Shown here one piece after another: positions 1 through 64,000 of a stretch of 64,000 nt of DNA (position 1 is the stretch's first letter; each line of letters opens with the position of its first letter). The DNA is taken from contig JACRNU010000054.1 of the NCBI GenBank assembly GCA_016234805.1, positions 24,329 to 88,328 of the forward strand. Direction: 5' to 3'. Under the pieces are notes generated by a model. That model had not been told where the DNA came from. It made no database searches and saw only the letters and a program-made list of their open reading frames with translations. The DNA is from Elusimicrobiota bacterium. Its GTDB lineage: Bacteria > Elusimicrobiota > Elusimicrobia > UBA1565 > UBA9628. The position numbers were made by a program, and so were the translations under genes.

Positions 1-8
1 AGCCGGCG

Positions 9-2132
9 ATGGCCATGGTCATCGTCATCTCGCTGGGAGCTCTGGCAGCCGCGATCTGGCTCGTTCAATGGGTCATGAAGAAGGACATCGGCACGCCGGA
101 GATGCAGAAGATCTCCAACGCCATCAAGACCGGGGCCGAGGCTTTCCTCAGCAGGCAGTACCGGACCATCATCGCCTTGGCCGGGGTTTTCGCCGTGGCC
201 ATCTTCCTCCTTTATGCCTTCGTGCGGGCCCCCAACGCGCACGACCCGGCCGGCCCCATGGTCCTGGCCTTGTGCACGACCCTCTCCTTCATCATGGGAG
301 CGGCGTGTTCCCTGGCCGCGGGCTACGTGGGCATGTGGACCTCCATCCGCACCAACATCAGGACCGCCTCGGCCGCCCGGACCTCGCTCAACGGCGCCCT
401 TCAGGTCGCCCTGCGCGGCGGCGCGGTGAGCGGCATCTTCGTGGTGGCGCTCTCGCTCTTGGGCGTGGGCGGGCTTTTCGCCGCGCTCAAGCTCATGGGC
501 TTCGATTACACCAGGATCCCCTTCATGATCGTGGGCTACGGCTTCGGAGCCTCCTTCGTGGCGCTCTTCGCCCAGCTCGGCGGCGGCATCTACACCAAGG
601 CCGCGGACGTGGGCGCGGACCTCGTGGGCAAGGTCGAGGCCGGCATCCCCGAGGACGATCCGAGGAACCCGGCCGTGATCGCGGACCTGGTCGGCGACAA
701 CGTGGGCGACTGCGCGGGCCGCGGAGCGGACCTCTTCGAGTCCACGGCGGCCGAGAACATCGGCGCCATGATCCTCGGCGTGGGCCTCGCGTCCTACTTC
801 GGCTGGAGGGGCGTGCTGTTCCCTCTCGTGGCGCGCGCCATGGGCATCGTGGCGTCCATCGTCGGGGTCATGGTCGTCCGGACCGATGAGGACGGAGACG
901 CCATGGACGCCTTGAACCGGGGCTACTACGTGGCCTCGTTCCTGGCTGCCGTGGGCTTCGCGATCTCCGCGAAGTGGCTTCTCTCATCGGAGGTCTACCC
1001 GAACGCCTGGATGTACTTCTCCTGCTGCGGACTCATCGGCATCCTCATGGCCCAGGCTTTCGTGTACATCACCCAGTACTACACCGAGTACAAGTACCGG
1101 CCCGTGCTGTCCATCGCCAAGGCCTCGGAGACCGGCCCGGCCACGAACATCATCGCGGGCATCGCGGTCGGGTTCGAGTGCACGGCCGTCCCCATCCTGG
1201 TCATCTCGGCCGCCATCCTCGCCTCCTACAAGCTGGGCGTGGCCGCCATCGGCGCGCATGGCGGGCTCTACGGCACCGCGGTCGCGACCATGGGCATGCT
1301 CGGTACCTGCGCCTACATCCTGGCCATGGACACCTTCGGCCCCATCACGGACAACGCGGGCGGGATCGTCGAGATGTCAAGGCAGCCGGAGGAGATCCGC
1401 AAGAAGACCGACCGCTTGGACGCGGTGGGCAACACCACCAAGGCCCTGACCAAGGGCTACGCCGTGGGCTCGGCGGCCCTGGCCGCCTTCCTGCTGTTCT
1501 CGGCCTACCTCGACGAGATCTACAACTACACCGGCGTGCGCATCGCCGTCGACCTCTCCAAGCCCGAGGTGTTCGTGGCCGCCATGATCGGCGCCATGCT
1601 GGTCTTCCTGTTCTCTGCCCTCTCCATCCGGGCCGTGGGCACCGCGGCCTACGAGGTCATCCGTGAGGTCCGGCGGCAATTCAAGGAGAAGCCGGGCATC
1701 ATGGCCGGCAAGGAAGACCCGGACTACGGTCAGTGCGTGGATATCGTGACCATCGGAGCCCTGAAGGCCATGATCCTTCCCGGCATCCTGGCCGTGGCCG
1801 GTCCCGCCGTGGTGGGCATCGCCTTCAAGGTCTTCATCACCCCGGCGAATCCGACCATCGCGGCCGAGGCCGTGGCCGGCATGCTGATGGTCGGAACCAT
1901 CGCGGGTGTCCTCCTTGGCCTGTTCCTCAATAACGCGGGCGGGGCCTGGGACAATGCCAAGAAGTACATCGAGACGGGCCAGCTCGGCGGCAAGCGCTCG
2001 GACTCGCACAAGGCCGCGGTGGTCGGCGACACCGTGGGCGACCCGTTCAAGGACACCGCGGGACCCTCCCTGCATGTGCTCGTCAAGCTCCTGGCCACCG
2101 TGACCCTGGTCCTGGCTCCCTTGTTCTTATAG
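9..2132 (+). CDS. hppA: Membrane-bound proton-translocating pyrophosphatase (V-type H+-PPase)
   Basis: 707 aa polytopic protein with the H+-PPase motifs GDNVGDCAGRGADLFES, DVGADLVGKVE and KAAVVGDTVGDPFKDTAGPSLHV. The start codon is 9 nt from the window edge, so the N-terminus is probably intact but unverified. Confidence 0.9.
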   Translation: MAMVIVISLGALAAAIWLVQWVMKKDIGTPEMQKISNAIKTGAEAFLSRQYRTIIALAGVFAVAIFLLYAFVRAPNAHDPAGPMVLALCTTLSFIMGAACSLAAGYVGMWTSIRTNIRTASAARTSLNGALQVALRGGAVSGIFVVALSLLGVGGLFAALKLMGFDYTRIPFMIVGYGFGASFVALFAQLGGGIYTKAADVGADLVGKVEAGIPEDDPRNPAVIADLVGDNVGDCAGRGADLFESTAAENIGAMILGVGLASYFGWRGVLFPLVARAMGIVASIVGVMVVRTDEDGDAMDALNRGYYVASFLAAVGFAISAKWLLSSEVYPNAWMYFSCCGLIGILMAQAFVYITQYYTEYKYRPVLSIAKASETGPATNIIAGIAVGFECTAVPILVISAAILASYKLGVAAIGAHGGLYGTAVATMGMLGTCAYILAMDTFGPITDNAGGIVEMSRQPEEIRKKTDRLDAVGNTTKALTKGYAVGSAALAAFLLFSAYLDEIYNYTGVRIAVDLSKPEVFVAAMIGAMLVFLFSALSIRAVGTAAYEVIREVRRQFKEKPGIMAGKEDPDYGQCVDIVTIGALKAMILPGILAVAGPAVVGIAFKVFITPANPTIAAEAVAGMLMVGTIAGVLLGLFLNNAGGAWDNAKKYIETGQLGGKRSDSHKAAVVGDTVGDPFKDTAGPSLHVLVKLLATVTLVLAPLFL

Positions 2133-2138
2133 GAATAT

Positions 2139-2147
2139 TGATATAAT
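2139..2147 (+). promoter_or_regulatory. Extended -10 promoter element TGATATAAT about 9 nt upstream of the yajC ATG
   Basis: Perfect TGnTATAAT in an otherwise GC-rich intergenic region. The predicted transcription start falls at or next to the ATG, implying a leaderless or near-leaderless mRNA. Confidence 0.5.
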
Positions 2148-2156
2148 CGAGGTCCC

Positions 2157-2471
2157 ATGCAAAGCCAAGCCAATCCCATCGTCAGCCTTATCCCCATCAT
2201 CGCGATCTTCCTCATCTTCTACTTCCTGCTCATCCGTCCTCAGCAGAAGGAGGCTGCGACCCACAAAAAGATGCTCGAGGCCTTGAAGAAAGGCGACCGC
2301 GTCCTGACCAACTCCGGCTTCTACGGCGTCATCATGGGGATGAAGGGCGACGACCTCGAGGTGCGCTTCGGGGACTCCGTGAAGCTCCTCATGGCCCGCT
2401 CCGCGGTGACGAGGCTGCTCTCGAGCGAGTCGGGGATGGAGCTTTCGACGGCGAATAAGGAGAAAATCTGA
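2157..2471 (+). CDS. yajC: Preprotein translocase subunit YajC
   Basis: 104 aa with a single N-terminal TM segment and the YajC core LLIRPQQK...GDRVLTNSGFYGVI. It lies immediately upstream of secDF. Confidence 0.85.
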   Translation: MQSQANPIVSLIPIIAIFLIFYFLLIRPQQKEAATHKKMLEALKKGDRVLTNSGFYGVIMGMKGDDLEVRFGDSVKLLMARSAVTRLLSSESGMELSTANKEKI

Positions 2472-2557
2472 TGAAGCTTCGCTTTGCCCCCACAACTACG
2501 CGCCTCCCCGCGGGGGAGGCTTGTGACACCCCCGCGGGGGAGGCTTGTGAATTATGA
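2471..2557 (+). promoter_or_regulatory. Micro-ORF (28 codons, MKLRFAPTTTRLPAGEACDTPAGEACEL) spanning a tandem CCCCGCGGGGGAGGCTTGTGA hairpin; its stop/start codons overlap both neighbours (TGATG with the yajC stop, ATGA with the secD start)
   Basis: The reading frame and overlaps were read directly from the sequence. The palindrome CCTCCCCGCGGGGGAGG places a GGAGG Shine-Dalgarno about 12 nt before the secD ATG, with a complementary CCTCC in the other arm. This is copy 1 of 3 (see findings). Confidence 0.6.
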
Positions 2558-3966
2558 CAAAGCTCCAGATGAAGTGGGGCGGGGTCGGACTCCTGAGCGT
2601 GCTCGCGCTCTTCCTCCTGTACCCGAGCATCAACTGGTACTCGATGGATGCGGCCGAGCGCGAGAAGCTCGAGACCTTCAAGATGAGGCCCAAGTTCCTC
2701 GTCAACTTGGGATTGGACCTCAAGGGCGGGTCCCACCTCCTCATGGAGCTCGACATCGCCAAGCTCGACCCCAAGGCCGACATCCAGGACGCCATGGCGC
2801 GGGCCATCGAGATCATCCGCAACAGGGTGGACCAGTTCGGCGTCTCCGAGCCTCTCATCGCCCGGCAGGGCAAGCGCTGGATCGTGGTCCAGCTCCCCGG
2901 CATCTCGAACGCGGCCGCTGCCAAGGACATCGTGGGCAAGACCGCGCTCCTTGAGTTCCGCATCGTTCAGACGGGAGAGAAGGCCCAGGAGGCCCTGGGC
3001 AAGATCGCGGAGCTCGGCAACCCGTTCGTCGGCGAGTCGGTCTCCACGTCGGCGGCCAAGCTCGTGCCCCAGGGGATGGAGCTCTTCCGCGGCAAGGAGA
3101 GCCAGATCTATCTGCTGAGCTCCACGGTGCCTTTCACGGGCGCGGACCTCGAGACCGCGCGCGTCGAGACCGGCGGCAACTACGGCCTGCCGGTGGTGGC
3201 CTTCAAGTTCAAGCCCGAGAAGGGCAATGAGTTCGCGTCCTTCACCGGCGCCAACGTGCAGAAGAACATGGCCATCGTGCTCGACAGGGTCGTCTTTTCC
3301 GCGCCTGTCATCAAGCAGCGCATCACAGGCGGCTCGGGCATCATCGAAGGCGAGTTCACCATGCAGGACGCGCACGCGCTCTCCATCGTCCTGCGCGCGG
3401 GCGCCCTTCCGGCCCCGGTCAAGATCATCGAGGAGCGCACGATCGGCCCCTCCCTGGGAGAGGACTCCATCAAGGCCGGCCTCATGGCCACCGCCATCGC
3501 AGGCCTCTTCATCTTCGTCTTCATGATCGTCTACTACAAGGGCTCAGGGTTCATCGCGGACATCGCCCTGGTGCTGAACCTCGTCTTCCTCATGGCCGGG
3601 ATGGCCTACTTCGGGGCCACCCTGACCCTGCCCGGCATCGCGGGCATCATCCTGACCATCGGCATGGCCGTGGACGCCAACGTGCTGATCCTCGAGCGCA
3701 TCAAGGAGGAGCTGGCCTTGGGCAAGCCCATCCGCTTGGCCGTGGACGCCGGCTATGAGAAGGCCCTGAGCGCGATCATCGACTCGAACCTGACGACCGT
3801 GTTCACCGCCATCTTCCTGTTCCAGTTCGGCACCGGGCCCATCAAGGGGTTCGCCGTCACCCTGATGATGGGCCTCATGATCAGCATGTTCACCGCCATC
3901 TTCGTGACCAAGCTGATCTACCATACCTATCTCGCCAGCCGCGACGTGGCGGAGTTGAGCATCTGA
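2554..3966 (+). CDS. secD: Protein translocase subunit SecD
   Basis: 470 aa with an N-terminal TM, a periplasmic domain and C-terminal 6-TM bundle motifs (GIAGIILTIGMAVDANVLILERIKEE). Gene order yajC-secD-secF is conserved. Confidence 0.9.
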   Translation: MTKLQMKWGGVGLLSVLALFLLYPSINWYSMDAAEREKLETFKMRPKFLVNLGLDLKGGSHLLMELDIAKLDPKADIQDAMARAIEIIRNRVDQFGVSEPLIARQGKRWIVVQLPGISNAAAAKDIVGKTALLEFRIVQTGEKAQEALGKIAELGNPFVGESVSTSAAKLVPQGMELFRGKESQIYLLSSTVPFTGADLETARVETGGNYGLPVVAFKFKPEKGNEFASFTGANVQKNMAIVLDRVVFSAPVIKQRITGGSGIIEGEFTMQDAHALSIVLRAGALPAPVKIIEERTIGPSLGEDSIKAGLMATAIAGLFIFVFMIVYYKGSGFIADIALVLNLVFLMAGMAYFGATLTLPGIAGIILTIGMAVDANVLILERIKEELALGKPIRLAVDAGYEKALSAIIDSNLTTVFTAIFLFQFGTGPIKGFAVTLMMGLMISMFTAIFVTKLIYHTYLASRDVAELSI

Positions 3967-3968
3967 TC

Positions 3969-4913
3969 ATGCAATTCATCGGCAAGACCACCATCGACTT
4001 CGTCGGCAACCGCTGGAAGCTTTTCCTGCTTTCCGGCTTCCTTGTCGGCGGCTCTATCGTGAGCCTCGCGACCCGGGGGCTCGTGTTCGGCATCGACTTC
4101 ACGGGCGGGACCGTGGTCCAGGTCACCTTCGAAAAGCCCATGAACCTCGGCGACCTGCGCAAGGCCGTAGAGGAGTCCGGCATCCCGGACGCGTCCCTCC
4201 AGAGTTTCCCCAAGACCAACACCTTCTCCATCCGGATGAAGTCCGGGGAGGAGGCGTCCGCGGCGGACATCGAAGTGCAGGTGGCAGCCATCCAGAAGGC
4301 GGTCGGGGAAAACAAGTTCCGCATCGAGAGCCAGGAGTTCGTGGGCCCGGCCGTGGGCAAGCACCTCTACCGGCAGGCCCTGTGGGCCATCGTCCTCTCC
4401 CTGCTCGGCATCATCGTCTACATCGCGTTCCGGTTCGAGAATCCGATCTGGGGCGTGGCCGGCGTGGTCGCCATCGGCCACGATGTGCTCGCCACGCTGG
4501 GCCTGTTCTCCGTCACCGGGTGCGAGGTGGACCTGTTGATCGTCTCCGCCCTGCTGACCATCGCGGGCTACTCCATCAACGACACCATCGTCATCTTCGA
4601 CCGGATGCGCGAGCTCATGAAGCTCTACCGCCACGAGCCGCTCGACGCCACCATCAACCGGGCCGTCAACGAGACCCTGTCGCGCACCATCATCACCAAC
4701 GGCACGGTCTTCACGGTGGTCCTGATCCTGTTCCTCCTCGGCGGCAAGGTCATCCACAACTTCGCCATGGCCATGGTCTTCGGCGCGGTGGTCGGCACCT
4801 ACTCGACCATCGCCATCGCCTCGCCCATGGTATTCGAGTGGTATGTCCGGATGAAGAGGCCGGGGTCTTCACCCCAACCCGCCGGACGTCCTGCGGGCAA
4901 AGCCCGCCGATAG
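3969..4913 (+). CDS. secF: Protein translocase subunit SecF
   Basis: 314 aa with the SecF signature (GIDFTGGT, TLSRTIITNGT) directly after secD. Confidence 0.9.
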   Translation: MQFIGKTTIDFVGNRWKLFLLSGFLVGGSIVSLATRGLVFGIDFTGGTVVQVTFEKPMNLGDLRKAVEESGIPDASLQSFPKTNTFSIRMKSGEEASAADIEVQVAAIQKAVGENKFRIESQEFVGPAVGKHLYRQALWAIVLSLLGIIVYIAFRFENPIWGVAGVVAIGHDVLATLGLFSVTGCEVDLLIVSALLTIAGYSINDTIVIFDRMRELMKLYRHEPLDATINRAVNETLSRTIITNGTVFTVVLILFLLGGKVIHNFAMAMVFGAVVGTYSTIAIASPMVFEWYVRMKRPGSSPQPAGRPAGKARR

Positions 4914-4970
4914 GCAGGTGCCAGGCTTGGACGCAAGTATGGAGCTCCGGTTCAAGCCTGGCACCTGTGC
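4914..4970. repeat. Hairpin repeat GGTGCCAGGCTTGG-N-CCAAGCCTGGCACC (family copy 1)
   Basis: 14-bp near-perfect inverted arms read directly from the sequence. The same stem sequence recurs at 5607-5660 and 61660-61712. Confidence 0.8.
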
Positions 4971-4979
4971 TCCGGCAAT

Positions 4980-5606
4980 ATGAAGAAGATCCGCGGCTTC
5001 AAGCTTTCGGTCCGGCCCAAGGAGGTCCACCGCCTCGCCAGGAAGGCGGGACTCGACCTCGCCCCTTTCGGCGTGGAGCCCCCTCCTGAAGGACGGCCCA
5101 CCGCGGTCTCCGCCGCCGGCGTGGCCGCCCTCTCCAGGGAGATCGACCCGGCTGTCAGGCTCCTGACCCCCGCGGTCCTCTACGAATCCTTCCCGGGCTC
5201 CACCGTCGCCGACGCGTCCATCAAGCTGCTCGCCCCCATCCCGGGCGTGGCCTTCAGCCTGGTCCTGGCCACGCTCGGCGAAAGCATCGGCGCGAAGAAG
5301 CGCGAGCTGGAGGGGAGCGATCCCCCGCGGGCCCGGTTGTGGGCCGTCATCTGCGAGAGCGCCCTGGCTGAGGCGGTGCGGTTCGCGTCCTCCCTCATCG
5401 AGACCGAGGCCGCGCTGGAGAACTGCGAGCTCAGTCCTCTCAACCCTTTGACCGGCAACGAGGCCCTGGCCGCCGCGCTCGACAGGCTGGATTGCTCCAA
5501 GATCGGTGTGAGCCTTGCAGACGACGGGCTGCGGCCCCCGGATTCGACGATCGTGACCCTGAGTTGGCTTTCGAAGTCCCGCGGACGCAACAAGCCGAAG
5601 GCTTGA
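4980..5606 (+). CDS. Hypothetical protein (208 aa), bracketed by two copies of the GGTGCCAGG hairpin
   Basis: An ORF with a plausible start (MKKIRGFKL) that fills the interval between secF and the acyltransferase gene. I recognise no domain; its coding status rests on ORF length and context only. Confidence 0.4.
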   Translation: MKKIRGFKLSVRPKEVHRLARKAGLDLAPFGVEPPPEGRPTAVSAAGVAALSREIDPAVRLLTPAVLYESFPGSTVADASIKLLAPIPGVAFSLVLATLGESIGAKKRELEGSDPPRARLWAVICESALAEAVRFASSLIETEAALENCELSPLNPLTGNEALAAALDRLDCSKIGVSLADDGLRPPDSTIVTLSWLSKSRGRNKPKA

Positions 5607-5660
5607 GGTGCCAGGCCTGGGCGCAGACAGGTCGCACCGGTCCAGACCTGGCACCTGGGC
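5607..5660. repeat. Hairpin repeat GGTGCCAGGCCTGG-N-CCAGACCTGGCACC (family copy 2)
   Basis: Same arm sequence as 4914-4970 with one transition in each arm. It lies immediately 3' of the hypothetical gene. Confidence 0.8.
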
Positions 5661-5678
5661 CTAGTTTCTCCACGCAAG

Positions 5679-7631
5679 ATGCTTAGAGCCATCGCCCCGT
5701 ATCTCGGCTACCTCTACATGACCCTGGTGGGCTGGACCACCCGGTGGCGCGTCCTGGGCGGGGAGCGCAAGGCGGGCTTGAGGCGCTCGGGCCGGCGCTT
5801 CATCTACGCGTTCTGGCACCAGCGGCAGGTCTTTTTCACCTATTCGCACCGGGGCGACAGCGCCAAGGTCCTGGTGAGCCGCAGCAGGGACGGGGAGATC
5901 ATCGCCCGCGTCATGGAGATCTCCCGCATCGGCGCGGCGCGCGGCTCGTCGAGCAGGGGGTTCACGGCCGCCCTCAAGGACATGGCGCGCACCGTGGAGG
6001 AGGGCTTCGACCTCGGCATCACTCCGGACGGGCCCAGGGGGCCGGCCCGAGAGGTCAAATCCGGGGTGGTCTTCCTTGCCCAGAAGCTGGGCATCCCCAT
6101 CCTTCCCATCGCCACTGCGCTCACGAGCAAGCTGGTGTTCAAGAAGAGTTGGGACCTCTTTCAGTTCCCCCTGCCTTTCGGCAGGGGCATCGTGGCCTAC
6201 GGGATGCCCGTCGCGGTGGGCCCGGACGACGATCCCAAGGCCAAGGCCGCGGAGGTCAAGGCGGCCTTGGACCGCGTCACGGACGAGGCGGATGCGGCCG
6301 TGCTCCTGGAGCCGTCTTTCGTCGCGGCGGCCACGGCGCGGTGCGTGGCCCTTCTCTCGACTTTGCTCGCCCCGGTCGTGGCCGCGGGCTTCGCCTTGAA
6401 GATGCTGGCGTCGCCCAGGCGCAAGCTCATGCTTCCGCTGCCCGAGGAATGGAAGGAGCGCACCGGCCGCGTCGACGCGGGCAAGCTCGCGGCCGCTCCA
6501 GCCCGGCCCGTGCTCTGGGTCCACGCGGCCTCGGTCGGCGAGGCGGCCGCGGCCCAGCTCCTCATCGAGCGCGTCCTCGGCCGGAAGGCTCCTCCCTCGG
6601 TGGTCGTCACCTGCAACACCGCGGCGGGCCGCAGCCGGGCCCTCAAGATCCCGGGAATCTCAGCCGCGTGGCTGGCCCCGCTCGACAGCCTTCCCACGGT
6701 GGGCAGGTTCCTCGACGCGGTCAGGCCATACGCACTGCTCCTCATCGAGACCGAGCTCTGGCCAGGGATGCTCGAGGCCGCGTTCCGGCGCGGTCTGAAG
6801 GTCGGCCTGGCCAACGGGCGGCTTTCTCCAAGGAGCTTCGGAGCGTACCGGCTCTTCAAGCCCCTCATCAGCCCGTTCCTCAGGCGTCTGGACCGCGTCG
6901 CGGCCCAGACCCCGTCGGACGCTGAGCGTTTCCTGGCCTTGGGCGCGGACCGGGACAGGGTGGCCGTGTGCGGCAACATGAAGTTCGACCTCATCGCTCC
7001 GCCGGCGGGTCTTGACCGGACCCGGGAGTCCCTGCGCCGGCTCGGATGGGAGGCCAGCCCTCTGCTGGTGGCGGGCAGCACGCATCCCGTGGAGGAGGAG
7101 GCCGTGGTGGCCGCCTTCCAGCAGCTCCGACGCAGCCATCCAGGCCTTCGGCTCGTGCTCGCTCCGAGGCACCCGGAGCGCGGCGCGGACGCGGCAGCCA
7201 TGCTCACTCGCTTGGGCGTGCGCTTCGCGCTCTGGTCGAGGCTGGGAGAGGGACTGGGGGACCGCGAGTGCCTGCTGATCGATGTCATGGGCGTCCTGCC
7301 CGCGTGGTACGCTTTCGCCTCGGTCTGTTTCGTGGGCGGGACCCTGGTCCCGGTCGGAGGCCACAACCTCCTCGAGCCCGCCGCGCACGGCAAGCCTTCC
7401 GTGTTCGGCCCCCACACCTTCCACACCGAGCAGTCAGCCCTGGCCCTTGCCAGGTCGGGCGGCGGAGTGAGGGTGCGGGGCCCAGAAGAACTGGCTGCCG
7501 CGTTCGGCAAGCTCCTTGCCGAGCCCGAATTCAGCAGGAAGGCGGGAGAGAAGGCTCGGGAGACCCTGGCCGGCCTGCAGGGCGGCATCGAGAGGACCCT
7601 CGCCCACCTGGGTCCCTGCCTCGAAGTATAG
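5679..7631 (+). CDS. waaA: Fusion protein: DUF374 lysophospholipid-acyltransferase-like domain + 3-deoxy-D-manno-octulosonic acid (Kdo) transferase
   Basis: The N-terminal ~220 aa (FIYAFWHQRQ...SRDGEI...ITPDGPRGP) resemble DUF374. The C-terminal ~425 aa (VLWVHAASVGEA...SPLLVAGSTHP...RLVLAPRHPER...FVGGTLVPVGGHNLLEPAA) resemble GT30 Kdo transferase. Confidence 0.8.
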   Translation: MLRAIAPYLGYLYMTLVGWTTRWRVLGGERKAGLRRSGRRFIYAFWHQRQVFFTYSHRGDSAKVLVSRSRDGEIIARVMEISRIGAARGSSSRGFTAALKDMARTVEEGFDLGITPDGPRGPAREVKSGVVFLAQKLGIPILPIATALTSKLVFKKSWDLFQFPLPFGRGIVAYGMPVAVGPDDDPKAKAAEVKAALDRVTDEADAAVLLEPSFVAAATARCVALLSTLLAPVVAAGFALKMLASPRRKLMLPLPEEWKERTGRVDAGKLAAAPARPVLWVHAASVGEAAAAQLLIERVLGRKAPPSVVVTCNTAAGRSRALKIPGISAAWLAPLDSLPTVGRFLDAVRPYALLLIETELWPGMLEAAFRRGLKVGLANGRLSPRSFGAYRLFKPLISPFLRRLDRVAAQTPSDAERFLALGADRDRVAVCGNMKFDLIAPPAGLDRTRESLRRLGWEASPLLVAGSTHPVEEEAVVAAFQQLRRSHPGLRLVLAPRHPERGADAAAMLTRLGVRFALWSRLGEGLGDRECLLIDVMGVLPAWYAFASVCFVGGTLVPVGGHNLLEPAAHGKPSVFGPHTFHTEQSALALARSGGGVRVRGPEELAAAFGKLLAEPEFSRKAGEKARETLAGLQGGIERTLAHLGPCLEV

Positions 7632-7705
7632 CCGTTTTAGTACAATCAGCGGATGACCGAGCCTGGCGAGGAAATGGTCGATTCCGAGGTCGTGGGAGAG
7701 AGACC

Positions 7706-8299
7706 ATGACGCTCTCCGCCTCGTCGTTGACTCTCATCATCTGCGCGGCCTCTGCCGCGCTCCCGGCTGTCACGCTGGCTGCCCCGGCCGCGGGTTCGAA
7801 GTCCTCGGCCAGGAAGGAATCCCTTAAGACCATGGAGCTCAAGAGTCCCGCATTCGAGAACAACGGCCCCATCCCCAAGGCGCACACCTGCTCCGGGGAG
7901 GATCTCTCCCCTGCCCTGGCCTGGTCCGGGGTTCCCAAAGGCGCCAAGTCCCTGGCCCTCATCATGGACGATCCCGACGCTCCGGTCGGCACCTGGGTGC
8001 ACTGGGTGCTCTACGACCTCCCTGCGGATTCCACGGGCCTGCCCCAGGGCTTCCCCAGGACCGAGGCTTTCCCCGACGGGTCCAGGCACGGCCTCTGCTG
8101 GGGCGTCGAGGAATTCAGCCGTGTGGGCTACAACGGGCCCTGCCCTCCTCCTGGCAAGCAGCACCGGTACGAGTTCAAGCTGTACGCGCTCAAGGAGCCG
8201 CTCGGCCTGCCCCCCAAGGCGACCAAGGCTGAAGTGCTCAAGGCCATGGAGGGCCGCGTTCTGGGTCAGGCGCGGCTCATCGGCACCTTCAAGCGATAG
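7706..8299 (+). CDS. YbhB/YbcL-family PEBP (Raf-kinase-inhibitor-like) protein, secreted
   Basis: Signal peptide followed by the PEBP core motifs (IMDDPDAP...WVHWVLYDLP...GYNGPCPPPGKQHRYEFKLYAL). The start was taken at the ATG at 7706, in frame with the longer listed ORF. Confidence 0.8.
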   Translation: MTLSASSLTLIICAASAALPAVTLAAPAAGSKSSARKESLKTMELKSPAFENNGPIPKAHTCSGEDLSPALAWSGVPKGAKSLALIMDDPDAPVGTWVHWVLYDLPADSTGLPQGFPRTEAFPDGSRHGLCWGVEEFSRVGYNGPCPPPGKQHRYEFKLYALKEPLGLPPKATKAEVLKAMEGRVLGQARLIGTFKR

Positions 8300-8304
8300 G
8301 CGCC

Positions 8305-10098
8305 GTGAAGAGACTCATCCCCTGGCTCGTCGCGGCCGCGACCTTCCTCACCTTCATCCCGGCCCTGGAAAGCCTGTTCGTGAACTGGGACGACACCGCC
8401 AATTTCCTGGAGAACCCGGACTTCAAGAACGCCGGGTTGGGTGAGCTGCGTTGGATGTTCTCCACCTTCCACCTGGCGCATTACCAGCCCGTGACCTGGC
8501 TGACTTGGGGGTTGGACAAGGCGCTTTGGGGCACGAACCCCTTCGGCTACCACCTGACGAACCTCGTCATCCATTGCGCCACGGCCGCGATCTTCTGCCT
8601 GCTATGCCGCCGCGTCCTCGACCGCGTCATGCCTGAGAGTTCGGATTTCCACCCGTACGCCGCGGCTTGGGCCGCCCTGCTTTTCGCGGTGCACCCATTG
8701 CGGGTCGAGGCCGTGGCATGGGCCACGGAGCGCAGGGAGCTCCTGTCCTCGTTCCTGTTCCTCTCGGCCGCGGCCCTGTATCTGAGGCCTCGCGGCCGAA
8801 GCCATGAGGCCCCGAAGCCTGGGCTGCATTGGGTCCTGGTCCTGGGGGCCTTGGCCATGCTGTCGAACGTCCGCACGGTCTCCCTGCCCCTGGCCCTGCT
8901 TCTGCTCGACTACTATCCCCTCGGCAGGCTCTCGGCAACGAGGCCGGGCGCTGACCCGGGAGTCTGGAAGGAAAAGGCCCCTTTCTTCCTGCTGGCTTTC
9001 GGCGTGGGACTGATCGGCCTCCTGGCCCAGGCCACCACTTCCACCCTCATCCCGGTGGCCAAGGCCGGGTTCGTCTCAAGAGCGGTCCAGTCTTGCTTCG
9101 GGGTGGGCTTCTACCTGTGGAAATCGCTGGCTCCGTTCGGGCTGTCGAATTGGTACGGCGATTCCTATCTCGAAGCGCGCGCTCCTGTGGCCGTGCTCGG
9201 AGCGGCGGCAGCGGTCTTCTTGACCGCCGGGCTCGCTTGGCGGGCGAAGACCGGCCGTGGGAAAGCCCTGCTCGCGTGCTGGCTCTGGTATCTGGTCACC
9301 CTTTTCCCCTCCCTGGGGATCGTCAAGTCCGGCCGTCAGATCGTGGCGGATCGTTACAGCTATCTTCCCTGCATCGCCTTCGCCCTGCTGGCCGCGGCCG
9401 GTCTGTGCAAGCTGAGGACCCTCTCAAGGGAAGGCCATGTCAGGCGCTGGGTCTTCATCGGGGTCGCGGCGGGCGCCGTGGCATGCCTGCCGCTGCTCTC
9501 CGGCCTGACCTGGCAACAGTGCCGCGTATGGAACGACTCGGTCAGCCTGTGGTCAAGGGCTTTTGCCATCGACCCTCGCTCCGTGTTCATCCGCACCAAC
9601 TTCGGCATCGCGCTTCTCCAGGCCAGGAGATTCCAGGAGGCGGTGAAGGCCTTCGAGACCATCACCGAGGACGCGGTGGATGGGATGGACCCGGATTCCG
9701 GCAGGTCGTTCTTCAGCTTCATCCGGTTCCTTTCTGCCATGGCGCACAACAACTGGGGCGTGGATCTCATGACCCGTGGCCGGCCCGTCGAGGCCGTGCC
9801 TCATTTTCAGAAGGCCCTGTTCTACAATCCGGAGTCGGAGAGAGGCCACTTCAGCCTGGGTCTGGCCCTGCTGCGCTCCGGAAGGCTCGATGAAGCCATC
9901 CCGAGGTTCGAGGCCGCGGTGAAGGCCTCTCCGGATCTTCTGGATGGCAGGCTCCATCTCGGCGAGGCATTGGCCCTCAAGGGGAGGAGGAAGGACGCGG
10001 AAGCCCAGTTTCGAGCTGTTCTGCGTCTGGCTCCGGACCCGATGAGAGCCGCCAAAGCCCGGGAAGGACTGCGGCGGCTCGGCCGGGTGGATCGATGA
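8305..10098 (+). CDS. TMTC-like (DUF1736 / GT-C fold) polytopic membrane protein with C-terminal TPR repeats; putative protein O-glycosyl/mannosyltransferase (paralog 1)
   Basis: About 11 TM segments with a DD motif in the first loop (FVNWDDTANFLENP) and a WMFSTFHLAHYQPV motif. The C-terminal third is TPR-like (YNPESERGHFSLGLALLRSGRLDEAI...). Confidence 0.6.
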   Translation: MKRLIPWLVAAATFLTFIPALESLFVNWDDTANFLENPDFKNAGLGELRWMFSTFHLAHYQPVTWLTWGLDKALWGTNPFGYHLTNLVIHCATAAIFCLLCRRVLDRVMPESSDFHPYAAAWAALLFAVHPLRVEAVAWATERRELLSSFLFLSAAALYLRPRGRSHEAPKPGLHWVLVLGALAMLSNVRTVSLPLALLLLDYYPLGRLSATRPGADPGVWKEKAPFFLLAFGVGLIGLLAQATTSTLIPVAKAGFVSRAVQSCFGVGFYLWKSLAPFGLSNWYGDSYLEARAPVAVLGAAAAVFLTAGLAWRAKTGRGKALLACWLWYLVTLFPSLGIVKSGRQIVADRYSYLPCIAFALLAAAGLCKLRTLSREGHVRRWVFIGVAAGAVACLPLLSGLTWQQCRVWNDSVSLWSRAFAIDPRSVFIRTNFGIALLQARRFQEAVKAFETITEDAVDGMDPDSGRSFFSFIRFLSAMAHNNWGVDLMTRGRPVEAVPHFQKALFYNPESERGHFSLGLALLRSGRLDEAIPRFEAAVKASPDLLDGRLHLGEALALKGRRKDAEAQFRAVLRLAPDPMRAAKAREGLRRLGRVDR

Positions 10099-11783
10099 AG
10101 CGTCCGTCCCGCGCGGCCTGGCGGCAAAGGACCACCGTCCCCGAAGGCAGCGGGCAGGGGCCCGCAGTCCCCGCAGGGGGCGCTGGACGTCCTCCTTTCG
10201 CCGGAGGGGGCTGGTGGGCCTGTCTGGTCCTGGGAACCGCGGTCGCGTCCGTCTTCAGCGGGGTCCTTTCGAACGGGTTCTTCGACTTCGACGATTACGA
10301 GTGCTTCGTGGACAACCCCATGGTCCACGGCCTGGGCTGGACGCAGCTCAAGTGGATGTTCACGTCCCTGCACCTGACGGCCTATCAGCCGCTGGCCTGG
10401 CTGGCGGGCGCCCTGCTCTGGACGATCGCGGGCCCGCTGCCCGGCCCATTCCATCTGCTGAGCCTCGTCCTGCACATCGCCAACGCGATCCTGCTCTGCG
10501 TCCTGCTGTCCCGGATCCTGGAGCGGGCCGCGCCCTCGACCGAGGTCCGGGAGAGGCTGCTCGCGGCCGGAGCGGCCTCCCTCCTCTGGTCCATCCACCC
10601 CACGAAAGCCGCGGCCGTGGCCTGGGCCACCAAGGTCTCGGACCTGATGGCGGCGTTCTTCTTCCTCTGCGCATGTCTCTCCTACCTGGGGCGCGGTCAA
10701 GGCCGGAGGCCGAGCGCCCCGACCGCCTCCGAGGATGGCGTTGGCTGGTCGGGGCGCGGGCAGGAACAGGGACGGGCGTGGCGCCCCGGCATCCGGGCTT
10801 CGGCCTGGCTGTTCCTGGCCTCGGGTCTGTCGCATTGGACCGGCATCGCCTTTCCGCTGGTCCTGATCCTCCTGGATTTCTATCCGCTCAAGAGGCTCGG
10901 GGCCGATCCCGTGGGATGGTTCAAGGGGCCTTCGGCCAAGGTGTGGTTCGAGAAATGGCCTTTCCTCGCCATCGCCATAGGCCTCGCTGTCATCAACGGC
11001 CATGGCAAGGCTCAAGTCAAGGGCATCGAGCTTCTCTACGGCCTGACCCATCCCATGGAAGCGTCCCTGGCCGCGGCTTTCTATCTCCGAAAGGTCCTGT
11101 TCCCGACGGATCTCGCGGTCCTCTATGCCATCAACGGCCCCGCAAGCTCCGCGGGCCTCAATCCTGGAGCCGCGGCGCTCCTCATCCTCGTCGCGACCCT
11201 CTATGCCGCCTCGGTCTGGCGGTCCGCTCCCCTGGCCCTCGGAGGCTGGCTGTTCTGGCTCGCAGGGCTTCTTCCATCCTTCGCCTCTTCAGCCGAGGGT
11301 ATCATCTACGGACAGGATATCTATGCCTATATACCATCCATGGGCTTGGCGCTCCTGCTCGCCTGGGCCTTGTCGTCTGTCATGGGGTTCGAAGGGCCGG
11401 CCCCCTCCGGGGACCTGCCGCCCTTGCGGCAGGGCCCGCTGTCCCGGATGAAGAGGCTCCTGCTGCTCACCATGGCGCTGGGCTCGACGGCCGCTGCCTC
11501 GGCGATCTTCGTTCCGATGAGCATGCGGCAGACCGAGCTCTGGCGCGAGCCCGGAGCTGTGTGGAGGCAGACCCTTGCCGCGGACCCCGACCTGTGGATC
11601 GCGCACTACAACCTTGCCGCCCTGCTCGTGCGGCAGGGCCGCTGGGACGAGTCCAGGCCGCACTTCCAGGAGGCGCTGCGTCTGAGGCCCGGCGCAGAGG
11701 GATGGAAGGAAGACATCTCGGCCGCGCTTCGCCAAATGCCGTCTTCCTCGCCGGGGCGGAAACCGGGCGTCCCGGCGAAATGA
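10095..11783 (+). CDS. TMTC-like GT-C/TPR membrane protein (paralog 2)
   Basis: Architecture and motifs are shared with 8305-10098 (FDFDDYECFVDNP, WMFTSLHLTAYQPLAW). It carries the 57-bp repeat family near both its 5' and 3' ends, so the true start may be internal or non-ATG. Confidence 0.55.
   Translation: MKRPSRAAWRQRTTVPEGSGQGPAVPAGGAGRPPFAGGGWWACLVLGTAVASVFSGVLSNGFFDFDDYECFVDNPMVHGLGWTQLKWMFTSLHLTAYQPLAWLAGALLWTIAGPLPGPFHLLSLVLHIANAILLCVLLSRILERAAPSTEVRERLLAAGAASLLWSIHPTKAAAVAWATKVSDLMAAFFFLCACLSYLGRGQGRRPSAPTASEDGVGWSGRGQEQGRAWRPGIRASAWLFLASGLSHWTGIAFPLVLILLDFYPLKRLGADPVGWFKGPSAKVWFEKWPFLAIAIGLAVINGHGKAQVKGIELLYGLTHPMEASLAAAFYLRKVLFPTDLAVLYAINGPASSAGLNPGAAALLILVATLYAASVWRSAPLALGGWLFWLAGLLPSFASSAEGIIYGQDIYAYIPSMGLALLLAWALSSVMGFEGPAPSGDLPPLRQGPLSRMKRLLLLTMALGSTAAASAIFVPMSMRQTELWREPGAVWRQTLAADPDLWIAHYNLAALLVRQGRWDESRPHFQEALRLRPGAEGWKEDISAALRQMPSSSPGRKPGVPAK
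10152..10214. repeat. 57-bp structured repeat family, degenerate copy A (inside the 5' end of the TMTC-like gene)
   Basis: GTCCCCGCAGGGGGCGCTGGACGTCCTCCTTTCGCCGGAGGGGGCTGG aligns to the canonical unit CCTGGCGCAAGGGCGCCAGGTCCCCGGAGGGCAGATGTCCTCCGCTCCCGGAGGGGGC. Confidence 0.6.
11395..11443. repeat. 57-bp repeat family, shortened copy B (reverse orientation, inside the 3' end of the TMTC-like gene)
   Basis: The reverse complement reads CCTGCCGCAAGGGCGGCAGGTCCCCGGAGGGGGCC. It is translated in frame as PSGDLPPLRQGP. Confidence 0.65.
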
Positions 11784-11789
11784 TATAAT
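11781..11789 (+). promoter_or_regulatory. Extended -10 element TGATATAAT overlapping the stop of the TMTC-like gene, upstream of the GT9 gene
   Basis: Perfect TGnTATAAT, the second of three identical copies in the window. Confidence 0.4.
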
Positions 11790-11835
11790 CCCCTCCTCCG
11801 CTCCCGCCGCGGATGCCGCGACGGTCGTCGTCGAC

Positions 11836-13365
11836 ATGCCCAATAAGATCCTGGTCATCCGGCTCTCCTCGCTGGGGGATGTGGTGCTCACCGCTCCCGT
11901 GTTCCGCAGCCTCAAGGCGGCTTGGCCGGACTGCTCCATCTCCGTCCTGGTCAAGCCCCAGTTCGCTGGCGTGCTCAAAGGCAATCCGCACCTCAGCGAG
12001 ATCATCCCGTTCCGCGGCCTGAGGGACGCGGTCTCGACCATACGGTCGCGCGGGTTCACCCATCTCCTGGACCTCCACGCTACGACGCGGTCCTTCCTCA
12101 TCCGTTCCATGTGCGGCGTGCCCGAGGTCTCGGTATATAAGAAGGACGCGCTGGCACGGACGCTCTATGTCAGCTTCGGCTTGCGCTCGCCCGTGCTGGA
12201 GAAGCACACCATCGAGCGCTACCTCGAGGCTCTGTCGCCTTGGGGAGTGCGGTCGAGCGACCTCTCCCTCTCGTTCGGGGACTATGGCGAAGCGGGCCCT
12301 GTCGGGGAGACGGGGACCGAGCCAGGGGCGCGCCCGGCCAGCATCCTCGTCATCCAGACCGCTTTCCTCGGGGACTGCCTCCTGACCCTGCCTCTCCTGC
12401 GCGAGCTCAAGGCCCTCTCCCCCTCCTCCCGCGTCACGGTCCTGACCACGGAGCGCACGGAGGAGGTCTTCTCCGGGAGCGGTTGGGTCGACGAGACCAT
12501 CGTGGACCGCAAGCGGGGCGAGCACTCCGGCCTGTTCGGGACCCTGGTCATGGCGCGCAGGCTCCGTTCCAGGGGATTCGACTGCGCCGTGATACCGCAC
12601 CGCTCCTTCCGCAGCGCCTTCCTGGCGTGGCGCTCCGGGATCCGCGAGCGCATCGGCTTCTCCACCAGCGCGGGAAGCTTCCTCCTCACGCGGCAGGTCC
12701 CGTTCGCCTGGCACATGCACGACTTGGAGCGCAATCTCGCGCTCCTGCTGCCCCTGAAGGCCGGATTGAAGCTGCGGCCTGACGAGTCCCGCTACCTCGA
12801 GCCGGATATCGGCGGAGCCGCGGCAGCGCGGCTTCAGGCCGCCGGGATCGGCCCCCTTGACCGCGTTGTGGCCGTGCATCCCGGGTCGACCTGGCCTACC
12901 AAGAAGTGGTTCGAGCATCGTTTCCGCGACCTCTGCGGCCGCCTGGTGAAAGACGGCTTCAAGGTGGTCATCGTGGGCGGCGCGGCTGACAGGGACTTGT
13001 GCGCCAGGCTCGCTTCAGGCTCAGGGTCCGCGGACTTCTCCGGGGGCGCGCTTTCCGAGCTCAAGAGCCTGATGGGCAGGCTCTCCCTCTTCGTGACCAA
13101 TGACTCCGGCCCCATGCACGTTTCCGCCGCGTCCGGGGTGCCCACCCTGGCGATCTTCGGCCCCACCACGCGTGAGTTGGGTTTCTTCCCCTACGGTCCC
13201 GGCCATCGGGTCCTGGAGGCGGACCTCGCCTGCCGCCCCTGCGCCCTGCACGGCGGCAGGTCGTGTCCCGAGGGCCACTTCCTGTGCATGGGCCTCATCA
13301 CCACGGACCTCGCCCACCGCGCCGCCCGCGAGATGCTAGCGGCTAAGGAGCCGCTGTCCCTGTAG
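11836..13365 (+). CDS. Tandem-domain glycosyltransferase family 9 (two ADP-heptose:LPS heptosyltransferase-like modules in one polypeptide)
   Basis: Two GT9 N-terminal signatures are present (ILVIRLSSLGDVVLTAPVFRSLK and ILVIQTAFLGDCLLTLPLLRELK). A single C-terminal donor-binding motif follows (FVTNDSGPMHVSAASGVPTLAIFGPTT). Confidence 0.75.
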   Translation: MPNKILVIRLSSLGDVVLTAPVFRSLKAAWPDCSISVLVKPQFAGVLKGNPHLSEIIPFRGLRDAVSTIRSRGFTHLLDLHATTRSFLIRSMCGVPEVSVYKKDALARTLYVSFGLRSPVLEKHTIERYLEALSPWGVRSSDLSLSFGDYGEAGPVGETGTEPGARPASILVIQTAFLGDCLLTLPLLRELKALSPSSRVTVLTTERTEEVFSGSGWVDETIVDRKRGEHSGLFGTLVMARRLRSRGFDCAVIPHRSFRSAFLAWRSGIRERIGFSTSAGSFLLTRQVPFAWHMHDLERNLALLLPLKAGLKLRPDESRYLEPDIGGAAAARLQAAGIGPLDRVVAVHPGSTWPTKKWFEHRFRDLCGRLVKDGFKVVIVGGAADRDLCARLASGSGSADFSGGALSELKSLMGRLSLFVTNDSGPMHVSAASGVPTLAIFGPTTRELGFFPYGPGHRVLEADLACRPCALHGGRSCPEGHFLCMGLITTDLAHRAAREMLAAKEPLSL

Positions 13366-13374
13366 GCGAGGCCG

Positions 13375-13455
13375 TTCTCCTCCCGCCGGAGTGGGGCTGG
13401 GTGCAAAGGGGTCCCGCCCCTGAAGCCGAGGTAGGCTTCCTCCCTCCGGAGGGTT
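13375..13455. repeat. 57-bp repeat family, degenerate copy C (~1.3 units) in a convergent intergenic region
   Basis: CTCCCGCCGGAGTGGGG then GGTGCAAAGGGGTCCCGCCCCTGAAGCCGAGGTAGGCTTCCTCCCTCCGGAGGG aligns to the canonical unit. Confidence 0.5.
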
Positions 13456-13472
13456 TGGCGGGGCTGTTGCCA

Positions 13473-13514
13473 AGATATCCACAAACCTATCTTAAGATAT
13501 GTTTGTGGATATCT
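13473..13514. terminator. AT-rich perfect palindrome AGATATCCACAAAC-(CTATCTTAAGATAT)-GTTTGTGGATATCT between convergent genes; candidate bidirectional terminator or protein-binding site
   Basis: 14-bp perfect inverted arms with a spacer that is itself palindromic (ATCTTAAGAT). Local GC is far below the window average. Confidence 0.5.
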
Positions 13515-13562
13515 CGGGGGCCCGTGAAAATTTCTGGTGAAGGACTGCCTGCCGCCGCGGGG

Positions 13563-15221
13563 TTACTTCGCGCCTTTCACCGGGGCCGCGCAGCGTGAGT
13601 CCAGGTAGACCTTGCGCAGGAAGACCCCGAGGAAGAAGGACACGAGCGCGGAGCTGATGAAGTCCAGGTCGCAGGTATGGAAGGTCAGGGTGAACATGAG
13701 TCCCATGACGACCGCGGTCGCGATGTTCACCTTTCGCAGGAAGTCCCTGCCCAGGGCCGCGAAGTGCTCGGGCCCGAGCATGTACTCCGTCACATCCCCG
13801 GTGGCCATGGTCTCGCGTTCCTCGGGCAGCATGTGTGAGCCCATGAAGCTCAGGAAGTAGGCCGCGGTGCCGATGAGGATGAGCATGGCGATGGACATCT
13901 CGGCTCCGGACGCGGCCGGGATGCCGAATATGCCCTGCTGCAGGCTGCGCATGAACCCGTATTCGAGCCCGTGGGTGTAGAGCCAGGAGCCCGAGGAGTA
14001 GGAGAAGGAGTAGGCCAGGTTCGCCACGGACATGAAGCCCGCGAACAGGGCCCCGGCCGCCTTGGCGGGGATGACCGCGCCCACGAGGCTGAAGGTGCTC
14101 ATGCGGGTGAACCCGAGGAACACGGACAGGACGAAGCCGTAGAGGCACATGAATCCGAGCCGCACCTGAAGGGACGATAGGAAAGGCATAGCCGCGTTCA
14201 TGGCTCCGCAGATCTGGGTGAACCAGGGCTCGATCGTGAGGTACTGGGTGAGGTTGGCAAGCATGCTGAGCACGATCACGATCTGGAAGACGCGCTTCAA
14301 GCCCCACCGGTCCTGCCAGCGCGTGCCGTATTTAGCGAAGAGGAGGACGCCGACGAAGTAGCCCGCGTTGCTGAACCCGTCCGAGATGCCGATCTGGGTC
14401 TGGGTGAACTTGAGGGTCTCGATCAAGTAGTTCGTCCAGAGCGCGCCCATGGCGGGCTGGAAGTGGAACATGAAATAGAAGACGATGATCCACATGACCG
14501 GCCCGGTGTTGAGGCCGTTCCAGAAGTTGAGGACCGACTCCTTGAGAGGGATGGTGGCGGCCTTATCCTTGGGCAGGAAGAGGACCACGACCAGGACCAT
14601 GAGAGGCACTACCCCCAGGCCGACCATGAGCCAGTTGAAGGGCGCGTGGTCCGCGATCCACCCGCCTGAGACGGCTGAGAAGATGCCTGTCCCGTAGATG
14701 GCGGCCCAGCAGATGGCCTGGTTCAAGCCCACGGTGGTGGACTTGGACTGCCCGGATTCCTTGGCTTCCGAGTCCCCCTCGACCACGGTGGCCCGATCCA
14801 CGGACACGTCGGTCGCTGCCAGGATCACGGACAGGGCGAACATGTACCAGAAGAACACCATCACGCTGTGGTCCACCAGGGGGGTCAGCAGGAAGAAGGC
14901 GGTCGAGGCCGCGAGCAGGAAGGTGAGGATGACCTTGGTCTTGCCGTAGGCGTCGATGAGGAAGCCCAGGATGGGCTTGAAGCTCCATGCCAGGTAGGAC
15001 TGGGAGAAGAGGTTCTGGGTCGCGGCCTCGGTGAGCTTGTAGTCCACCGTGAAGTGCTTGAAGAATGGCTGGTAGGTGATGCCCTGGAACGGGTTGGCGA
15101 TGCCCTGCAGGACGTACTCGAGGGCGAAGACCACTTTCATGGGGTTCATGCCCAGGAAGGTGCGTCCGCTGTCCGCGGGCTTTTCCGCCTGCGGTTCCTT
15201 GACCGGCGCGCCCTGGTTCAT
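13563..15221 (-). CDS. MFS-type transporter (BT1 / folate-biopterin-transporter-like)
   Basis: 552 aa with about 12 TM segments. The family call rests on overall architecture and weak motif resemblance only. Confidence 0.45.
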   Translation of the reverse strand: MNQGAPVKEPQAEKPADSGRTFLGMNPMKVVFALEYVLQGIANPFQGITYQPFFKHFTVDYKLTEAATQNLFSQSYLAWSFKPILGFLIDAYGKTKVILTFLLAASTAFFLLTPLVDHSVMVFFWYMFALSVILAATDVSVDRATVVEGDSEAKESGQSKSTTVGLNQAICWAAIYGTGIFSAVSGGWIADHAPFNWLMVGLGVVPLMVLVVVLFLPKDKAATIPLKESVLNFWNGLNTGPVMWIIVFYFMFHFQPAMGALWTNYLIETLKFTQTQIGISDGFSNAGYFVGVLLFAKYGTRWQDRWGLKRVFQIVIVLSMLANLTQYLTIEPWFTQICGAMNAAMPFLSSLQVRLGFMCLYGFVLSVFLGFTRMSTFSLVGAVIPAKAAGALFAGFMSVANLAYSFSYSSGSWLYTHGLEYGFMRSLQQGIFGIPAASGAEMSIAMLILIGTAAYFLSFMGSHMLPEERETMATGDVTEYMLGPEHFAALGRDFLRKVNIATAVVMGLMFTLTFHTCDLDFISSALVSFFLGVFLRKVYLDSRCAAPVKGAK

Positions 15222-15293
15222 GTTTCTCCCTGGTCGAAAAAGCTATGGAGAAGCTACCAAATCGTGACAGTGAAGGATATATCTTCCGGTAAA

Positions 15294-15302
15294 TGATAGA
15301 AT
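15294..15302 (+). promoter_or_regulatory. Extended -10-like element TGATAGAAT about 10 nt upstream of the GT4 ATG (15313)
   Basis: TGnTAnAAT with one mismatch to TATAAT, in the divergent intergenic region. It would give a near-leaderless transcript. Confidence 0.35.
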
Positions 15303-15312
15303 CCAAGGGTTG

Positions 15313-16362
15313 ATGCGAATCCTTCACATCGAGGACGAGGTTTGGGATTCCGGGATCGCCCATTATGCCCTCACCCTGGCCGGGGCCTTGAAGTCCAGAG
15401 GGCATGAGGTCCTTTTCTGGGGCAGACCTGGGAGCGTGCCCTGCCGCAAGGCCCGGGAACTGGGCCTGGAAGTCTTCGAGGTCTCCAAGCCGTGGTTGAG
15501 CCTGCCCCGGCTCAGGGCCGCGGTCCGGGAACTCGGGGTGGAGGTCATCAACAGCCACACAGGCTCCGCCCATTCCCTGGCTGCCGCTGCTGCCGCTGGG
15601 CTCAAGGTGCCTGTGGTTCGCACTCGCGGCGATGCCCGGCCGCCTTCCGGCAACGCGTTGGCCAGGGCCTTGGCCAAGCGCACCGCGGCCTTCATCGCCG
15701 CGAACTCCGTCATCAAGGCCCAGCTCGAGCAGGCTTATCCCGGCTCCAGGGTCGAGGTCGTTTTCCAGGGACTGGCATCTTCCGAGCTTTCTCCCCTGCC
15801 CGAAGACCGGTCCGTGGGCATGGTGGGGAGGCTCGATCCGGTGAAGGGGCATGAGACGCTCATCAACGCCGCGCTCAGGGTCTTGGCCGAATTCCCCGCC
15901 ACGCGGTTCCGGGCTGCGGGAGCCGGCACGGCCGAGCGGGACGTGCTCCTGAGGGAAACGGTGAAGAAGGCCGGTCTCGAGGGCACGGTCGAGTTCCTCG
16001 GCTTCGTGCCGTCGGTGGATGGGTTCATCAAAGGCTGCCGGATCGGGGTCGTGGCCTCGCTCGGCTCCGAGGCGGTCTCCCGCGCCGCGCTCGAGTGGAT
16101 GTCCCATGGCCGGCCCCTGGTCGCGACCAGGGTGGGCTGTCTGCCGGACTTGGTGGAAGATGGGGTCACGGGCATCCTCGTTCCTCCCGGGGACTCCGGC
16201 GCCCTGGCCGACGCCGTGACGCTCCTGTTCCGTGAGCCGGGCCGCGCCGCTGCCATGGGGGCCAAGGCGAGAGTGCGTTTCGAGTCCCGCTTCTGCCTGG
16301 ACCGGTTCGCTGACGACACTGAAAGGATCTATCGTGACCTCCTGCACCGTCTACCATCTTGA
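15313..16362 (+). CDS. Glycosyltransferase family 4 (RfaG/WaaG-like)
   Basis: GT4 N-terminal sugar-binding motifs (ILHIEDEVWDSGIAHYALTLAGAL) and C-terminal motifs (E...GRPLVATRVGCLPDLVEDGVTGILVPPGDS). The ATG at 15313 is preferred over the TTG at 15310. Confidence 0.8.
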   Translation: MRILHIEDEVWDSGIAHYALTLAGALKSRGHEVLFWGRPGSVPCRKARELGLEVFEVSKPWLSLPRLRAAVRELGVEVINSHTGSAHSLAAAAAAGLKVPVVRTRGDARPPSGNALARALAKRTAAFIAANSVIKAQLEQAYPGSRVEVVFQGLASSELSPLPEDRSVGMVGRLDPVKGHETLINAALRVLAEFPATRFRAAGAGTAERDVLLRETVKKAGLEGTVEFLGFVPSVDGFIKGCRIGVVASLGSEAVSRAALEWMSHGRPLVATRVGCLPDLVEDGVTGILVPPGDSGALADAVTLLFREPGRAAAMGAKARVRFESRFCLDRFADDTERIYRDLLHRLPS

Positions 16363-17473
16363 CGGCGAGCGCACGCTCCGCGGCGGGGAGCGCCAGCTCC
16401 TCTACCTGGCCGCGACCCTCGACCGCCGCGGCCACCGCGACATCGTGGTCTGCAGGAAGGGCTCGCTCCTGGATGCCGAGGCCGGCCGGGTGGGCTTGGA
16501 GACCGCCCACCTGCCCTTCCTCACGGAATGGGACCCCTTGAGCGCGATGATGCTGCGCCTGATGGTCCGGGGCTCCCGGACCCCGGTCGTTCACAGCCAC
16601 ACGGCTCACACCGCGGCTCTGGCGGCCATTGCTTGCGGCAAGGCCGTGCCCAGGGTCGCTCATCGTCGGGTCGATTTCGATCTCAACGGGACGGCGAGCC
16701 GCTCCATCAAGTATGACCGGGCCTGCGCGGTGGTGGCGGTCTCGCAAGCCATCAAGGGCATCCTCGTGCGGAACGGCATGGACTCCGGCCGCGTCCGCGT
16801 GGTGCCGGACGCGGTGCCCGTAGGCGCGCAGGAGTGCGCCTGGGCGGGCCTGGCAGAGGGCGCCCTGTCCCCGTCCACGCCCGAGTCCCGCGCCCGGGAG
16901 AGGGAGCGGGTCGCCGCCAGATTCGGCGTCGAGCCGGACCTTCCCTGGGTCGGCAACCTCGCGGCCCTGGTACCGCACAAGGACCACGACACCCTGGTCG
17001 CCGCTGCCTTCATCGCCGCCAGGAAGATGCCGGCCCTGCGATTCCTCATCGCCGGAGACGGCCCCCTGCACGGATCCCTCACGGAGCAGATCACACGCAT
17101 GGGCCTTGCGTCCAAGGTGCGCCTCTTGGGCCGGGTGGATGACGGCCCCTCGTTCCTGAGGTCCCTCGACGTGCTCGCGCATTCCTCATGGGGAGAGGGC
17201 ATGGGCAGCGTCCTCCTCGAAGCCGCGATGTGCAGGATCCCCGTGGCCGCGACCACGGCCGGCGGCATCCCGGAGGTGGTGGAGGACGGCAAGACGGGCA
17301 TCCTCGTGCCGCCGAGGGACCCGGAGGCCTTGGCTTGCGCGATCCTCAGGCTCGTGGAGGACCGGGGACTGGCCTCGGCCATGGCCACCGCGGCCTGCTC
17401 CCGCGCCGCCGGGTTCTCCTTGTCCCGCATGGCCGAGCAGATGGAAGAGATCTATGGCGAGATCACCCGATAG
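16334..17473 (+). CDS. Glycosyltransferase family 4 (second copy)
   Basis: Motifs GERQLLYLAATLDRRGHRDIVV and EGMGSVLLEAAMCRIPVAATTAGGIPEVVEDGKTGILVPPRD. The start was placed at the GTG at 16334 because the listed ORF overlaps the preceding gene. Confidence 0.75.
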   Translation: MTSCTVYHLDGERTLRGGERQLLYLAATLDRRGHRDIVVCRKGSLLDAEAGRVGLETAHLPFLTEWDPLSAMMLRLMVRGSRTPVVHSHTAHTAALAAIACGKAVPRVAHRRVDFDLNGTASRSIKYDRACAVVAVSQAIKGILVRNGMDSGRVRVVPDAVPVGAQECAWAGLAEGALSPSTPESRARERERVAARFGVEPDLPWVGNLAALVPHKDHDTLVAAAFIAARKMPALRFLIAGDGPLHGSLTEQITRMGLASKVRLLGRVDDGPSFLRSLDVLAHSSWGEGMGSVLLEAAMCRIPVAATTAGGIPEVVEDGKTGILVPPRDPEALACAILRLVEDRGLASAMATAACSRAAGFSLSRMAEQMEEIYGEITR

Positions 17474-18242
17474 CGTCCCGGGCGGGCTCTCCGCCTTCAT
17501 CATCGCCCGCGACGAGGAGCGCGACCTGCCCGGGGCGCTCGCGAGCCTGGGGGGGCTGGCCGACGAGGTCGTGGTCCTGCTGGCCGAGGACTCCAAGGAC
17601 CTCACCGGAGACCTGGCCCGGCAAGCCGGGGCCCGGGTGGCGGTCCGGAAGTTCGACGACTACGCGCGGCACAAGGGCGCGGCGCTGGCCATGGCGACCC
17701 GGGAGTGGGCCCTGTCCATCGACGCTGACGAGCGGGTGACGCCGGAACTGAGGGATGAGATCCTCCGGGTCCTGAAATCCTCCGGGCCCCTGCCCGCCGG
17801 TTTCGGCATCCCCTTCGCGGTGCACTTCATGGGCCGGCGCCTGCGCTTCGGAGGCTTGGGGAAGGAGCGCCACCTGCGGCTCTTCCGCAGGACCCTCGGC
17901 CGCTTCACTGGAGGCGCCCTGCACGAGGGCATCGTTGTGGACGGTCCCGTGGCCCGGCTGTCCGGGCTCATGGAGCATTATCCGTACCATGACCTTTCGG
18001 ATTATCTCGGGAAGCTCGACCGCTACACGACCCTGGCGGCCCGCAAGCGCTTCGAGGCGGGCCAGAGGTTCCGGTTCTGGCACCACCTCATCCTGCCCGT
18101 GGAGTTCCTTGTCCGGGTCGTGGTCCGGCTGGGGATCCTTGACGGCGGGCCAGGCCTGGTGTGGGCGGGCTTGGCCGCTTTCCACAGCTGGCTGAAGTAT
18201 GTGAAGCTCGGAGGATTGGAGAGGGAGGAAAGACGGACTTGA
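17454..18242 (+). CDS. Glycosyltransferase family 2 (KdtX/WaaE-like LPS core glycosyltransferase)
   Basis: Motifs SAFIIARDEERDLPGALASL and DADERVTPEL (the DxD region). Confidence 0.7.
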   Translation: MARSPDSVPGGLSAFIIARDEERDLPGALASLGGLADEVVVLLAEDSKDLTGDLARQAGARVAVRKFDDYARHKGAALAMATREWALSIDADERVTPELRDEILRVLKSSGPLPAGFGIPFAVHFMGRRLRFGGLGKERHLRLFRRTLGRFTGGALHEGIVVDGPVARLSGLMEHYPYHDLSDYLGKLDRYTTLAARKRFEAGQRFRFWHHLILPVEFLVRVVVRLGILDGGPGLVWAGLAAFHSWLKYVKLGGLEREERRT

Positions 18243-19054
18243 TAGGAACGGCAACGGCGGCCGCCGCGGCGCTCGCCGCCGCGGCGGCGAGCGCGCGCTG
18301 GAATTGGTGGCGGCCCAAGGTCCGGGGGCTGGCCTCCCTGATGTACCACAAGATCGGGGACTTCCCCCCCGGTTCCCGGCTCAAGAAGCTGTGGGTCACG
18401 GTCGAGGACTTCCGGAGGCAGATGGTCTGGCTCAAGGAGCACGGATACACCACTCTTACTTTTACAGAACTGAGAGAAGCGGAAGAGGGAACGTCACCAA
18501 TGCCGGCAAGGCCGGCCTTGGTGACGTTCGATGACGGCTACTCCAACAACTACGAGCTCGCCTTCCCGGTCCTGTCCGAGCTGGGCATGAAGGGCAACAT
18601 CTTTTTGGTCTGCGACACGATCGGCCGGCACAACGCCTGGCACGACCCGGCCTCGGAATCATGGCTGAGGATGGTCACCTGGGCCCAGGTCGAAGAGATG
18701 CAGGGGTCCGGGGTCATCGAGTTCGGCTCCCACACCGTGACCCACCGCAATCTCTCCGAGATCAGCCTCGAGGACGCGGCCTGGGAGGTCCGGGAGAGCA
18801 AGAAGCGGCTCGAGGATAGGCTCGGGCGGCCCATGGTCGGCTTCGCCTATCCGTACGGCGCCGGCGCCTTCGTGCCCGAGGTCCGGGCCCGCGCCCGCGA
18901 AGCCGGATATCGCTACGATTTCTCCATCAAGCAGGGCATCACCCCCCTGCCCTGGCGCCCGGACGCCGGTCCCCTGAAGCGCCTGCTCATCCGGGGCGAC
19001 GACAACATGCTCGACTTCCACCTCAACATGACCCGAGGAAGGGCGAGGTTCTAG
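18239..19054 (+). CDS. Polysaccharide deacetylase (NodB-homology domain)
   Basis: Motifs LVTFDDGYSNNYELAFPVLSELGMKGNIFLV, SHTVTHRNL and GFAYPYG. The start is uncertain; the TTG at 18239 overlaps the upstream stop. Confidence 0.7.
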   Translation: MIGTATAAAAALAAAAASARWNWWRPKVRGLASLMYHKIGDFPPGSRLKKLWVTVEDFRRQMVWLKEHGYTTLTFTELREAEEGTSPMPARPALVTFDDGYSNNYELAFPVLSELGMKGNIFLVCDTIGRHNAWHDPASESWLRMVTWAQVEEMQGSGVIEFGSHTVTHRNLSEISLEDAAWEVRESKKRLEDRLGRPMVGFAYPYGAGAFVPEVRARAREAGYRYDFSIKQGITPLPWRPDAGPLKRLLIRGDDNMLDFHLNMTRGRARF

Positions 19055-20055
19055 TGCCTGGCACCTCCTTGCCGCGCAAGGTCCTCGTCATCCAGCTGCG
19101 CCGCATCGGAGACGTCCTGATGGCGACCCCGGCCGTGGCCGCTCTTAAGAAGCGCTACCCCGCGGCGGCCGTGGATTTCCTGGTGGAGCCTCCGTCGGAC
19201 GAGGTCCTCGCGGGCAACCCCGACATCAGCCGGGTGCTCGTCTATCACTCGAACGGGTGGCGGGATTATCTCGCGTGGCTTCTACGCGTCCGCTCCGAGC
19301 GCTACGATTGGGTCGTGGATTTCATGGGCAACCCGAGGAGCGCCTTCCTGGCCGCGGCCAGCGGCGCTTCCCTGCGCGCCGGGCCGGCCCACGTCGGGCA
19401 CCGCTGGGCCTACAACCTGCGCATGGTGCAGTCCTCCACGACCCACTACGCGGGGCGGGAGAAGATCCGCCTTCTTTCAGGGCTCGGGGTCCCGGACACG
19501 CACACGGACATCCTTCCCAAGGTCTACCTCGGCACGCCGAAAGCCCCGGACCCCGCGGGACCCATCGCCCTGGCCCCCGCTTCCCGCAAGCCCACGCGCC
19601 AGTGGCCCTCCCGGCACTATGTCGCGCTGGGGAGGATGCTCCACGAGCGCTACGGGTGCGGCATCACCGTGCTGTGGGGCCCGGGAGAGAAAGCCCTGGC
19701 CGAGAAGGTCGCCTCCGGCATCGGGAAGGCTGCTTCAGCGCCCGAGACCAGGGACCTGCGGGAGGCCGCCCGCGTCCTGGCCGGCTGCCGATTGTTGGTC
19801 ACGAACTGCAGCGGGACCAAGCATCTCGCGGTCAGCCTCGGCGTGCCCACGGTCACGATCCACGGGTCGAGCGACCCGGCGAGCTGGACCCCTCCGGACC
19901 CCAGGCATCTGGCGGTGCGGCGCCAGGACCTCTCCTGCATGGGCTGCGGGTTCAACGAGTGCCCGCGGACGCCCGACTGTCTCGACGGGCTCTCTCCCGA
20001 GACGGTCTTCGGCGCGGCCCGCGGATTGCTGGACTCTATCTATGGACCTTCCTAA
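19054..20055 (+). CDS. Glycosyltransferase family 9 (LPS heptosyltransferase, WaaC/WaaQ-like)
   Basis: Motifs KVLVIQLRRIGDVLMATPAVAALKKRYP and LLVTNCSGTKHLAVSLGVPTVTIHGSS. Confidence 0.75.
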   Translation: MPGTSLPRKVLVIQLRRIGDVLMATPAVAALKKRYPAAAVDFLVEPPSDEVLAGNPDISRVLVYHSNGWRDYLAWLLRVRSERYDWVVDFMGNPRSAFLAAASGASLRAGPAHVGHRWAYNLRMVQSSTTHYAGREKIRLLSGLGVPDTHTDILPKVYLGTPKAPDPAGPIALAPASRKPTRQWPSRHYVALGRMLHERYGCGITVLWGPGEKALAEKVASGIGKAASAPETRDLREAARVLAGCRLLVTNCSGTKHLAVSLGVPTVTIHGSSDPASWTPPDPRHLAVRRQDLSCMGCGFNECPRTPDCLDGLSPETVFGAARGLLDSIYGPS

Positions 20056-21118
20056 GCTGCGTTCGAAGCTCAAAGAGAAGCTCGCGGGCCGGACCTTTCT
20101 CGGCGCCGCGGCCCTGGCTTACGGCGCGGCCGTGCGTGCCCGCCGCAAGCTCTATGACTGGCGCGTGCTCAAGTCGGCCAGGCTGGGCTGCCGGGTCGTG
20201 TGCTTCGGCAACCTCACGACCGGGGGCACGGGCAAGACCCCGGCCGTGGCTCTGGCCGCGCAGACCTTGCGCGAGCGCAAGTATCGGGTCGTGATCCTGA
20301 GCCGAGGCTACGGGCGGGAGGGCAGCAAGGAGATCTCAGTGCTCAGGGACGGGCGCACGCCTCCGTGGACGGAATGCGGGGACGAGCCCTGGATGCTCCA
20401 CCAGGCCCTGCAGGGGCTCGACATCCCCATCCTCGTGGCCCCGGACCGGGTGGCCGCGGGCGGCCAGGCCATGTCCTTCTATGGTCCAGAAGTCATCCTG
20501 CTCGACGACGGTTTCGGGCACCTGGCCCTGCGCCGCGACCTTGACGTGCTCATGGTCCACGCGGTCCGGCCGTTCGGGGATCGGCGCCTCCTGCCCTACG
20601 GTGACCTGCGCGAACCCCTGGGGTCGTTGTCCCGGGCCAAGCTCGTGGTGCTGACGCACGCGGACCTCGTGACTCCCTCCGAGCTCGACCTTCTTAAAGA
20701 TGAGATCCGGGCACTGAGTCCCGGGGCCGCGGTCGTGGAGTCCTCCCACAAGCCGGACTACCTTCTTGAAGCCTCCTCGGACCGCAGGTTGGAACCGGAG
20801 AGTCTCCGCGGGAAGAAGGCCGTGGCGCTCAGCGGCATCGCGGACCCCTCCCAGTTCGAGGACCTGCTGGCGTCTCTTGGCGTGGAGCTGGTCCAGCGCT
20901 GGCGCTTCCCGGACCACCACCCGTTCTCGGAGGAAGAGCTGCGTTCCATCGACACTGCCCGGCAGGGCCTGCCCGTGATCGCCACCATGAAGGACCTCGT
21001 CCGCCTGCCCCCCGCGTGGCGCGATATCCTGGGCTCCGGGCTGCACGGCTTGGCCATCAAGCTCGAGATCACCAAGGGCAAGGCCACCTGGGCCAAGATG
21101 CTCACGGATGGGCTTTGA
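20042..21118 (+). CDS. lpxK: Tetraacyldisaccharide 4'-kinase
   Basis: Motifs VVCFGNLTTGGTGKTPAVALAAQTL, ILSRGYGR and ILLDDGFGH. The start was taken at the ATG (MDLPKLRSKL) within the longer listed ORF. Confidence 0.85.
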   Translation: MDLPKLRSKLKEKLAGRTFLGAAALAYGAAVRARRKLYDWRVLKSARLGCRVVCFGNLTTGGTGKTPAVALAAQTLRERKYRVVILSRGYGREGSKEISVLRDGRTPPWTECGDEPWMLHQALQGLDIPILVAPDRVAAGGQAMSFYGPEVILLDDGFGHLALRRDLDVLMVHAVRPFGDRRLLPYGDLREPLGSLSRAKLVVLTHADLVTPSELDLLKDEIRALSPGAAVVESSHKPDYLLEASSDRRLEPESLRGKKAVALSGIADPSQFEDLLASLGVELVQRWRFPDHHPFSEEELRSIDTARQGLPVIATMKDLVRLPPAWRDILGSGLHGLAIKLEITKGKATWAKMLTDGL

Positions 21119-21178
21119 CCGCATGATATCCCGCATGGAATCCGACAGTGTTTCCCGGATGTATTTCTGGAGGATTCC

Positions 21179-22045
21179 ATGCGGAAAGGTTTGACGCTGG
21201 TCGTTCTCATGAAGAGCCTCCTGATGTCGTCCCTGGTATCCTTCATGATGTCCCCCTGCCTCGCCGCGGACATCTTCACCGCCTCCTTCACCGACCCGCG
21301 CGAGCTCATCGCGCCGGGGGTGGAGCCTTCGTCCGGCGCGGCCGTGCCGGGGTTCCCGGAGAAGCTGGTCTTCGACGTTTCCTGGGGCCTCATCGGGGTC
21401 GGACAGTCCACGCTGGAGATGAGCCGCATGGTGGATTTCAACGGCCGGCCCGCCTACGAGATCGTCTCCAGGGCCTACTCTAACGGCTTCTGCAACACCT
21501 TCTATAAGGTCCGCGATGAGAACTACGCCTGGCTCGACGCGGCCAGCCTGAGTTCCCTGGGCTACCTGAAGAACCTCCGGGAGGGAAACTTCTACCGGGA
21601 CGAGTGGGTGCTCTTCGACCATGCTTCCAAGCGCTACCTGGCCAAGTGGGCCGGCCGGGATCACAACTACAGCGTGCGGCAGGGCACCATCCCGGTTCCG
21701 GTGCAGGACATCCTTTCGAGCATGTATTACATCAGGACACAGGAGCTCAAGGAGGGCGCTGAGATCATCCTCGACGTCAACACGAAGGAGAATTGGCCGC
21801 TCGTGGTGAAGGTGGTCAAGAGGACCAAGGTGAAGGTCCCGGCCGGCAAGTTCGACACTTTTCTCCTCGAGCCCTTCATGCGCAAGGAGGGCATCTTCGT
21901 GCAGAAGGGCAAGCGCCTGCGGATCTGGGTGACCGCGGACGAGCGCAAGATCCCTGTCCTCATGAAGGTCGAGGTCTTCTTCGGCCACGTCACCGCGGCC
22001 TTGTCCACCATCGGAGACGGGACCCCGGCGCGCGGCAGGGAATGA
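21179..22045 (+). CDS. DUF3108-domain secreted protein
   Basis: Signal peptide plus resemblance to the DUF3108 beta-barrel-like fold. Confidence 0.6.
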   Translation: MRKGLTLVVLMKSLLMSSLVSFMMSPCLAADIFTASFTDPRELIAPGVEPSSGAAVPGFPEKLVFDVSWGLIGVGQSTLEMSRMVDFNGRPAYEIVSRAYSNGFCNTFYKVRDENYAWLDAASLSSLGYLKNLREGNFYRDEWVLFDHASKRYLAKWAGRDHNYSVRQGTIPVPVQDILSSMYYIRTQELKEGAEIILDVNTKENWPLVVKVVKRTKVKVPAGKFDTFLLEPFMRKEGIFVQKGKRLRIWVTADERKIPVLMKVEVFFGHVTAALSTIGDGTPARGRE

Positions 22046-22051
22046 TATAAT
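22043..22051 (+). promoter_or_regulatory. Extended -10 element TGATATAAT overlapping the DUF3108 stop, immediately 5' of the hldE start
   Basis: Third perfect copy of TGATATAATC. The predicted transcription start coincides with the in-frame ATG at 22059, implying a leaderless mRNA. Confidence 0.45.
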
Positions 22052-22052
22052 C

Positions 22053-23072
22053 ATGCCCATGAAGAAGCATCCCGCGGTGCTGACGGCCCGAGAACGCCGC
22101 CGCCTGAAGGGCTATGTCCGGCAGTTCTCCGGCAAGAGGGTCCTGGTGGTCGGGGACCTCATGCTCGATGAGTTCATCCGCGGGGCGGTGCACCGCATCT
22201 CCCCGGAGGCGCCGGTCCCGGTCGTGCAAGTCCGGGCCGAGAGCTACGTCCCGGGCGGGGCGGGCAACGTGGCCCGCAACCTGGCCGCCCTCGGGGCGGG
22301 CGTCGTGGTCGTGGGCGTGGTGGGCGAGGACGCGGCCGCGGAGCGCCTGCGCTCGGATTTCGCGGGCCACGGCATCGACGTGGCCGGCCTGTTGTCGGAC
22401 TCCGGGAGGGTGACCTCCCAGAAGTGCCGGATCATCGCGGAGCACCAGCAAGTCGTCCGGTTCGACCGGGAGACCACGGGCCCGCTGTCCGGCGCCTCGG
22501 AGCGCGAACTCCTGCGCCGCATCCCCGCGGCCGTGGACCGCGCACACGCCGTGGTCCTCTCCGACTACGGCAAGGGCGTTGTGACGCCCGCGGTCGTCAA
22601 AGCCGTCCTCTCCCGGGCCAAAGGCCGGCGATTGCCGGTCACCGTGGACCCCAAGCCGGAGAACTTCAACCTCTACCGCGGCGTCACCTGCCTGACGCCC
22701 AACGTGCACGAGGCTTGGGCCGGGATGCGGCGCCATCCCGAGCCGGGAAGAGGGGCTCTCGACGCGCTGGGACGGAGCATCCTCTCAGGGCTCGGATGCG
22801 CGTCCCTCATCATCACCCGCGGCCCCGAAGGCATGAGCCTCTTCAAGCGGGGCGGGGCCGGAGTCATCCACATCCCCACCGAGGCGCGCGAGGTCTACGA
22901 CGTGACCGGGGCGGGCGATACGGTCATCTCCGTGCTCACCCTGGGCCTGGCCAGCGGAGCCTCCATCGAGGCCGCCGCGGTCGTGGCCAACTGCGCTGCG
23001 GGCATCGTGGTGGGCAAGCTCGGCACCGCCACGGTCTCATCGGAGGAGCTCATCAAGGCCCTGGCCCAATGA
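22053..23072 (+). CDS. hldE: D-glycero-beta-D-manno-heptose-7-phosphate kinase (HldE/RfaE domain I only, PfkB family)
   Basis: Motifs VLVVGDLMLDEFIRGAVHRISPEAPVPVV and DVTGAGDTVISVL. No adenylyltransferase domain is attached. The true start may be the second ATG at 22059. Confidence 0.8.
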   Translation: MPMKKHPAVLTARERRRLKGYVRQFSGKRVLVVGDLMLDEFIRGAVHRISPEAPVPVVQVRAESYVPGGAGNVARNLAALGAGVVVVGVVGEDAAAERLRSDFAGHGIDVAGLLSDSGRVTSQKCRIIAEHQQVVRFDRETTGPLSGASERELLRRIPAAVDRAHAVVLSDYGKGVVTPAVVKAVLSRAKGRRLPVTVDPKPENFNLYRGVTCLTPNVHEAWAGMRRHPEPGRGALDALGRSILSGLGCASLIITRGPEGMSLFKRGGAGVIHIPTEAREVYDVTGAGDTVISVLTLGLASGASIEAAAVVANCAAGIVVGKLGTATVSSEELIKALAQ

Positions 23073-23887
23073 GGAAAAGGGACGCGGTCCAGGTCGGCGG
23101 GACCGCGGTCATCATCCCTGCCCGGTGGGGATCCACGCGCTTCCCCGGCAAGGTCCTCGCCCTTCTCGGAGGCAAGCCCATCGTCCGGTGGTGCCACGAG
23201 GCCGCGGTCGCGTCCCGGATCGGCCCTGTGGCCGTGGCCACGGACGACCTCGAAGTCGTCCGGGCCGTGGAAGCCTTCGGAGGCCGCGCTGTCATGACCC
23301 CGAAAAACCTGGCCTCGGGCACGGACAGGGTCCTTGCGGCCCTCAAGCGGCTGCGGTGGTCCCCCCGCTTCGTGGTCAACCTGCAGGGAGACGAGCCCCT
23401 GATCTCCCCGTCGGGTTTGAGGAGCCTCGATCGCCTCCTGCGCTCCGCGGGCGCCGACGTGGCGACCCTCGTCACCCCCTTGAAGGGCGCGGAACGCCTC
23501 CAGCGGCCCGACGTGGTCAAGGCCGTCCTGGCCAAGGACGGGCGGGCCCTTTACTTCTCCCGTTCCCCTGTCCCGTACCGCCGCCAGCCCCCTCCGGCGA
23601 GAGGAGTACGGCTTTCGCCTTCGGGGACGGCGGTCCCTTGCCGCCAGGAAGAGCCCCGGCGCTGGGAGCACATCGGCATCTACGGGTACAAGGCCGCATC
23701 CCTGCGCCGCTTTGTCTCCCTTCCCCCCTCCCCGCTCGAGCGTGCCGAGTCGCTCGAACAGCTCCGGGCCCTGGAGGATGGGATGAGCATCTACGCCGCG
23801 GTGGTTCCCGCCCGCGGCGTGGCCATCGACACGCCGGCGGACCTGGCGCAAGCAGAACGACTGATACAGAAAAGAAGGAGCCCTTGA
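23069..23887 (+). CDS. kdsB: 3-deoxy-manno-octulosonate cytidylyltransferase (CMP-Kdo synthetase)
   Basis: Motifs [39 protein letters not shown] and HIGIYGY. It carries a 57-bp repeat copy in frame at 23588-23648. Confidence 0.85.
23588..23648. repeat. 57-bp repeat family copy D (reverse orientation), in frame inside kdsB
   Basis: The reverse complement reads CCTGGCGGCAAGGGACCGCCGTCCCCGAAGGCGAAAGCCGTACTCCTCTCGCCGGAGGGGG. It encodes ...[19 protein letters not shown]... in a loop that is enlarged relative to typical KdsB sequences. Confidence 0.75.
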
Positions 23888-23949
23888 TGAAACGACGAAT
23901 CGTCCCCCACGATGCTCGCCTCCCCGCGGGGGAGGCTCGCGGCATATGA
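23887..23949 (+). promoter_or_regulatory. Micro-ORF (20 codons, [20 protein letters not shown]) spanning the CCTCCCCGCGGGGGAGG hairpin; stop/start overlaps on both sides (TGATG with the kdsB stop, ATGA with the pyrG start)
   Basis: Copy 2 of the coupling cassette. It shows both nucleotide-level and peptide-level similarity to 2471-2557. Confidence 0.6.
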
Positions 23950-25598
23950 CCAAATACATTTTCGTCACGGGCGGAGTCGTCAGCTCCCTGGGCAAGGGGA
24001 TCAGCGCGGCCTCGCTCGGCAAGCTCCTCGAGGCCCGGGGCCTGTCGGTGGCCATGCTCAAGTGCGACCCCTACATCAACGTGGACCCGGGCACCATGAA
24101 TCCCTTCCAGCACGGCGAGGTCTACGTCACGGAGGACGGGGCCGAGACCGACCTCGACCTGGGCCACTACGAGCGCTTCCTCAACAAGGAGATGCACCAC
24201 ACCAACAACATCACTGCCGGCAGGATCTACGAGACCGTGATCGCGCGCGAGCGGCGCGGGGACTTCCTCGGGATGACGGTGCAGGTCATCCCCCACATCA
24301 CCGACGAGATCAAGAGCCGCTTTAAGCTCCCGGCCAAGGGCGCCGACATCGTCATCATCGAGATCGGCGGCACCGTGGGCGACATCGAGAGCCTGCCCTT
24401 CCTCGAGGCGGCCCGGCAGATGGGGCTCGAGGCGGGCCGCGAGAACACCCTCTACATCCACGTGACCCTCGTGCCCTTCATCAAGGCCTCGGAGGAGCTC
24501 AAGACCAAGCCCACCCAGCACTCCGTGGCCAAGCTCCGGGAGCTCGGCATCAGCCCGGACATCATCGTGTGCCGCAGCGAGAAGCCCCTCTCCTCGGAGA
24601 TCAAGGCCAAGATCAGCATGTTCTGCAGCGTGCCCAAGGAGTCCGTGGTGGACGCCCCGGACGTGGCCAGCATCTACGAGGTCCCCATGGTCTTCGACAA
24701 GCAGGGCCTTGACGACCAGGTCGTCATGCTCCTGCGCCTGCGCTCGCGGGCCAAGGACCTCGAGAGCTGGAGCACGGTCGTCCACCGCCTCAAGAACCCC
24801 AAGCACGAGGTCCAGATCGCGCTCGCCGGCAAGTACACGGACTACAAGGATGCCTACAAGTCCGTCCACGAGGCCCTGGTGCACGGCGGCATCGCCAATG
24901 ACTGCCGGATCACGGTCCGCTATCTGGACACGAGCTCGCCTTCCATCCTCGAGGACCTGCACGGGGTCCACGGCATCCTTGTTCCCGGCGGGTTCGGCGA
25001 CCGCGGCATCGAGGGCAAGGTCAAGGTGACGGGCCTGGCGCGCGAGGAGCGCATCCCCTTCCTCGGGCTGTGCCTGGGCCTTCAGATCGCGGTGGTGGAG
25101 TTCGGGCGCAGCGTGCTCAAGCTCTCGGGCGCCCACTCCACCGAGTTCGACCCCAAGACCCGCTACCCTGTCATCGATCTCCTGCCCGAGCAGAAGGCCG
25201 TGCAGGCCAAGGGCGCGAGCATGCGCCTGGGGACCTACGAGTGCTGTCTCAAGAAAGGCAGCCTCGCGCACAAGGCGTATGGGACCGCCACGGTTCAGGA
25301 GCGCCACCGCCACCGCTACGAGGTGAACAACAAGTTCCGCAAGCTCTACGAGGACGCCGGGCTCCAGGTGACCGGGACCTACGCGCCCAAGAACCTGGCC
25401 GAGATCGTGGAGCTCCGCGACCACCCCTGGTTCCTGGCGGCCCAGTTCCACCCCGAGTTCAAGAGCCGTCCCGAGAGCCCGCACCCGCTGTTCCGCGACT
25501 TCGTGGCCGCGGCCCTGGCCCGCTCGCGCGGCTTGGACCGGCGCCCGGCCGGCGTCAAGCCCGCGGGCCGGGGCTTCTCCGGCGAGGACCATGGCTAA
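23946..25598 (+). CDS. pyrG: CTP synthase
   Basis: Motifs [19 protein letters not shown], a glutamine-amidotransferase C-domain ([20 protein letters not shown]) and HRHRYEVN. Confidence 0.95.
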
Positions 25599-26451
25599 GA
25601 GCATCACGGTCCGGATCGGCAAGGTCCTGGTCGGCAACGATTCCCCGGCTGTCTTCATCGCGGGCCTCTGCTGCCTCGAGTCCGAGGCCATCCTGCGCGT
25701 GGTGGCCAAGGGCCTCAAGGCGGCCCTCTCCCGCGCCGCGGTTCCTTTCATCTTGAAATGCTCGTTCGACAAAGCCAACCGCACCTCGCTGAAGTCCTTC
25801 CGCGGACCGGGGCCGCGCGAGGGGCTGGCGATCCTCCGGAAGGTCGCCTCGGAGTTCGGCGTTCCCGTCCTGACCGATGTGCACGACCCCGGACAGGCCG
25901 AGCTCGCCGCGGAGTATGTGGACGCTCTCCAGGTGCCGGCATTCCTCTGCAGGCAGACGGACCTCCTGGTCGCCTGCGGCCGCACGGGCCTGCCGGTGAA
26001 CGTCAAGAAGGGCCAGTTCCTCTCTCCCTGGGAGATGGCCCGCGCCGTGGAGAAGATCGAGTCCACGGGCAACCACCGCATCCTCCTAACCGAGCGCGGC
26101 ACCTTCTTCGGCTACGGCAACCTCGTGGTGGACATGCGCTCCCTCGACATCATGAGGGGACTGGGGTACCCCGTGGTCTTCGACGCCACCCACTCGGTCC
26201 AGCTCCCGGCCAGCCGCGGCTCCGAGACCGGGGGCGACCGGGAGCGGATATGGGGGCTCGCTCGGGCCGCCGCTGCCGCGGGCGTGGCCGCGGTCTTCCT
26301 CGAGACGCATCCTCGTCCCGAGAAAGCCCTTTCGGACGGCCCCAACGCGCTGCATCTCAAGGATGTGCCGGAGTTCGTGAGGCAGATTTGCGCCATCGAT
26401 GGGCTGGTGAAGAAGCAGGGATTCATCAAACGAGGGAGGAGGCAGTCATGA
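25591..26451 (+). CDS. kdsA: 2-dehydro-3-deoxyphosphooctonate aldolase (Kdo-8-phosphate synthase)
   Basis: Motifs [44 protein letters not shown] and KKGQF. Confidence 0.9.
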
Positions 26452-26501
26452 AACGGCATTCGCCCCCACACTACTTCCCTCCCCGTGGGGGAGGGAAGTA
26501 G
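26448..26501 (+). promoter_or_regulatory. Micro-ORF (17 codons, [17 protein letters not shown]) spanning the CTTCCCTCCCCGTGGGGGAGGGAAG hairpin; ATGA overlap with the kdsA stop, ending 5 nt before the next ATG
   Basis: Copy 3 of the coupling cassette. It shares the ATGAAAC...CCCCCAC...CCTCCCCGYGGGGGAGG core. Confidence 0.55.
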
Positions 26502-26504
26502 CAC

Positions 26505-26894
26505 ATGAAATGCATGAATTGCGGGCAGGACAACAAGGACACGGCCAAGGCGTGCAGGAAGTGCGGCCGCGACCTTTCCACTCCGCCGGCGTGGTTCCCG
26601 GACGCGAAGTGGCACATGCGCACACTGGGGATCATCTACGCGTGCCTGGTGGTCCTGTACTTCGGAGTCTCCTTCCTCCTGCGAAGATTGCCCAGGCCCT
26701 ACCACATCCGCGACATCGCGCCCGAGATGACGCCCTGGCTCAAGCGGCCGGGTCTGCCCAAGCACCTGCCGGAGGAGCAGCTCAAAGCTCCGGCGAGTCC
26801 CCCGAAGCCTGTCTCGGAAGCGGGAGCCACTGGCGGCAAGGGACCGCCGTCCCCGAAGGCGCCGGACGTTCTCCTCTCGCCGGAGGGGGAGTGA
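26505..26894 (+). CDS. Zinc-ribbon (CxxC...CxxC) membrane protein; its C-terminal tail is encoded by a 57-bp repeat copy
   Basis: MKCMNCGQDNKDTAKACRKCG followed by one TM segment. The last ~25 aa (...[23 protein letters not shown]) derive from repeat copy E. Confidence 0.5.
   Translation: MKCMNCGQDNKDTAKACRKCGRDLSTPPAWFPDAKWHMRTLGIIYACLVVLYFGVSFLLRRLPRPYHIRDIAPEMTPWLKRPGLPKHLPEEQLKAPASPPKPVSEAGATGGKGPPSPKAPDVLLSPEGE
26828..26890. repeat. 57-bp repeat family copy E
   Basis: CACTGGCGGCAAGGGACCGCCGTCCCCGAAGGCGCCGGACGTTCTCCTCTCGCCGGAGGGGGA, the reverse complement of copy D. Confidence 0.75.
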
Positions 26895-27484
26895 GACGGA
26901 TCCTGGCTCTCGCCGGCCTGGTCGCTCTGGCGGCCTCCTGCAAGGAGGTCAAGCCGGACGCCCACGCGCCGCAGCAGAGCCTCGAGGATTTCACCATGAC
27001 CCGGTCGAAGGACGGGGTCCCGGTCTGGCTGCTCCAGTCTCGCGTCGCCTTTCTCCGCGAGGACTCCAAGAAGGCGCTCCTGTCCGAGCCGCGTCTGGAG
27101 GTCCGGGAGCTCGGCAAGCCCATCCTTAGGGCGCAGGCGCGCAGGGGCACGGCCCACATCGAGAACCACGACGTCCTCCTGTCAGGGGCCGCCAAGCTCT
27201 TCTTTGTGCAGGAGGATTCGACCCTGGAAACCGAAGAGCTCATGTTCGTGCCCCAGACCCGCCAGTTCCGCAGCGACCGCGAGGTCGTGCTGCGGCGGCC
27301 GGGCGCGGTGGTCCGGGGCACGGGCTGCGTGGCCGGCTCGGACCTCTCCGAGGTCAAGATCTTCAATCAGAAGTCCGTCATCCAGCCGGGCGCTTCCGCG
27401 CCCATGCGGAGTGTCGCCCCAGCCGCGGTCCGGACCATCCCTGCCGCTGATTCAAGCCGCGCCAAAGGGGGGTCCGGCGGATGA
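26891..27484 (+). CDS. lptC: LPS export system protein LptC-like
   Basis: GTG start with an N-terminal anchor (VRRILALAGLVALAASC), about 190 aa, predicted beta-jellyroll periplasmic protein. It sits immediately upstream of lptA-lptB. The call rests on position and size. Confidence 0.55.
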   Translation: MRRILALAGLVALAASCKEVKPDAHAPQQSLEDFTMTRSKDGVPVWLLQSRVAFLREDSKKALLSEPRLEVRELGKPILRAQARRGTAHIENHDVLLSGAAKLFFVQEDSTLETEELMFVPQTRQFRSDREVVLRRPGAVVRGTGCVAGSDLSEVKIFNQKSVIQPGASAPMRSVAPAAVRTIPAADSSRAKGGSGG

Positions 27485-28293
27485 GGCTCGCCCTGATGAT
27501 CATCTTTCTCGCCGCGCCCCTGGCCGCCAACGCCGCGGACGCCGCCCCCGCTGCCGGTGCCGACTCCCGGAAACCCCTGGCCGCCACCTTCGTGAGCAGC
27601 AAGGAATGGATGATGCGCCGGTCCCCCGTCAAGGAAGAAGAGTTCACCGGAGACGTGCGGTACTGGACCTACTCGCGGTTCGTGCGCGCTGATTGGGCCT
27701 TGTACCGGCATGATGACGAGACCTGGGCCGCCCGCGGCAACATCCGGGCGGAGCACACCCTGCCCAGGGGACGCGGGGTCTGCGAGGTCTTCGGCGAAAA
27801 GGCGGTCTTCGACCAGAAGCGCCGGACCGGTTCCCTGACCGGCAAGAAGGGCTATGTCGACGTCGTCCTCTCCAGCCCCGGCGGGGGCAAGGACTTCGGC
27901 CGGGCCGGGCGCCTGGTATGGGAGTTCGACAAGAACGTCTCCCTGCTCGACGGAGTCCGGCTCTGGGGGGATCGGGTGGAGGCCTGGGCGGACCGGGCGG
28001 ACTACGACCAGGTCTCCGGCGTCATGAGGCTTTCCGGAGGCAGACCCGTCCTGCATAAGAAGATCGGAGATTGGACCGCGGCCATCAAGGCGGACACGAT
28101 CATCGCGCTCGAGCCTGTCCCGGCCGCGCCTGGCGCGATGACCGAGCCGGGGTATCCACGCAGCGGGCCCTTTCCGCAGGGCTCCAAGGACGCCGGCAGG
28201 GCGGAGACCATGCCCAGTCACTTGCTGGCCGAGGGGGCTGTCCGAGGCTGGATCGACTTCAAGAACAAGCCCGTCTCCCCCCTGGAGCCATGA
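27481..28293 (+). CDS. lptA: LPS export periplasmic protein LptA (OstA N-terminal-like)
   Basis: Signal peptide plus an OstA-like beta-jellyroll. It overlaps the lptC stop and the lptB start. Confidence 0.65.
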   Translation: MRLALMIIFLAAPLAANAADAAPAAGADSRKPLAATFVSSKEWMMRRSPVKEEEFTGDVRYWTYSRFVRADWALYRHDDETWAARGNIRAEHTLPRGRGVCEVFGEKAVFDQKRRTGSLTGKKGYVDVVLSSPGGGKDFGRAGRLVWEFDKNVSLLDGVRLWGDRVEAWADRADYDQVSGVMRLSGGRPVLHKKIGDWTAAIKADTIIALEPVPAAPGAMTEPGYPRSGPFPQGSKDAGRAETMPSHLLAEGAVRGWIDFKNKPVSPLEP

Positions 28294-29009
28294 GACTCGC
28301 CGCTGTCGACCTGCGCAAGCGCTACGGCGAGAGGGAGGTCGTCAAGGGTCTCTCTCTGGAGGTCCGTTCCGGGGAGATCGTGGGGCTGCTGGGCCCCAAC
28401 GGGGCCGGCAAGACCACGACCTTCTACAGCATGGTGGGCTTCATCCGGCCCGAGAGCGGGGCCATCATGATCGACGAGGAGAACGTCACGGACCTGCCGA
28501 TGTACGCCCGCGCCAGGCGGGGCATGGGCTACCTCGCCCAGGAGCCCACCGTGTTCGCGGGCCTGACCGTGGAGCAGAACCTGCGGGCCATCCTGGAGAG
28601 GACCATCGACAGCAGGCTCGACCAGATGCGCAAGGTCAAGGAGCTCCTCGAGGAGTTCGGCCTCTGGGAGCTCAGGCGCCAGTACGCGGGCAGCCTTTCC
28701 GGGGGCGAGAAGCGGCGGCTCGTGGTGGCCAGGGCCATGATCCATTCGCCCAAGCTCCTGCTGCTCGACGAGCCCTTCGTGGGCATCGACCCCATCACCG
28801 TGGGAGAGCTCAAGAAGATGATCCTCGACCTCAAGGCCCAGGGCATCGGGTGCCTCATCACGGACCACAACGTGCGGGAGACCTTGCCCATCCTCGACAG
28901 GGCCTACCTCATCTACGACGGCAAGATCCTCTTCGAGGGGGCGTCCAAAAACCTCCTCGAGGACCCCAAGGCGCGCTCCCTCTACCTGGGAGAAGACTTC
29001 AAGATCTGA
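28290..29009 (+). CDS. lptB: LPS export ABC transporter ATP-binding protein LptB
   Basis: Walker A GPNGAGKTTTF, the signature LSGGEKRRLVVARAM, Walker B LLLDEPFVGID and the H-loop. Confidence 0.9.
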   Translation: MRLAAVDLRKRYGEREVVKGLSLEVRSGEIVGLLGPNGAGKTTTFYSMVGFIRPESGAIMIDEENVTDLPMYARARRGMGYLAQEPTVFAGLTVEQNLRAILERTIDSRLDQMRKVKELLEEFGLWELRRQYAGSLSGGEKRRLVVARAMIHSPKLLLLDEPFVGIDPITVGELKKMILDLKAQGIGCLITDHNVRETLPILDRAYLIYDGKILFEGASKNLLEDPKARSLYLGEDFKI

Positions 29010-29017
29010 GGCGGGCG

Positions 29018-29398
29018 ATGACCGACAACCCCAGCCGGAAGAGGATCGTGGTGGTCGATGACGATCCCATCATGAGGGACCTCTACGACGCCATCCTCTC
29101 CGACGATTTCGAGGTCCAGCTCGCCGAAGACGGCGAGGAGGGTCTCGAACTGGCCAGGAAAGCCGTGCCCGATCTGGCCATCATCGACGTCAACATGCCG
29201 AAGATGCACGGCTTCGAGCTCTGCCGCAGGCTGCGTGCCGAGGCCTCCCTGGCCAAGACCAGGATCATGTTCGTCTCGGCCAAGTCCTACGAGGGCGACA
29301 TCAAGACCGCCAAGGAGATCGGCGCAGACGAGTACATGGTCAAGCCCTTCGAGGCGAAGGTCCTGCTGGAGACGGTCCGCAAGCTCTTGGCCTGCTGA
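29018..29398 (+). CDS. Single-domain response regulator receiver (CheY-like)
   Basis: Motifs IVVVDDDPIMRDL...DLAIIDVNMPKMHGFEL...VSAKS...KPF. Confidence 0.8.
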   Translation: MTDNPSRKRIVVVDDDPIMRDLYDAILSDDFEVQLAEDGEEGLELARKAVPDLAIIDVNMPKMHGFELCRRLRAEASLAKTRIMFVSAKSYEGDIKTAKEIGADEYMVKPFEAKVLLETVRKLLAC

Positions 29399-29400
29399 CC

Positions 29401-29477
29401 CTGCTCCCCTTCAGGGGGCCTGGCGCAAGGGCGCCAGGTCCCCGAAGGGCAGGCGTCCTCCGCTCCCGGAGGGGGCC
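29401..29477. repeat. 57-bp repeat family copy F (canonical form) between convergent genes; it encodes the C-terminal tail of the minus-strand metalloprotease
   Basis: CCTGGCGCAAGGGCGCCAGGTCCCCGAAGGGCAGGCGTCCTCCGCTCCCGGAGGGGGCC, preceded by a CCCCTTCAGGGGG mini-hairpin. Confidence 0.8.
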
Positions 29478-31273
29478 ATGCTGCGCCGCTTGAGCAGGAG
29501 GAAGGCGAGCCTGAGGTGCCGGGGAAGGACCGAGCCTGCGAGCGAGCTCATGATGCTGGCTGGGTTCTGGAACTCCACCGAAGCGCGCAGGTCCGGGTCG
29601 TAGCCGTTGCGGTACTCGTCGGCCAGGCCCATGGTGTGGCCGAACTCGTGGGCTGCGGTGGCGTACTGGAGGTCGTGGCCCAGGAGGATGACGTCCGGCC
29701 CGGCCAGGGAGAGCCACTTGTCATTGTCCCGGATGGCCAGGGCTCCCTGGGAGAAAGCGGTCCCAGGGGCGAGCTTGCGGATCTCGATCTCCGTCCTGAA
29801 GGTGTGGGTCTTCTTCTGGAACTCGAAGCTGCCCTGCCAGTACTCCTCGATGGAGGCTTTGACGGACCGGAGCACGGCGTCGTCCTGGATGTCGGTCTCG
29901 AACGAGGCCTTCACCACCCAGCCGCCCTTCTCCGCGGACAGGCGCAAGCCTTTGTTGTCCGGGACCCATACGATGCCGCGGGCCCTGCCCGTGATGGATT
30001 CGGGGTTGAGGAAGCCGTTCACCAGCGAGTAGGACGCGATGCGCTCCACCCCGGTGAAGAGCACGCCCGCCTTGCGCTTGTAATCCTCGAGCACAGCGAT
30101 GAGCTTCTGCGCGGTGAATTCCTTGGCTGAAAGAGAATATCCCTCGATGCGGCGCGAGAACTTGGCGCTGCGCGCAGCGATCTGGTAGCGGGAGAGGTGC
30201 TTCTCCACGAGGAACCGCCACTCCTTGACCATGGCCGCCCAATCAGCCGTCTTGTTGACCAGGGAGACCTCGGTGTCGCGGTCCTGCCCGCGAGATTCCT
30301 TGGGGAGCGGAGGCTTGATCTGCCAGGGGTGCTCGACTTTCTCCTGCGCCTGGCCCGTGGGAGCGCCGGTCTGGGCTGGAGACGGGGCGAGCAGGCTCTG
30401 GACCTTGCCGTCGAGAGTCCGCATGGGCTTGAGATAGGGGTTTTCGCTCAGGGCCTTCACGGTCCCCTTGAGTCGTTCGTTGAGCGCCTGGGCCAGTCGG
30501 CCGCGCTCCATGGCCGGCAGGTCGCTTTCCGCCACGCGGCGCAGACTTCCGATCATGGCGTTGAGCGTCAGAGCCATGGCCTGCCGCTCGTTACGCAGCC
30601 AGGGGAGGACCTCTTCCATGGCTTTCGCGTCCCAAAGGATGAAGGCTTGGAACCCCTGGCTGGTCAGGATGGGATGGGCTCCTGTCACGAACTCGGCTTC
30701 CATCCAGGAGACCTGCTTGCTGTCCAAATCAGTGACAGGCCCGGCAGGAGGCAGGTCTTCCTGGGCTTCGGCCAGGGTCTCCCCGATCAAAGCTTTCTCG
30801 ATCTCCTGTCCGGCCCGGCGGCTTCCGTCCGGGGAGGCCTTGTCATCCCCTGCTGTCTTCAAGGGGGCGGCAATGGTCTCGCTCAACTGAAGGATGCGCG
30901 ATTCAAGGCTGGTTGCGGCTTTCCTTTCAGCCGATGTCTGTGAGGGTCCGGCCGGCGTCAGGACCGGGACCGCGGCGCTGAGAGAGGGGACGACCGAGTC
31001 CTTGATCTCCGGAGCAGGCAGACTGAGCAGCGCGATTGAAACAGGGATGATGCTGCCGGCCGGGGCCGCGAGGCTCAGGGAAAGCTGGTTCTGGAAGGAG
31101 GGCCCTGAGATCGGGCTGACCGGCGCCGCCAAGATCGAGCCCGGGACTGTCCGGATCCGGATGGGAGCGGTCCTGATGGTCTGGCACCAGGATGTGCCGG
31201 TCAGGACCAGGGCCGCGGCAAGGATAGGACTCGGGAACGCCATTGATTGATTATGCTTGCAGGATAAGACCAT
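29411..31273 (-). CDS. Secreted zinc metallopeptidase-like protein (HEXXH)
   Basis: 620 aa with a signal-peptide-like N-terminus and HEFGHTMGLADEY near the C-terminus. The last 19 aa (SGSGGRLPFGDLAPLRQAP) are read from repeat copy F. Confidence 0.5.
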   Translation of the reverse strand: MVLSCKHNQSMAFPSPILAAALVLTGTSWCQTIRTAPIRIRTVPGSILAAPVSPISGPSFQNQLSLSLAAPAGSIIPVSIALLSLPAPEIKDSVVPSLSAAVPVLTPAGPSQTSAERKAATSLESRILQLSETIAAPLKTAGDDKASPDGSRRAGQEIEKALIGETLAEAQEDLPPAGPVTDLDSKQVSWMEAEFVTGAHPILTSQGFQAFILWDAKAMEEVLPWLRNERQAMALTLNAMIGSLRRVAESDLPAMERGRLAQALNERLKGTVKALSENPYLKPMRTLDGKVQSLLAPSPAQTGAPTGQAQEKVEHPWQIKPPLPKESRGQDRDTEVSLVNKTADWAAMVKEWRFLVEKHLSRYQIAARSAKFSRRIEGYSLSAKEFTAQKLIAVLEDYKRKAGVLFTGVERIASYSLVNGFLNPESITGRARGIVWVPDNKGLRLSAEKGGWVVKASFETDIQDDAVLRSVKASIEEYWQGSFEFQKKTHTFRTEIEIRKLAPGTAFSQGALAIRDNDKWLSLAGPDVILLGHDLQYATAAHEFGHTMGLADEYRNGYDPDLRASVEFQNPASIMSSLAGSVLPRHLRLAFLLLKRRSMAPSGSGGRLPFGDLAPLRQAP

Positions 31274-31298
31274 GGAGAGGGTCCTAGGACCCAGAAGG

Positions 31299-31325
31299 GA
31301 TGGATAGAGGGCCTAAACCATAGGG
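31299..31325. repeat. 22-bp direct repeat GGGCCTAAACC(A)TAGGGCCTAT, left copy
   Basis: It recurs at 33553-33580 with one mismatch. The two copies bracket a 2.25-kb pseudopilin and Cys-rich-protein module. Confidence 0.75.
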
Positions 31326-31448
31326 CCTATAAGAGCTGCTCCGATTGGTCACCACGCCTGCCGCCGAGCAGCAACGGGCGCACACGGATTTTGCGAATTA
31401 TGCCGCACTTCCCATCAGATGTCGCTGGACCCCGCGAAGAACTTCAGG

Positions 31449-32033
31449 CTAGGGCACGCACAGGCACTTCACCGCCGACCCGGTCACATCCGCCATGACC
31501 CCTCCCTTGAAGAGGCGCCCTGCGGCGGAGTCCGTGCAATAACGGTTGCAGGCCGCCAGGCAGGCCAGCTCGTTCCAGTCATCGCCGGCTCCGCAGGAGC
31601 CGACGTACTCCTTCAGGGCGGCGAAGCTGACGGTCGCCACCAGGGCGCTCATCGGCCGCCAGCCCTGCCTGAGCCTGAGGTTCAGGTCCTGCGTGTCGGT
31701 GGTGTAGATGAGCGCGCCCTCCGTCGTGATGGCGTCCCTCTGCGTCGTGTTCATGCGGGGCGGGAGGAACCCCGCGGTCGTGGACTCCACGTCGAGCGCT
31801 CCGTTCGGGTTGGTCGTGCCCACGCCCACGCGTCCGCCGTCCCGGGCCAGCAGGGTGACGCCCGTGGTGGTCAGCCGCTGATAGACGCCAGCGGGCGACG
31901 GATAGTAGGTCGTCATGGTGAGCGACTCGGAGCCGAGTTCGGCCGCGCAGAGGCAGACCAGGCAGGCCGCCAGGATGCCGCGCGCCTGCCCGCGGCCGAA
32001 CCGGATGCGGATGACGATCTCCCTTTCTTCCAT
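31449..32033 (-). CDS. Secreted Gly/Thr-rich protein with a Cys-rich C-terminal domain (tail-fibre-like motif pair)
   Basis: Hydrophobic N-terminus, then GVGTTNPNGALDV...PRMNTTQRDAITTEGALIYTTDTQDLNLRLRQGW, then 8 Cys in the last 50 aa (CGAGDDWNELACLAACNRYC...KCLCVP). The start codon is uncertain. Confidence 0.45.
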   Translation of the reverse strand: MEEREIVIRIRFGRGQARGILAACLVCLCAAELGSESLTMTTYYPSPAGVYQRLTTTGVTLLARDGGRVGVGTTNPNGALDVESTTAGFLPPRMNTTQRDAITTEGALIYTTDTQDLNLRLRQGWRPMSALVATVSFAALKEYVGSCGAGDDWNELACLAACNRYCTDSAAGRLFKGGVMADVTGSAVKCLCVP

Positions 32034-32120
32034 AGAGGCCCTCCGTACCTCATCTTAGCACTATCCGAAGGGATTGCGAAAGGCGCGCCACAACGATATA
32101 CTCCGAGGAAGGACCGAACC

Positions 32121-32537
32121 ATGGACTCCCGGGGAACAACCTTCGTCGAGCTGATGGTCGCGACCGTGCTGCTCGCCTCGGCGGCCTCGATGGTGGGCTC
32201 CGTCTTCCTGAGCGGCAGCCAGCAATCAGCGCGGGCGCAGCGGCGGGAGGAGGGCTCCGTTTGCCTTCAGCAGCTCATGGACGAGCTCAGGAACTACGTG
32301 ACGGCGGACACCGGAACGGTCGCGGCCGCTCCCGGCGGGAGCTGGGCGCTCCCGGGCGACGGCTGCGGGTCCTGCTGGGCGCTCCAGCCGGGCAAGCACG
32401 ACGTCACGGCCCGTCTCCCGACCGCCTGGGCCGGCGTCGGCATGGAAGCGGCGATGAGCTACACCGTGGCCGGGGAATCCCGCAACGGGCTCACCGTGCG
32501 GCGCGTGGACGCCCGCATCGACTGGAATGTGCGCTAA
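32121..32537 (+). CDS. Minor pseudopilin (prepilin-type N-terminal cleavage/methylation domain)
   Basis: MDSRGTTFVELMVATVLLASAA gives G|TTFVEL with a Glu at +5, followed by a hydrophobic helix. Confidence 0.6.
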   Translation: MDSRGTTFVELMVATVLLASAASMVGSVFLSGSQQSARAQRREEGSVCLQQLMDELRNYVTADTGTVAAAPGGSWALPGDGCGSCWALQPGKHDVTARLPTAWAGVGMEAAMSYTVAGESRNGLTVRRVDARIDWNVR

Positions 32538-33132
32538 GAGACTCCTTCCGCGCGGCCGAGGCGGCGTCACTCTCGTCGAGCTGCTCCTCTGCATGACCCT
32601 TTTCTCCATGGTCCTCGCGGCCGTCCTCCAGATCGAGTACATGGGACTCAGGGCTCAGATGCGCTCCGCCGCCGCGATGGTCGTGAGCGCCAACGTCGTC
32701 CTGGCCCGCCAAGCCCTGGTCGGCGCGCTCCAGCCTGCGTGCGACGTGCTGAGCCCGGCTCCCGGCTCCCGGGGGCCCTCCCTCACCGTGCTGCATAACT
32801 ACGACGCCGAGTTGCGGCAGCCCCTGATAAGCGGCTTGCCGGCCGAGCTCTCGTACTTCTGCGTGGATGAGGGGAAGCGACGATTGTTCCTCTACCGCGG
32901 GCCCGTCACGGCCGCCTTCGGGGACTGCGGCTCGCTGCCGGGCCTGGGCGTCGAACGGGTCCTCGTCGCGGGAGGCGACAACTTCCGCGTCACGGCGGAT
33001 TTCTCCCGTCCGCCGGCCGCGAACAACCTGGTGGCGGCGGACTTCACCGTGTCCCTCCGGCACGCCTCGCTCACCACGGACACCACGGTGACGCGTCATC
33101 TCGAGGTGGGCTTTCGCCATGCCCTGCGATAG
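32527..33132 (+). CDS. Minor pseudopilin (GspJ-like)
   Basis: ...RGRGGVTLVELLLCMTLFSMVLAAV is a prepilin-like leader plus helix. Its start overlaps the previous gene. Confidence 0.55.
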   Translation: MCAKRLLPRGRGGVTLVELLLCMTLFSMVLAAVLQIEYMGLRAQMRSAAAMVVSANVVLARQALVGALQPACDVLSPAPGSRGPSLTVLHNYDAELRQPLISGLPAELSYFCVDEGKRRLFLYRGPVTAAFGDCGSLPGLGVERVLVAGGDNFRVTADFSRPPAANNLVAADFTVSLRHASLTTDTTVTRHLEVGFRHALR

Positions 33133-33481
33133 AGCCCGGTCCCTGCGCCTCGCGGGCGGCCGCACCGGGTCGGTCCTGATATGGGTCGAGGTGACTCTGG
33201 TCATCCTCGCGATCATGAGCAGCCTGGTGGTCAGGATCGCTATGAACCAGCACACCATGGTCGCCCGGGCCAACGACTCGGCCCAGATGCGGCTGGCGGC
33301 CCTGGCGGCGGAGAGCCAGGCCGCGGCCTGCCTCTACGACGAAGGGGATTTCGGCCGCGCCCACTGCTCGCTGGCCTTGGCGGCCGCCTGCCTGCCGTCC
33401 CGGATCGCGGGCTACGACGTGACATTCACCGCCTCGGGCTCGCCCCCGTCCTGCGAGCTCAAGGTGAACCTCACCCGGTAG
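33119..33481 (+). CDS. Pseudopilin-like small protein
   Basis: Hydrophobic N-terminal helix VLIWVEVTLVILAIMSSLVV with a Glu, 120 aa. This is a weak call. Confidence 0.35.
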   Translation: MPCDRARSLRLAGGRTGSVLIWVEVTLVILAIMSSLVVRIAMNQHTMVARANDSAQMRLAALAAESQAAACLYDEGDFGRAHCSLALAAACLPSRIAGYDVTFTASGSPPSCELKVNLTR

Positions 33482-33552
33482 CCGATCCGTGTCGCATCCG
33501 GCCGCTTATGCCTCCCGCGAATCCAGTCCGGGAACCAGGCCTGTCTTTCGAC

Positions 33553-33580
33553 GAGGGGCCTAAACCCTAGGGCCTATTCG
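33553..33580. repeat. 22-bp direct repeat GGGCCTAAACC(C)TAGGGCCTAT, right copy
   Basis: Pairs with 31299-31325. Confidence 0.75.
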
Positions 33581-33599
33581 AGGAAAACTTATGTTCAGT

Positions 33600-34700
33600 C
33601 TAGGTATAGATTTCCAGATGGGTATGCAGGCCGGTCTTCCTGGCAAGGGCCAGGCCTTGGTCGAAGAGCTTCTCACCTTCAGTCGTGCGGCCTTGAGCGT
33701 GTCGGACCGCTGCCAGGGCCATGAGGGATAGAACGACGCCCCGGTGCTCCTCGAACCTGCCGAACCCTGAGAGAGCTGTCATGAGCCTTCGGCCTGCATC
33801 ATCGAGCCTGCCCTCTGCCATGGCGATCTTGCCCAGGCCCCAATCCACATAGGCCAGGTCCACCGGGTCCTTGATGAGGGTGTAGAGCCGGTGCGAGGCA
33901 GCGTAGCAGCCACGCGCTTCCTTCAGCCTGCCCAACTGCCGCAGGCAGTTGCCTGTCCCGCACTCGGCATAGGCTTGGGCGAAGAGGTCTTGGGTCTTGG
34001 CAAAGGCCTTCCTGCTGCGAAGGTACCAAGCCAGGGCAGCGGATAGGTTTCCCTTGATCCTCTCGATGCCGCCCAGGCCGAGCATGGCATATCCCCGGCC
34101 CATGGGATCCTTGGCCTTGCCTGCCAGAGCCAGGGAGTCCTCGTAGTCCTTGAGAGAGCCGGAGAGGTCGCCGCTGAAGCGTCGCGCTCCGCCCAGGGCC
34201 CAGAGGATGTAGGCCATGGCTGGAAGGTCCTTCCTGCGCCGGAAGAGCGCGAGGAATCCCGAGAGCTCCCGGATGCTCCGAGGGTAACGGCCCTCGGCCC
34301 GGTCGAGCAGGATGCCTTCGAGCCTGCAGCGTTCCGCGTGGGAGGCCAGGCCCTGTTTTTTGGCCAAGGACATCCCCTGGGAGAGGAGTCTCCTGGCCTT
34401 CGCGCATTCCCCGAGGCTGCGCAGCGCTGAGACCAGACCCAGGCAGGAATCGAGCCAGAGCACGGTGTCGCGGGACCGGTCCGTGCCGGCCAGGGCTTTC
34501 TCGTACCAGGGCCGGCATCCGCCCAGGCTGCCCATGGACCTCAGGCACTCTGCGCGCACATGCGCGTGCTCGGCGCGGAACTGCGGCGGCACGCCAAGGC
34601 CGAGAGCGCGCAATCCATCCTGAGGCCTGCCATCTTCGAGGAGCTGTTGGGCTTTCTCGAGGTCCTGCGCCGCGCTGAAAAGGTCCTTCGATGCGCTCAT
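33600..34700 (-). CDS. Tetratricopeptide-repeat protein
   Basis: 366 aa of consecutive TPR-like helical hairpins (AxxYxxxG-type spacing). Confidence 0.7.
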   Translation of the reverse strand: MSASKDLFSAAQDLEKAQQLLEDGRPQDGLRALGLGVPPQFRAEHAHVRAECLRSMGSLGGCRPWYEKALAGTDRSRDTVLWLDSCLGLVSALRSLGECAKARRLLSQGMSLAKKQGLASHAERCRLEGILLDRAEGRYPRSIRELSGFLALFRRRKDLPAMAYILWALGGARRFSGDLSGSLKDYEDSLALAGKAKDPMGRGYAMLGLGGIERIKGNLSAALAWYLRSRKAFAKTQDLFAQAYAECGTGNCLRQLGRLKEARGCYAASHRLYTLIKDPVDLAYVDWGLGKIAMAEGRLDDAGRRLMTALSGFGRFEEHRGVVLSLMALAAVRHAQGRTTEGEKLFDQGLALARKTGLHTHLEIYT

Positions 34701-36154
34701 TTCATCAGCCTCCGGGCTGCGTCGATCACGATGCTGGTCGCGGACCTGCCGATGGAGTTGGTCTCCTCGTAGTGGTGTCCGGGCCTGCGAGGCAGGAGCG
34801 TCAGGCTGTCCTGGACCTTGAAATCGTATTCGGGCACGATGTAGCCGAGCTCGTCATTGGCAAGGTTGACCACGAAGCGGGTCTTGCATGGCAGGAGATC
34901 CTTGAGGTACGGGCCCTTGGGAGCCTTGGACAGGTCCGGCGGGTCAGGATTGGCCGGGTCCAGGAGAGGCTGCCCTCCGCGGAATTCGCCGGCAAAGCCT
35001 CCGATGGCCAGTTCCGGGAAGAGCTCCCCCGGGATGCCGAGCCCGCACGCCGGGCCCAGGGAAAGGAAGCTCACCTCGGTCTCGACCCAGGGCAGTTCGT
35101 CCTTCTTGAGCCTGCGAACAATGTGCCGCGCAGGCAGGGTGTAGGCCTTGGAAGCGGGCAGGGGATCGCCGGCCGCGTCCCGGAGCGTGTGCCCGGAAGC
35201 CAGGGAGCGCAGGGACAGGAGGTAGCGCGAGTTCTCGACCGGCACGCGCACGGTCTCGGCCTTGGAATCCACGGGGAAGCCGGTCATGGGCTTGCAGGCT
35301 TCTGAGGAAAGGGCCTTCATGGCGCGGGCAGCCAGTTCGCCGCCGATGCGAGAAACTTCGCGGAAATCGCGCGGGGCCCGCGTGTCCGGGGTAGCGAGCC
35401 CGCCGATGGAGCCGGGCAGGAACAGGCAGGTCCCTCCTCGCTCCTCATCGAGTTTCGAGCAGAGCGCTCCGGCATAGTCGCCGCTCACGAGCATGTTCGT
35501 CTTGTCGAGGACTTCAGGGTGGCAGGACCAGTTCACGATGGTCGCGACAGGCTTGCCGGCCATGGTCTCCGCGGCCAGGACGGTGAGGTACGGGTCCACC
35601 ACGGCCGGGTCACGCAGGTCCTTGCACAGCCCTTTCGGGTCGAGCTTGGAGGAGGCTGAGCGAAGACGCGCGGGCTTGAGCCTGTCATTGGCGGTGAGGA
35701 CCGCGGCCGCCACCTTCTCCTTGACGCCTTTCATGTATCCGAGGTCCACGCCCGAGACTCCCGGCACCGGGCCCCACATCCCGAGGGTGTCCGGCCCGGA
35801 GTGCGTGTGGCTCGCGGTCACGAAGAGGTAGCGGCCCGGCTTGTCGAAGCGGGTCATCCTGCGCAGGTCGAGCACATCGTTGAGGAACAGGCCGATGAGG
35901 TCCAGGGACACGATCGCCACGGTCTTCCTGCCGTCGGAGAACACCGCGATCCTCGCGTAGAGCCGGTCGTGGATGCCCTGGGCTCTGCGGCCCGTGGCTC
36001 CGTAGCCGGCGAGGAACACGCGGTTCGTGTCGAGCGCCGGAGTGATGTCCACTTTGCTCGCAGAGGCGAAGGAGACCTGTCCTCCCCCTGCCGCGCCGGC
36101 GGACAGCGGCGCGAGGCCAAGGCAGGCTGAAGCGGCGAGAGCAAGGGCCAGCAT
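34697..36154 (-). CDS. Neutral/alkaline ceramidase-family protein (secreted)
   Basis: Signal peptide MLALALAASACLG. N-terminal ceramidase motifs VDITP...GYG...GIHDRLYARIAVFSDG...VSLDLIG...FVTASHTHSGPDT. The start was taken at the ATG at 36154. Confidence 0.6.
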   Translation of the reverse strand: MLALALAASACLGLAPLSAGAAGGGQVSFASASKVDITPALDTNRVFLAGYGATGRRAQGIHDRLYARIAVFSDGRKTVAIVSLDLIGLFLNDVLDLRRMTRFDKPGRYLFVTASHTHSGPDTLGMWGPVPGVSGVDLGYMKGVKEKVAAAVLTANDRLKPARLRSASSKLDPKGLCKDLRDPAVVDPYLTVLAAETMAGKPVATIVNWSCHPEVLDKTNMLVSGDYAGALCSKLDEERGGTCLFLPGSIGGLATPDTRAPRDFREVSRIGGELAARAMKALSSEACKPMTGFPVDSKAETVRVPVENSRYLLSLRSLASGHTLRDAAGDPLPASKAYTLPARHIVRRLKKDELPWVETEVSFLSLGPACGLGIPGELFPELAIGGFAGEFRGGQPLLDPANPDPPDLSKAPKGPYLKDLLPCKTRFVVNLANDELGYIVPEYDFKVQDSLTLLPRRPGHHYEETNSIGRSATSIVIDAARRLMK

Positions 36155-36158
36155 GACG

Positions 36159-36896
36159 CTAGGACGCGCTCCCACGGCGGCATCCCTTCCTGAGAGGACA
36201 CCCCTCGCAGACAGGCTTCTTCCTGCAGTGGCGCTTGGCAAGCTCGACGATGAGGGCGTGGTATTCGGCGTAGAGTTCCGCGGATACGGCCAGGCGCCCG
36301 GTGAAGAACGAGGCTGCCTCGTCATAGGAGGCCCCTTGTCCGAACCAGCCGATCCGGGATCCGATGCGAAGGGTGTAGGCGTCCACCACGAACGAGGGCC
36401 TTCCCCCGGCGTAGAGCAGGATGGAGTCCGCGGTCTCAGGCCCGATGCCGTGGAGGGACCTGAGCTCCTCTCGCAGCAGGGGCAGGGGGCCGGCCAGCCA
36501 GCGGCCGATCCCGGCTTTCGTCAAGGCGTGCTTCGCGAAAGTCTTGAGCTTGATCGCCTTCTGCCTGAAGTAGCCCGAGGACCGGATGAGGTCCTCGAGC
36601 CTGCGGGAAGGCATGCGCACGAGCTTGTCGAGACGCGCGCTGTCCGCCCGGTTCAGGGCTTCGATGGCGCGGGAGGCGTTGGTCCATGCCGTGTTCTGGG
36701 TCAGGAGGGCGCCGAGGCAGACCTCGAGCCGTTGGCGCTCCGTGAGCCTTCCCCGGGACCCGGGCCGGTAGGACGGAGTCGTCCCCCTGCCGCGCGTCAC
36801 AGGCCACCAACCTTGGCGGCCGAAGGAATCCAGGAGCGTTTTGTAGGCCGAGCACGGCGTCCAGGCCGGCCGGGTGGGACTCGCGCGAAAGGCCAC
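36159..36896 (-). CDS. Endonuclease III-related HhH-GPD protein with a C-terminal 4Fe-4S cluster loop
   Basis: Motifs FGRQGWWP...LLTQNTAWTNASRAIEAL...LHGIGPETADSILLYA and C-x6-C-x2-C-x5-C (HCRKKPVCEGCPLRKGC). The start (GTG?) is uncertain. Confidence 0.6.
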   Translation of the reverse strand: MAFRASPTRPAWTPCSAYKTLLDSFGRQGWWPVTRGRGTTPSYRPGSRGRLTERQRLEVCLGALLTQNTAWTNASRAIEALNRADSARLDKLVRMPSRRLEDLIRSSGYFRQKAIKLKTFAKHALTKAGIGRWLAGPLPLLREELRSLHGIGPETADSILLYAGGRPSFVVDAYTLRIGSRIGWFGQGASYDEAASFFTGRLAVSAELYAEYHALIVELAKRHCRKKPVCEGCPLRKGCRRGSAS

Positions 36897-36900
36897 GCCC

Positions 36901-37269
36901 CTATGAGGCAAGCACCTTGTCCAGCTTCTTGTAGAGCTTCTCCTGGTCGAAGGGCTTGGTGAGGTAGTCCGATGCCCCATGCTGGAACGCGGTCTCGATG
37001 TCGCCCATGCGGTCGAGGGCGGTGATCATGAGGATCTTGATGTTCTTGGTGGCCGGGTCGGCCTTGAGGACGCGGCACACGTCGAAGCCCCCCATCCGGG
37101 GCATGAGGATGTCGAGCAGGAGCACGTCCGGACGCTCCTTGCGGCAGACCTCCACGGCCTCGACACCGTCGCCGGCGGAGAAGACCTTGTATCCCCGGGC
37201 GGCCATGAGGGCCTTGATGTTCTCCGCCACGACGAACTCGTCTTCAGCGATGACCACCTTGATGGACAT
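36901..37269 (-). CDS. Single-domain response regulator receiver (CheY-like)
   Basis: Motifs VVIAEDEFVVAE...DVLLLDILMPRMGGFDV...ITALD...KPF. Confidence 0.85.
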   Translation of the reverse strand: MSIKVVIAEDEFVVAENIKALMAARGYKVFSAGDGVEAVEVCRKERPDVLLLDILMPRMGGFDVCRVLKADPATKNIKILMITALDRMGDIETAFQHGASDYLTKPFDQEKLYKKLDKVLAS

Positions 37270-37293
37270 GGCGCTATATTACAATAAAACCCG

Positions 37294-38100
37294 CTAGGAG
37301 GGTCGGAGCGCGGCCACGGCCGGCGGCTTGAGGGTGGTGGGCAGCCGCATGGCCATGCGCGAGACCCCGTCGGCGTCCACGCTGAACCCGAAGTCGCCGC
37401 CCTGGAGCCGGGCCACGAGCTTGAGCATGCCCAGCCCCATGCCGACCGAGCAGAGCTGCTGGTCCTTGCGGCGCTTGGCCGGATAATACAGGTCGAGCGA
37501 GTTCTCCGCGTCTTCAGCCGACATCTTGGCCCCGTGGTAGGTCACCACGGTCTCGACCTCGCCTTGGAGGGCCCGCGCCGTGATGGTGATGTCCCCCGCG
37601 GTGCGGAACTTGCGCGCGTGGAACAGCATGCTCGAGATCGAGCGGAAGAGCCGGTCCGGGTCCGCCATCACCGCCGGGAGTTCCCCGACCTCCGTCTTGA
37701 CCTTGACGTCGGACTCCGCCACCGAGGATCCCACCGCGCGGAGCACGGACTCCACGGCCTCGGCCACGGACGAGGGCTCGACGTAGACCACGAGGTCGCG
37801 CCGCATCACGTGGTGGATGAGGTCGCGCAGCTCTCCCACGATGGAGCCCATGCGGCTCGTCTGAGCCCGCATGAGCTGCATCCACTTGGCTTGGTCCTCG
37901 GGGATGTCGCCGAAGATGCCGCTGAGGAAATTGAGGGCCGTCATGTTCACCGCGGTCAGCGGGGTGTTGATCTCATGCCCCGCGAAAGAGATGAGCCGGC
38001 CGAGCTGGCCGATCTCCCTGCGCCTGAGGTAGAACCCCGCCGCGGCGGCGCCGGCCGCGCCCACGGCCAGTCCCGCGAGGAAGACCGCGGCCCCTCTCAT
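37294..38100 (-). CDS. Small sensor histidine kinase (one TM, HisKA + HATPase_c)
   Basis: H-box FAGHEINTPLTAV and a C-terminal ATP-binding region (GMGLGMLKLVARLQGG). The start was taken at the ATG at 38100 within the longer listed ORF. Confidence 0.7.
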   Translation of the reverse strand: MRGAAVFLAGLAVGAAGAAAAGFYLRRREIGQLGRLISFAGHEINTPLTAVNMTALNFLSGIFGDIPEDQAKWMQLMRAQTSRMGSIVGELRDLIHHVMRRDLVVYVEPSSVAEAVESVLRAVGSSVAESDVKVKTEVGELPAVMADPDRLFRSISSMLFHARKFRTAGDITITARALQGEVETVVTYHGAKMSAEDAENSLDLYYPAKRRKDQQLCSVGMGLGMLKLVARLQGGDFGFSVDADGVSRMAMRLPTTLKPPAVAALRPS

Positions 38101-38621
38101 GGCCGGAACACCACCCTGCTCGCACGCTTCGTCGCGGCCGAGAGGGCCGTATAATCCGCGGCGCTCGCGCGGATCTCCTTGATGGAGTCCTTGTGGAGCT
38201 TCTTGACGACCTTGGCCGGGACGCCCAGCACCAGGCTGCCGGGCGGCACTTTGAGCCCCGCCGGGACCACGGCCCCGGCTCCGATCACGCTGCCGCGGCC
38301 GATGGTCGCTTCCATCACCACCGCGCCCATGCCGATGAGGCAGTCGTCGCCGATGACCGAGCCGTGGATGACCGCGCCGTGGCCGACCGTGATCCGCTTG
38401 CCCAGGATTGCCGGCCTGCCGCGCCTGTTGTGCACGACCGACATGTCCTGGATGTTGGTGTCCGCCCCGACCACGACCTTGTCCACGTCCCCGCGCAGCA
38501 CGCACATGGGCCAGACCGACGCGCCCGGGCCCAGGGAGACCCTTCCGATGACCTCGGCCGAGTCGTGGACAAAGGCTTTCGGGTGGATCTTCGGGCTGTT
38601 GCCGTTGAAGGTGCGTATCAT
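38097..38621 (-). CDS. Gamma-class carbonic anhydrase / hexapeptide-repeat family protein (YrdA/PaaY-like)
   Basis: Left-handed beta-helix hexapeptide repeats with Zn-ligand histidines (VVHNRRG...ITVGHGAVIHGSVIGDDCLIGMGAVV). Confidence 0.85.
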   Translation of the reverse strand: MIRTFNGNSPKIHPKAFVHDSAEVIGRVSLGPGASVWPMCVLRGDVDKVVVGADTNIQDMSVVHNRRGRPAILGKRITVGHGAVIHGSVIGDDCLIGMGAVVMEATIGRGSVIGAGAVVPAGLKVPPGSLVLGVPAKVVKKLHKDSIKEIRASAADYTALSAATKRASRVVFRP

Positions 38622-38693
38622 GTATCCTTGGGATTATAGCATGACCGAGCTTAAGCGAGGAAATGGTAGCGTCAATGGCCGTAGGAGGCAACC

Positions 38694-40316
38694 ATGAACA
38701 AGGATTGCGATTTCCTCGTGCTTGGAAGCGGCATCGCGGGCCTCATGGCCGCGCACAAGCTCTCCACCCTGGGCCGGGTCGTGATCGCCACCAAGAAAGA
38801 CGCCGCCGAGTCCAACACCAACTACGCCCAGGGCGGCATCGCCTCCGTGACCGCGGCGACCGACAGCGTGGAGCGGCACGCGGCCGACACCATGGCCGCG
38901 GGAGCCGGGCTCTGCGACGAGAGGATCGTCCGCCAGGTGGTCACCGAGGGGCCTGAGCGCATCAAGGAGCTCATCAGCCTCGGGGTCAAGTTCAGCCACG
39001 CCAAGGCCGCTGCCAAGGCGCGCGGCTCGCGGCGGGGTCCGCGTCCCGCGGACCGCTCAGGCACGGCCCTGGACCTGGGCCTCGAAGCCGGCCACTCCCA
39101 CCGCCGGGTCCTCCACGCGGGCGACATCACCGGCCGCGAGATGGAGCGGGCCCTGCTCCAGCGCTGCCGCGAGAACCCCCGCATCCGCATCCTCGAGGAT
39201 TCCCTCGCCGTCGACCTCATCTGCCGTCCCGACTGCCAGGGCGCTTACATCATGGACGTCCGGAGCAGGAAGATCCACTCCTGGAGCGCCAAGGCCGTGG
39301 TCCTGGCCACGGGCGGGGCCGGCAAGGTCTACCTCTACACCTCCAATCCCGACATCGCCTCCGGCGACGGCATGGCCATGGCCTACCGCGCCGGAGCCGC
39401 CATGGCCAACATGGAGTTCGTCCAGTTCCACCCCACCTGCCTCTACCACCCGCAGGCCAAGTCCTTCCTCCTCTCCGAGGCCCTGCGCGGGGAGGGAGGC
39501 AGGCTCGTGCGCAAGGACGGCGCGGCCTTCATGGCAAAGTACACGCCCATGAAGGAGCTCGCGCCCCGCGACATCGTGGCCCGGGCCATCGACTCGGAGC
39601 TCAAGCGCACCGGCGACGACTGCGTCTACCTCGACATGACGCACCAGTCCCGCGGCTTCCTGCAAGGCCGCTTTCCCAACATCTACGAGAAGCTCATGAG
39701 CTTCGGCATCGACATGGCGGTCGAGCCCATCCCGGCCGTGCCCGCGGCCCACTACTTCTGCGGCGGGGTCAAGACCGACGCCTGGGGCTCGACCACCATC
39801 CCCGGCCTCTATGCCTCGGGCGAGGTGGCCTGCACCGGCCTGCACGGCGCCAACCGCCTGGCTTCCAACTCCTTGCTCGAAGGCTGCGTGTTCAGCCACC
39901 GCATCTTCCTCAAGCTCAGCGAGCTCTGGCCCACGCTCAAGCGCTCGCGCCCGGCCCCTCCGCGCGACTGGAACCCAGGCAAGGCCGTGCCCATCGACGA
40001 GGCCGTGGTCATCACCCAGAACTGGGACGAGATCCGCCGCCTCATGTGGAACTACGTGGCCATCGTGCGCTCCGACCGCAGGCTCGAGCGAGCGCTCCAC
40101 CGCATGTGGCTCTTGAACGCGGAGATCGACCAGTACTACTGGAACTACATCCTCACTCCGGACCTCGTGGAGCTCCGCAACCTCGCCGTGGTCGCGACCC
40201 TAGTCATCAGCTCGGCGCGCAAGCGCAAGGAGAGCCGCGGCCTGCACTACAACCTCGACCACCCCAAGCTTCGGGCCCGCGAGCTCCACGACACCGTCAT
40301 CCAGAGGAAGAAGTAG
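38694..40316 (+). CDS. nadB: L-aspartate oxidase
   Basis: FAD-binding motif DFLVLGSGIAGL, AQGGIA and RVLHAGDITGRE, plus the succinate dehydrogenase / fumarate reductase flavoprotein fold. Confidence 0.9.
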   Translation: MNKDCDFLVLGSGIAGLMAAHKLSTLGRVVIATKKDAAESNTNYAQGGIASVTAATDSVERHAADTMAAGAGLCDERIVRQVVTEGPERIKELISLGVKFSHAKAAAKARGSRRGPRPADRSGTALDLGLEAGHSHRRVLHAGDITGREMERALLQRCRENPRIRILEDSLAVDLICRPDCQGAYIMDVRSRKIHSWSAKAVVLATGGAGKVYLYTSNPDIASGDGMAMAYRAGAAMANMEFVQFHPTCLYHPQAKSFLLSEALRGEGGRLVRKDGAAFMAKYTPMKELAPRDIVARAIDSELKRTGDDCVYLDMTHQSRGFLQGRFPNIYEKLMSFGIDMAVEPIPAVPAAHYFCGGVKTDAWGSTTIPGLYASGEVACTGLHGANRLASNSLLEGCVFSHRIFLKLSELWPTLKRSRPAPPRDWNPGKAVPIDEAVVITQNWDEIRRLMWNYVAIVRSDRRLERALHRMWLLNAEIDQYYWNYILTPDLVELRNLAVVATLVISSARKRKESRGLHYNLDHPKLRARELHDTVIQRKK

Positions 40317-40347
40317 GCCTGGAGGCGGCCGGTGGAGCCGTCGCGCG

Positions 40348-41151
40348 TCAGGCCGTCTTCCAGACCTCGTCGAGCGATTCGCGGAAGACGGCGTCCAGCG
40401 TCTCCCAATCCACGGGATGCCGGGCGGCCTTGGGAGGCATTTCATTGTTCAGCCGGGAGATCTCCCGCTCCACGAACCCATTGATATCCGGTATTCTGGG
40501 ACCGTCAGCGAGCTCTTCTCCCGCTCGCTTGCGGCGGAGGAGATCGGACACGATGGGTCGGAGCCGCTCGGGCAGCCGGTCGTCCACGAGTTTGGCGAAC
40601 TCCATCGGCGGCATGGACCGGTGCGCTTCGATCCAGCGGCACGCCAGGATCGGACGGAGCACATAGAAGTACTTCTTGGTGCGGACGCGCGGGCCCTGGA
40701 GATACTCGCGGAAGTTGCCCTGCGCCATGTGAAGATAGTGGTGGAGGCACGACCGGGAGGAAAAGAACGCCGCTGACATGCGGCGCAAGCTCGCCATCGT
40801 CGAATACGCCTCCCGATAGACCATCGGAGAACGGAGCCACTCGAAGAGCGGCGGATTCGATTTGGCGAAGAGCCCGAGAGCCTTCCGCAGGTCCCAACCG
40901 CTGACATCGAGAGATTCGGAAAGCGGGAATTCGAGGACATCCCTTCTCCGCTGGATCGACAGATACCATTCGGGCCGCCTCAAGTAGATGAAGCGGACGT
41001 CCCAATCGGAATCGGTCGAGGCGAAGCCCCATGCCCTGCTGCCCGATTCGACCGCGAGCAGGACTTTGACCCCTTCGTTCCTTTCAATCCGCCCGAGCGC
41101 GGCGCGGATGGTATTTTTCATGGCGTCTCTGTGCCCTTCCATCCGTATCAT
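40348..41151 (-). CDS. Pol-beta-superfamily nucleotidyltransferase (PF10127/RlaP-like 'predicted nucleotidyltransferase')
   Basis: GS...D.D core LLAVESGSRAWGFASTDSDWDVRFIY with a C-terminal helical domain. The start was taken at the ATG at 41151, a 4-nt overlap with the upstream gene. Confidence 0.55.
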   Translation of the reverse strand: MIRMEGHRDAMKNTIRAALGRIERNEGVKVLLAVESGSRAWGFASTDSDWDVRFIYLRRPEWYLSIQRRRDVLEFPLSESLDVSGWDLRKALGLFAKSNPPLFEWLRSPMVYREAYSTMASLRRMSAAFFSSRSCLHHYLHMAQGNFREYLQGPRVRTKKYFYVLRPILACRWIEAHRSMPPMEFAKLVDDRLPERLRPIVSDLLRRKRAGEELADGPRIPDINGFVEREISRLNNEMPPKAARHPVDWETLDAVFRESLDEVWKTA

Positions 41152-42326
41152 GATGCGTTGCCGCCGATCCCTCCGGCGCTCGATCGCGGATAACCCCGCT
41201 CGATTTCCGCGAATATCTGCCAATCCCTTGCAATAAACGGCTGAATGGTTCGGCCTGTCATTTCCCCCATAGCCTGAATCAGCGAGAGATCGTCCGGGTT
41301 GGCCATGGCTATTGCAAGGATGCCCTCGTCCAGGAAGAGAGGCACCACGGCGTGTTCTTTGGCAAAGGACCGCGGGATGAGTTTCTCTAGACCCTGCGCA
41401 TGTTCCATTTTTAGAATCTTGTTCTCGAATGAGGCATAGGGAATCCCCATCTGTCGCGAGATGGCTGTCACCATCGTCTCGTCATCGGTGCCGCCCACTC
41501 TACGCAGAAGATCCATGAAATCGTGGAAATCGATGCTCATGTCCACCCGTAATGCCTCGGCGATTCCCGCAGTGAGATCATATGCCGGCAGACGGCGAAC
41601 CTGGTTGGTGTGTTGGGGGAGGACCTGACGCAAGGCTTCTGTTCCAGCCTTCCATGGCTCGTCAGCCCGTTGCTTGTGATTGAACACGGTGCTGAACGAG
41701 CTGGGCAATCGGGATTGAACGAATTCCCGCGCAAGCGCGTTCAGGGCTGGGATGTTCCGTTCAGCGATATTGTCCTCGTGGGGATCGACAACCCAAAAGC
41801 CATGTTCGATCTCCATCAGGAGGGATCGGCCGAAATGGCTGGATGGCCGGTGGATATCCCCGATTTCTGGTCCGAAGTCCAGGACCACATTGTAATGGCT
41901 CTTTAGGTCGTCCAGCAAACCCTTCAAGAATTCGGGCGATAAAGCCTTAAGGGCGGACTCATTCTTCCCCAGCGGGAGGATGCCAAGTCCTGTGGTTGAG
42001 AACGGAACAGATGTAGTTGTCGCTTGGAGGTCCAGCACGCTTTGGGTACCGGCAATTCCAAGCTGTCCTTGGAATCGATTCGCGCTCTCGAAATCGAGTG
42101 TGAGCAGCACGGTCTTGCATCTGGACCAATCTGCCCACGCCAACGCGACATGGAATGCCAGAGTTGAAACTCCGACTCCCGGAACACCGGCGAAACCCAC
42201 CGCCTTCTTCGTGGCGATGGGGGTTGGACTGCTCCCGCCCGCCATGTCGGTCCCCACTCGTGTTGGCGGCCAACGGGGCGGTCTGTCTCGGGAGGCTTTG
42301 GGTTTCTTGTCTGGGTCGGATGTCAT
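41148..42326 (-). CDS. Fusion protein: degenerate ParA/MinD-like P-loop domain (Walker A Lys replaced by Val: GVPGVGVST) + GspE-N1 / MshEN-like domain
   Basis: The C-terminal 95 aa (ISRQMGIPYASFENKILKMEHAQGLEKLIPRSFAKEHAVVPLFLDEG...) is ~50% identical to residues ~50-145 of the GspE encoded at 59835-61583. The N-terminal half has a MinD/ParA-like layout with an inactivated P-loop. Local GC (~52%) is lower than the window average. Confidence 0.5.
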   Translation of the reverse strand: MTSDPDKKPKASRDRPPRWPPTRVGTDMAGGSSPTPIATKKAVGFAGVPGVGVSTLAFHVALAWADWSRCKTVLLTLDFESANRFQGQLGIAGTQSVLDLQATTTSVPFSTTGLGILPLGKNESALKALSPEFLKGLLDDLKSHYNVVLDFGPEIGDIHRPSSHFGRSLLMEIEHGFWVVDPHEDNIAERNIPALNALAREFVQSRLPSSFSTVFNHKQRADEPWKAGTEALRQVLPQHTNQVRRLPAYDLTAGIAEALRVDMSIDFHDFMDLLRRVGGTDDETMVTAISRQMGIPYASFENKILKMEHAQGLEKLIPRSFAKEHAVVPLFLDEGILAIAMANPDDLSLIQAMGEMTGRTIQPFIARDWQIFAEIERGYPRSSAGGIGGNAS

Positions 42327-42473
42327 CCTATTGTAGTCACGCCGACATTGGACTGCCTCCTAATGAGTAGATAGGCCAGTATAACACGGCTGACGAGAAT
42401 CGCTCAACAGATAAGCGCCCTGAAGGCCGTCGAAATCGGCAAGGGTGGTGCGTGTGGGTGGCATGCGGCGGGC

Positions 42474-42881
42474 CTATCGTCGTGCCTTGGATCTCCGATT
42501 GCCGCGGGAGGAGAGGGTTCCATAGCGACGACGGCGATCCGCCACGGCGGACTCTGTCCAGTGATAAGCGTGTCCTTTCCCGTTGATCGGGAAGAAGCCG
42601 ATCCTCAGGCCGTAGACGTTGAGGATCGCGTCCAGGGTGTTGAATTCGGGGTTGCCTCTTGAGGAAAGGGTCTTGTATAGGGTAGTCCTGCTCAAGCGGG
42701 TCTTCTTGGCCAGGGCGCCGACGCCGCCTTGGGCCTCCACGACATCGCGCAGGGCCTCCAGGAGGAAATCGAGTTCGTTGTCTTCGGCGATTGCGTTGAG
42801 GTAGGCAGCGGCCTCTATTGGATCGGCAAGATACTTCTTGAGGAACTCTTCATGCGGCCTAGTCGTGATGATGGGTTTCAT
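42474..42881 (-). CDS. Addiction-module antidote protein (HigA-like, TIGR02684-type HTH antitoxin)
   Basis: ...TRPHEEFLKKYLADPIEAAAYLNAIAEDNELDFLLEALRDVVEAQGG...LSRTTLYKTLSSRGNPEFNTLDAILNVYGL. It sits downstream of and overlaps the toxin gene. Confidence 0.7.
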   Translation of the reverse strand: MKPIITTRPHEEFLKKYLADPIEAAAYLNAIAEDNELDFLLEALRDVVEAQGGVGALAKKTRLSRTTLYKTLSSRGNPEFNTLDAILNVYGLRIGFFPINGKGHAYHWTESAVADRRRRYGTLSSRGNRRSKARR

Positions 42882-43222
42882 GGAAGCCTCCTGTGCTGTA
42901 GCCACATCTGGTGGGCTCTATGGATGTCCTTTGTCTGGGTATCCTTGGGGCCAGCGCAGAGCAGCAGCACGATGACTGGCCCGTCCTCGCCGTAGTAGAC
43001 ACGGTAGCCTGGGCCGGTATGGATGCGCAGTTCCCAGACTCCGCACCCCACGGAACGATGGTCTCCAAATTGGCCTTTGCGTACCCGGGCAATGCGCTTG
43101 AGGATCGCGATGCGACCGGACATGTCGCGAAGGCCGAATAGCCAGTCCTCAAAGATGTTCTTTCCATTGGCGAGATAGTGCTGAATCTGTCGTCTTCGGG
43201 GTTCCAAGTCTTCCTCCTTCAA
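42878..43222 (-). CDS. Addiction-module killer protein (RelE/HigB-like, TIGR02683-type)
   Basis: ...FEDWLFGLRD...GNFGDHRSVGCGVWELRIHTGPGYRVYYGEDGPVIVLLLCAGPKDTQTKDI. It is toxin-first, the HigBA-type arrangement. Confidence 0.7.
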   Translation of the reverse strand: MKEEDLEPRRRQIQHYLANGKNIFEDWLFGLRDMSGRIAILKRIARVRKGQFGDHRSVGCGVWELRIHTGPGYRVYYGEDGPVIVLLLCAGPKDTQTKDIHRAHQMWLQHRRLP

Positions 43223-43339
43223 GTGTAGTCTATAAAAGACAATCGGTCAAGGGCCCGGATCTCGACCTCACCCAGTGTTCGGGCGGGCGGATTGATCCCT
43301 GGGCCAGTGGAGCACCCAAGGCCGTTCATCGGCCGGCAA

Positions 43340-43440
43340 GAATTGCGTTTCCATTCATTTCGCTGTTTCCGGGATCGCGGAAATGGCGTTTCTATGAATT
43401 TCTCTTTCAGCGCTGGAAGAGAACTGCAGGGAAACGCAAT
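43340..43440. promoter_or_regulatory. Cluster of GCGTTTCC / GGAAACGC inverted and direct repeats upstream of the toxin-antitoxin operon
   Basis: AATTGCGTTTCC...CTGTTTCCGGG...CGGAAATGGCGTTTC...GGGAAACGCAAT within about 100 bp. This is a candidate operator array. Confidence 0.4.
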
Positions 43441-43802
43441 CATGCATCCGTGAGGGCGGCCGCGATACTCCGCTTCGTATCGAGCCAATCGTTGTCGAGC
43501 TGGGCTTGGCGCCGGTCAAGTTCGTAGAGCGCGCCTGCCGGCAGAGCCACGAGACGGCACCCGAGAGCTGCGTATAGACTTTTGAGCGTGCTGAGCCGGA
43601 TGTCCGAACCCTTCTCGGCCCGGCCGACCAACGAGGCGGAGACCCCTGCCTGGGCCGCGAGCTGCTTTCGATTCAAGCCGAAGCGGATGCGCAGCCGGCG
43701 CAGACATTCACCGACGTCCCACGACGCGAAGTCAACGGGAGCCGACTCCCCATGCGCGAGAGCATCGCGCACCGGATCGGAGACGTCCCGAAGTTCCCCC
43801 AT
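43440..43802 (-). CDS. XRE-family helix-turn-helix transcriptional regulator, divergent from uvrA
   Basis: HTH_XRE signature [48 protein letters not shown]. The start was chosen at MGELRD; the listed ORF extends further upstream. Confidence 0.55.
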
Positions 43803-43931
43803 ACAGAGTATACGACTGACCCCGGCAAAAAGTTCCCTTGGGGGCTTGAATCTCTGAAGGGAAATCGGAATCTCAATGGAATGGAGCTCGCGTTCGCGGA
43901 TAGGGGCCGAAAGGCCGGGCAGGAAGGCAAA

Positions 43932-46772
43932 ATGGTAGAATCGTCTCCGGTGGACAAGATACGCATCGTCGGCGCGCGCCAGCATAACCTCAAGAACATC
44001 ACACTGGAGCTTCCCAGGGGCAAGATGATCGTGCTGACAGGGCTTTCGGGGTCAGGGAAATCCTCCCTGGCCTTTGACACGCTCTATGCCGAGGGCCAGC
44101 GCAGGTATGTGGAGAGCCTCTCGGCTTATGCGCGGCAGTTCCTCGAGATGATGGACAAGCCGGACGTGGACCTCATCGAGGGGCTTTCGCCTGCCATCTC
44201 CATCGAGCAGAAGAACCCCTCTCACAACCCGCGCTCGACCGTGGCCACGGTCACGGAGATCTACGACTACATGCGCCTGCTCTACGCCAGGGTGGGCCTG
44301 CCGCACTGCCCGCAGTGCGGCAGGCCGATCAAGGCGCAGTCAGCGCAAGCCATCGTCAACGAGATACTGCGCAAGCACGACGGCCGATCCGTGACCTTTT
44401 ACTCCCCCCTGGTGCGGGGCAGGCAGGGCACTTACGAAGAGTTGTTCAAGCGGTTGAAGCGCTCCGGGTTCCAGGCAGTGCGTGTGGACGGCAAGCCGCG
44501 CGACCTGGACACGGTGCCGTCTTTGACGCGGTACGGGAAGCATACCATCGACCTTTTCGTGGACAAGCTGAAGGTGTCCGGGGATGACAAGGCCAGGCTG
44601 ACGGACTCGGTGGAGATCGCTCTCAAGGAGTCGAAGGGGCTGGTGTTGGTCGAGCCTGGGGGCTCGGCCAAGGACGCGGCTGTCTTGAGCGAGCACCACG
44701 CCTGCCCTGAGTGCGGGGTGAGCCTGCCGGAACTGGAGCCGAGGCTGTTCTCCTTCAACTCACCCTACGGCGCCTGTCCCACCTGCGACGGGCTGGGAGT
44801 CAAGACCGAGGTGGATGGTTCCTTGGTGGTCCCGGATCCCGGGCTCTCGGTCAATGACGGGGCCTTGGTGGCTTGGTCGGACCCGATCACGACCCGCACG
44901 AACAGGTGGAAGAAGTCCTGGTCAGGGTATTACACGGAGATCCTCCAGCAGGTCTGCCGGCAGCACGACATCAACATGGACAAGCCGTGGAAGGACCTTC
45001 CAGCCAAGCAGAAGCAGATCCTGTTCTACGGAGGCGGGACTTACAAGCCGTCCTGGGCGAAGAACGAGCAGGAGTTCGAGGGCGTCATCCGGAACCTGGA
45101 GCGCAGGCTCTCGGAGTCCGAGTCGGATTTCGTCAAAGGCGCGGTCGTGGACCGGTTCATGCGCAAGCGGACCTGCCCTTCCTGCAAGGGGGCCCGCCTC
45201 AAGCCCGAGGCCCTGGCGGTCAAGGTGGGCGGGCAGGGCATCGATCGGACCACGGGGTTGTCCGTGGCCAAGGCCTCGGAGTTCTTCAAGGGGCTGGACC
45301 TGAACGCGAGCGAGCTCTCGATCTCCAAGCCCATCCTCAAGGAGATCAACTCGCGCCTGGAATTCCTCATGAGCGTGGGGCTGGATTACCTCACCCTGGA
45401 CCGCGCCTCGGAGACCCTGGCCGGCGGGGAGTCCCAGCGCATCCACCTGGCCACGCAGATCGGGTCAGGCCTGACCGGGGTCCTGTATGTGCTCGATGAG
45501 CCCACCATCGGCCTGCATCCGCGCGACAACACGCGCCTGCTGGCCACTTTGAAGCGGCTTCGGGACATCGGCAACACCCTGGTGGTGGTGGAGCATGACG
45601 AGGAGACGATCCGCGCCGCGGATTGGATCGTGGACCTGGGCCCTGGAGCGGGCAAGCACGGCGGAGAGGTCGTGGCTCAAGGCACGGTGGACGACATCGT
45701 CAATGAGCCGCGGTCCCTGACAGGGGCCTATCTTTCGGGCAAGCTCAAGCCTCTCCAGCGGCTGGAACGGAGGAAGGCCAAGGGCTCCCTGCGGGTCCTG
45801 GGCGCCAAGCAGTTCAACCTCAAGGACATCGACGTGGAGATCCCCCTGGGCATGTTCGTGTGCGTCACCGGGGTCTCGGGGTCGGGCAAGTCCACCCTGG
45901 TGCACGAGGTCATCTGCAAGGCCCTGGCCGCGGACCTGCACGGCGCCAAGGAAGCGGCGGGACAGCACCGCGCCATCAAGGGCATCGAACAGTTGGACAA
46001 GGTCGTGGTGGTCGACCAGAGCCCCATCGGCCGGACCCCGCGCTCCAACCCCGCCACTTACACGGGCCTATGGGCCCCTATCCGCGAGCTCTTCGCCATG
46101 ATGCCGGAGTCCAAGGCCCGCGGTTACAAGCCGGGCAGGTTCTCCTTCAACGTCAAGGGCGGCAGGTGCGAGAACTGCCAGGGAGACGGCACCCTGCGCA
46201 TCTCCATGCAGTTCCTGCCGGACGTGTACGTGCAGTGCGACGAGTGCCACGGCCACCGGTTCAATGACGAGACCCTGACGGTCCGGTACAAGGGCAGGAG
46301 CATCGCCGAGGTCCTGGCCATGAGCGTGGAAGCGGCCTCGGAGTTCTTCCAGGTCCACACCCCCATCAAGCGGGTCCTGACTACCCTGCAGGACGTGGGC
46401 TTGGGCTATATCGCCCTGGGCCAGAGCGCGACCACGCTCTCAGGCGGCGAGGCCCAGAGGGTCAAGCTTGCCACGGAACTCTCGCGCAGGGGCACGGGCC
46501 GGACCCTCTACATCCTGGACGAGCCCACCACGGGCCTGCACTTCGCGGACACGGCCAAGCTCCTCGAGGTCCTCCACCGGCTGGTGGATTCGGGCAACAC
46601 GGTGCTCGTCATCGAGCACAACCTGGACGTGGTCTCGACCGCGGACTGGGTCGTGGACCTGGGCCCTGAAGGAGGCGACCGCGGGGGTCATGTCGTGGCT
46701 GTGGGCCACCCCAAGGACATCGCCAACCACCCATCTTCCCACACCGGCCGCTACCTAGCTGCCCTCAAGTAG
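43932..46772 (+). CDS. uvrA: Excinuclease ABC subunit A
   Basis: Two ABC ATPase modules ([14 protein letters not shown]..., [11 protein letters not shown]...), zinc fingers (CPECG..., CENCQGDG...CDEC) and LSGGE signatures, 946 aa from the ATG at 43932. Confidence 0.95.
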
Positions 46773-46793
46773 CCCCAGATGGGGCCATACAAT

Positions 46794-46842
46794 GGTGTCA
46801 GACGTTAAGCTGTGAAGTGTTCGTTTCTTAACGTCTGACACC
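46794..46842. terminator. Perfect 16-bp-stem hairpin GGTGTCAGACGTTAAG-(17 nt)-CTTAACGTCTGACACC between convergent uvrA and the peptidase gene
   Basis: Read directly from the sequence. It has relatively low GC and is followed by CACCAGCA repeats. It is a likely bidirectional terminator. Confidence 0.6.
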
Positions 46843-46874
46843 AGCAGGGGACACCAGCAAAGCACCAGCAACGC

Positions 46875-47813
46875 CTATCGGCGGAAGGAGTCGAAGCCCT
46901 TGGCTTCGATGGGGGTGGCCAGGCCTCCGGGCGCGGTGGCCGAGGCTGAGACGCGCTCGACCTTGCGCTGGTGCTTGGGGTCCGCCAGCCAGGCGCGCCA
47001 GGACTTTTCGAGCTTGTCGAGGGTCTTGTAGCGGTAGCCGGTCCAGAGGGCGTCCTCGAGCGGGGAGCCGTCCCTGAGCTTGGCGCAGAAGATCTTGAAC
47101 TGCATGGGCGACTGGTGTCCCCGGTGCAGGAAGAAGACCAGGGAGTAGGCCTGCACGTACCAGCCTGCCACGGACTTGTCGTCCTTGCCCTTGTCCTTCA
47201 TATCCACGGTGGGCGCGGTCTCGAGGAAGCCTGGCAGGGACATGAAGGTCTTGTGGTCCCAATAGGCCATGGTCTGGTACCAGTCCGACTTCTCGGGCTG
47301 GGTCGCGTAGGCGCCCTCCTCCATCATGGCCAGGCCCTCGTTGAGCCAGGTCGGAGGCTGCTTGTTGACCTCGCTCCAGTAGCCTTCGAAGAGCAGGTGG
47401 GTGGTCTCGTGGCCGATGACCTCGAGGAGCTTCTTGCGGTCCTCCTTCTGGTCGTAGACGATCACGGCCTTGCGGTCGTACATGGCCAGGCCGTTGGACC
47501 ACTCCGGGGGCTGGAACTCTCCTTTGACGTAGGAATCGCGGCCCTTGTAGAGATAGAGGGTCAGGCGCTCCTTGGCCATCCATGGGGAGAACATGGACAG
47601 GTCCATGCGCAGCCTGGAGTGGATCTTCTCGAGGCTGAGGGTGAAGCCGGGCGGCATCCATGGAGACTCGTGCTTGATGACGAAGTGCGGGGCCACGCTC
47701 TCGTTCCAGGAGTCGATGGCCGGGCAGCTGGAAGGGGCGAGCAGGGCTCCCAGGCACAGGAGAGGGCCGAGGATGCCTGTCTTCGAGGAGGGAAGGCCGG
47801 CCCGGATGCTCAT
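46875..47813 (-). CDS. Secreted MA-clan zinc peptidase-like protein (Peptidase_MA_2/DUF1570-like)
   Basis: Signal peptide, HETTHLLF (HExxH) and a downstream NEGLAMMEE third-ligand motif. Confidence 0.55.
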   Translation of the reverse strand: MSIRAGLPSSKTGILGPLLCLGALLAPSSCPAIDSWNESVAPHFVIKHESPWMPPGFTLSLEKIHSRLRMDLSMFSPWMAKERLTLYLYKGRDSYVKGEFQPPEWSNGLAMYDRKAVIVYDQKEDRKKLLEVIGHETTHLLFEGYWSEVNKQPPTWLNEGLAMMEEGAYATQPEKSDWYQTMAYWDHKTFMSLPGFLETAPTVDMKDKGKDDKSVAGWYVQAYSLVFFLHRGHQSPMQFKIFCAKLRDGSPLEDALWTGYRYKTLDKLEKSWRAWLADPKHQRKVERVSASATAPGGLATPIEAKGFDSFRR

Positions 47814-47857
47814 TCAGGAAGATTAACAGATAATTTAATTGTTCGCCAGGGGCCTTT

Positions 47858-49399
47858 TTGGTAAAATCTCCCTTCCAACCAACGATGAAGACCCTTTTCC
47901 TCAACCCCCCCTCATTCTCGGGATTCGATGGCGGAGCAGGGTCGAGGTTCCAGGCCCGGCGCGAAGTCCGGTCTTTCTGGTATCCGACCTGGCTGGCCCA
48001 GCCCGCGGCCCTTATCCCGGACTCCAAGCTCGTGGACGCCCCGGCTGACGGCCTGACCGTGGAGGACGCAGCCCGGATGGCGGCAGGCTACGAGCTGTGC
48101 GTCATGCACACCTCCACGCCTTCCTTCGACAACGACGTGAAGGTCGCGGAGCTCCTCAAGCAGCGCTACCCGGGCATCATGGTCGGGTTGGTGGGCGCTC
48201 ACGTGGCGGTCCTGCCCGAGGAGTCCCTCAAGGCCTCGTCCGCGGTGGATTTCGTGGCCCGCGAGGAGTTCGACTATTCCCTGCGCGAGGTGGCCCTGGG
48301 CGAGCCCCTGGACAAGGTCCGGGGCTTAAGCTGGCAGAAAGACGGCCGCATCCGCCACAACCCGGACCGCGAGCTCATCGCGGACATGGACGAGCTTCCG
48401 AGCGTGCTCGATGTCTACAAGCGCGACCTCACCGTCGAGAACTACTACATCGGCTACCTCAAGCACCCCTATCTCTCGCTCTACACGGGCCGCGGGTGCC
48501 CGAGCCGGTGCACCTTCTGCCTCTGGCCGCAGACCGTGGGCGGGCACGTCTACCGCACCCGCTCTCCTGAGAGCGTCATCGGGGAGATGGCTCGGGCCAA
48601 GACCCTCTTCCCGCAGGTCAAGGAGTTCTTTTTCGACGACGACACCTTCACCGCGGACCTCGAGCGCGCGGCCGCCATCGCCCGGGGCCTCGGGCGGCTG
48701 GGGATCATGTGGTCCTGCAACGCCCGGGCGAACGTCCCCTTCGAGTACCTCAAGATCTTCAAGGAAGGCGGGCTGAGGCTCGTGGTCGTGGGCTACGAGT
48801 CGGGCAACCAGGCCATCCTCAACAACATCAAGAAGGGCATCCGCGTGGACATCGCCCGCCGGTTCACCAAGGACTGCCGCAAAGTGGGCGTCGCGGTGCA
48901 CGGGACCTTCATCTTGGGCCTGCCCGGCGAGACCCCTGAGACCATGGATGAGTCCCTGCGCTTCGCCTGCGACCTGGACATGGACACCATCCAGGTCTCC
49001 CTGGCCGCACCCTACCCAGGGACCGAGCTCTACCGCCAGGCCATGAAGAACAAGTGGTTCGACGAGAACTCCCTGGTGCGCAACGACGGCACCCAGGGCT
49101 GCACCCTGCAGTACCCGCACCTTCCTTCCGCGGCCATCACCGCGGGCGTGAAGCGCTTCTACAGCCGGTTCTACGGCAGGCCCAAGCCCATCCTGCGCAT
49201 GCTCGTGAAGATGGCGCTCGACCCCGAGGAGCGGCGCCGCAGGCTCCGCGAGGGCAAGGAATTCCTGAGCTACCTGCGCGGCCGCGACGGGTGCGAGTGC
49301 CTGGCGCAAGGGCGCCAGGTCCCCGGAGGGCAGACGTCCTCCGCTCCCGGAGGGGGCGAGGCTCAAAGACGCGTCGAGAAAGAGGGCGTCGATGCTTGA
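47858..49399 (+). CDS. hpnJ: B12-binding radical SAM protein, HpnJ-like (hopanoid side-chain cyclitol ether formation)
   Basis: MKTLFLNPPSFSGFDGGAGSRFQARREVRSFWYPTWLAQPAA N-terminus. B12-binding and radical SAM core with an unusual CxxxxCxxC spacing (CPSRCTFC). The C-terminal ~30 aa are encoded by 57-bp repeat copy G. Confidence 0.65.
   Translation: MVKSPFQPTMKTLFLNPPSFSGFDGGAGSRFQARREVRSFWYPTWLAQPAALIPDSKLVDAPADGLTVEDAARMAAGYELCVMHTSTPSFDNDVKVAELLKQRYPGIMVGLVGAHVAVLPEESLKASSAVDFVAREEFDYSLREVALGEPLDKVRGLSWQKDGRIRHNPDRELIADMDELPSVLDVYKRDLTVENYYIGYLKHPYLSLYTGRGCPSRCTFCLWPQTVGGHVYRTRSPESVIGEMARAKTLFPQVKEFFFDDDTFTADLERAAAIARGLGRLGIMWSCNARANVPFEYLKIFKEGGLRLVVVGYESGNQAILNNIKKGIRVDIARRFTKDCRKVGVAVHGTFILGLPGETPETMDESLRFACDLDMDTIQVSLAAPYPGTELYRQAMKNKWFDENSLVRNDGTQGCTLQYPHLPSAAITAGVKRFYSRFYGRPKPILRMLVKMALDPEERRRRLREGKEFLSYLRGRDGCECLAQGRQVPGGQTSSAPGGGEAQRRVEKEGVDA
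49300..49357. repeat. 57-bp repeat family copy G (canonical), in frame at the 3' end of hpnJ
   Basis: CCTGGCGCAAGGGCGCCAGGTCCCCGGAGGGCAGACGTCCTCCGCTCCCGGAGGGGGC encodes ...LAQGRQVPGGQTSSAPGGGEA... Confidence 0.8.
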
Positions 49400-50681
49400 G
49401 GCCTTCCTCGCGGACCCGCCCTCGCTGACCGAGCTCATCAAGAGCGTTTTCAGCGTGGCCGCGGGGTTCGCGGGGGTCTTCTCCGCGGGATTCTGCCTCT
49501 CCTCCGCGGTATGCGGGAGCTTCGTTCTGCGGCCCAAGCGCCGCGCCGAGGTCCCTGACGCGGACCTGCCGCCGGTCACGATGCTCAAGCCTCTCAAGGG
49601 CCGCGACCGGGGGCTCTACCAGAACCTGGCGAGCTTCTGCAGCCAGGACTACCCCCGCTTCCAGATCGTCTTTGCGCTCGACGACACGAACGACCCGGCC
49701 GCGGAGGTCATCGAAGAGCTCAAGAAGGACTTCCCCGAGACGGACATGGAGGTCGTGGTCTCCTCCACGCGCATCGGCTGCAACCCCAAGATCAACAACC
49801 TCGCCAACGCCTACCACCGGGTCAAGCACGATACCCTCGTGATCGCGGACTCGGACATCAGGGTGAGGCCGGACTTCCTGCGCGTTGCGGTGCGGCCCCT
49901 GAGGGATCCCCGCGTCGGCATCGTGACCTGCTTCTACAGGGCGTGCGGGGCCAAGGGCGTCTGGGGCATGATGGACGAGCTCGCCATCAACGCGCACTTC
50001 CTCCCTCAAGCCCTGACCGCGGCCTTCATGGGCGTCAAGTTCGCCATGGGCGCGGCCATCGTCCTGCGCCGGTCGGCCTTCGACAAGACCGGCGGGTTCA
50101 AGAACCTGGCGGACCACATCGCGGACGATTTCTTCCTGGGCCGGTCCATCCAGGCCGCGGGCTTCCGGCTGGCTTTCGCCGAGACCGTGGTGGACGTCAT
50201 CCCGGACGTGCACAGCTACGAGGAGCACATCCGGCACCAGATCCGGGAGCACCGGGTCATCCGCCTGTGCAAGCCCTCCGAATACGGGGGCATCCTCCTG
50301 CTCCACGGGTTCTCCCTGCTGACCCTGAGGATGGCTTTCGTGGGCCCCGACGCCCTGGGCGTGGGGCTCCTCGCCCTGCTCTGGGCCGTCAAGGCCGCCT
50401 CGGTGGCCTGGATCCAGGAGCGGCTCCTGGATGGCCGGGTCAACCTGCGCTCCCTGTGGCTCCTGCCGCTCAGCGAGTGGACGGCCTTCGCCTCCTGGAT
50501 CTGCGGCTTCGGGTACAACCGCGTGGTCTGGCGCGGCGTCTTCTACGCCATCCATCCCAACGGCAAGCTCACCCCGCTGACGCCTCCCCTGGCCGCCCGC
50601 GCGGGCGCGGGCGGTCTCCCATCGCCCTGTGCCGGCGGACGCTCGGTCCCGGCCGCCGGCGCGGGGGCGCCGACCGGATGA
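49392..50681 (+). CDS. hpnI: Glycosyltransferase family 2/21 (ceramide-glucosyltransferase-like), HpnI-like
   Basis: Motifs LKPLKGRDRGLYQNLASFCSQDYPRFQIVFALDD...IADSD...RVIRLC, adjacent to the hpnJ-like gene. Confidence 0.65.
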   Translation: MLEAFLADPPSLTELIKSVFSVAAGFAGVFSAGFCLSSAVCGSFVLRPKRRAEVPDADLPPVTMLKPLKGRDRGLYQNLASFCSQDYPRFQIVFALDDTNDPAAEVIEELKKDFPETDMEVVVSSTRIGCNPKINNLANAYHRVKHDTLVIADSDIRVRPDFLRVAVRPLRDPRVGIVTCFYRACGAKGVWGMMDELAINAHFLPQALTAAFMGVKFAMGAAIVLRRSAFDKTGGFKNLADHIADDFFLGRSIQAAGFRLAFAETVVDVIPDVHSYEEHIRHQIREHRVIRLCKPSEYGGILLLHGFSLLTLRMAFVGPDALGVGLLALLWAVKAASVAWIQERLLDGRVNLRSLWLLPLSEWTAFASWICGFGYNRVVWRGVFYAIHPNGKLTPLTPPLAARAGAGGLPSPCAGGRSVPAAGAGAPTG

Positions 50682-51726
50682 AGCTGGCGCCCAGGCCGTG
50701 AAGACCTTCGAGCGCGTCATCCTCGTCGTCGGCGCGCTCATGATGGCGGGCCTGCTGGTCAAGCTCGACCCTGCCGCGGTCTGGGCCAACATCGCGCAGG
50801 TGGGCTGGGGGTTCGCGGTCCTGGTCCTGATCCACCTCGCGGACCACCTCATCAATGCCCAGGCCTGGAGGCTCTCCTTCAACCCTTCGGAGGGCGCGGC
50901 CGTGCCCTTCTGGCGCCTGGTGACGGTCCGGATCGCGGGGGACGGGGTCAACTACCTCACCCCGAGCGCGACCATCGCGGGCGAAGTGGTGCGGCCCGCC
51001 ATGCTCGGCAGCGGAGTCCCGGTCGAGGCCAGGGTGGCCAGCGTGGTGGTGGCGAAGTTCACCCAGTCCCTGGGCCAGGCCCTCTTCATCCTCACCGGCA
51101 TCGTGTTCATCGCCGCGGCCCGCATCCCGGTGGCGGACGAGTTCAAGGGCTGGTTCTACGCCGCGGTGGCGTGCCTGACCACGGTCTTCACCGCTCTCAT
51201 CCTGTACGCGGTCCTGGTCCGCAAGGGGAGCGGGACTCCCGAGGGCCCGGGCGCGGAGCTCGGGCGGGACAGCCTGGGGTCCGGCTGGAGCCTCAAGTCC
51301 TTCAAGAAGCAGATGGGGTTCTACTTCCGCAGGCATCCGGGCAGGTTCGTCGGATCCATCCTCCTGTTCGCCCTCGGATATGTCTGGGGCACGATCGAAG
51401 CCTTCCTCATCTGCCGTTTCCTGGGCCTCTCCATCACCGTGACCATGGCCTACGCCATCGAGGTCCTTTCCTCGGCGTTCGACGGAGCCTTCTTCATGGT
51501 GCCGGCCAAGATGGGGACCGCGGAGGCGGGCAAGACCGCCATCTTCGCGGGCCTGGGCTACCCGGCCGCGACAGGGTTCGCGTTCGGGGTCGTGCGGCAC
51601 CTGCGCGAACTGGTCTGGGCGGCCTTCGGCTTCGCCCTGTTCTCCCTCCATCGCAGGGCTTCGGAGCGCCGCAGCGCGGGCCGCAAGGCGGGCCGGCCCG
51701 TCCCTGAGACCGCAGCTGTTCCCTGA
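50629..51726 (+). CDS. Flippase-like / lysylphosphatidylglycerol-synthase-TM-region family membrane protein (UPF0104; HpnL-like)
   Basis: 8 TM segments with VILVVGALMMAGLLVKLDPAAVWANIAQVGWGF...LINAQAWRL. The start is ambiguous: the ATG at 50629 overlaps hpnI by 53 nt, and a GTG at 50698 is the alternative. Confidence 0.55.
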   Translation: MPADARSRPPARGRRPDEAGAQAVKTFERVILVVGALMMAGLLVKLDPAAVWANIAQVGWGFAVLVLIHLADHLINAQAWRLSFNPSEGAAVPFWRLVTVRIAGDGVNYLTPSATIAGEVVRPAMLGSGVPVEARVASVVVAKFTQSLGQALFILTGIVFIAAARIPVADEFKGWFYAAVACLTTVFTALILYAVLVRKGSGTPEGPGAELGRDSLGSGWSLKSFKKQMGFYFRRHPGRFVGSILLFALGYVWGTIEAFLICRFLGLSITVTMAYAIEVLSSAFDGAFFMVPAKMGTAEAGKTAIFAGLGYPAATGFAFGVVRHLRELVWAAFGFALFSLHRRASERRSAGRKAGRPVPETAAVP

Positions 51727-51733
51727 GCCTTCC

Positions 51734-53164
51734 GTGACGGCATCCAGCCCTGGGTCCCAACTAGGGGCCTGGACTCTCTACGGGTTCTCCGTCCTGGTAT
51801 TCCTCCCAAGCCTTTTCAACGGTTTCGTTCTCGACGACCTGTTCTATATCGCGCACAACCCGGTGCTCCAAGAGCCTGGGCAGTGGCCCAGGTTCCTCTA
51901 CGACCATTCGAGCCTGCTCTCCGAGAGCTCCCTTTCGAGGCTCATCTGGAGGCCCCTGCTGGGCTTGAGCTATGCCGTGAACCGGTCGGTCCTCGGTCCT
52001 GCCCCATTCTGGTTCCACTTGCACGACAGCCTCCTTCACGGAGCCAATACCCTGTTGGTTCTGGCCCTCCTGCGCCGCCTGGCCGGGCCTGGACCGCACT
52101 CCTGGGCCGGAGCCCTGCTTTTTTGCTGCCATCCGGTCCAGGCGCAGTCCGTGGCTTACGCGGGCGCCAGACCCGGCCTCCTGTCCCTTTTCTTCTGTCT
52201 GGTCTCGTTCCTGCTCTATGCCGGCGCTTCCGGGGGAACCGGGCCCGGAAGGGCGCGCTTGGCCCTGTCTGCGGGAGCATTCTGCCTGGGACTGTTGTCC
52301 AAGGAATCCACCCTGTTCCTCCTGCCTGTCCTGGCTGCTTTCGAGTGGGTCGAGCGGCCTGGTGCCGGAGACCGCGCTGCCTGGGGCCGACGGCTGATGG
52401 TCTTCGCCGCGGCAGGGACCCTCTATCTCTCGGCAAGGGCCTTGGTCCTGGGCATCGGGGCTCAGCGCGGTCCATGGGGCGGCGACTGGATGATGCATTT
52501 CCAACTCGCGTCGCACGGCCTGTTCAAGACAGTATCCCTGGCATTCTGGCCCAAGGGCTTGCGCGAGCCCTATGGCTTCATCCTCTCTCCCGGCTTCATG
52601 GCTGAATCCGTGCTCATGGCCTCTTGCCTGAGCCTGGCAGCAGGGCTTGCGGTCTGGGGGGTGTGGAAGCGCCGGTCCTGGGGCTTCGCCCTGTTCTGGG
52701 CTTTCGCGGGCCTGCTGCCGGTCTCCAACATCGTGCCTTTCGGCGCTCTGGCCGCTGACCGCTACCTCTACGGGCCCATGGCCGGGGTCAGCCTTCTTGT
52801 CGCCCTGGCATTGAAGGGCCGGCTCTTCGGATGGGTCAAGGGGAGCTGCCTGGTCCTGGCCGGCGTCATGGCTTTTGCCTGCGTGGAGGCTCAATTGCAA
52901 TGGCGCAGCGGGTTCGTCCTGGACCTTTCAGCGTGCGCCGCGGCTCCCAAGGACCCGTATCCGCCCCTGCGTCTGGCCACCCACTACCTGGAATGGAGGA
53001 TGTTCTCCAGGGCTGAGGAGCTTTCGGTCCGTGGTCTGGAGCCTCAAGCGCCCCCGGATGTGCGCAGGCTCGCGCTCAAGAGGCTGGCCGTGATCCGCAT
53101 GAGCGCCGCCGACCGCGCCAAGGCCGGCCAGGACCATCTTCTCAAAGCCTCGCTCCTCCAGTGA
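51734..53164 (+). CDS. TMTC-like GT-C/TPR membrane protein (paralog 3)
   Basis: N-terminus FNGFVLDDLFYIAHNPVLQEP...LIWRPLLGLSYAVN matches the other two paralogs. The C-terminal TPR region is shorter. Confidence 0.55.
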   Translation: MTASSPGSQLGAWTLYGFSVLVFLPSLFNGFVLDDLFYIAHNPVLQEPGQWPRFLYDHSSLLSESSLSRLIWRPLLGLSYAVNRSVLGPAPFWFHLHDSLLHGANTLLVLALLRRLAGPGPHSWAGALLFCCHPVQAQSVAYAGARPGLLSLFFCLVSFLLYAGASGGTGPGRARLALSAGAFCLGLLSKESTLFLLPVLAAFEWVERPGAGDRAAWGRRLMVFAAAGTLYLSARALVLGIGAQRGPWGGDWMMHFQLASHGLFKTVSLAFWPKGLREPYGFILSPGFMAESVLMASCLSLAAGLAVWGVWKRRSWGFALFWAFAGLLPVSNIVPFGALAADRYLYGPMAGVSLLVALALKGRLFGWVKGSCLVLAGVMAFACVEAQLQWRSGFVLDLSACAAAPKDPYPPLRLATHYLEWRMFSRAEELSVRGLEPQAPPDVRRLALKRLAVIRMSAADRAKAGQDHLLKASLLQ

Positions 53165-53226
53165 GCTCCTTCGGCGCCAGCGCCTATCTTGATTTTCAGA
53201 TTCGGCTCTGGATAAAGGGTGGATTG

Positions 53227-53270
53227 TTTGTGTGCAACTTGTGAATTCCATATAATGACTGTGAACTTGG
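53227..53270 (+). promoter_or_regulatory. Promoter region of the two-component operon: TTGTGT-17 bp-TATAAT, with direct repeats TGTGCAACTTG / TGTGAACTTG
   Basis: The -35-like and -10 hexamers with 17-bp spacing were read directly. The 18-mer TGTGTGCAACTTGTGAAT recurs (17/18) at 58584-58609, upstream of the pilin gene. Confidence 0.5.
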
Positions 53271-53302
53271 GTACCCGTCGAAGGCGGGCTGGCGAGGAAA
53301 TC

Positions 53303-53995
53303 ATGCCGAAGATCCTGATGGTCGAAGACGAGGCGTGCATCATAGAAGCCGTGGAGAAGACCCTCGCCTCGGCCGGGGGTTTCTGCCTGGTCGCGGTGAA
53401 GGATCCCGACAGGGCCGTGTCCGCGGCCATCAGCGAGAAGCCCGACCTCATCCTCCTCGACATCCGGCTGCCCGGATCCGACGGCAGGCACATCCTGAAA
53501 GCCCTCAAGGAGAACGCCGCCACGAGGGTGGTCCCGGTCATCTTCCTGACCGGCATGTCCGGCGAGGGCGACAAGGTCATCGGCCTCAACATGGGCGCGG
53601 ACGACTATGTGGTCAAGCCCTTCGGGGCCATGGAGCTCATGGCCCGGATCCACGCGGTCCTGCGGCGCGTCCGGCCGCACTCCAGCCTCGATTCCGTCGA
53701 TATCGGGGGGCTCAAGCTCGACGCCGGAAGCCGCGGAGCGAGCTTCAAAGGCAAGCCTTTGCGGCTTCAGCCCAAGGAGTTCGAGATCCTTTTCCTGCTG
53801 GCCTCCGAGCCCGGACGGGCCCATACCCGCGGCTGGCTCATCGACAACACCTCCTCCTACGGCATGCCCGTGAACACCAGGAGCCTGGACACGCACATCA
53901 AGAACATCCGCAGGAAACTCGGGACAGGCGCCTGCCTCATCGAGACCGTTCCGAAAGTCGGCTACCGGTTCGTCTCGCCCCATGAGCGTCTTTAG
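53303..53995 (+). CDS. OmpR-family response regulator (receiver + winged-helix DNA-binding domain)
   Basis: Motifs ILMVEDEACI...DLILLDIRLPGSDG...IFLTGMS...KPF and a C-terminal trans_reg_C domain (LRLQPKEFEILFLLASEPGRAHTRGWLI...VGYRF). Confidence 0.85.
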   Translation: MPKILMVEDEACIIEAVEKTLASAGGFCLVAVKDPDRAVSAAISEKPDLILLDIRLPGSDGRHILKALKENAATRVVPVIFLTGMSGEGDKVIGLNMGADDYVVKPFGAMELMARIHAVLRRVRPHSSLDSVDIGGLKLDAGSRGASFKGKPLRLQPKEFEILFLLASEPGRAHTRGWLIDNTSSYGMPVNTRSLDTHIKNIRRKLGTGACLIETVPKVGYRFVSPHERL

Positions 53996-55289
53996 GGCTT
54001 CGGCCGCTTCCAAGACCTTGGAGGCGGCACTAGGCCGGTTCATCCGGCCGTCGGCCGGCTCCGCCCTGGACGAGCGGCGCACCACCTATTTCGCGTTCCA
54101 GGGCCTGCTCATGGCGGTCCTGCTGCTCATCTTCCTCACCCATCGTCCTGACGCGTCCTCCTGGCTTCCCCGATTCGCTTTCCTGATGACCTTCCTGAGC
54201 GGGTCGCTCGTGGCCCTGCGCCTGACCCCTGCTCCACTGCTGGCGACCTGGAGGTTCCAGGTCGGGCTCTTCCTGGGGGACGCGGTCCTGGCCACCGTGG
54301 CCCTGGCCTGGGCCAAGCCCCTCGCTGAGCTCTACCTGATCTTCCTCCTCATCATCTTCGGGGCAGCCCTGACCCGAAGCCTCGGCCAGAGCCTGATCAT
54401 CGCCACGGTGGTTTCCTTCCTCTACCTGGCCGCGGGCTGGAGGCCGAACCGCGGCCTGCCGCACGACGCCGGGTTCTGGGTCCAGTTCATGTTCCTGTGG
54501 GTGCTCTCCGCGCTCCTGGCCGTGCTTTCGCGCGACGTGGCGCGGGCCCAGGCCTTCCGGGAGCGCAAGCTGCGCGACCAGGTCGTGGAGGCTGAGCGCC
54601 TATCGAGCCTGGGCCGCCTCTCCGCCGAGGTGGCCCATCGCATCAAGGGGCCTCTGACCACCATCATGGTCAACGCGGACCTGCTGGCCGCGGAGCTCTC
54701 GGGCTCGAAGAAGGTGGTCGCGGACCTCCGCCAGATCCAGGAATCGGCGCGCCACTGCAAGGAGATCCTCAAGTCCCTGCTGGACCTCGGCCGCATCGAG
54801 GAGATGGACCGCATTCCCATGGACCTGGGCAGGGCCGCTGCCTCGGCCGTGGAGTCCATCGAGGCCCAGGCCCGGAAAAAGGGCGTCCGCCTCCGAACAG
54901 AGGGCCTCGAAGGCGAATTCCCCATGCTGGGGGACCCGGCGCTCCTCCGCGAGGCTGTCTGCGCCGTGCTCCAGAACGCGCTGGAGTCCGCGGCCAAGGG
55001 CGGCCGGGTCGCGCTCGCGCTCAAGCGGCGGCTCGGCGCGCTGGAGTGGGTGGCCATGGCCGCTGGAGGGTGCTATGTCCTGGAGGTTTCGGATGACGGG
55101 CACGGCATCGCTTCCGATATCATGAGCCGCATCTTCCAGCCCTTCTTCACCACCCGCAAGGGGGGCTCCGGCCTCGGCCTCTCCTCTGCCCTGCGCATCC
55201 TGCAGAAGCACGGCGGGAGCATCGAGGTCGAGAGCGACGGCCCGGGCAGGGGAGCGGTCTTCAGCCTGATCCTGCCCCGGCCGACCTAA
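53982..55289 (+). CDS. Membrane sensor histidine kinase
   Basis: About 6 N-terminal TM segments, an H-box LSAEVAHRIKGPLTTI and HATPase_c (GHGIASDIMSRIFQPFFTTRKGGSGLGLS). Confidence 0.8.
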   Translation: MSVFRASAASKTLEAALGRFIRPSAGSALDERRTTYFAFQGLLMAVLLLIFLTHRPDASSWLPRFAFLMTFLSGSLVALRLTPAPLLATWRFQVGLFLGDAVLATVALAWAKPLAELYLIFLLIIFGAALTRSLGQSLIIATVVSFLYLAAGWRPNRGLPHDAGFWVQFMFLWVLSALLAVLSRDVARAQAFRERKLRDQVVEAERLSSLGRLSAEVAHRIKGPLTTIMVNADLLAAELSGSKKVVADLRQIQESARHCKEILKSLLDLGRIEEMDRIPMDLGRAAASAVESIEAQARKKGVRLRTEGLEGEFPMLGDPALLREAVCAVLQNALESAAKGGRVALALKRRLGALEWVAMAAGGCYVLEVSDDGHGIASDIMSRIFQPFFTTRKGGSGLGLSSALRILQKHGGSIEVESDGPGRGAVFSLILPRPT

Positions 55290-55400
55290 CGACCATAGGG
55301 CCGGCCGGGACCGTCGGCCTCCGGCCTGGACCCGGCCCCGGCCGGCCTGACGGCCCCTATGGCCGGCCGGGACGGTCGGCCTCCGGCCTGGACCCCGCCC
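55290..55400. repeat. Tandem ~54-bp direct repeat (2 copies), GC-rich, between convergent genes
   Basis: GGCCGGCCGGGACCGTCGGCCTCCGGCCTGGACCCGGCCCCGGCCGGCCTGACGGCC repeated with 4 mismatches. Confidence 0.7.
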
Positions 55401-56184
55401 CGGCCAGCCTGACCCCGCTCCGGGCCAGGCACTCGCGGACCCGCGGGCTGGTCAGGGCCAGGAACTCGGCGTAGGAATGATGGGTCGAAGTCGGGCCGTG
55501 TTCGGCCTTGGCTTCCGGGTCCGCGGTGGGGTGCAGGTAGATCTCCGTCAACCCGCCTGGAAGGCGGGGGATGAGCCAGAGCAGGTAGTCCTCGGTCATC
55601 ATGCCGGACCGCAGAAGGCCCAGGGTCCGGTCCGGCACGGTGAGCCCGGCTTGGGCGGCCGAGCGTCTCATCCAGGCCCCGAGAGCCCCGAAGACGCAGC
55701 CGAGAGCGAGCGCGGCCGCGGCGCCGCGGCCGCCGAACCCGGCCCTGAGAAGGACCTCCCCCCCGGTCAAGCGCACCCGCGGGATGCCGTGCCGCAGGGC
55801 CGCCCGGACGACCATGGGGAAAACAGTGGGGTGGACGTGCGCGTTGAGGTGGCTGTCGAGGTGCGTGGGCTTGATGCCGAAGGAGAGGCACAGCCGCACC
55901 TGGCTCTCGATCTCGCTTTCGATCCCCCGGCCCCTGTTCAGGAAGGAGGCCAGGCCCCAGGCCGGCGCCGACCCGGAGCAGAGCTCGAGGTGCACCCCGA
56001 CCCCGAGCCCAGGATTGGCGCGTGCGACGCGGACCGCGTCGCGGACCGCGCTCCCGCGGACCATGAGGCTTGCGAATCCGAGGACCCCGTCCCGGTGGGC
56101 CCGCTCGACCGCGTCATTGAGTCCCGGGGAGCCCCCGAAGTCGTCCGCGCTGACGATGAGCGTGGCCGCGCCGGCCTGGCTCAA
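55357..56184 (-). CDS. hpnK: YdjC/ChbG-family carbohydrate deacetylase (HpnK-like)
   Basis: Motifs LIVSADDFGGSPGLNDAVERAHRDGVLGFASLMV and VGVHLEL. It overlaps (ATGA) the pseudopilin-like gene upstream. Confidence 0.55.
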   Translation of the reverse strand: MSQAGAATLIVSADDFGGSPGLNDAVERAHRDGVLGFASLMVRGSAVRDAVRVARANPGLGVGVHLELCSGSAPAWGLASFLNRGRGIESEIESQVRLCLSFGIKPTHLDSHLNAHVHPTVFPMVVRAALRHGIPRVRLTGGEVLLRAGFGGRGAAAALALGCVFGALGAWMRRSAAQAGLTVPDRTLGLLRSGMMTEDYLLWLIPRLPGGLTEIYLHPTADPEAKAEHGPTSTHHSYAEFLALTSPRVRECLARSGVRLAGAGSRPEADRPGRP

Positions 56185-56570
56185 GGGGTCGTTCCAGGGA
56201 GGGGCTGGGTGAACGAAGCCGTCACCAGGCAGGGGCCTAACGTATCGTCGGCGGTGACGGTCGGGTAAAAGGTATCGGCGGGGGTGGCGCTGCAGGTGCA
56301 GGAGCAGACGCCGGGCGTGCCCGTGCAGTCGTAGGAGATCGCGCCGGTCCCCGTCAGGTTCGCGTCCGAGCAGACCGCCTGCTGTTCGCTCCAGAAGGAG
56401 AGCAGGAGGGAGAAGGCCATTTCGTCGTATTTCTCCCCCTTGTTCCCGTAAGCCGTCCGGTGGATGAGCTGGTACTGCATGAGCACGATGCTCATCATGC
56501 CCGCGGCCAGCATGGCCATGATCGCGCCCGTGATCAGGACGTGGACCATCACCGACCCTCGCTGGTTCAT
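56181..56570 (-). CDS. GspK-like / minor pseudopilin-like Cys-rich small protein
   Basis: Hydrophobic N-terminal helix RGSVMVHVLITGAIMAMLAAGMMSIVLM with 8 Cys in the C-terminal half. It is the last gene of the pilin operon. Confidence 0.35.
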   Translation of the reverse strand: MNQRGSVMVHVLITGAIMAMLAAGMMSIVLMQYQLIHRTAYGNKGEKYDEMAFSLLLSFWSEQQAVCSDANLTGTGAISYDCTGTPGVCSCTCSATPADTFYPTVTADDTLGPCLVTASFTQPLPGTTP

Positions 56571-56577
56571 GTGGTTC

Positions 56578-57234
56578 TCAATCCGACCCGAAGTACTGCC
56601 TGTTCGACCGGAGGAAGGTGTCGACCTTGAGGCTGACGGGGACCGGGATGGTGGCCGCGGCGCCCGTGGCCGGGCGGGTGCCGCTGCCGACCGCGAAATG
56701 CATCTCGATGCCGTCCCCGCGGTTCCTGAAGATGGGCGGCGACGAGGTGAGGTCCTCGTCGCGATAGTGGAAATTCCTGACCAGCACCGTGGTGTTCCCC
56801 CCGAGGATGCAGCCGCCCCCGTTAGGGATGCTGGCCGGGCAATTGAGGCCCGGTCCGACGACCGCGATGCGCAGAAGGGCGGGCATGCCCCCGCCGATGT
56901 CGGGGCTCCGGCAGTAGTAGAACGCGGTGACGTTCAAGCTCGTGTTGAGGCGGCCCTCACCCAGGCTGGTGAATTGCAGGGGCGAGAAATTGACGCACCC
57001 GCCGAGGCCGTCTCCCGTGGCGCCGTGGGCGGGGACGTTGATGAACGAGGCTTCCTCGATCTCCTGGCTCATCTGCTCAAGGGCCATGATGGTCCATCCG
57101 CTCACCTCCCCCTTGAGGCTCGTGTCCACGTGGCTCCTCAGGAGGGAGGCGAACACGGTCATGAGGGCGACGAGGACCGCGGAGCTCAGGCTCAGGGCAA
57201 GGAGCAGCTCGATGAGGGTGAACCCCTGGCGCAA
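56578..57234 (-). CDS. Minor pseudopilin with a G|FTLIELLLAL prepilin cleavage site; its 5' end and leader lie inside the 57-bp tandem repeat array
   Basis: ...LAPLRQG|FTLIELLLALSLSSAVLVALMTV. There is no ATG. The candidate start is TTG at 57234 (MRQG|FTLIE) or an upstream CTG. The same frame stays open through all four repeat units. Confidence 0.55.
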   Translation of the reverse strand: MRQGFTLIELLLALSLSSAVLVALMTVFASLLRSHVDTSLKGEVSGWTIMALEQMSQEIEEASFINVPAHGATGDGLGGCVNFSPLQFTSLGEGRLNTSLNVTAFYYCRSPDIGGGMPALLRIAVVGPGLNCPASIPNGGGCILGGNTTVLVRNFHYRDEDLTSSPPIFRNRGDGIEMHFAVGSGTRPATGAAATIPVPVSLKVDTFLRSNRQYFGSD

Positions 57235-57472
57235 GGGCGCCAGGTCCCCGGAGGGCAGATGTCCTCCGCTCCCGGAGGGGGCCCGGCGCAAGGGCGCCAG
57301 GTCCCCGGAGGGCAGATGTCCTCCGCTCCCGGAGGGGGCCCGGCGCAAGGGCGCCAGGTCCCCGGAGGGCAGATGTCCTCCGCTCCCGGAGGGGGCCCGG
57401 CGCGGGGGCCCGGCGCAAGGGCGCCAGGTCCCCGGAGGGCAGATGTCCTCCGCTCCCGGAGGGGGCCCGGCG
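57225..57472. repeat. Tandem array of four 57-bp repeat units (canonical family sequence), the fourth with an 11-bp insertion
   Basis: CCTGGCGCAAGGGCGCCAGGTCCCCGGAGGGCAGATGTCCTCCGCTCCCGGAGGGGGC x4. The unit is 19 codons, so every frame repeats (e.g. RRAPSGSGGHLPSGDLAPL on the minus strand). There are no spacers, so this is not a CRISPR array. Confidence 0.85.
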
Positions 57473-57473
57473 T

Positions 57474-57986
57474 TTACGGTTCGGTCCAGTCGACATAGAC
57501 CTCCACTCGAGGGATCTGCGCGCCGGAAAGGCCTCCTGCTCCGAAAGGGTGCATCTGGGTGACGACGTAGCGCATGGTGGCGTTGTAGGGCGGGCCGCTG
57601 AACCAGATGGGGAGCATCCCGGTGATGGTGTGCGTGCCCAGCGCGAGGGCGTTGGCGGCGCCCATGCTGTCGGTGATGGTCGCGGCGTCGTACCCGTCGT
57701 TCGGGGCTTTGGCGCCGTTGATGGACCAGTTGGTGGAGGCGGAGGTCCCGCTGGACGGCCCGCGGAAGCCGATGTCGATGGGGGCCTGCGTGGTATCGCC
57801 GGAGACGTAGCCCTTGAGCTTCTCCGACAGCTGGCGCGAAACCTGGTTCGCGACGAGGCGGCGCATGGAGCGTCCCGAGCCCTGGCGGGCGGTGATGGCC
57901 ACGCTGAAGACAGAAGACGTGATGACCGCCACGAGCATCATGGCGATGGTGACCTCGAGGAAAGTCGAACCGCGTTCCTTGTCCAT
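57474..57986 (-). CDS. Minor pseudopilin (GspI/J-like)
   Basis: MDKERG|STFLEVTIAMMLVAVITS has a prepilin-type leader with Glu at +5. Its stop abuts the repeat array. Confidence 0.6.
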   Translation of the reverse strand: MDKERGSTFLEVTIAMMLVAVITSSVFSVAITARQGSGRSMRRLVANQVSRQLSEKLKGYVSGDTTQAPIDIGFRGPSSGTSASTNWSINGAKAPNDGYDAATITDSMGAANALALGTHTITGMLPIWFSGPPYNATMRYVVTQMHPFGAGGLSGAQIPRVEVYVDWTEP

Positions 57987-58001
57987 GGTCCGGCTCCCGG
58001 C

Positions 58002-58517
58002 TTATAATCCCGTCACCGAGGGCGGGTTCGTTCCGATCGCTTCGATCCCGCCGTTGGTGTCCACCGCGAAGCCCCAGGTGTTGTAATCCCCGGACGTGCT
58101 TTTTCGCGTCGCGCAGGCCACCCAATTCCGGCTGGAAAAGGTCTTGCCGCCGCAGGATGACGTCACGCTCCCGTTGGCCGCGTCGAACCGGTACTTCTCG
58201 CCGTCCCAATTCTGCGAGGATATGTATTTGCACTTGACCAGGTCGCAGCCGTCGGCCGCCCCGCCCGTGGGACAGGCGGTCCCGTTGCAGGAGCTCGTCA
58301 GCTGGCCCGCCCGCAAGGTGGTCTGGTTGAGGTCCATGCTCGCCATGCGGTTGGCGGCGGCGAGCGTGCGCACCGTGGCGATGGCATTGTCGGCCCTGGT
58401 CGATTCCATGGCCCTCAGGTATTGGGGGATGCCGTACGCCGCGAGGATGCCGATGAGAGTGACCACGACCACGAGCTCGATGAGGGTGAATCCGGCGGGC
58501 GAGGGTCTTCGCGCCAT
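58002..58517 (-). CDS. Major type IV pilin / GspG-like pseudopilin
   Basis: MARRPSPAG|FTLIELVVVVTLIGILAAYGIPQY is a classic class-III signal. C-terminal Cys pairs (CNGTACPTGGAADGCDLVKC...SSCGGKTFSSRNWVAC) resemble type IVa pilin disulfide loops. The start was taken at the ATG at 58517. Confidence 0.8.
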   Translation of the reverse strand: MARRPSPAGFTLIELVVVVTLIGILAAYGIPQYLRAMESTRADNAIATVRTLAAANRMASMDLNQTTLRAGQLTSSCNGTACPTGGAADGCDLVKCKYISSQNWDGEKYRFDAANGSVTSSCGGKTFSSRNWVACATRKSTSGDYNTWGFAVDTNGGIEAIGTNPPSVTGL

Positions 58518-58583
58518 GTTCCTATTCCTCCGGCCGTCCCCTTCATAGTATGCCTCCGGCATCTGTGCGACATGAGGGCGGCC

Positions 58584-58609
58584 TGTGTGCAAGTTGTGAA
58601 TCATTTCGC
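58584..58609. promoter_or_regulatory. 18-mer TGTGTGCAAGTTGTGAAT in the pilin upstream region (shared with the two-component operon promoter)
   Basis: 17/18 identity to 53229-53246. It lies between the gspF stop and the pilin start. Confidence 0.45.
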
Positions 58610-59827
58610 CCCCAGGGAGGACATCTTGAAGATGGGCAGGAACACGGCCAGCACGATGGTGCCGACGATGAGGCCGATGCCGACGACCATGATGGGCTCG
58701 ATGATGGCCGTGAACCTCCGGGTGAACTGCTCGATCTGCTCGCGGTAGAAGCCCGAGAGGGTCACGAGCATCTCGGGGAGCTTGCCGGACTCTTCTCCCA
58801 TGAACATCATCTCGGTCACCAGCGGAGGGAGGACGCCGGTCTTCTTGAACGCTCCGGAGATGGATTTGCCGCTCGCCACGTCGTTGCGAACCATGCGCAG
58901 GAAGCGCTGGAACATGACGTTGGTGGCGAAGACCCCCTCGAGCACGGTGATGGTGTTGAGGATGCTCACGCCGCTCTCGATGAGGGCCGACATGGTCGTG
59001 AGCAGGCGCTCGACGAGGATGTTCATGATGAACTGGCCGAAGAAGGGGACCTTGAAGGTGAGGGACCATTTCGTCACGTTGCCGGCTTCCGTCGAGGTGT
59101 AGGCCCTCCAGACGAACCCCGAGCCGACGAGGACGAACACGAGGGCCGCGAAGTGGTGCACCATGATGTCCGAGATCAGGACGATGGCCTTGGTCAGGGG
59201 CGGGAGCTGGACTCCGAACTGCTTGAAGATGTCGGAGAAGACCGGCACGATCTTCACGATGAAGAAGGTGAGCACGCCCATGGAGATGAAGAACAGGATG
59301 CCCGGGTACGCCAGGGCGGTGATGACCTTGGCCTTGAGTTCCGACTGGGCCGCGAGGTAGGCGCCGATCTGCTTGAGGGATTTCGGGAGCTGGCCGCCCA
59401 TCTCTCCGGCCTGCACCAGGGAGACCCAGAGGGTGTCGAAGGCCTTGGGGTGCTTCTCGAGCGCCTTGTACAGGGCGGTCCCGCTGGCCACGTCCTTCGT
59501 GACCTGGCCGACCGCGATCTGCAGGCCCTTGGAGCTCGAGTGCTCGCCCAGGAGCGAGAGGGCGCGCACCAGGGGCACGCCGCCGTTGAGGAGGGTGGCC
59601 AGCTGCTCCGCGAAGAAGACGAGGTCGCGCTCGGCGACCCCGGCGGAGCTGACCGCCGCGCCCTTGCCCGACAGCGAGGAGCGGGCGCTCTTGTCGGACG
59701 AGATCGACAGGATGAAGTAGCCCTTGCCCTGGAGGACGCCGATCGCGTCGTTCTCGTCGTTGGCCTCGAGCGAGCCGGAGATGGTCTCTCCCTTGCTGTC
59801 CTGGACCGTGTACGCGAAGCGTGCCAT
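58601..59827 (-). CDS. gspF: Type II secretion / type IV pilus inner-membrane platform protein (GspF/PilC family)
   Basis: 408 aa with two T2SSF repeats (LATLLNGGVPLVRALSLL..., LTTMSALIESGVSILNTITVL...) and 3 TM segments. Confidence 0.9.
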   Translation of the reverse strand: MARFAYTVQDSKGETISGSLEANDENDAIGVLQGKGYFILSISSDKSARSSLSGKGAAVSSAGVAERDLVFFAEQLATLLNGGVPLVRALSLLGEHSSSKGLQIAVGQVTKDVASGTALYKALEKHPKAFDTLWVSLVQAGEMGGQLPKSLKQIGAYLAAQSELKAKVITALAYPGILFFISMGVLTFFIVKIVPVFSDIFKQFGVQLPPLTKAIVLISDIMVHHFAALVFVLVGSGFVWRAYTSTEAGNVTKWSLTFKVPFFGQFIMNILVERLLTTMSALIESGVSILNTITVLEGVFATNVMFQRFLRMVRNDVASGKSISGAFKKTGVLPPLVTEMMFMGEESGKLPEMLVTLSGFYREQIEQFTRRFTAIIEPIMVVGIGLIVGTIVLAVFLPIFKMSSLGAK

Positions 59828-59834
59828 GGTTCTC

Positions 59835-61583
59835 CTAGTCCGCCAACGTGATGGACATGATCTCTTCGACCGTGGTGAGGCCCCGGATGACTTTGCGCCA
59901 GCCGCTCGCGCGCAGGCTCAGCTTGCCGAGCTTGTCCGCCACGGAGCGCAGGCGGGTGAGGTCGCCGCCGTACTTGTAGATGATATCCTTCATCTCCCGC
60001 TCCATGGGGTAGACCTCGAGGATGGCTTTGCGGCCTCCGTAGCCGGTGCGCGCGCACTTGTCGCAGCCCTTCTCTTTGTAGAACATGAGCGTGTCGAGGT
60101 CGGGCTGGTCCTCGGGCTTGAGCATCGCCTGCTCGACGACCATCTTGGCCTCGTCGGCCTCGGGCTTGTAGGGCTTCTTGCAGAGGGGGCAGAGCACGCG
60201 CACGAGGCGCTGCGCCGCGGCGAGTATGAGGCTGCCCGAGAGGAGGAACGGCTCGATGCCGAGGTCGATGAGGCGCACCACGGTCGAGAGGGCGTCGTTG
60301 GTGTGCAGGGTGGAGAGCACGAGGTGGCCGGTGAGGGCCGCGCGCAGGCAGGTCTGGGCGGTCTCCTGGTCGCGCACCTCTCCGACCAGGATGACGTCCG
60401 GGTCCTGCCGCAGGAAGGAGCGCAGAGCGGCCGCGAAGGTGAGCCCGATGGCGGCGCGCACCTGGACCTGGTTGATGCCCTCGAGCTTGATTTCGACGGG
60501 GTCTTCGATGGTCATGAAGTTGAGCTCGGGGGTCTTGATGGTGTTGAGGACCGTGTTGAGGGTGGTGGTCTTGCCCGATCCGGTCGGGCCGGTCAGGAAG
60601 ATGAGCCCGTGCGGCATCGCCGCGCACTTGAGGAAGTCCTCCTTCTGCTCGGGCTCGAGGCCGATCTTGTCGATGTTGAGCTCGACCGCCCCCTTGTCGA
60701 GCAGGCGCATGACCAGCTTCTCGCCGTAGACGGTGGGGCAGATGCTGACGCGCAGGTCGATGATCCTGTTCTGGATCTTCATCGAGAAGGTGCCGTCCTG
60801 GGGCAGGCGCCGCTCCGCGATGTCGAGCTTGGAGAGGATCTTGAACCTGGACACGACCGGGCTGAAGAGGGACTTCGGCGGCGGCATGCGCTCGTAGAGA
60901 CAGCCGTCGATGCGGAAGCGCAGCATGACGCGCTCGTCGTAGCACTCGAGGTGGATGTCCGAGCACCTCTCGGCCACGGCCTGCTTGAGGATGGCGTTGA
61001 CGAGCGCGACCGGGTGCGCGTCCTGGCCGCCGCCGGAGGTGTCCTTGTCGAGGTCGAGCTTCACGTCGGCGTCCGGCATCTCCTCGGCCGCCTCGGTCGT
61101 GGCCGACTGCTTGTCCATCGTCTTCTCGATGATCTCGCGTCCCCCGGCCTGGTAGAACTCGTCGATGGCCTTGATGATCTGGGTCTTCGTCGCGACGAAG
61201 GGCTGGACCTCCCGGCTGGTGAGGAGCTTGAGGTTGTCCATCATGACCATGTTGTCGGGGTTGACCACGGCCACGGCGATGACCCCTTCGTCGAGGAACA
61301 GGGGGAGGACCAGGTTGTCCCGGGCGAAGGACTCGGTGATGAGCTTCTCGAGGCCCTGGCCCTTCTCGGCCTTGAGGATCTTGTTCTCCTTGGAGGCGTA
61401 GGGGACCCCGATCTGCTTGGACATCGCGACCGCGATGTCCTCTTCGGTCGCGAACCCCAGCTTGATGACCGCTTCGGCGAACTGACACCGCGCCTGCTGC
61501 GCGGTCTTGAGGGCTCTCGAGTGCTGCTCCTCGTTGAGGACATTGCCCTGAAGCAGTATCTGGTCCAAGGTCAGCTTCTGCAT
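59835..61583 (-). CDS. gspE: Type II secretion / type IV pilus assembly ATPase (GspE/PilB family) with an N-terminal N1E/MshEN-like domain
   Basis: Walker A LIFLTGPTGSGKTTTL, Asp box, Walker B, His box and a tetracysteine motif (CPLCKKPY...CDKCARTGY). The N-terminal domain is paralogous to the C-terminus of the 41148-42326 protein. Confidence 0.9.
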   Translation of the reverse strand: MQKLTLDQILLQGNVLNEEQHSRALKTAQQARCQFAEAVIKLGFATEEDIAVAMSKQIGVPYASKENKILKAEKGQGLEKLITESFARDNLVLPLFLDEGVIAVAVVNPDNMVMMDNLKLLTSREVQPFVATKTQIIKAIDEFYQAGGREIIEKTMDKQSATTEAAEEMPDADVKLDLDKDTSGGGQDAHPVALVNAILKQAVAERCSDIHLECYDERVMLRFRIDGCLYERMPPPKSLFSPVVSRFKILSKLDIAERRLPQDGTFSMKIQNRIIDLRVSICPTVYGEKLVMRLLDKGAVELNIDKIGLEPEQKEDFLKCAAMPHGLIFLTGPTGSGKTTTLNTVLNTIKTPELNFMTIEDPVEIKLEGINQVQVRAAIGLTFAAALRSFLRQDPDVILVGEVRDQETAQTCLRAALTGHLVLSTLHTNDALSTVVRLIDLGIEPFLLSGSLILAAAQRLVRVLCPLCKKPYKPEADEAKMVVEQAMLKPEDQPDLDTLMFYKEKGCDKCARTGYGGRKAILEVYPMEREMKDIIYKYGGDLTRLRSVADKLGKLSLRASGWRKVIRGLTTVEEIMSITLAD

Positions 61584-61659
61584 ACTTGAAGTATAACTCC
61601 ATGGCGGGGAATGTTCAAGAGGAAATGTAACATATCATCGGCGGCTAGCCGCCGATGGG

Positions 61660-61712
61660 GGTGCCTGGCTTGGGCCTGACCAAGTCACCCCGGTTCAAGC
61701 CTGGCACCCGGG
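61660..61712. repeat. Hairpin repeat GGTGCCTGGCTTGG-N-CAAGCCTGGCACC (family copy 3) between gspD and gspE
   Basis: Same arms as 4914-4970 and 5607-5660. Confidence 0.75.
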
Positions 61713-61723
61713 ACATCGTACGG

Positions 61724-63412
61724 CTAGTCGCCGACGATCGTAGGCGTGATGAAGATGACCAGGTCGGAGTTCTTCCTGCGGGTGCTGCTCGAGGTGAACA
61801 GCCACCCGATGAGAGGGATGTAGCCGAGGAACGGGACCTTGCGTACCACCTTGTTCTCGGTGGATTGCAGAAGTCCGCCGAGCACCAGGGTCTGCCCGTT
61901 CTTGACCCGGACCAGGGTGGAGGCCCCCCTGGTGATCGGGTCGAAGATGCGCTTGGCCGAGGAGGAGATGGCGGACTCCTGAGCGTCCGTGAAGGAGGGT
62001 TGGACGAGCATGGTGATGTAGCCCTCCTTGTTGATCTGGGGAGTGACCTTCAGGATAAGCCCGGTCGTGACGCGCTCCACCGTGACGGAGGCCGTGCCCA
62101 GGCCGGAGCCCGAGGACGCGCTCTGCTGTTGGGTGGCCACGGCCGCGTTCCGAGCAATCTGGATGATGGCCGGCTTGTTGTTGAGGGTGAGCACCTTGGG
62201 CTTGCCGAGGAAGCGTGCCTCGGAACGGCTGACCAGGGCCCTAAGCACGACCTTGAGCATGGTGAGGTCGAAGATGCCGTTGGTCAGGGCTCCAGTGCCC
62301 GGGACCGTGACCGGGAAGGGAGAGGAGGTCTCAGCGGCGGCTTGGGACGTCCCTGTGGCTTCGCCATCGGCTCTCGCGACGCTCCCGGTGGTGAACGGGT
62401 CGAAGAAATGCGTGTTGCCCATCTTATTTGGGAGGTTGAGAGGGAACGAGACGTCGCGCTTTCCCGCGGTGAAGCTCGCGAGCTCGCCTCCCGCGCCGCC
62501 CCACTCGAAGCCCAGCTCCCGGGCGCGGTCCGAGTTGATCTCCACGATCTGCGCCTCGATCATGACCTGCGGGGTCTTCTTGTCGAGCTCGGCGATGATC
62601 TGCTCGACCTGGGGGAAGGACTCCGGGATGTCCGTGACGATGATCGAGTTGGTCCGAGGCTCGATCGCGATCGAGCCATTGGTCTTGCTGAGCACGCTCT
62701 GGATGACCTTGACGATCGCGACCTCTCCCCCGCCGCCGGTCGAGCCTCCGCCCGCAAGACTGGCGACGCTCGACACCGGCGTGATGGAGGCTTGCTCGGA
62801 CTCGGCGCTGCCCAGGGCGATGAGAGGGACATAGGCCAGGGTGTAGATGCGGGTGATCACGGGCTCGGCGGCCTTGGAGCGCGGGGCGATGACGAAGGTG
62901 TTGCTCTTGCCGATCTGCTGGTAGGTCAGGCCCTTGATCTCGAGCAGGATCTGCAGGGCCTCGCGCACGGTGACGTTCTGCAGGAAGGCCGTGATCTGCT
63001 TGGTCTCCAGCCCTTCGGTGATGATGAAGTTGACCTTGGACTGGGCGGAGATGGTGTCGAGGAAGGTCGCCAAAGGCGCCCCTTTCACGCGGACCGTGAC
63101 GCGCGTCTCGAGCGGATTGAGCGGCGAGGCCGGGGCGGCCTTCGACGGCGCGGCCGCTCCGATCTGGATGCCGCCGACCGCGGGACGGGCGACGGCTTCG
63201 GGCTCGGCGCCCGGCGGCGGTCCCTCGTCGGTGGGGACGCCCAGGGGGCCGGCCTCCGACGCCGGGGAAGCCTGCGTCCCCTTGAACTCGGGGTTGGCCA
63301 CGGGCTCCTCGCGCCGCCTCTGCGCGAACCCCGGGCCGGCCGAGGAAAGGATGATCTGGACAGCGATGGTGATCGCGCTGATGCGTTTCGCGATGCTCTT
63401 GATTGTCATCAT
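61724..63412 (-). CDS. gspD: Secretin (GspD/PilQ family outer-membrane channel)
   Basis: Signal peptide MMTIKSIAKRISAITIAVQII, N-domains and the C-terminal secretin domain (...VRVKNGQTLVLGGLLQSTENKVVRKVPFLGYIPLIGWLF...VIFITPTIV). The start was taken at the ATG at 63412. Confidence 0.85.
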   Translation of the reverse strand: MMTIKSIAKRISAITIAVQIILSSAGPGFAQRRREEPVANPEFKGTQASPASEAGPLGVPTDEGPPPGAEPEAVARPAVGGIQIGAAAPSKAAPASPLNPLETRVTVRVKGAPLATFLDTISAQSKVNFIITEGLETKQITAFLQNVTVREALQILLEIKGLTYQQIGKSNTFVIAPRSKAAEPVITRIYTLAYVPLIALGSAESEQASITPVSSVASLAGGGSTGGGGEVAIVKVIQSVLSKTNGSIAIEPRTNSIIVTDIPESFPQVEQIIAELDKKTPQVMIEAQIVEINSDRARELGFEWGGAGGELASFTAGKRDVSFPLNLPNKMGNTHFFDPFTTGSVARADGEATGTSQAAAETSSPFPVTVPGTGALTNGIFDLTMLKVVLRALVSRSEARFLGKPKVLTLNNKPAIIQIARNAAVATQQQSASSGSGLGTASVTVERVTTGLILKVTPQINKEGYITMLVQPSFTDAQESAISSSAKRIFDPITRGASTLVRVKNGQTLVLGGLLQSTENKVVRKVPFLGYIPLIGWLFTSSSTRRKNSDLVIFITPTIVGD

Positions 63413-63438
63413 GATGTCTCCCTTGGTGCCGCCGTCCG

Positions 63439-63990
63439 TCACTGCATGCGCTTCAAGAATGCCTTGCCCTTGTGCGTGAAAGTCACTCCTGTCTGGGAGA
63501 TCTTCAGGACCTTGATCCCCGAGTTCCCGATCCACTCGCCTTCGCTGTACATGTCGTTGTTGATGATGGCTTTGTTGCCTTCCGGCGTGGTCACGATGCC
63601 CTGCAGGCTGAGGGTCTGCTCGACGGGCTTGTCTCGCTGGACCTTGGCCCGGAGCGCCTGCTCTTCGACCTCTTTGCGTTTGATGAGCTTCTCGAGCTCC
63701 TCCTGTTCGAGGAGGAACTGGTCGTAGGGGGAAAGCAGGGGATCGCGCCAATCCACGGCCACGAGGTCCGCGGTGCTCACCGCGATTTCCGGGGCCTGCG
63801 GCGGGGCCGGCGTCGCCAGGGACGCGGTCGAGGCCGGAGGCCGAGCGTCCCCGCCGCCCTCAGGCATGGCGTTGGCGGACGGGGGCGCGGGGGTCACGGC
63901 GCCGGAGGCGTCGACCGGGGCCGGGTCGGACGGGGCGGCCGCGTCCACCACGGCGGCCGCTGTCTGGGAGGCGGTCTCCGTGCTGACCAC
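63439..63990 (-). CDS. Ala/Pro-rich protein with a PilP/GspC-like C-terminal beta domain; possibly 5'-truncated by the window edge
   Basis: The C-terminal ~70 aa (LQGIVTTPEGNKAIINNDMYSEGEWIGNSGIKVLKISQTGVTFTHKGKAF) resemble secretin-binding pilot domains. The listed ORF reaches to within 10 nt of the window end. Confidence 0.35.
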   Translation of the reverse strand: MVSTETASQTAAAVVDAAAPSDPAPVDASGAVTPAPPSANAMPEGGGDARPPASTASLATPAPPQAPEIAVSTADLVAVDWRDPLLSPYDQFLLEQEELEKLIKRKEVEEQALRAKVQRDKPVEQTLSLQGIVTTPEGNKAIINNDMYSEGEWIGNSGIKVLKISQTGVTFTHKGKAFLKRMQ

Positions 63991-64000
63991 GGCGCCGGAT

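Follow-up and report, generated by a model that had tools for sequence, protein, structure and literature searches.

The recurrent AT-rich 10-mer TGATATAATC and its one-mismatch variants are probably promoters of the TGn-extended -10 type, which a housekeeping sigma-70-type RNA polymerase would use independently of a -35 element. Judged from sequence, the hldE transcript would be leaderless, those of yajC and of the first GT4 gene (GT4a) near-leaderless, and that of a GT9 heptosyltransferase gene (GT9a) leadered. The window, i.e. the whole 64,000-nt stretch of DNA that was analysed, belongs to an uncultured, high-GC member of the Elusimicrobiota; it has a GC content of 66%, close to the ~68% given in the initial annotation.

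Exact counting returned the three copies of TGATATAATC reported there, all on the forward strand, and confirmed the one-mismatch copy TGATAGAATC. An additional one-mismatch copy, TGCTATAATC on the reverse strand, had been overlooked (Table 1). As the initial annotation assumed, three exact copies are not expected by chance: none was found in 100 dinucleotide-preserving shuffles of the window, and the analytic expectation is 0.009 copies (Poisson probability of at least three, 1.3e-7). The location of each copy at a gene junction also holds, since all five boxes (three exact and two with one mismatch) are followed by a same-strand gene start 8-47 nt downstream. AT-rich 10-mers of the window are in general concentrated upstream of starts (25%, against 2.4% of all positions); under this harsher null, the placement of five out of five boxes has P ~ 1e-3. 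Near-consensus boxes are conspicuous at 66% GC, and three of those found here happen to be identical over 10 bases.

Table 1. Candidate -10 boxes in the window. Distance runs from the final T of the hexamer to the first nucleotide of the start codon; the number of base pairs between them is one less. Gene calls rest on GC3 and hand-curated starts.
Box or hexamer	Position	Hexamer	Strand	Downstream gene	Start codon	CDS	Distance (nt)	Between (bp)
TGATATAATC	2139..2148	2142-2147	+	yajC	ATG 2157	2157-2471	10	9
TGATATAATC	11781..11790	11784-11789	+	GT9 heptosyltransferase (GT9a)	ATG 11836	11836-13365	47	46
TGATAGAATC	15294..15303	15297-15302	+	first GT4 gene (GT4a)	ATG 15313	to 16362	11 (8 to TTG 15310)	10
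TGATATAATC	22043..22052	22046-22051	+	hldE, kinase domain	ATG 22059	to 23072	8 (2 to ATG 22053)	7
TAATAT	37276..37281	37276-37281	-	single-domain response regulator	ATG 37269	36901-37269		6
TGCTATAATC	38632..38641		-	hexapeptide-repeat transferase	ATG 38621	38097-38621	12	11
TGGTAGAAT, AAAA directly before	43933..43941		+	uvrA	GTG 43950	to 46772		8
TGTTAATCT	47820..47828		-	secreted peptidase-MA	ATG 47813	46875-47813		6
TATACT	61590..61595	61590-61595	-	T2SS/T4P ATPase	ATG 61583	59835-61583		6

The hexamer matches TATAAT in 6/6 positions at 2142, 11784, 22046 and 38638(-) and in 5/6 at 15297, with T1, A2 and T6 present throughout, and it is preceded by TGA or TGC at all five sites. At spacings of 15-19 nt, the best match to TTGACA is 2-3/6, which is the level of random positions, and the family-weighted profile across related loci shows no -35 signal. 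The initial description of a TGn-extended -10 box lacking a recognisable -35 is therefore upheld. The box sites were not reported by a consensus scan. From these features we infer promoter activity, with a wider consensus of roughly AAAnTGnTAtAAT and transcription starting 6-9 nt 3' of the hexamer. The boxes would serve as promoters within operons or at their start; they abut or overlap the 3' end of the preceding gene, and no terminator separates the two. The yajC box lies 6 nt past the H+-PPase stop codon, while the TGA of the 11781 box is the stop codon of a TPR gene (10095-11783) and that of the 22043 box the stop codon of a DUF3108 gene (21179-22045), two overlaps that the initial annotation did not state. 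The GT4a box is located in a divergent intergenic region shared with an MFS gene (13563-15221, reverse strand).

The spacing arithmetic previously given for yajC, hldE and GT4a is correct, and the leaderless or near-leaderless starts deduced from it are plausible for these three genes and not for the 11781 copy. If leaderless spacing is taken as 6-7, and at most ~8 bp, the canonical value is found in only one of the three exact copies, that of hldE. Marginal values are seen at uvrA (8 bp), at yajC (9 bp) and at GT4a (10 bp), whereas the 46 bp at GT9a fall outside. The hldE mRNA would begin at AUG 22059 or 1 nt before it, as a true leaderless mRNA, and no Shine-Dalgarno (SD) sequence was found at this gene or at GT4a. 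For yajC and GT4a, leaders of ~0-4 nt are predicted, which are too short for an SD site. On such mRNAs the start codon at or near the 5' terminus would be recognised directly for translation. A conventional leader of ~40 nt is predicted for GT9a; it is not unusually structured (z = 0.41), and no SD was detected on it.

Start codons could be refined by comparison with related loci. A start of hldE at ATG 22059 instead of 22053, as initially proposed, is supported by locus L003, where AGG occupies the position of the first ATG, and by locus L002. In L003 there is also CTG in place of TTG 15310, so ATG 15313 is the likely start of GT4a. UvrA read from GTG 43950 begins with MDKI, which we take to match the N-terminus of E. 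coli UvrA, and it gives ATP-binding (AAA/P-loop) domain hits that begin near residue 3. Three further starts, 37269(-), 47813(-) and 61583(-), are unambiguous, each with a hexamer exactly 6 bp upstream and without SD; the one at 37269(-) is fixed by an in-frame stop codon 9 nt before its ATG. The spacing at 47813(-) is that of canonical leaderless genes. The hexamer at 61590 (-) has no TGn and is accompanied by a -35-like TTGAAC 17 nt upstream. Of the promoters that can be recognised in the window, about half are of the leadered kind, and SD motifs peak 5-8 nt before many of its starts; SD-led genes coexist with the others. Leaderless usage would accordingly be frequent, but not systematic as had been suggested.

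Conservation was examined in 49 related loci. All of them come from one genomic neighbourhood, collected around GT9a, and the sample of 28-74 families is therefore small. At the GT9a junction, gAAATGATATAATc or a TATAAT-like box is kept in 39/43 Elusimicrobiota loci, including TGn in 36/39. At the hldE junction, a TGnTAtaaT box is found 7-17 nt before the ATG in 19/21 relatives (TGn in 17/19), with no SD between box and ATG. Lineages with conserved boxes share only 53-80% protein identity, and boxes persist at orthologous junctions although flanks and upstream reading frames differ. The hldE boxes of relatives overlap the 3' end of the DUF3108 gene in differing frames: the stop codon of that gene may coincide with the TG, lie within the hexamer or precede the box, while the hexamer itself is retained, which points to selection on DNA. 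The GT4a box is present in all three loci with the inserted MFS gene (the window, L002 and L003) and in none of the more than 30 without the insertion; the inserted gene is oppositely oriented and cuts GT4a off from GT9a. The yajC box is present in L040, 14 bp before its ATG, and absent in L002, where cgaggtcccATG is kept.

Among the relatives, distances between the hexamer (TATAAT with up to one mismatch) and the in-frame start that follows it have their maximum at 7 nt, the canonical leaderless spacing, in 9/28 families. The same peak comprises 14/74 families when any TAnnnT is accepted, over a background of ~3 per position. Proteins behind the peak belong to diverse families, and their start codons are supported because many begin with signal peptides. 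The predicted leader state of a given gene varies among lineages: GT9a is of the leaderless type in ~20 lineages and leadered in the clade of the window, and the reverse applies to yajC. Leaderless-type GT9 orthologues have a conserved TTG start only 5 nt after TATAAT. Tentatively, and with somewhat less than even confidence, we extend the proposal to high-GC Elusimicrobiota as a group. Their main promoter may be a near-consensus -10 box that is independent of a -35 and extended by an A-tract and TGn, with about half of the transcription units leaderless or nearly so and with the leader state switching between lineages.

An alternative accepts the boxes as real promoters and holds that yajC and GT4a are mainly expressed from longer read-through or upstream-initiated transcripts, translated by means of GAGG, coupling or reinitiation, so that the closeness of box and start merely reflects compact gene packing. 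At yajC, the ATG is indeed preceded by a GAGG at a distance of 4 nt, which would lie 5' of the predicted transcription start and be carried on a read-through mRNA. L002, a relative without the box, keeps this GAGG, and the majority of yajC orthologues are clearly leadered and have a strong AAGGAG. Because no terminator-like sites were found upstream of the boxes, most of the mRNA could come from transcription that reads through from upstream. Stop codons of upstream genes overlap boxes, and at 9-10 bp the spacings are longer than the canonical 6-7 bp (PMC12340547). GT4a, however, has no co-oriented upstream gene. Since the MFS gene is divergent, the GT4a transcript must start within the 91 nt between the two genes. 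A single promoter-like element occurs there, and the leader from it would be ~4 nt long. The conserved position of the hldE box without an intervening SD and the 7-nt peak in many families also disagree with this explanation, which we regard as unlikely. If the boxes direct (near-)leaderless transcription as proposed, read-through transcripts from the upstream gene would still be translatable by coupling, or via GAGG at yajC.

It was also considered that heptose/LPS-core and envelope genes have a dedicated regulator whose operator is, or overlaps, the conserved 14-15-mer gAAATGATATAATc; the element would then be more than a strong housekeeping promoter. In 694 kb of related loci, every one of the 41 perfect TGnTATAAT sites is on the gene strand and belongs to a junction of GT9a, hldE or yajC. 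Conservation reaches past the hexamer (AAA upstream, C downstream), and in many relatives the boxes of hldE and GT9a are followed by a second shared motif, CGTACG. The conserved core nevertheless equals the extended -10 consensus of sigma-70 and has no palindromic symmetry, and the AAAnTGnTAnAAT pattern also precedes the unrelated window genes uvrA, hexapeptide transferase and a radical SAM gene. The apparent restriction to the three junctions is in part a sampling effect, because the loci were all collected around GT9a. A dedicated operator appears highly improbable. The least credible origin is chance AT-rich junction sequence, or a dispersed repeat or mobile element of which the copies would be remnants. 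The identity of three 10-mers and the general enrichment of AT-rich 10-mers upstream of window genes speak for it. Against it stand the shuffling results, strict co-orientation with downstream genes and positions kept at orthologous junctions in dozens of lineages. A dispersed repeat was ruled out by alignment of six sites with 40 nt on either side, in which conservation is confined to AAATGATATAATC: the boxes have unrelated flanks and no -35.

The boxes reveal no new mechanism. To our knowledge, hardly any Elusimicrobiota have been cultured and neither promoters nor transcription starts have been mapped in them; the literature searched contained nothing on promoters or leaderless genes of the phylum. 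If the reading is confirmed, Elusimicrobiota would join the lineages with promoters set directly against start codons. Gene starts annotated in metagenome-assembled genomes (MAGs) would be affected, as illustrated by hldE (22059, not 22053) and uvrA (GTG 43950, not the longest ORF); gene finders that assume SD would mis-call first-in-operon genes in such MAGs. The minimal promoter consensus would be ready for heterologous expression or reporter work in Elusimicrobiota. Lineage switching between leaderless and leadered states, if real, offers a natural series for the evolution of translation-initiation modes. The TTG start of the leaderless-type GT9 orthologues, if real, would mean that leaderless translation begins efficiently at UUG, something unusual by comparison with E. 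coli and mycobacteria.

The architecture is well known from Deinococcus and Actinobacteria, and the case described here would be a new phylum-level example of it. Experiments in Deinococcus radiodurans demonstrated that leaderless genes are driven by a -10 motif placed 6-7 bp from the ORF, without -35 (PMC12340547). Predictions of leaderless genes in Actinobacteria and Deinococcus-Thermus make use of such a motif beside ORFs (PMC6028130, PMC3160421); for the leaderless -10 of the latter (D. radiodurans, T. thermophilus), de Groot et al. 2014 is also given, as cited in PMC6028130. Shared with Deinococcus-Thermus are a TAnnnT-type -10 about 6-7 bp upstream of the start, usually with neither -35 nor SD, coexistence with SD-led genes, and help in correcting annotated starts. 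The window differs in its full-consensus TATAAT with TGn and an A-rich upstream stretch, where high-GC Deinococcus typically has degenerate TAnnnT, in several spacings of 8-11 instead of 6-7 bp, and in being known from sequence alone. Also comparable are the group C genomes of GeneMarkS-2, with TA-led genes, among Actinobacteria such as M. tuberculosis and Streptomyces (PMC6028130, PMC3160421, PMC3898074). Common to group C and the window are a Pribnow-like motif peak ~10 nt upstream of first-in-operon starts and the admixture of SD-led internal genes; the estimated leaderless share of operons in group C, 25-50%, is similar to that of about half of the recognisable promoters here. Extended -10 (TGn) promoters are familiar from E. 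coli and, as TRTGn promoters with a "-16 region", from Gram-positive bacteria. As in those, TG is placed one base upstream of the hexamer and would compensate for the missing -35. In contrast to them, the window has an A-rich AAAnTG instead of TRTG, and the extended -10 looks like the rule, not the exception, among its recognisable promoters.

The AT-rich 10-mer TGATATAATC, read as a TGn-extended -10 promoter element with a TATAAT-type hexamer (hereafter, the box), has three exact copies in the 64-kb window (2139, 11781 and 22043), as reported in the initial annotation, and all three lie on the + strand. Its one-mismatch copy TGATAGAATC at 15294 (+) was also recovered, while a second one, TGCTATAATC at 38632-38641 (-), had been overlooked. 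All five boxes (three exact and two with one mismatch) lie upstream of a gene and on the same strand as that gene, in agreement with the proposed location at gene junctions. At 11781 and 22043, TGA of the box doubles as the stop codon of the upstream gene. In the window of 66% GC, base composition predicts 0.009 copies of the exact box (Poisson P(>=3) ~1.3e-7), and none was found in 100 dinucleotide-preserving shuffles. Chance, previously considered unlikely, is rejected, and derivation from a dispersed repeat is rejected because flanks of the copies in the window have nothing in common beyond AAATGATATAATC. Neither an Rfam scan of the entire window nor a search for tRNAs gave matches, and no known RNA element accounts for the boxes.

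Related loci were gathered by a GT9 protein scan, which disclosed 79 loci, the best 49 of them from Elusimicrobiota MAGs, mostly of groundwater and soil origin. The comparative set represents one neighbourhood of ~20 kb per genome. These 49 loci are mostly 62-76% GC, gene order is largely kept, and protein identity ranges from 81% in the three nearest loci (L001-L003) down to ~53%. A metagenome scan with UvrA, aimed at the second half of the window, revealed only matches of at most 59% identity in unrelated taxa.

Four lines of comparative evidence argue for the boxes as functional elements. At the junction preceding the GT9 heptosyltransferase gene GT9a, a hexamer with at most one mismatch to TATAAT is present in 39 of 43 Elusimicrobiota loci, 36 with TGn, and its commonest form in relatives is gAAATGATATAATc. 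The DUF3108-hldE junction carries a box in 19/21 relatives, 7-17 nt before the hldE ATG, in variants TGTTATGAT, TGTTATAAT, TGATATAAT and similar. The end of the DUF3108 frame crosses this box in varied registers, with the stop on TG, inside the hexamer, or upstream, which points to selection on DNA and not on protein. Perfect TGnTATAAT sites, searched on both strands of 694 kb of related sequence, fall without exception (41/41) at GT9a, hldE or yajC junctions and share the strand of the gene. Finally, the box of the first GT4 glycosyltransferase gene, GT4a, is confined to the window, L002 and L003, exactly the loci in which an oppositely oriented MFS/BT1-family transporter gene (13563-15221 in the window) is inserted between GT9a and GT4a. 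Loci lacking this insertion number more than 30, and in them GT4a follows directly after GT9a and has no box. Presence of a box where the operon was broken is predicted if boxes are promoters.

Two other explanations were considered. The boxes could be promoters, with longer transcripts nevertheless providing most of the expression of yajC and GT4a; such a case is plausible for yajC, for which read-through mRNA may also serve in translation, and unlikely for GT4a, as there is no co-oriented gene upstream of it. Alternatively, the extended-box pattern AAAnTGnTATAAT could belong to a heptose or envelope regulon, the box being its operator, instead of a general promoter. Restriction of perfect boxes in relatives to GT9a and hldE suggests such a role, but it is confounded by the sampling of related loci, and in the window uvrA and further unrelated genes have similar boxes upstream.

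For boxes read as promoters, a canonical transcription start corresponds to d = 7, where d gives the position of the first start-codon base relative to the final T of the hexamer. Gene context was obtained from Pfam annotation; gene calls, made from codon-position GC, and curation of starts are our own.

Genes, start codons and promoter spacing in the window
Feature	Position	Strand	d	Remark
H+-pyrophosphatase	9-2132			Pfam
yajC	2157-2471 (ATG 2157)		10	Pfam; TAnnnT at d = 8-12
secD, secF	2554-3966, 3969-4913			Pfam
DUF374 + Kdo transferase	5679-7631			Pfam
PEBP gene	start 7706			leadered
Two TPR proteins	8305-10098, 10095-11783			Pfam
GT9a	11836-13365 (ATG 11836)		47	Pfam; leadered
MFS transporter	13563-15221 (start 15221)	-		Pfam; leadered
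GT4a	15313-16362 (ATG 15313)		11	Pfam; TAnnnT at d = 8-12; then GT4, GT2, deacetylase, GT9, LpxK (start 20042)
GT4a, alternative start	TTG 15310		8
DUF3108	21179-22045			Pfam
HldE kinase domain	22053/22059-23072			Pfam
hldE	ATG 22059		8	TAnnnT at d = 8-12
hldE, alternative start	ATG 22053		2	too close for transcription from this box
ORF	start 32033	-		leadered
Response regulator	37269	-	7	TAnnnT; unambiguous start, no SD
MshEN-domain gene	start 42326	-		leadered
uvrA	GTG 43950		8-12	TAnnnT
Peptidase	47813	-	7	TAnnnT; unambiguous start, no SD
Radical SAM gene	start 47885	+		leadered
OmpR-type regulator	start 53303			leadered, with SD
ATPase	61583	-	7	TAnnnT; unambiguous start, no SD
Hexapeptide transferase gene			8-12	TAnnnT

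Canonical leaderless spacing characterizes just one of the three exact copies, and a second would give a leader of 0-3 nt. The third, at GT9a, corresponds to a predicted leader of ~40 nt lacking a Shine-Dalgarno (SD) sequence and folding no more stably than shuffles (z = 0.41), so that no structured leader is indicated. The position of the first hldE ATG is AGG in L003, and L002 likewise starts at the second ATG, supporting the earlier choice of 22059 over 22053. For GT4a, ATG 15313 is favoured because L003 has CTG where the window has TTG. The weakest leaderless case is yajC, since GAGG located 4 nt before its ATG is kept in L002, which is without the box, and in most other lineages the gene is preceded by a TGCTAaGAT box at 25-40 nt and by a strong AAGGAG. 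The leaderless reading put forward in the initial annotation is supported by the spacing at hldE, but it does not extend to GT9a and is least convincing for yajC. Start-site selection in E. coli favours positions 6-10 after the -10 element, with a pyrimidine at -1 and a purine at +1; by these preferences, transcription could plausibly start at CA 22058-22059 and at CA 2156-2157.

Roughly 20 Elusimicrobiota lineages (L009, L013, L015, L017-L021, L023, L024, L035, L042, L043, L059 and others) have a conserved TTG start of GT9a only 5 nt after TGATATAAT, ~20 nt ahead of where the GT9a match begins, and the hexamer encloses an in-frame TAA. The mRNA predicted from this arrangement, with UUG as start codon and a leader of 0 or 1 nt, would be unusual. 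Many relatives, though not the window, in addition have a CGTACG palindrome, often CCGTACGCGCGCG, shortly after the -10 box at both genes of the heptose pathway (hldE leaders of L013, L017, L018, L020, L042, L048 and L059; GT9a leaders of L004, L007, L008, L016, L022, L025 and L030). It may represent a shared operator or RNA element.

Two longest-ORF starts are probably wrong. The true start of uvrA is most likely not 43752 but GTG 43950 (MDKI...), 8 bp after TGGTAGAAT. For the OmpR-type regulator (longest-ORF start 53219), a leaderless GTG at 53261, 4 bp after TATAAT, was rejected because it would place the beginning of the receiver domain as late as residue 18; ATG 53303, preceded by SD GAGGAA and giving MPKILMVE..., is most likely correct. 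The segment 47814-47884 is a compact divergent promoter region of 71 nt, with TGTTAATCT 6 bp before the peptidase ATG (-) and TGGTAAAAT 17 bp before the radical SAM ATG (+).

To assess how general leaderless placement is, every TATAAT-like hexamer near a gene 5' end was measured for its spacing to the in-frame start codon that follows. Same-composition control hexamers overlapped real boxes, and neighbouring distances in the family-deduplicated histogram were used as the null instead. The raw histogram peaks at d = 6-7, with many sites being GT9a orthologues. After family clustering of downstream proteins, the peak is at d = 7, with 9 of 28 families (TATAAT, at most one mismatch), or 14/74 for any TAnnnT vs ~3 per neighbouring position. 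These d = 7 families are diverse, and the start codons gain support from the typical signal peptides at the head of many of their proteins. Among 50 gene starts curated by hand in the window, SD-like 4-mers peak 5-8 nt before the start, in agreement with SD motifs on ~46% of genes in the class Elusimicrobia (PMC10783764). Seven other recognisable promoters in the window are leadered. Together with the d = 7 peak, this predicts an organism that mixes SD-led and leaderless initiation; leaderless use, initially called systematic, would be frequent but not systematic.

The absence of a recognisable -35 element was borne out. A consensus promoter scan (at least 4/6 matches per hexamer) reported none of the boxes, the best TTGACA match at 15-19 nt spacing reaches 2-3 of 6, equal to random positions, and a profile weighted by family is without a -35 signal and has merely a run of A-richness immediately before TG. 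TTGAAC is present 17 nt upstream at the T2SS/T4P ATPase promoter, which alone among the strong leaderless-type promoters of the window has no TGn.

Some additional features were observed in the window. In the yajC-secD intergenic segment 2503-2553, CCTCCCCGCGGGGGAGG makes up a perfect palindrome rich in GC, and ccccgcgggggaggcttgtga is directly repeated, the repeat taking in the secD SD (GGAGG); the segment may form an attenuator or an SD-sequestering hairpin. The apparent gap that follows the Kdo-transferase gene holds, within a longer spurious ORF (7046-8299), the segment 7706-8299 (+), which encodes what we take to be a secreted PEBP/YbhB-like protein of 197 aa, with TACAAT at 7641, 60 nt upstream. 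The region 40000-44000, of lower GC (0.59-0.60 vs 0.66) and with an MshEN-domain protein gene (41148-42326, -) and small ORFs, may be a foreign island.

A Pribnow-like box directly before start codons is the accepted computational signature of bacterial leaderless genes (PMC3160421, PMC6028130). Both the "TA-led" genes (PMC3160421) and group C of GeneMarkS-2, made up largely of Actinobacteria and Deinococcus-Thermus (PMC6028130), are based on it. For D. radiodurans, such a box is 6-7 bp from the ORF and was shown experimentally to suffice as a promoter without -35 (PMC12340547). The window shares with these systems a Pribnow-like box directly before several starts. No paper on leaderless genes in Elusimicrobiota, or on promoters or transcription starts of this phylum, came up in full-text literature searches. 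Unlike high-GC lineages, which usually show just TAnnnT, the box here is the full TATAAT consensus, with TGn and an A-rich stretch upstream. The architecture itself is already known; this case differs from earlier ones in phylum and in box form.

Follow-up and report, generated by a model that had tools for sequence, protein, structure and literature searches.

The three short cassettes described here are probably copies of a non-autonomous mobile repeat that settles at ATGA start codons and would be made harmless there, through translational coupling, by a micro-ORF and a Shine-Dalgarno sequence (SD) of its own. They were studied in a window (the whole stretch of DNA analysed) of 64,000 nucleotides from an Elusimicrobiota bacterium, where they measure 57–86 nt and lie exactly at the yajC/secD, kdsB/pyrG and kdsA/zinc-ribbon gene junctions. 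Direct reading placed all three at the coordinates given by a first-pass annotation of this DNA, and each has the micro-ORF of 17–28 codons, starting MK(L/R)(R/H), that had been described there. At yajC/secD (locus 1) the features are:

2459–2474, forward strand: left junction, with the native SD GGAG (2459–2462), the yajC stop TGA (2469–2471) and the left ATGA (2471–2474)
2471–2557, forward strand: cassette and micro-ORF of 28 codons, MKLRFAPTTT..., scoring 72.9 bits with the covariance model
2487–2493, forward strand: unpaired conserved motif CCCCCAC
2498–2524, forward strand: hairpin, core CCTCCCC-GCG-GGGGAGG at 2503–2519, outer pairs imperfect
2530–2553, forward strand: tandem duplication (24 nt, derived) repeating the 3′ half, which by direct reading is 2506–2529

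Those at kdsB/pyrG (locus 2) are:

23877–23890, forward strand: left junction, with the native SD GGAG (23877–23880), the kdsB stop TGA (23885–23887) and the left ATGA (23887–23890)
23887–23949, forward strand: cassette and micro-ORF of 20 codons, MKRRIVPH..., scoring 66.7 bits
23904–23910, forward strand: CCCCCAC
23918–23936, forward strand: hairpin
23931–23935, forward strand: GGAGG

Those at kdsA and the zinc-ribbon gene (locus 3) are:

26434–26451, forward strand: left junction, with the native SD GGGAGGAGG (26434–26442) and ATGA (26448–26451)
26448–26501, forward strand: cassette and micro-ORF of 17 codons, MKRHSPPH..., ending in TAG (26499–26501) and scoring 76.1 bits
26463–26469, forward strand: CCCCCAC
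26490–26494, forward strand: GGAGG
26505–26508, forward strand: right ATGA, restoring the start of the zinc-ribbon gene (26505–26894)

The left ATG overlaps the upstream stop codon as had been claimed, through TGATG at loci 1 and 2 and through ATGA at locus 3, where 26448–26451 doubles as kdsA stop and left ATG. At the right end the earlier description stood for loci 1 and 2, in which the micro-ORF TGA overlaps the downstream ATG (TGA at 2555–2557, secD ATG at 2554; pyrG ATG at 23946), and needs correction for locus 3, where the gap is 3 nt and not 5. GGAGG precedes the downstream ATG by 10 nt at each window locus, within the 10–12 nt proposed for a downstream SD. The locus 1 duplication (21 nt exact, 2506–2526 = 2530–2550; below threshold in TRF) adds a second GGAGG (2539–2543), 10 nt 5′ of the secD ATG, and the orthologue L140 has a single copy of this 3′ half. 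The locus 3 hairpin is a perfect helix of 14 bp (26471–26484 with 26488–26501) with a GTG loop and a folding z of −3.2.

Common to the three cassettes is ATGAAAC..CCCCCAC..CCTCCCCGYGGGGGAGG. The CCTCCCCGYGGGGGAGG core has three exact occurrences in the window, and a fourth copy with two mismatches (2527–2543) is part of the locus 1 tandem duplication; four matches were reached by none of 100 shuffles. CCCCCAC by itself is not enriched in the window, and it stands 8–9 nt 5′ of the hairpin in all three copies. The covariance model, run over the window, returned exactly these copies and no other match. The first-pass annotation had argued for conservation of the nucleotides, and rightly so, because CCCCCAC is read in a different frame in each window copy.

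It is extremely unlikely that the cassettes encode three leader peptides of the attenuator-uORF type, independent or paralogous, that act through their amino-acid sequence. All three do start MK(L/R)(R/H) and are short ORFs directly 5′ of genes, but the window peptides are unrelated past codon 4, the same conserved nucleotides being translated in three frames, and across the family indels change the peptide while the nucleotides stay conserved. The cassettes are moreover present or absent among close relatives, and no terminator/antiterminator structures were found at them. The frame-dependent peptides, the nucleotide conservation and this polymorphism uphold the original view that these are not three independent leader peptides. 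Micro-ORF peptides differ by frame throughout the family, and the peptide is, from the alignments, evidently not conserved. A regulatory leader peptide or attenuator was also tried as a class and rejected, the peptide being frame-dependent and neither a terminator nor an Rfam family having been found.

By comparison with relatives the cassettes are evidently insertions, because orthologous junctions in related Elusimicrobiota MAGs are filled in some and empty in others, the latter being plain ATGA stop/start overlaps. At kdsB–pyrG the window has a cassette where L119 and L120 have nothing but an ATGA overlap; with the cassette missing from these relatives, which have 90–91% PyrG identity, locus 2 is a young insertion. 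Its SD-6 nt-ATGA spacing is the same as at their empty sites. Between kdsA and the zinc-ribbon gene a cassette is present in the window and also in L119 and L120, whose zinc-ribbon orthologues start MKC.NCGQDNKD and are 85% identical to the window gene; in the more distant L121/L122 the junction is empty and reads GGAGcgtccgtcATGAag. At yajC–secD the window, L140 and L141 have the cassette and the more distant L142 lacks it, reading GGAGG..TAG+7 nt+ATG; the left ATGA of locus 1 is the original secD start context, and its left junction is collinear with the filled orthologue L140. At the junction of secF with the next gene only L141 has a cassette. These filled and empty junctions, with about 30 more copies, support the earlier suggestion of a MITE- or REP-like DNA insertion stitched in between genes.

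Covariance-model searches gave 33 matches (E<1e-8) in about 231 kb searched. The related MAGs hold about 30 copies beyond the three of the window, most at gene starts and in the gene's orientation, and the copies come from one clade of groundwater Elusimicrobiota. The genes downstream of copies include secY, purF, fabF, hypD, atpF, atpG and an lptF/G-like gene, and are unrelated to each other. Some copies lie away from gene starts, before a tRNA or at a convergent gene end. The unit, about 52–56 nt long, is composed of ATGAAACGGCAT, 2–3 nt, CCCCCAC, (A)ACTAC, a hairpin of 12–14 bp and GTGA(Y), and it matched no Rfam family. Some copies have partial right-end duplications of 14–24 nt; copies are otherwise single, and TRF found no tandem arrays of whole units. 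A head-to-head doublet of about 125 nt occurs at two loci of one MAG (L020 5464–5599 and L039 2064–2201) with unrelated flanks; the covariance model revealed none in the window. No terminal inverted repeats were found in singlets, which begin ATGAAACGG and end CAAGTGA, inverted ends being seen only in doublets. Among the ORFs around the densest copy clusters, Pfam scans (ATP synthase, AFOR and similar) gave no transposase.

The hairpin core has the consensus CCUCCCC-GYG-GGGGAGG. Aligned across copies, 95% of cells are paired and compensatory changes occur in 8 of 13 pairs, values reached by none of 500 shuffles, with slid controls 52–68% paired; judged from this covariation, the hairpin is under structural constraint. 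Subfamily A has the stem CCTCCCC/GGGGAGG and subfamily B CCCCCCC/GGGGGGG, the hairpins of the latter being all G/C and devoid of GGAGG. Folding (−23 to −31 kcal/mol per cassette) puts the SD-like arm within the hairpin, in line with the GC palindrome said to pair the downstream SD. An RNA thermometer or SD-sequestering riboregulator was rejected as a class: the SD is paired, but a helix of 12–14 GC-rich bp at that energy is not marginally stable.

In all 17 copies having an upstream ORF, the stop of this ORF is in frame with the left (TGA)TGA and overlaps the left ATG, which marks the left ATGA as the native junction; the native SD still stands at its usual distance from the left ATG. Conservation of the left flank (SD plus CYTN before ATGA) exceeds that of ordinary genes. 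Two copies in atp operons have TGAGGAGCGCTTC in common 5′ of the ATG, and some units may therefore carry their own SD. Read from the flanks, the element boundaries are ambiguous: these are ATGA (4 nt) in most copies, ATG (3 nt) in some and TGA in two, and element end and target-site duplication are not separable. In two copies the right junction is ..AAG/TGA, with a GTG start and an SD spacing of only 3 nt. Two in-frame fusions of the element to a host ORF occur among relatives, and one relative's copy combines a flanking duplication of 13–14 nt with in-frame fusion to an IspA-like ORF.

In all 21 start-associated copies the stop of the micro-ORF lies on the restored start or 1–3 nt before it (14 overlap the start, 3 stop 1 nt before it and 4 stop 3 nt before it), while the two other frames are closed near the start in 10 of 42 cases. 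This holds despite left-ATG-to-start distances of 53, 56–61, 76, 83 and 110 nt. GGAGG lies 8–10 nt upstream of the start in most copies, and GGAGG or GGGGG 8–11 nt upstream in 19 of 21. Such an anatomy is consistent with translational coupling. The first-pass annotation had named copies at random positions, with ORF and overlaps lost, as evidence against its reading; the opposite was found, about 24 of some 34 catalogued copies lying at gene starts, co-oriented with the gene, and the ORF being closed throughout.

These observations bear on a simpler reading, that of a pure REP-like DNA element in which the hairpin is an ssDNA transposition signal or an mRNA-stability element, the micro-ORF undergoes no meaningful translation, downstream genes initiate independently on GGAGG, and location at starts reflects where insertions are tolerated. 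The 12–14 bp stem with a 3-nt loop is REP anatomy, a CTAC/GTAG-like motif lies at the stem foot (PMC3733652), the doublets recur as a 125-nt unit at two loci, some copies are away from gene starts, and an ATGA target plus selection fits the counts given below. We nevertheless hold it to be quite improbable: with the SD shut in so stable a hairpin, downstream genes are unlikely to initiate independently, the native SD at normal spacing is kept by the left ATG, and the micro-ORF frame stays closed in copies of different length, whether by TGA, TAG or TAA, which indicates selection on translation through the element.

In the mobile-repeat explanation that we prefer, the repeat would integrate at (A)TGA and end up with ATG(A) at either side. 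An ORF of 17–28 codons would then begin from the SD and ATG that the host gene had before, run through the element and its hairpin and stop either on the restored ATGA or GTGA start or 1–3 nt before it, and the 3′ arm of the hairpin would put GGAGG 8–10 nt 5′ of that start. Ribosomes on the micro-ORF, often delivered by coupling from the preceding gene, would melt the hairpin and, after termination, reinitiate on the gene that follows. Surviving copies would nearly all be at ATGA/TGATG start codons and oriented with the gene because the element would be translationally neutral there by design. Coupling or reinitiation, the enzyme behind transposition and the precise points of cleavage are what we infer in this scheme; on the folding model, the hairpin could also simply lower downstream translation.

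The placement of copies has a simple account. ATGA is found at 44 of 88 gene starts, and genes leave only about 2% of the DNA between them; of the ATGA sites outside coding sequence, 44 are at starts and 20 intergenic, which predicts about 69% of copies at starts, close to the proportion catalogued. Because half of the genes in these compact genomes begin with ATGA, insertion at ATGA followed by purifying selection suffices to explain where the copies lie, and active start-codon targeting is unnecessary.

The match of this model to the distribution also weakens the notion of a domesticated regulatory module, in which the SD-sequestering hairpin, opened by micro-ORF translation, sets downstream output and mobility is a mere route of spread. 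Its roles could be strict coupling or stoichiometry, sensing of translation capacity, or an EF-P response via Pro-Pro codons. The very stable hairpin always including an SD-like arm, the frame kept in every start-associated copy, the old secD and zinc-ribbon insertions kept across lineages 10–16% apart in protein sequence, copies in stoichiometry-sensitive operons (atpF, atpG, rplO-secY) and the PPx encoded from CCCCCA by most copies all speak for it. Yet the same genes work without a cassette in close relatives, the target genes are functionally unrelated, frame differences remove the Pro-Pro codons in two of the three window copies, and the copies before a tRNA or at a convergent gene end and those in head-to-head doublets have nothing to regulate. 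On balance we consider such a module unlikely.

Among known systems, engineered bicistronic-design (BCD) cassettes and natural coupled uORFs likewise have a short leader ORF ending at or next to the gene start; leader translation removes inhibitory structure in BCD-type designs because the SD of the gene lies inside the leader (mentioned in PMC12548453). These are fixed regulatory designs, whereas the present copies are dispersed mobile repeats. Rickettsia palindromic elements (RPE) and intragenic REPs are selfish palindromic repeats in translated regions that leave the host product functional; RPEs are translated in frame within the host protein, whereas the Elusimicrobiota element forms a separate micro-cistron, bar the two fusions in relatives. 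From MITEs the singlets differ in lacking terminal inverted repeats.

REP/REPIN sequences (RAYT, Y1, IS200/IS605-like) are closer. Both are short GC-rich stem-loops (REP stem 5–13 bp, loop 2–4 nt), perhaps with a comparable foot motif, fall into subfamilies whose stems differ by compensatory changes, are found both singly and as repeated head-to-head dimers and vary among close relatives. REP termini sometimes give stop codons to flanking ORFs (PMC3733652). In most Elusimicrobiota copies CTAC lies 5′ of the forward-strand stem (GTAG 3′ on the other strand), partly paired; its polarity is opposite to the canonical 5′-GTAG-stem, and it is missing in window locus 2 (GATGC). REPs are mostly downstream of genes and extragenic, whereas these copies are mostly at start codons; the unit here has a conserved 5′ extension of about 30 nt (ATGAAACGGCAT..CCCCCAC), and no RAYT gene is linked to it in the ORFs around the densest copy clusters.

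The nearest precedent is the MIRU, the mycobacterial interspersed repetitive unit (Supply et al. 1997), which later sources (PMC12548453; PMC4473831) describe as a mobile repeat that inserts at start codons and whose small ORF, by translational coupling, limits the effect on the host gene. As portrayed there, MIRUs and the present element are both short (40–100 bp), dispersed, intercistronic and oriented like the flanking genes, and in both the ends of the small ORF overlap the neighbours' stop and start codons (−4 nt, ATGA). The concept of start-codon insertion is therefore not new, the likeness being drawn from descriptions of MIRUs. MIRUs are described as being without dyad symmetry (PMC4473831), whereas the Elusimicrobiota element has a covarying 12–14 bp hairpin that includes the downstream SD; tandem arrays (VNTRs) are typical of MIRUs, whereas copies here are single apart from partial right-end duplications; and the hosts are Actinomycetota and Elusimicrobiota, respectively, head-to-head doublets being noted only in the latter. 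While the niche itself was already known, what sets this family apart from MIRUs is a REP-like hairpin predicted to sequester the SD, the head-to-head doublets and occurrence in another phylum.

The three short cassettes reported in the first-pass annotation were re-read directly in the window and were found as described. Each begins with a left ATGA followed by the motif CCCCCAC and a hairpin carrying GGAGG in its 3′ arm, and is followed by a right ATGA; a small reading frame (micro-ORF) runs from the left ATG through the cassette to the downstream gene.

Cassettes in the window, with junction sequences
2471–2557, locus 1, between yajC and secD: ..GGAGaaaatcTGATGAagcttcgctttgCCCCCACaactacgcgCCTCCCCGCGGGGGAGGcttgtgac[accccgcgggggaggcttgtgaatt]ATGAcaaag
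23887–23949, locus 2, between kdsB and pyrG: ..GGAGcccttGATGAaacgacgaatcgtCCCCCACgatgctcgCCTCCCCGCGGGGGAGGctcgcggcatATGAccaaa
26448–26501, locus 3, between kdsA and a Zn-ribbon gene: ..GGGAGGAGGcagtcATGAaacggcattcgCCCCCACactacttcCCTCCCCGTGGGGGAGGgaagtagcacATGAaatgc

The 17-nt core has three exact matches and one match with two mismatches in the window, a count reached by none of 100 shuffles. The fourth match is part of a 24-nt tandem duplication in locus 1 (2506–2529 and 2530–2553), which is derived, only one copy being present in the orthologue from a related MAG; the duplication is absent from the TRF output, two short copies scoring below the cut-off of that program. A covariance-model search of the 64 kb recovered exactly these three copies. 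The micro-ORFs are 28, 20 and 17 codons long at loci 1, 2 and 3, their ATG overlaps the upstream stop as had been claimed, and the GGAGG, proposed as the Shine-Dalgarno (SD) of the downstream gene, lies 10 nt before its ATG at each locus. Two of the micro-ORFs terminate within the ATGA that also holds the downstream start; at the third, the gap is 3 nt after a TAG and not the 5 nt originally given. The reading frame of CCCCCAC differs among all three copies; what is conserved is therefore, as proposed, the nucleotide sequence rather than the peptide.

Every window cassette is flanked on both sides by the direct repeat ATGA(AA), and an SD (GGAG) belonging to the left ATGA is located 6–7 nt ahead of it, inside the upstream gene at its 3′ end. 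An insertion immediately behind an original stop/start overlap has this layout. As the 5′ end of the element and the target are both ATGA, a target duplication of 3–4 nt is indistinguishable from an ATGA-initiated unit adjoining a start codon. Rfam gave no match to the whole window at gathering thresholds, and a permissive search of locus 3 returned only chance matches to generic hairpins, far under threshold. The tRNA/tmRNA scan of the window found none, and the intrinsic-terminator scan did not flag the cassette hairpins, which have no T-run. The window also holds a second, unrelated intergenic hairpin repeat (GGTGCCAGGCYTGG, 17–21 nt, CCARRCCTGGCACC) in three copies, the first of which occupies the spacer between secF and the next gene, a spacer that is short or different in relatives.

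Copies of the second hairpin repeat in the window
4915–4967
5605–5657
61658–61710

The window PyrG and SecD share 90–91% identity with proteins of Elusimicrobiota MAGs, which places the window in that phylum. The first genome-wide pattern, run against GTDB species genomes, was too loose, and the matches listed were mostly unrelated repeats. Among them, family members occurred only in Elusimicrobia MAGs, namely three from groundwater: JACRDT (GCA_016212795.1), JACRDQ (GCA_016218545.1) and JACQWX. The CCCCCACCCC...GGGGAGGGG repeats of Sphingomonadales, Bacteroidales and Thermaceae match the pattern and do not belong to this family. A G/C hairpin theme does recur in abundant unrelated repeats among the non-Elusimicrobia matches listed (L001–L118, loci retrieved for comparison, as are all L-numbers here): CCCCCACCCC(N)CCCCTCCCCGNNGGGGAGGGG in Sphingomonadales, ACGTTACCCCCACCCTAAATCCCTCCCCTCGGGGGAGGGACTT in rumen and gut Bacteroidales, and similar ones in Thermaceae. 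An alignment of 14 copies gave the consensus CCTGATGAAACGGCATTNGCCCCCACNACTACTTGCCTCCCCGYGGGGGAGGCAAGTGACATGA, and the covariance model (R1) detected 33 copies at E<1e-8 in the 231 kb searched. The metagenome scan added only 4 further members and the scan of viral sequences none. The downstream genes are unrelated, including secY, purF, fabF, hypD, atpF, atpG, lptF/G-like and eutN-like genes among others. The repeat family is real and well supported.

That its members are insertions was documented by comparing filled and empty orthologous junctions in related MAGs. The kdsB–pyrG junction is filled in the window and empty in L119 (JACRDQ; PyrG 90%) and L120 (PyrG 91%), where plain ATGA overlaps are found (..GGAGGatgaaATGAcgaaa and ..GGAGaaagcgATGAcaacc, respectively) with the same SD-to-ATGA spacing as the left junction in the window. 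At kdsA–Zn-ribbon the cassette is present in the window, L119 and L120, whereas L121 and L122 (PyrG 81%) are empty, reading ..GGAGcgtccgtcATGAagtgt. The yajC–secD junction is filled in the window, L140 and L141 and empty in L142 (SecD 75%); that between secF and the next gene is filled in L141 only and empty in the window, L140 and L142. The insertions thus differ in age, and the pyrG copy is the youngest in the window. The Zn-ribbon cassette of L120 (6366–6490) carries an extra ~52 nt exactly within the hairpin loop (CCTCCCCGTG[...]GGGGAGGG). This insert may be another small, loop-targeting element, comparable to certain IS elements that have REPs as their target.

RNA folding, suggested with the original observation, gave a hairpin of 12–14 bp with a 3-nt loop for each copy, the whole cassettes having folding energies of −23 to −31 kcal/mol. 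The hairpin, to which RNAalifold was also applied, is structurally constrained. Across the alignment of 33 copies, pairing involves 95.3% of cells and compensatory changes occur at 8 of the 13 pairs (48 cells); none of 500 shuffles reached the observed pairing values, and slid controls were 52–68% paired. Two subfamilies can be distinguished by their stems, CCTCCCC/GGGGAGG in subfamily A and CCCCCCC/GGGGGGG in subfamily B. In the latter a C-G replaces the U-A pair of CCUCC/GGAGG, leaving a stem entirely of G/C, which indicates that the helix is under tighter constraint than the GGAGG sequence itself. Pairing of CCCCCAC with the loop and 3′ arm (GTGGGGG) was rejected, as the CCCCCAC/CCCCCGC variants do not covary with the GTG/GCG loop.

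The translational anatomy was examined in 21 start-associated copies, which go back to ~17 independent insertions. In 14 of them the stop codon of the micro-ORF overlaps the start (ATGA or GTGA); in three it lies 1 nt before the start, and in four 3 nt before it. The micro-ORF frame is thus closed at or near the start in 21/21 copies, as against 10/42 for the other two frames. Closure holds across left-ATG-to-start distances of 53, 56, 57, 58, 59, 60, 61, 76, 83 and 110 nt: lengths of 2 mod 3 place the stop in the ATGA of the gene, those of 1 mod 3 stop at the TGA within GTGAC, and those of 0 mod 3 end at a TAG, TAA or TGA three nt upstream of the start. Two further copies are in-frame N-terminal fusions, and among the copies examined none has a micro-ORF running out of frame across the start. 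In 17/17 cases the upstream ORF terminates in frame with the left (TGA)TGA, consistent with a native left junction. The distance from GGAGG or GGGGG to the start is 8–11 nt in 19/21 copies, the exceptions being fabF in L073 and the gene after secF in L141; both have the junction ..AAG|TGA, at which the gene now starts with a GTG overlapping the micro-ORF TGA. The peptide itself is not conserved. When read in the commonest frame, CCCCCA specifies Pro-Pro (MKRHxPPQLLASP..., as in window 26448–26501, L094, L059 and L119), a potential site of EF-P-dependent pausing ~6 codons from the micro-ORF start; the motif is lost in window loci 1 and 2 because the frame differs there.

These arrangements suggest how an insertion may be tolerated. 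Ribosomes would either load at the SD and ATG that originally served the gene or come in from the upstream cistron, unfold the hairpin while translating it and terminate on or beside the restored start, where the newly exposed GGAGG would aid reinitiation on the downstream gene. Such coupling would preserve expression of the host gene and so permit the insertion to persist.

Placement was assessed by a census of related, gene-called loci totalling 99 kb and 88 genes (L119, L140, L141, L142 and L121). These Elusimicrobiota genomes are extremely compact, only ~2% of the DNA being intergenic, and 44 of the 88 genes (50%) start with ATGA, or 66% with NTGA. On both strands, non-coding ATGA sites number 44 at starts and 20 in intergenic DNA. 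If the element integrated at ATGA and intragenic insertions were purged, ~69% of surviving copies would be expected at starts; ~24 of 34 were observed there. Active recognition of start codons is not required, the counts of ATGA sites accounting for the distribution. The contrary pattern named in the first-pass annotation, copies scattered at random without an ORF or overlaps, was not seen, given these ~24/34 copies at starts and frame closure in 21/21.

Copies away from gene starts
L077: before a tRNA
L141 5140–5209: at the TAA of a convergent gene
L130, L136 and L139 (three copies): upstream of an SD
L020 and L039: head-to-head doublets of ~125 nt

The two doublets, at 5464–5599 of L020 and 2064–2201 of L039, both in MAG JACRDT, have unrelated flanks. 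Each joins a subfamily B copy to a subfamily A copy through a 13-nt near-palindromic spacer (GGAAGTTCC), and the repetition of this unit at two loci is reminiscent of REPINs. No transposase was found beside the densest clusters of copies. The 4 nt before the left ATG (C-Y-T-N) are unusually conserved, and the atpF and atpG copies of an ATP synthase operon (L020 2816–2890 and 6943–7017) have 13 nt in common upstream of the ATG (TGAGGAGCGCTTC), from which some units may carry or convert the SD region too. In L030 (5790–5920) a subfamily B copy at 5822 lies between direct repeats of 13–14 nt (GAGTTCATCAAAG) and is continuous in frame with an IspA-like ORF, whose old 5′ end has been severed as a short ORF ending at the element ATGA; this arrangement is at odds with a simple ATGA duplication. 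Tandem duplications of the right end (14–24 nt) occur in four independent copies.

Right-end tandem duplications
Window 2506–2553 (locus 1)
L030 3894–3969
L030 5822–5894
L020 5527–5620

Through each of them a further G-rich or GGAGG stretch comes to lie shortly before the start; they may have arisen through hairpin-induced slippage or through selection for a free SD.

The family illustrates where selfish DNA can still be accommodated when only ~2% of a genome is intergenic and every second gene opens with ATGA. Automated gene prediction will go wrong at junctions of this kind, reporting spurious intergenic gaps or wrong starts, for example where the element has made a GTG start. The cassette also offers a short, naturally evolved template for a portable unit combining coupling and RBS, and is a candidate part for synthetic biology.

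The closest known analogue is the mycobacterial MIRU. Reviews portray MIRUs as intergenic repeats without dyad symmetry that share the orientation of the flanking ORFs and whose small ORF overlaps these at its ends (PMC4473831). According to the passage of PMC12548453 that cites Supply et al. 1997, they are apparently mobile, insert at start codons and are coupled at −4 nt, which keeps the impact on the host gene minimal. The niche and the logic of the micro-ORF are common to both families; the lack of dyad symmetry and the tandem arrays of MIRUs are not found in the Elusimicrobiota family, and the phylum differs too. The initial interpretation, of a MITE- or REP-like insertion stitched in translationally, was essentially right, although its principle is not new, being known from MIRUs. 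If coupling operates as envisaged, this would be a second, phylogenetically remote case of mobile DNA residing on start codons, here with the insertions documented directly by filled and empty sites. The hairpin, subfamilies and head-to-head doublets resemble REP/REPIN sequences (PMC3733652), from which the family differs in its location, long 5′ extension and the polarity of the CTAC/GTAG motif. Two usually separate types, a REP/REPIN-like hairpin with doublets and a MIRU-like micro-ORF niche, are joined in it. We know of no RAYT for this family. Our tentative reading, held with slightly less than even confidence, is of an undescribed REP/REPIN-like hairpin family that has specialised, convergently with MIRUs, on the ATGA junctions of ultra-compact genomes, carrying a complete 'translational bypass' (micro-ORF, in-frame stop and SD inside the hairpin) and mobilised by an (A)TGA-specific enzyme, possibly of the Y1/HUH type. 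Were this so, the cassettes would be natural portable coupling modules and, with MIRUs, would make start-codon camouflage a general strategy, one that bacterial selfish DNA has evolved repeatedly.

Follow-up and report, generated by a model that had tools for sequence, protein, structure and literature searches.

Several families of short dispersed bacterial repeats bear comparison with the one described here, which we studied in a 64-kb stretch of Elusimicrobia DNA (the window). The closest in behaviour are the Rickettsia palindromic elements (RPEs), which are ~100–150 bp long, each RPE family encoding one conserved peptide in one frame (PMC10969869). Like the Elusimicrobia repeats, RPEs are dispersed and palindromic, lie in frame in many unrelated housekeeping genes whose proteins are predicted to be functional, are polymorphic between related genomes and have no known dedicated transposase (PMC10969869; PMC3733652). 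Intragenic REPs, found in Opitutus terrae and R. conorii, encode 20–30 residues within ORFs (Di Nocera et al. 2013, PMC3733652). Both are closer analogues than the Correia, RUP and BOX elements to which the original prediction had likened the repeats.

REPs of the GTAG class are associated with a RAYT (Y1/HUH) transposase gene. A whole REP unit is a palindromic stem-loop of 20–40 bp; CGTC REPs have 8–9 bp stems, A/T in positions 1–2 and a CCA tail, and, like our family, no associated transposase (PMC3733652). Our units resemble GTAG and CGTC REPs in that a conserved unpaired motif comes after a short GC-rich stem-loop (in our case a 6–8 bp stem and a loop of 4 nt); in the Elusimicrobia unit this motif is (C/G)GTC, located after the first hairpin (H1).

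Mycobacterial interspersed repetitive units (MIRUs) share with our units a length of ~50–100 nt, a high-GC genome, single or tandem arrangement at intra-operon gene junctions, and insertion at or beside overlapping stop and start codons that preserves downstream expression (PMC12548453). MITEs such as Correia/NEMIS, ERIC, RUP and BOX are likewise small and non-autonomous and can form in-frame fusions with host ORFs (PMC10969869); their defining features are terminal inverted repeats and target-site duplications, and they measure 70–300 bp (PMC3733652).

Results

The dispersed ~57-bp hairpin repeat family that had been proposed for the window is real. A covariance model trained on 18 copies finds eight loci (~13 units) at 31–78 bits, clear of the noise, with everything else at 15 bits or less (<16), and the H1 20-mer has seven matches in the window at three or fewer mismatches, against none in 100 shuffles. 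The unit begins with H1, a GC-only stem of 6–8 bp and variable sequence closed by an AAGG loop, and its 5′ boundary is not always sharp because the length of this stem varies. Two invariant boxes, GTCCCCGRAGG and then CCGGAGGGGGC, follow downstream, separated by a variable core of 12–20 nt, and the G-run of the second is able to base-pair with TCCCC in the first; both boxes are near-invariant in 39 copies from at least eight assemblies. Every copy has GTC directly 3′ of H1 (CGTC in most 60-nt copies, GGTC in canonical ones). The units carry no CCA tail and no terminal inverted repeats; their ends, CCTGGCGC... and ...GGAGGGGGC, are not reverse complements. Rfam contains no match to the repeat. 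A unit of exactly 19 codons had been described, which is correct for the 57-nt class, but there are also a 60-nt class and a 33-nt deletion derivative, from which the 24 nt separating two internal direct repeats (CCCGGAGGG) are missing; all three lengths are divisible by three.

The canonical unit has a minimum-energy RNA fold of −37.4 kcal/mol (z = −3.1), comprising three consecutive hairpins rather than the three nested ones predicted, of which covariation supports only the first. Double compensatory changes (GC-to-CG swaps) occur in 6/7 pairs of H1, with 62 compensatory cells against 20.4 ± 3.1 in shuffles (0/500 reach 62) and at most 19 in slid controls, and one-sided (G-U) intermediates are absent from the six covarying pairs. 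The restriction of covariation to H1 and the lack of G-U pairs point to a DNA-level hairpin. The 60-nt class folds unlike the 57-nt class in the 3′ half.

Copies of the repeat in kdsB and in a Zn-ribbon gene provide base-exact insertions. In kdsB (23069–23887, + strand), a copy on the − strand (23588–23647; 78.3 bits) is an exact 60-nt insert that adds 20 residues in frame, as predicted; nine KdsB orthologues, including ones 86% and 81% identical, have an exact 20-aa gap, and the related loci L022 and L023 have an exact 60-nt gap in the DNA. The GC3 signal is lost over the insert. In an AlphaFold model, residues 172–183 and 186–192 have pLDDT <50 and the rest of the fold is confident; the modelled KdsB fold is retained, with the insert a low-confidence loop. 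In the Zn-ribbon gene (26505–26894), only the last codon and the stop follow the in-frame copy (26830–26889, + strand; 77.1 bits), which lies directly 5′ of the GTGA in which this stop overlaps the lptC start. The 60-nt insert, CTGGCGGC...GGAGGGGG, supplies the C-terminal tail and is missing in L022 and L023, whose flanks align base for base, and the protein has 129 aa in the window versus 109 aa in relatives. These two had been described as diverged copies on opposite strands starting at 26828 and 23588; they are genuine, but form a 60-nt subclass with the exact limits given here.

The two single canonical copies predicted at 29419 and 49300 were recovered by the search as exact or near-exact, and both supply C-terminal tails. 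The first (29419–29476, + strand; 57 nt, 74 bits) lies between convergent genes and is read antisense in the tail of a 620-aa HExxH protein (29411–31273, − strand; HEFGH at residue 542). The relative's protein ends in ...LLLKRRSLAP, whereas that of the window ends in ...LLLKRRSMAPSGSGGRLPFGDLAPLRQAP, a peptide segment that comes from the 57-nt insertion. The second (49300–49357, + strand; 57 nt, 75.9 bits) forms in frame the tail of HpnJ (47858–49399), 35 nt upstream of the start of the overlapping GT21 gene. It is also present in the JACRDQ01 orthologue (P0121, L025 11411–11478) and is missing from JACQWX01 (P0122) and from more distant HpnJ proteins; the GT21 tail holds a separate copy that is specific to JACQWX01.

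A TPR/TMTC-like gene (10095–11783; sole in-frame start ATG 10095) had been thought to carry a pair of copies near both ends. At the N-terminus, where one degenerate copy had been placed at 10152–10214, the repeat is indeed present, but as two copies on the + strand. A truncated 33-nt copy (10118–10150; H1 plus the GTCCCCGAAGG box) is translated in the N-terminal tail and is identical at 30/33 nt to positions 1–33 of the consensus for the 60-nt class, a score equalled by 0/2000 random window segments. A full copy (~10151–10213; H1 GCGGGC-AGGG-GCCCGC; covariance-model match 10143–10216, 62.5 bits) follows directly before the first transmembrane helix. Together with these copies, GC3 periodicity is lost over 10100–10200, a 91-nt window-only segment (a 91–93-nt insertion) is missing in L027 and L028, and the aligned protein has ~30 extra N-terminal residues compared with P0242 and P0243. 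The other member of the supposed pair lies at about residue 435 of 562 and not at the end, reading in frame within the linker that joins the membrane domain to the TPR domain, where the window has 18 extra nt versus L027. Predicted at 11395–11443, it is repeat-derived, but is a 33/34-nt derivative (11401–11435, − strand; covariance-model match 11395–11438, 31.3 bits; blastn 31 nt at 94%) that lacks the 24 nt between the CCCGGAGGG repeats and retains H1 (CCTGCCGC/GCGGCAGG) plus a fused TCCCCGGAGGGGGC.

The GT9 heptosyltransferase (11836–13365) has as its C-terminal tail an old, degenerate copy (13338–13401, + strand; 53.1 bits), with the TAG stop (13363–13365) inside a mutated GTCCCCGAAGG box. 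L023 and L027 carry an orthologous copy in this position, each with its stop codon in that box, and the copy is degenerate in all three genomes that share it. A degenerate copy had been predicted at 13375–13455; the good copy is the one just described, and the non-coding segment downstream of the stop (13402–13461, + strand), identified by consensus alignment, is only marginal and very degenerate. As many as 11/2000 random segments align to the 60-nt consensus as well or better, the covariance model gives it only 8.3 bits (13426–13453), and it is missing from L023.

The last locus is a head-to-tail array (57225–57466, + strand; 61–72 bits) at the leader of a type II secretion pseudopilin gene (56578–57234, − strand), to which it is antisense. 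Four tandem copies had been reported; there are indeed four units of the 57-nt class (57225–57281, 57282–57338, 57339–57395 and 57409–57466), but not four clean copies, with a 13-nt remnant (57396–57408; a unit's first 7 and last 6 nt) before the fourth. TRF finds period 57 at 100% identity, and the periods are 57, 57 and 70 because of the remnant. The array was inserted between the ancestral leader and the G/FTLIE site: in the array-free relative L025, the upstream stop overlaps the pseudopilin start (MSPKRRG/FTLVE), which gives a net insertion of 241 nt. An array of this length does not keep the frame of the ancestral ATG, and the ORF from ATG 57496 crosses it in the wrong frame. A TTG in the last unit (57234–57232) is a candidate start that would yield the leader MRQG/FTLIE.

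The copy number of the array and its remnant could be short-read assembly errors, since the array exceeds typical short reads and the remnant is suspicious. That the family as a whole was made by an assembler, as a chimeric repeat or a local duplication on one contig, is barely credible: single copies sit in unique, well-aligned genes, shared orthologous copies diverge together with their flanks, and assemblies made independently in different projects contain the family (NCBI MAGs, TPA assemblies, JGI metagenomes), which refutes this explanation at that level.

Beyond the window, a degenerate pattern of the repeat finds 13 loci in a species-representative genome collection, all in Elusimicrobia and in five MAGs; JACRDQ01 is a sixth carrier, making at least six Elusimicrobia MAGs other than the window genome, and eight JGI metagenome contigs also match. 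The family is thus not restricted to the contig, and the close relatives' KdsB, Zn-ribbon and HExxH proteins, as well as the JACQWX01 HpnJ, lack the peptide segments; neither of the two outcomes that would have refuted the original prediction was observed. The repeat was not found in the plasmid, phage and viral collections searched. In other genomes, 19/37 copies lie inside long ORFs, where the frame of the coding signal is unchanged from one side of the copy to the other, a further five are C-terminal tails and two are N-terminal. The host genes elsewhere include those for a Pyr_redox_2 oxidoreductase, RibF, PriA, BatA/VWA proteins, a TrwC relaxase and a histidine kinase, in which the copy is inside HATPase_c. 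Over ~60 kb of synteny, the window has eight loci versus two in JACRDQ01, a difference in copy content suggestive of a recent burst in the lineage to which the window belongs.

The copies, which occur singly or in head-to-tail arrays, are read in at least four strand/phase combinations that yield different peptides, and therefore represent a nucleotide element, not a peptide motif. Unit lengths of whole codons and the prevalence of copies in ORFs would also fit a 19–20-residue peptide motif or low-complexity linker selected for its amino acids, with the DNA similarity secondary. This explanation is almost certainly wrong and is effectively refuted by the translation on both strands and in at least four phases into unrelated peptides (LAQGRQVPGG..., APSGSGGHLP..., PPPARGV...); moreover, the DNA is conserved far above any single peptide and one copy is partly non-coding (13338–13461). 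Stop-free reading in several frames, put forward as a signature of such elements, proved unremarkable: all six frames are open in 25% of units after shuffling and in 15% of 57-mers drawn at random from the window.

Discussion

The central idea of the original prediction, a dispersed REP- or MITE-like element tolerated in frame within coding sequences, is borne out by the empty sites and the wider spread of the family. Our data make it very probable that this is a mobile repeat family, defined at the nucleotide level, that has inserted in frame in genes. Units are inserted as precise 57- or 60-nt blocks at sites with no relation to one another, in both orientations and either alone or in head-to-tail series, and most insertions fall in genes because the genome is gene-dense, with neighbours that often overlap. 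Surviving copies have a length that is a multiple of three and are sited in N- or C-terminal tails, linkers and surface loops, where they add 11–20 Gly/Pro/Ser/Arg-rich and presumably disordered residues and leave the protein unbroken. Old copies decay and can gain stop codons, and an in-frame 24-nt deletion between the internal direct repeats generates the 33-nt form.

The multiple-of-three lengths and open frames suggest that translation reads straight through the inserts. Ribosome bypass or removal from the mRNA, as with mitochondrial ‘byp’ GC clusters or T4 gene 60, might be considered for GC-rich, strongly structured inserts in essential genes, yet is highly improbable here: take-off and landing codon pairs are absent, copies lie on both strands, and well-defined lengths of 33, 57 and 60 nt, all multiples of three, would be needless if the inserts were bypassed.

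The invariant boxes, conserved despite differing translation frames, could reflect selection for a host function instead of recent insertion. The repeat would then be a cis element maintained by the host (for example a site bound by a protein, a hairpin that stabilises the mRNA or couples translation, or a recombination signal), the spread of which benefits the host. The stable RNA fold of the canonical unit suits this proposal, as does the finding that 4/8 window loci have a junction of overlapping stop and start codons no more than 40 nt away (at 10095, 26892, 49392 and the pseudopilin start), and the 3′ box of the Zn-ribbon copy places GGAGG just upstream of the lptC GTG start. However, orientation to the host gene is mixed, with sense about as frequent as antisense, which argues against an RNA function tied to one strand; close relatives do without inserts at these positions, old copies decay freely, covariation is confined to H1 without G-U pairs, and the two length classes fold differently in their 3′ halves. 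We consider a host-maintained element quite unlikely.

The junctions of the insertions bear on how the repeat moves. At kdsB, the 3′ flank repeats the element's first 8 nt, the 6–8 nt identity between element end and flank being CTGGCGGC, and the native target sequence, whose reverse complement is CCTGCGGAAGGGCACCGG, is similar to H1. In the HExxH gene, the 5′ flank repeats the element's last 6–7 nt (GGGGGC), and the 3′ flank of the pseudopilin array, CCGGCG, is identical to the start of a unit. The identities at kdsB and HExxH could indicate microhomology-mediated or recombinational insertion instead of transposition, and spread without a transposase might involve template switching, the insertion of excised or circular units through microhomology, or gene conversion that starts at sequences similar to the unit junction GGGGGC/CYGGCG. 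The head-to-tail arrays, the 13-nt remnant and the 33-nt form attest to slippage or recombination within units, and GG is frequent at the end of the 5′ flank. At the Zn-ribbon junction, on the other hand, duplication or microhomology is at most 1 nt, without target duplication. The flanks of 29 copies are otherwise unconserved, with the GG preference weak at 0.7 bit per position, and the same unit boundaries at unrelated sites suit an enzyme-defined cassette better. Spread by recombination is, on balance, unlikely. No target-site duplication is consistent among the junctions, where element-end matches of 6–8 nt vary in side and length.

For an enzyme-defined cassette, a trans-acting enzyme would recognise the H1 hairpin in DNA, probably in single-stranded form; a plausible candidate would be an IS200/IS605-RAYT-type HUH/Y1 transposase. 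Such transposases insert without target duplication, and IS200/IS605-derived elements have subterminal hairpins, no target duplication and insertion 3′ of a fixed tetra- or pentanucleotide. The Elusimicrobia unit has a hairpin at its 5′ end and no target duplication, and its preference for GG in the 5′ flank is only weak. No transposase or other mobilising gene was seen in the 64-kb window, and we put forward this hairpin and HUH-transposase mechanism as a tentative possibility.

Comparison with the known systems shows where the family departs from each. As with RPEs, the repeat lies in frame in ORFs with intact products, to judge from the empty orthologous sites, the 19/37 loci and the KdsB model. 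Unlike RPEs, the units are 57 or 60 nt long and encode no single peptide, being read in at least four strand/phase combinations; the host of the window is a free-living groundwater member of the Elusimicrobia with 67% GC instead of an AT-rich obligate intracellular alphaproteobacterium, and head-to-tail arrays occur, RPEs being compared here by their description. H1 is a 20-nt stem-loop with strong covariation, but the mobile block extends for 37–40 further conserved nt, with two invariant boxes and the core beyond the hairpin. Unlike those of typical CGTC REPs, the H1 stems have no A/T at positions 1–2. REPs are predominantly extragenic and form head-to-head dimers, whereas the Elusimicrobia copies are mostly intragenic and single or head to tail. 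MIRUs are intergenic and have a small ORF of their own, coupled downstream at −4 spacing or by a 4-nt overlap (PMC12548453). Our unit mostly extends or interrupts an existing ORF: the Zn-ribbon copy, which ends exactly at the lptC GTGA overlap, extends the upstream gene and forms no ORF of its own, the pseudopilin array sits at a formerly overlapping start, and other copies lie deep in kdsB, RibF, PriA and a kinase ATPase domain. The MITE label was rejected, as the 57–60-nt unit has neither terminal inverted repeats nor a duplication at its base-exact junction, nor a consistent target-site duplication elsewhere.

Overall, the family is new, REP-like in structure and RPE-like in behaviour, and consists of lineage-specific, very short, non-autonomous mobile DNA cassettes. 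Through in-frame insertion of these repeats, host proteins would gain 19–20 extra residues.

The repeat unit and its copies

The canonical unit, CCTGGCGCAAGGGCGCCAGG-TCCCCGGAGGGCAGATGTCCTCCGC-TCCCGGAGGGGGC, occurs in the window (GC content ~67%) as single copies at 29419-29476 and 49300-49357 and as a head-to-tail array at 57225-57466. The 20-mer of H1, the 5′ hairpin of the unit, has seven matches in the window versus none in 100 shuffles. A covariance model built from 18 copies and run unfiltered on the window placed loci at 10143-10216, 11395-11438, 13332-13401, 23582-23652, 26825-26895, 29414-29481, 49295-49362 and in the array at 31–78 bits, leaving a clean gap to the next best match at 15 bits. 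Units are either 57 or 60 nt long, and the two classes are distinguished by correlated indels of 2 and 1 nt. In a 33/34-nt form (10118-10150 and 11401-11435), precisely the 24 nt that separate two internal CCCGGAGGG direct repeats are missing.

The four tandem copies of the original prediction were recovered at 57225-57466, but the array is not uniform: TRF reported period 57 at 100% identity together with one period-70 junction, due to a 13-nt remnant (CCGGCGC+GGGGGC) that separates unit 3 from unit 4. As every genome compared here is a short-read MAG, both the copy number of the array and the remnant may be assembly errors.

The unit had also been described as containing three nested hairpins. 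RNAalifold and direct pair counting supported H1 only, in which double compensatory changes affected six of seven pairs (62 cells, versus 20.4 ± 3.1 after shuffling); none of 500 shuffles reached the observed value, and slid-partner controls gave at most 19. The other helices are invariant and, hence, uninformative on covariation, and the folds predicted 3′ of H1 differ between the 57- and 60-nt classes, so that a common three-hairpin structure was rejected. Most changes in H1 swap GC for CG, and the six covarying pairs show no one-sided G-U intermediates, a pattern that would be atypical for an RNA helix and would fit either a requirement for a DNA hairpin or templated self-correction of a palindrome.

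Occupied and empty sites in relatives

At 72–85% DNA identity, contig JACRDQ010000039.1 (loci L023, L025 and L028) shares synteny with most of the window, which L022 and L027 (Ga0376277) and L026 (JACQWX01) cover in part. The proposed in-frame copy within kdsB proved to be an exact 60-nt block (23588-23647) specifying 20 extra residues, with no counterpart in 9/9 aligned orthologues, including those that are 86% and 81% identical, or in the DNA of L022 and L023. GC3 periodicity collapses over this insert, and the AlphaFold model of KdsB (mean pLDDT 85) falls below 50 at residues 172–183 and 186–192.

Copies had, likewise, been proposed to form the C-terminal tails of HpnJ, the Zn-ribbon protein and the HExxH protein, and each is an extra block relative to relatives that lack it. 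In the Zn-ribbon gene, which precedes lptC, an exact 60-nt block (26830-26889) lies directly 5′ of the AGTGA stop/start overlap; it is missing in L022 and L023, the flanks of which match the window base for base. The HExxH protein (620 aa) ends in KRRSMAPSGSGGRLPFGDLAPLRQAP before its stop, where its relatives end in KRRSLAP. The 19-residue block in the C-terminal tail of HpnJ is common to the window and JACRDQ01 (P0121), and is missing from JACQWX01 (P0122) and from more distant HpnJ proteins. The TPR/TMTC-like gene carries 91–93 extra nt 3′ of ATG 10095, from which alone it can start in frame, plus another 18 nt at 11401-11418, all missing in relatives. A degenerate copy in the GT9 tail is found in three genomes, with a stop codon within the first box in each.

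In JACQWX01, the GT21 tail carries a separate copy, which the window does not share. The C-terminal GT21 tail of the window (50600-50680) is about 19 residues longer than that of JACRDQ01; the extra DNA is GC-rich and bears a faint likeness to the element (GGTCTCCC...GGCGCGGGGGC), too weak to pass the model threshold; possibly, it represents a very old copy at the hotspot that holds the clear copy in JACQWX01.

Over the ~60 kb shared with JACRDQ01, eight element loci in the window versus two in the relative suggest a recent burst in the lineage of the window, with six lineage-specific loci in 64 kb compared to none specific to this closest syntenic relative.

The array occupies the pseudopilin leader, where 241 nt separate the ancestral leader remnant (PNRKRR) from G/FTLIE. 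These are missing in the relative, whose pseudopilin starts MSPKRRG/FTLVE from an ATG that overlaps the upstream stop. As 241 cannot be divided by three, the ORF from ATG 57496 reads through the array and misses FTLIE; the 139-aa ORF at 57077-57496 was, thus, rejected as an array-encoded leader. A TTG at 57234-57232, in the hairpin loop of the last array unit, would yield the leader MRQG/FTLIE.

Host genes and reading frames

Automatic frame analysis of 37 element loci, based on the GC3/GC2 contrast on either side, found coding-type contrast in one frame across both sides at 19, and assigned five as C-terminal tails and two as N-terminal. The heuristic left 11 unassigned, four of which are window loci shown to be coding by other evidence. 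Hosts include a Pyr_redox_2 oxidoreductase, RibF (within the flavokinase domain), a histidine kinase (within HATPase_c), PriA, BatA/VWA/DUF4159 proteins, a GATase1-like protein and a TrwC relaxase. The intragenic habit of the element is general, extending beyond the window. The TrwC-type conjugative relaxase (L016 3-2720, Ga0073936_10002799) holds two in-frame 57-nt copies, one within its AAA_30 helicase domain; such a gene might allow the family to spread horizontally.

Copies are read in sense or antisense and in at least four phases, and the six possible translations of the unit are unrelated among themselves; the element is one of nucleotide sequence rather than of peptide. PARCEL-type coding repeats were set aside, since they represent a protein-level domain. 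Stop-free reading in several frames had been taken as part of the signature of MITE- or REP-like elements, and the unit is indeed open in all six frames, but this also applies to 25% of units after shuffling and to 15% of 57-mers drawn at random from the window, and the signature was discarded. It is the length that is informative: 33, 57 and 60 are all divisible by three. The inserts are presumably translated.

Distribution across genomes

The KdsB and TPR proteins of the window have identical counterparts in NCBI MAG proteins MBI5883066.1 and MBI5883055.1, which are labelled Elusimicrobia and encoded on a 103-kb contig. An exact search with a canonical 30-mer gave no matches among 185,579 species-representative genomes; the source genome is, therefore, not among them, and a degenerate pattern was required (CAAGGG-N5-7-GTCCCCGRAGG-N12-26-CCGGAGGGGG; shorter family pattern, GTCCCCGRAGG-N12-26-CCGGAGGGGGC). 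The degenerate pattern identified 13 loci in five assemblies of this collection, all Elusimicrobia MAGs, as well as eight JGI metagenome contigs, so the family is not confined to the contig of the window. Model searches of the pattern loci and syntenic relatives brought the total to 39 copies, in a census covering the 64-kb window and about 250 kb of related loci. No element match was found in plasmid and phage BLAST searches or in a pattern scan of IMG/VR. Rfam returned nothing for the whole window at the gathering threshold, and chance-level matches only (E > 1) in a permissive scan of the array.

Ends, targets and mobilization

The suggested MITE label does not fit: the unit has no terminal inverted repeats, and the flanks of 29 copies revealed no target-site duplication or conserved target motif, except a weak GG 5′ of the element. 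At most 1 nt is duplicated at the Zn-ribbon junction; an 8-nt match links the element start to the 3′ flank in kdsB, and a 6–7-nt match links the element end to the 5′ flank at the HExxH tail. No transposase gene was found in the 64-kb window, including its window-specific islands, which encode RlaP, MshEN, HTH antitoxins and pilin-like ORFs. Two islands are missing from JACRDQ01: one at ~30.8–33.6 kb, with a collagen-trimerization-like ORF and a pilin-like N_methyl ORF, and one at 40.3–43.9 kb, with RlaP, an MshEN-domain protein and HTH/antitoxin genes, where GC falls to 59–60%.

The data fit a mobile, non-autonomous cassette, which is inserted as a precise block and persists where a flexible 19–20-residue insertion is tolerated. 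Candidate mobilizing mechanisms are a DNA-hairpin-recognizing HUH-type enzyme or microhomology-based recombination.

Other repeats and structures in the window

A second structured repeat family, D10 (core GGGGCGCGGTCAAGGCCGGAGGCCGAGCGCCCC...), is unrelated to the element and lies at 10691-10753 and 63816-63891, with partial matches in two other Elusimicrobia MAGs (L006 6480-6511 and L013 177-207). The first copy is a window-only, in-frame insert of 63 nt (21 codons) in the TPR/TMTC-like gene, missing from L027; in-frame insertion in this lineage may, therefore, involve more than one repeat family. A third family of long palindromes (AGGTGCCAGGCTTGG...CCAAGCCTGGCACCT, ~14-bp stems) sits exactly at gene boundaries (4916-4970, 5606-5660 and 61659-61713). 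At the convergent histidine-kinase/YdjC junction, a 62-nt tandem repeat (55274-55413; 2.3 copies, 88% identity) marks a window-specific insertion of about 107 nt, as the two genes overlap without a spacer in L025. A 13-nt inverted repeat, GATATCCACAAAC...GTTTGTGGATATC (13478-13516), within a ~150-nt AT-rich window-specific segment of the GT9-BT1/MFS gap, looks like an operator. The GCCTCCCCGCGGGGGAGGC hairpins 3′ of yajC (2469-2550; conserved in L028) and kdsB (23885-23944) look like terminators.

Relation to known systems and significance

The in-frame spread of selfish palindromic repeats into housekeeping genes is usually deemed a peculiarity of Rickettsia, with a few intragenic REPs described elsewhere. 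Our analysis places the phenomenon in a phylum that is uncultivated, free-living and high in GC, where the unit is much shorter. The closest described behaviour is that of the Rickettsia palindromic elements (RPEs), which insert in frame into many unrelated genes (PMC10969869; PMC3733652); the present element has a different size and is read in several frames. It resembles tagged REPs in having a hairpin followed by (C/G)GTC and, like the CGTC-type REPs, is linked to no known transposase; intragenic REPs are described in Opitutus and Rickettsia (PMC3733652). Its preference for overlapping stop/start junctions and its tandem arrays recall MIRUs (PMC12548453).

The base-exact empty sites make the family a good natural system for studying how such elements move, since to our knowledge neither RPEs nor CGTC-type REPs have a known transposase, and allow the tolerance of proteins to random 19–20-residue insertions to be studied. 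For MAG annotation, automated pipelines treat insert-bearing proteins as normal, and repeat-derived tails and leaders can result in wrong start-site calls, domain boundaries and orthology assignments.

A tentative reading, to which we give rather less than even weight, is that these are coding-adapted mobile cassettes: master copies would have evolved to whole-codon lengths (57 and 60 nt, with a 33-nt derivative), stop-free on both strands and specifying only flexible Gly/Pro/Ser/Arg peptides, and would colonize the coding space of gene-dense Elusimicrobia, moved via a DNA hairpin by an enzyme not yet tied to any repeat family. If true, this would be the first RPE-like system outside Rickettsiales, one that continues to supply proteins, among them products of essential LPS, hopanoid and secretion genes, with new tails, linkers and leaders.
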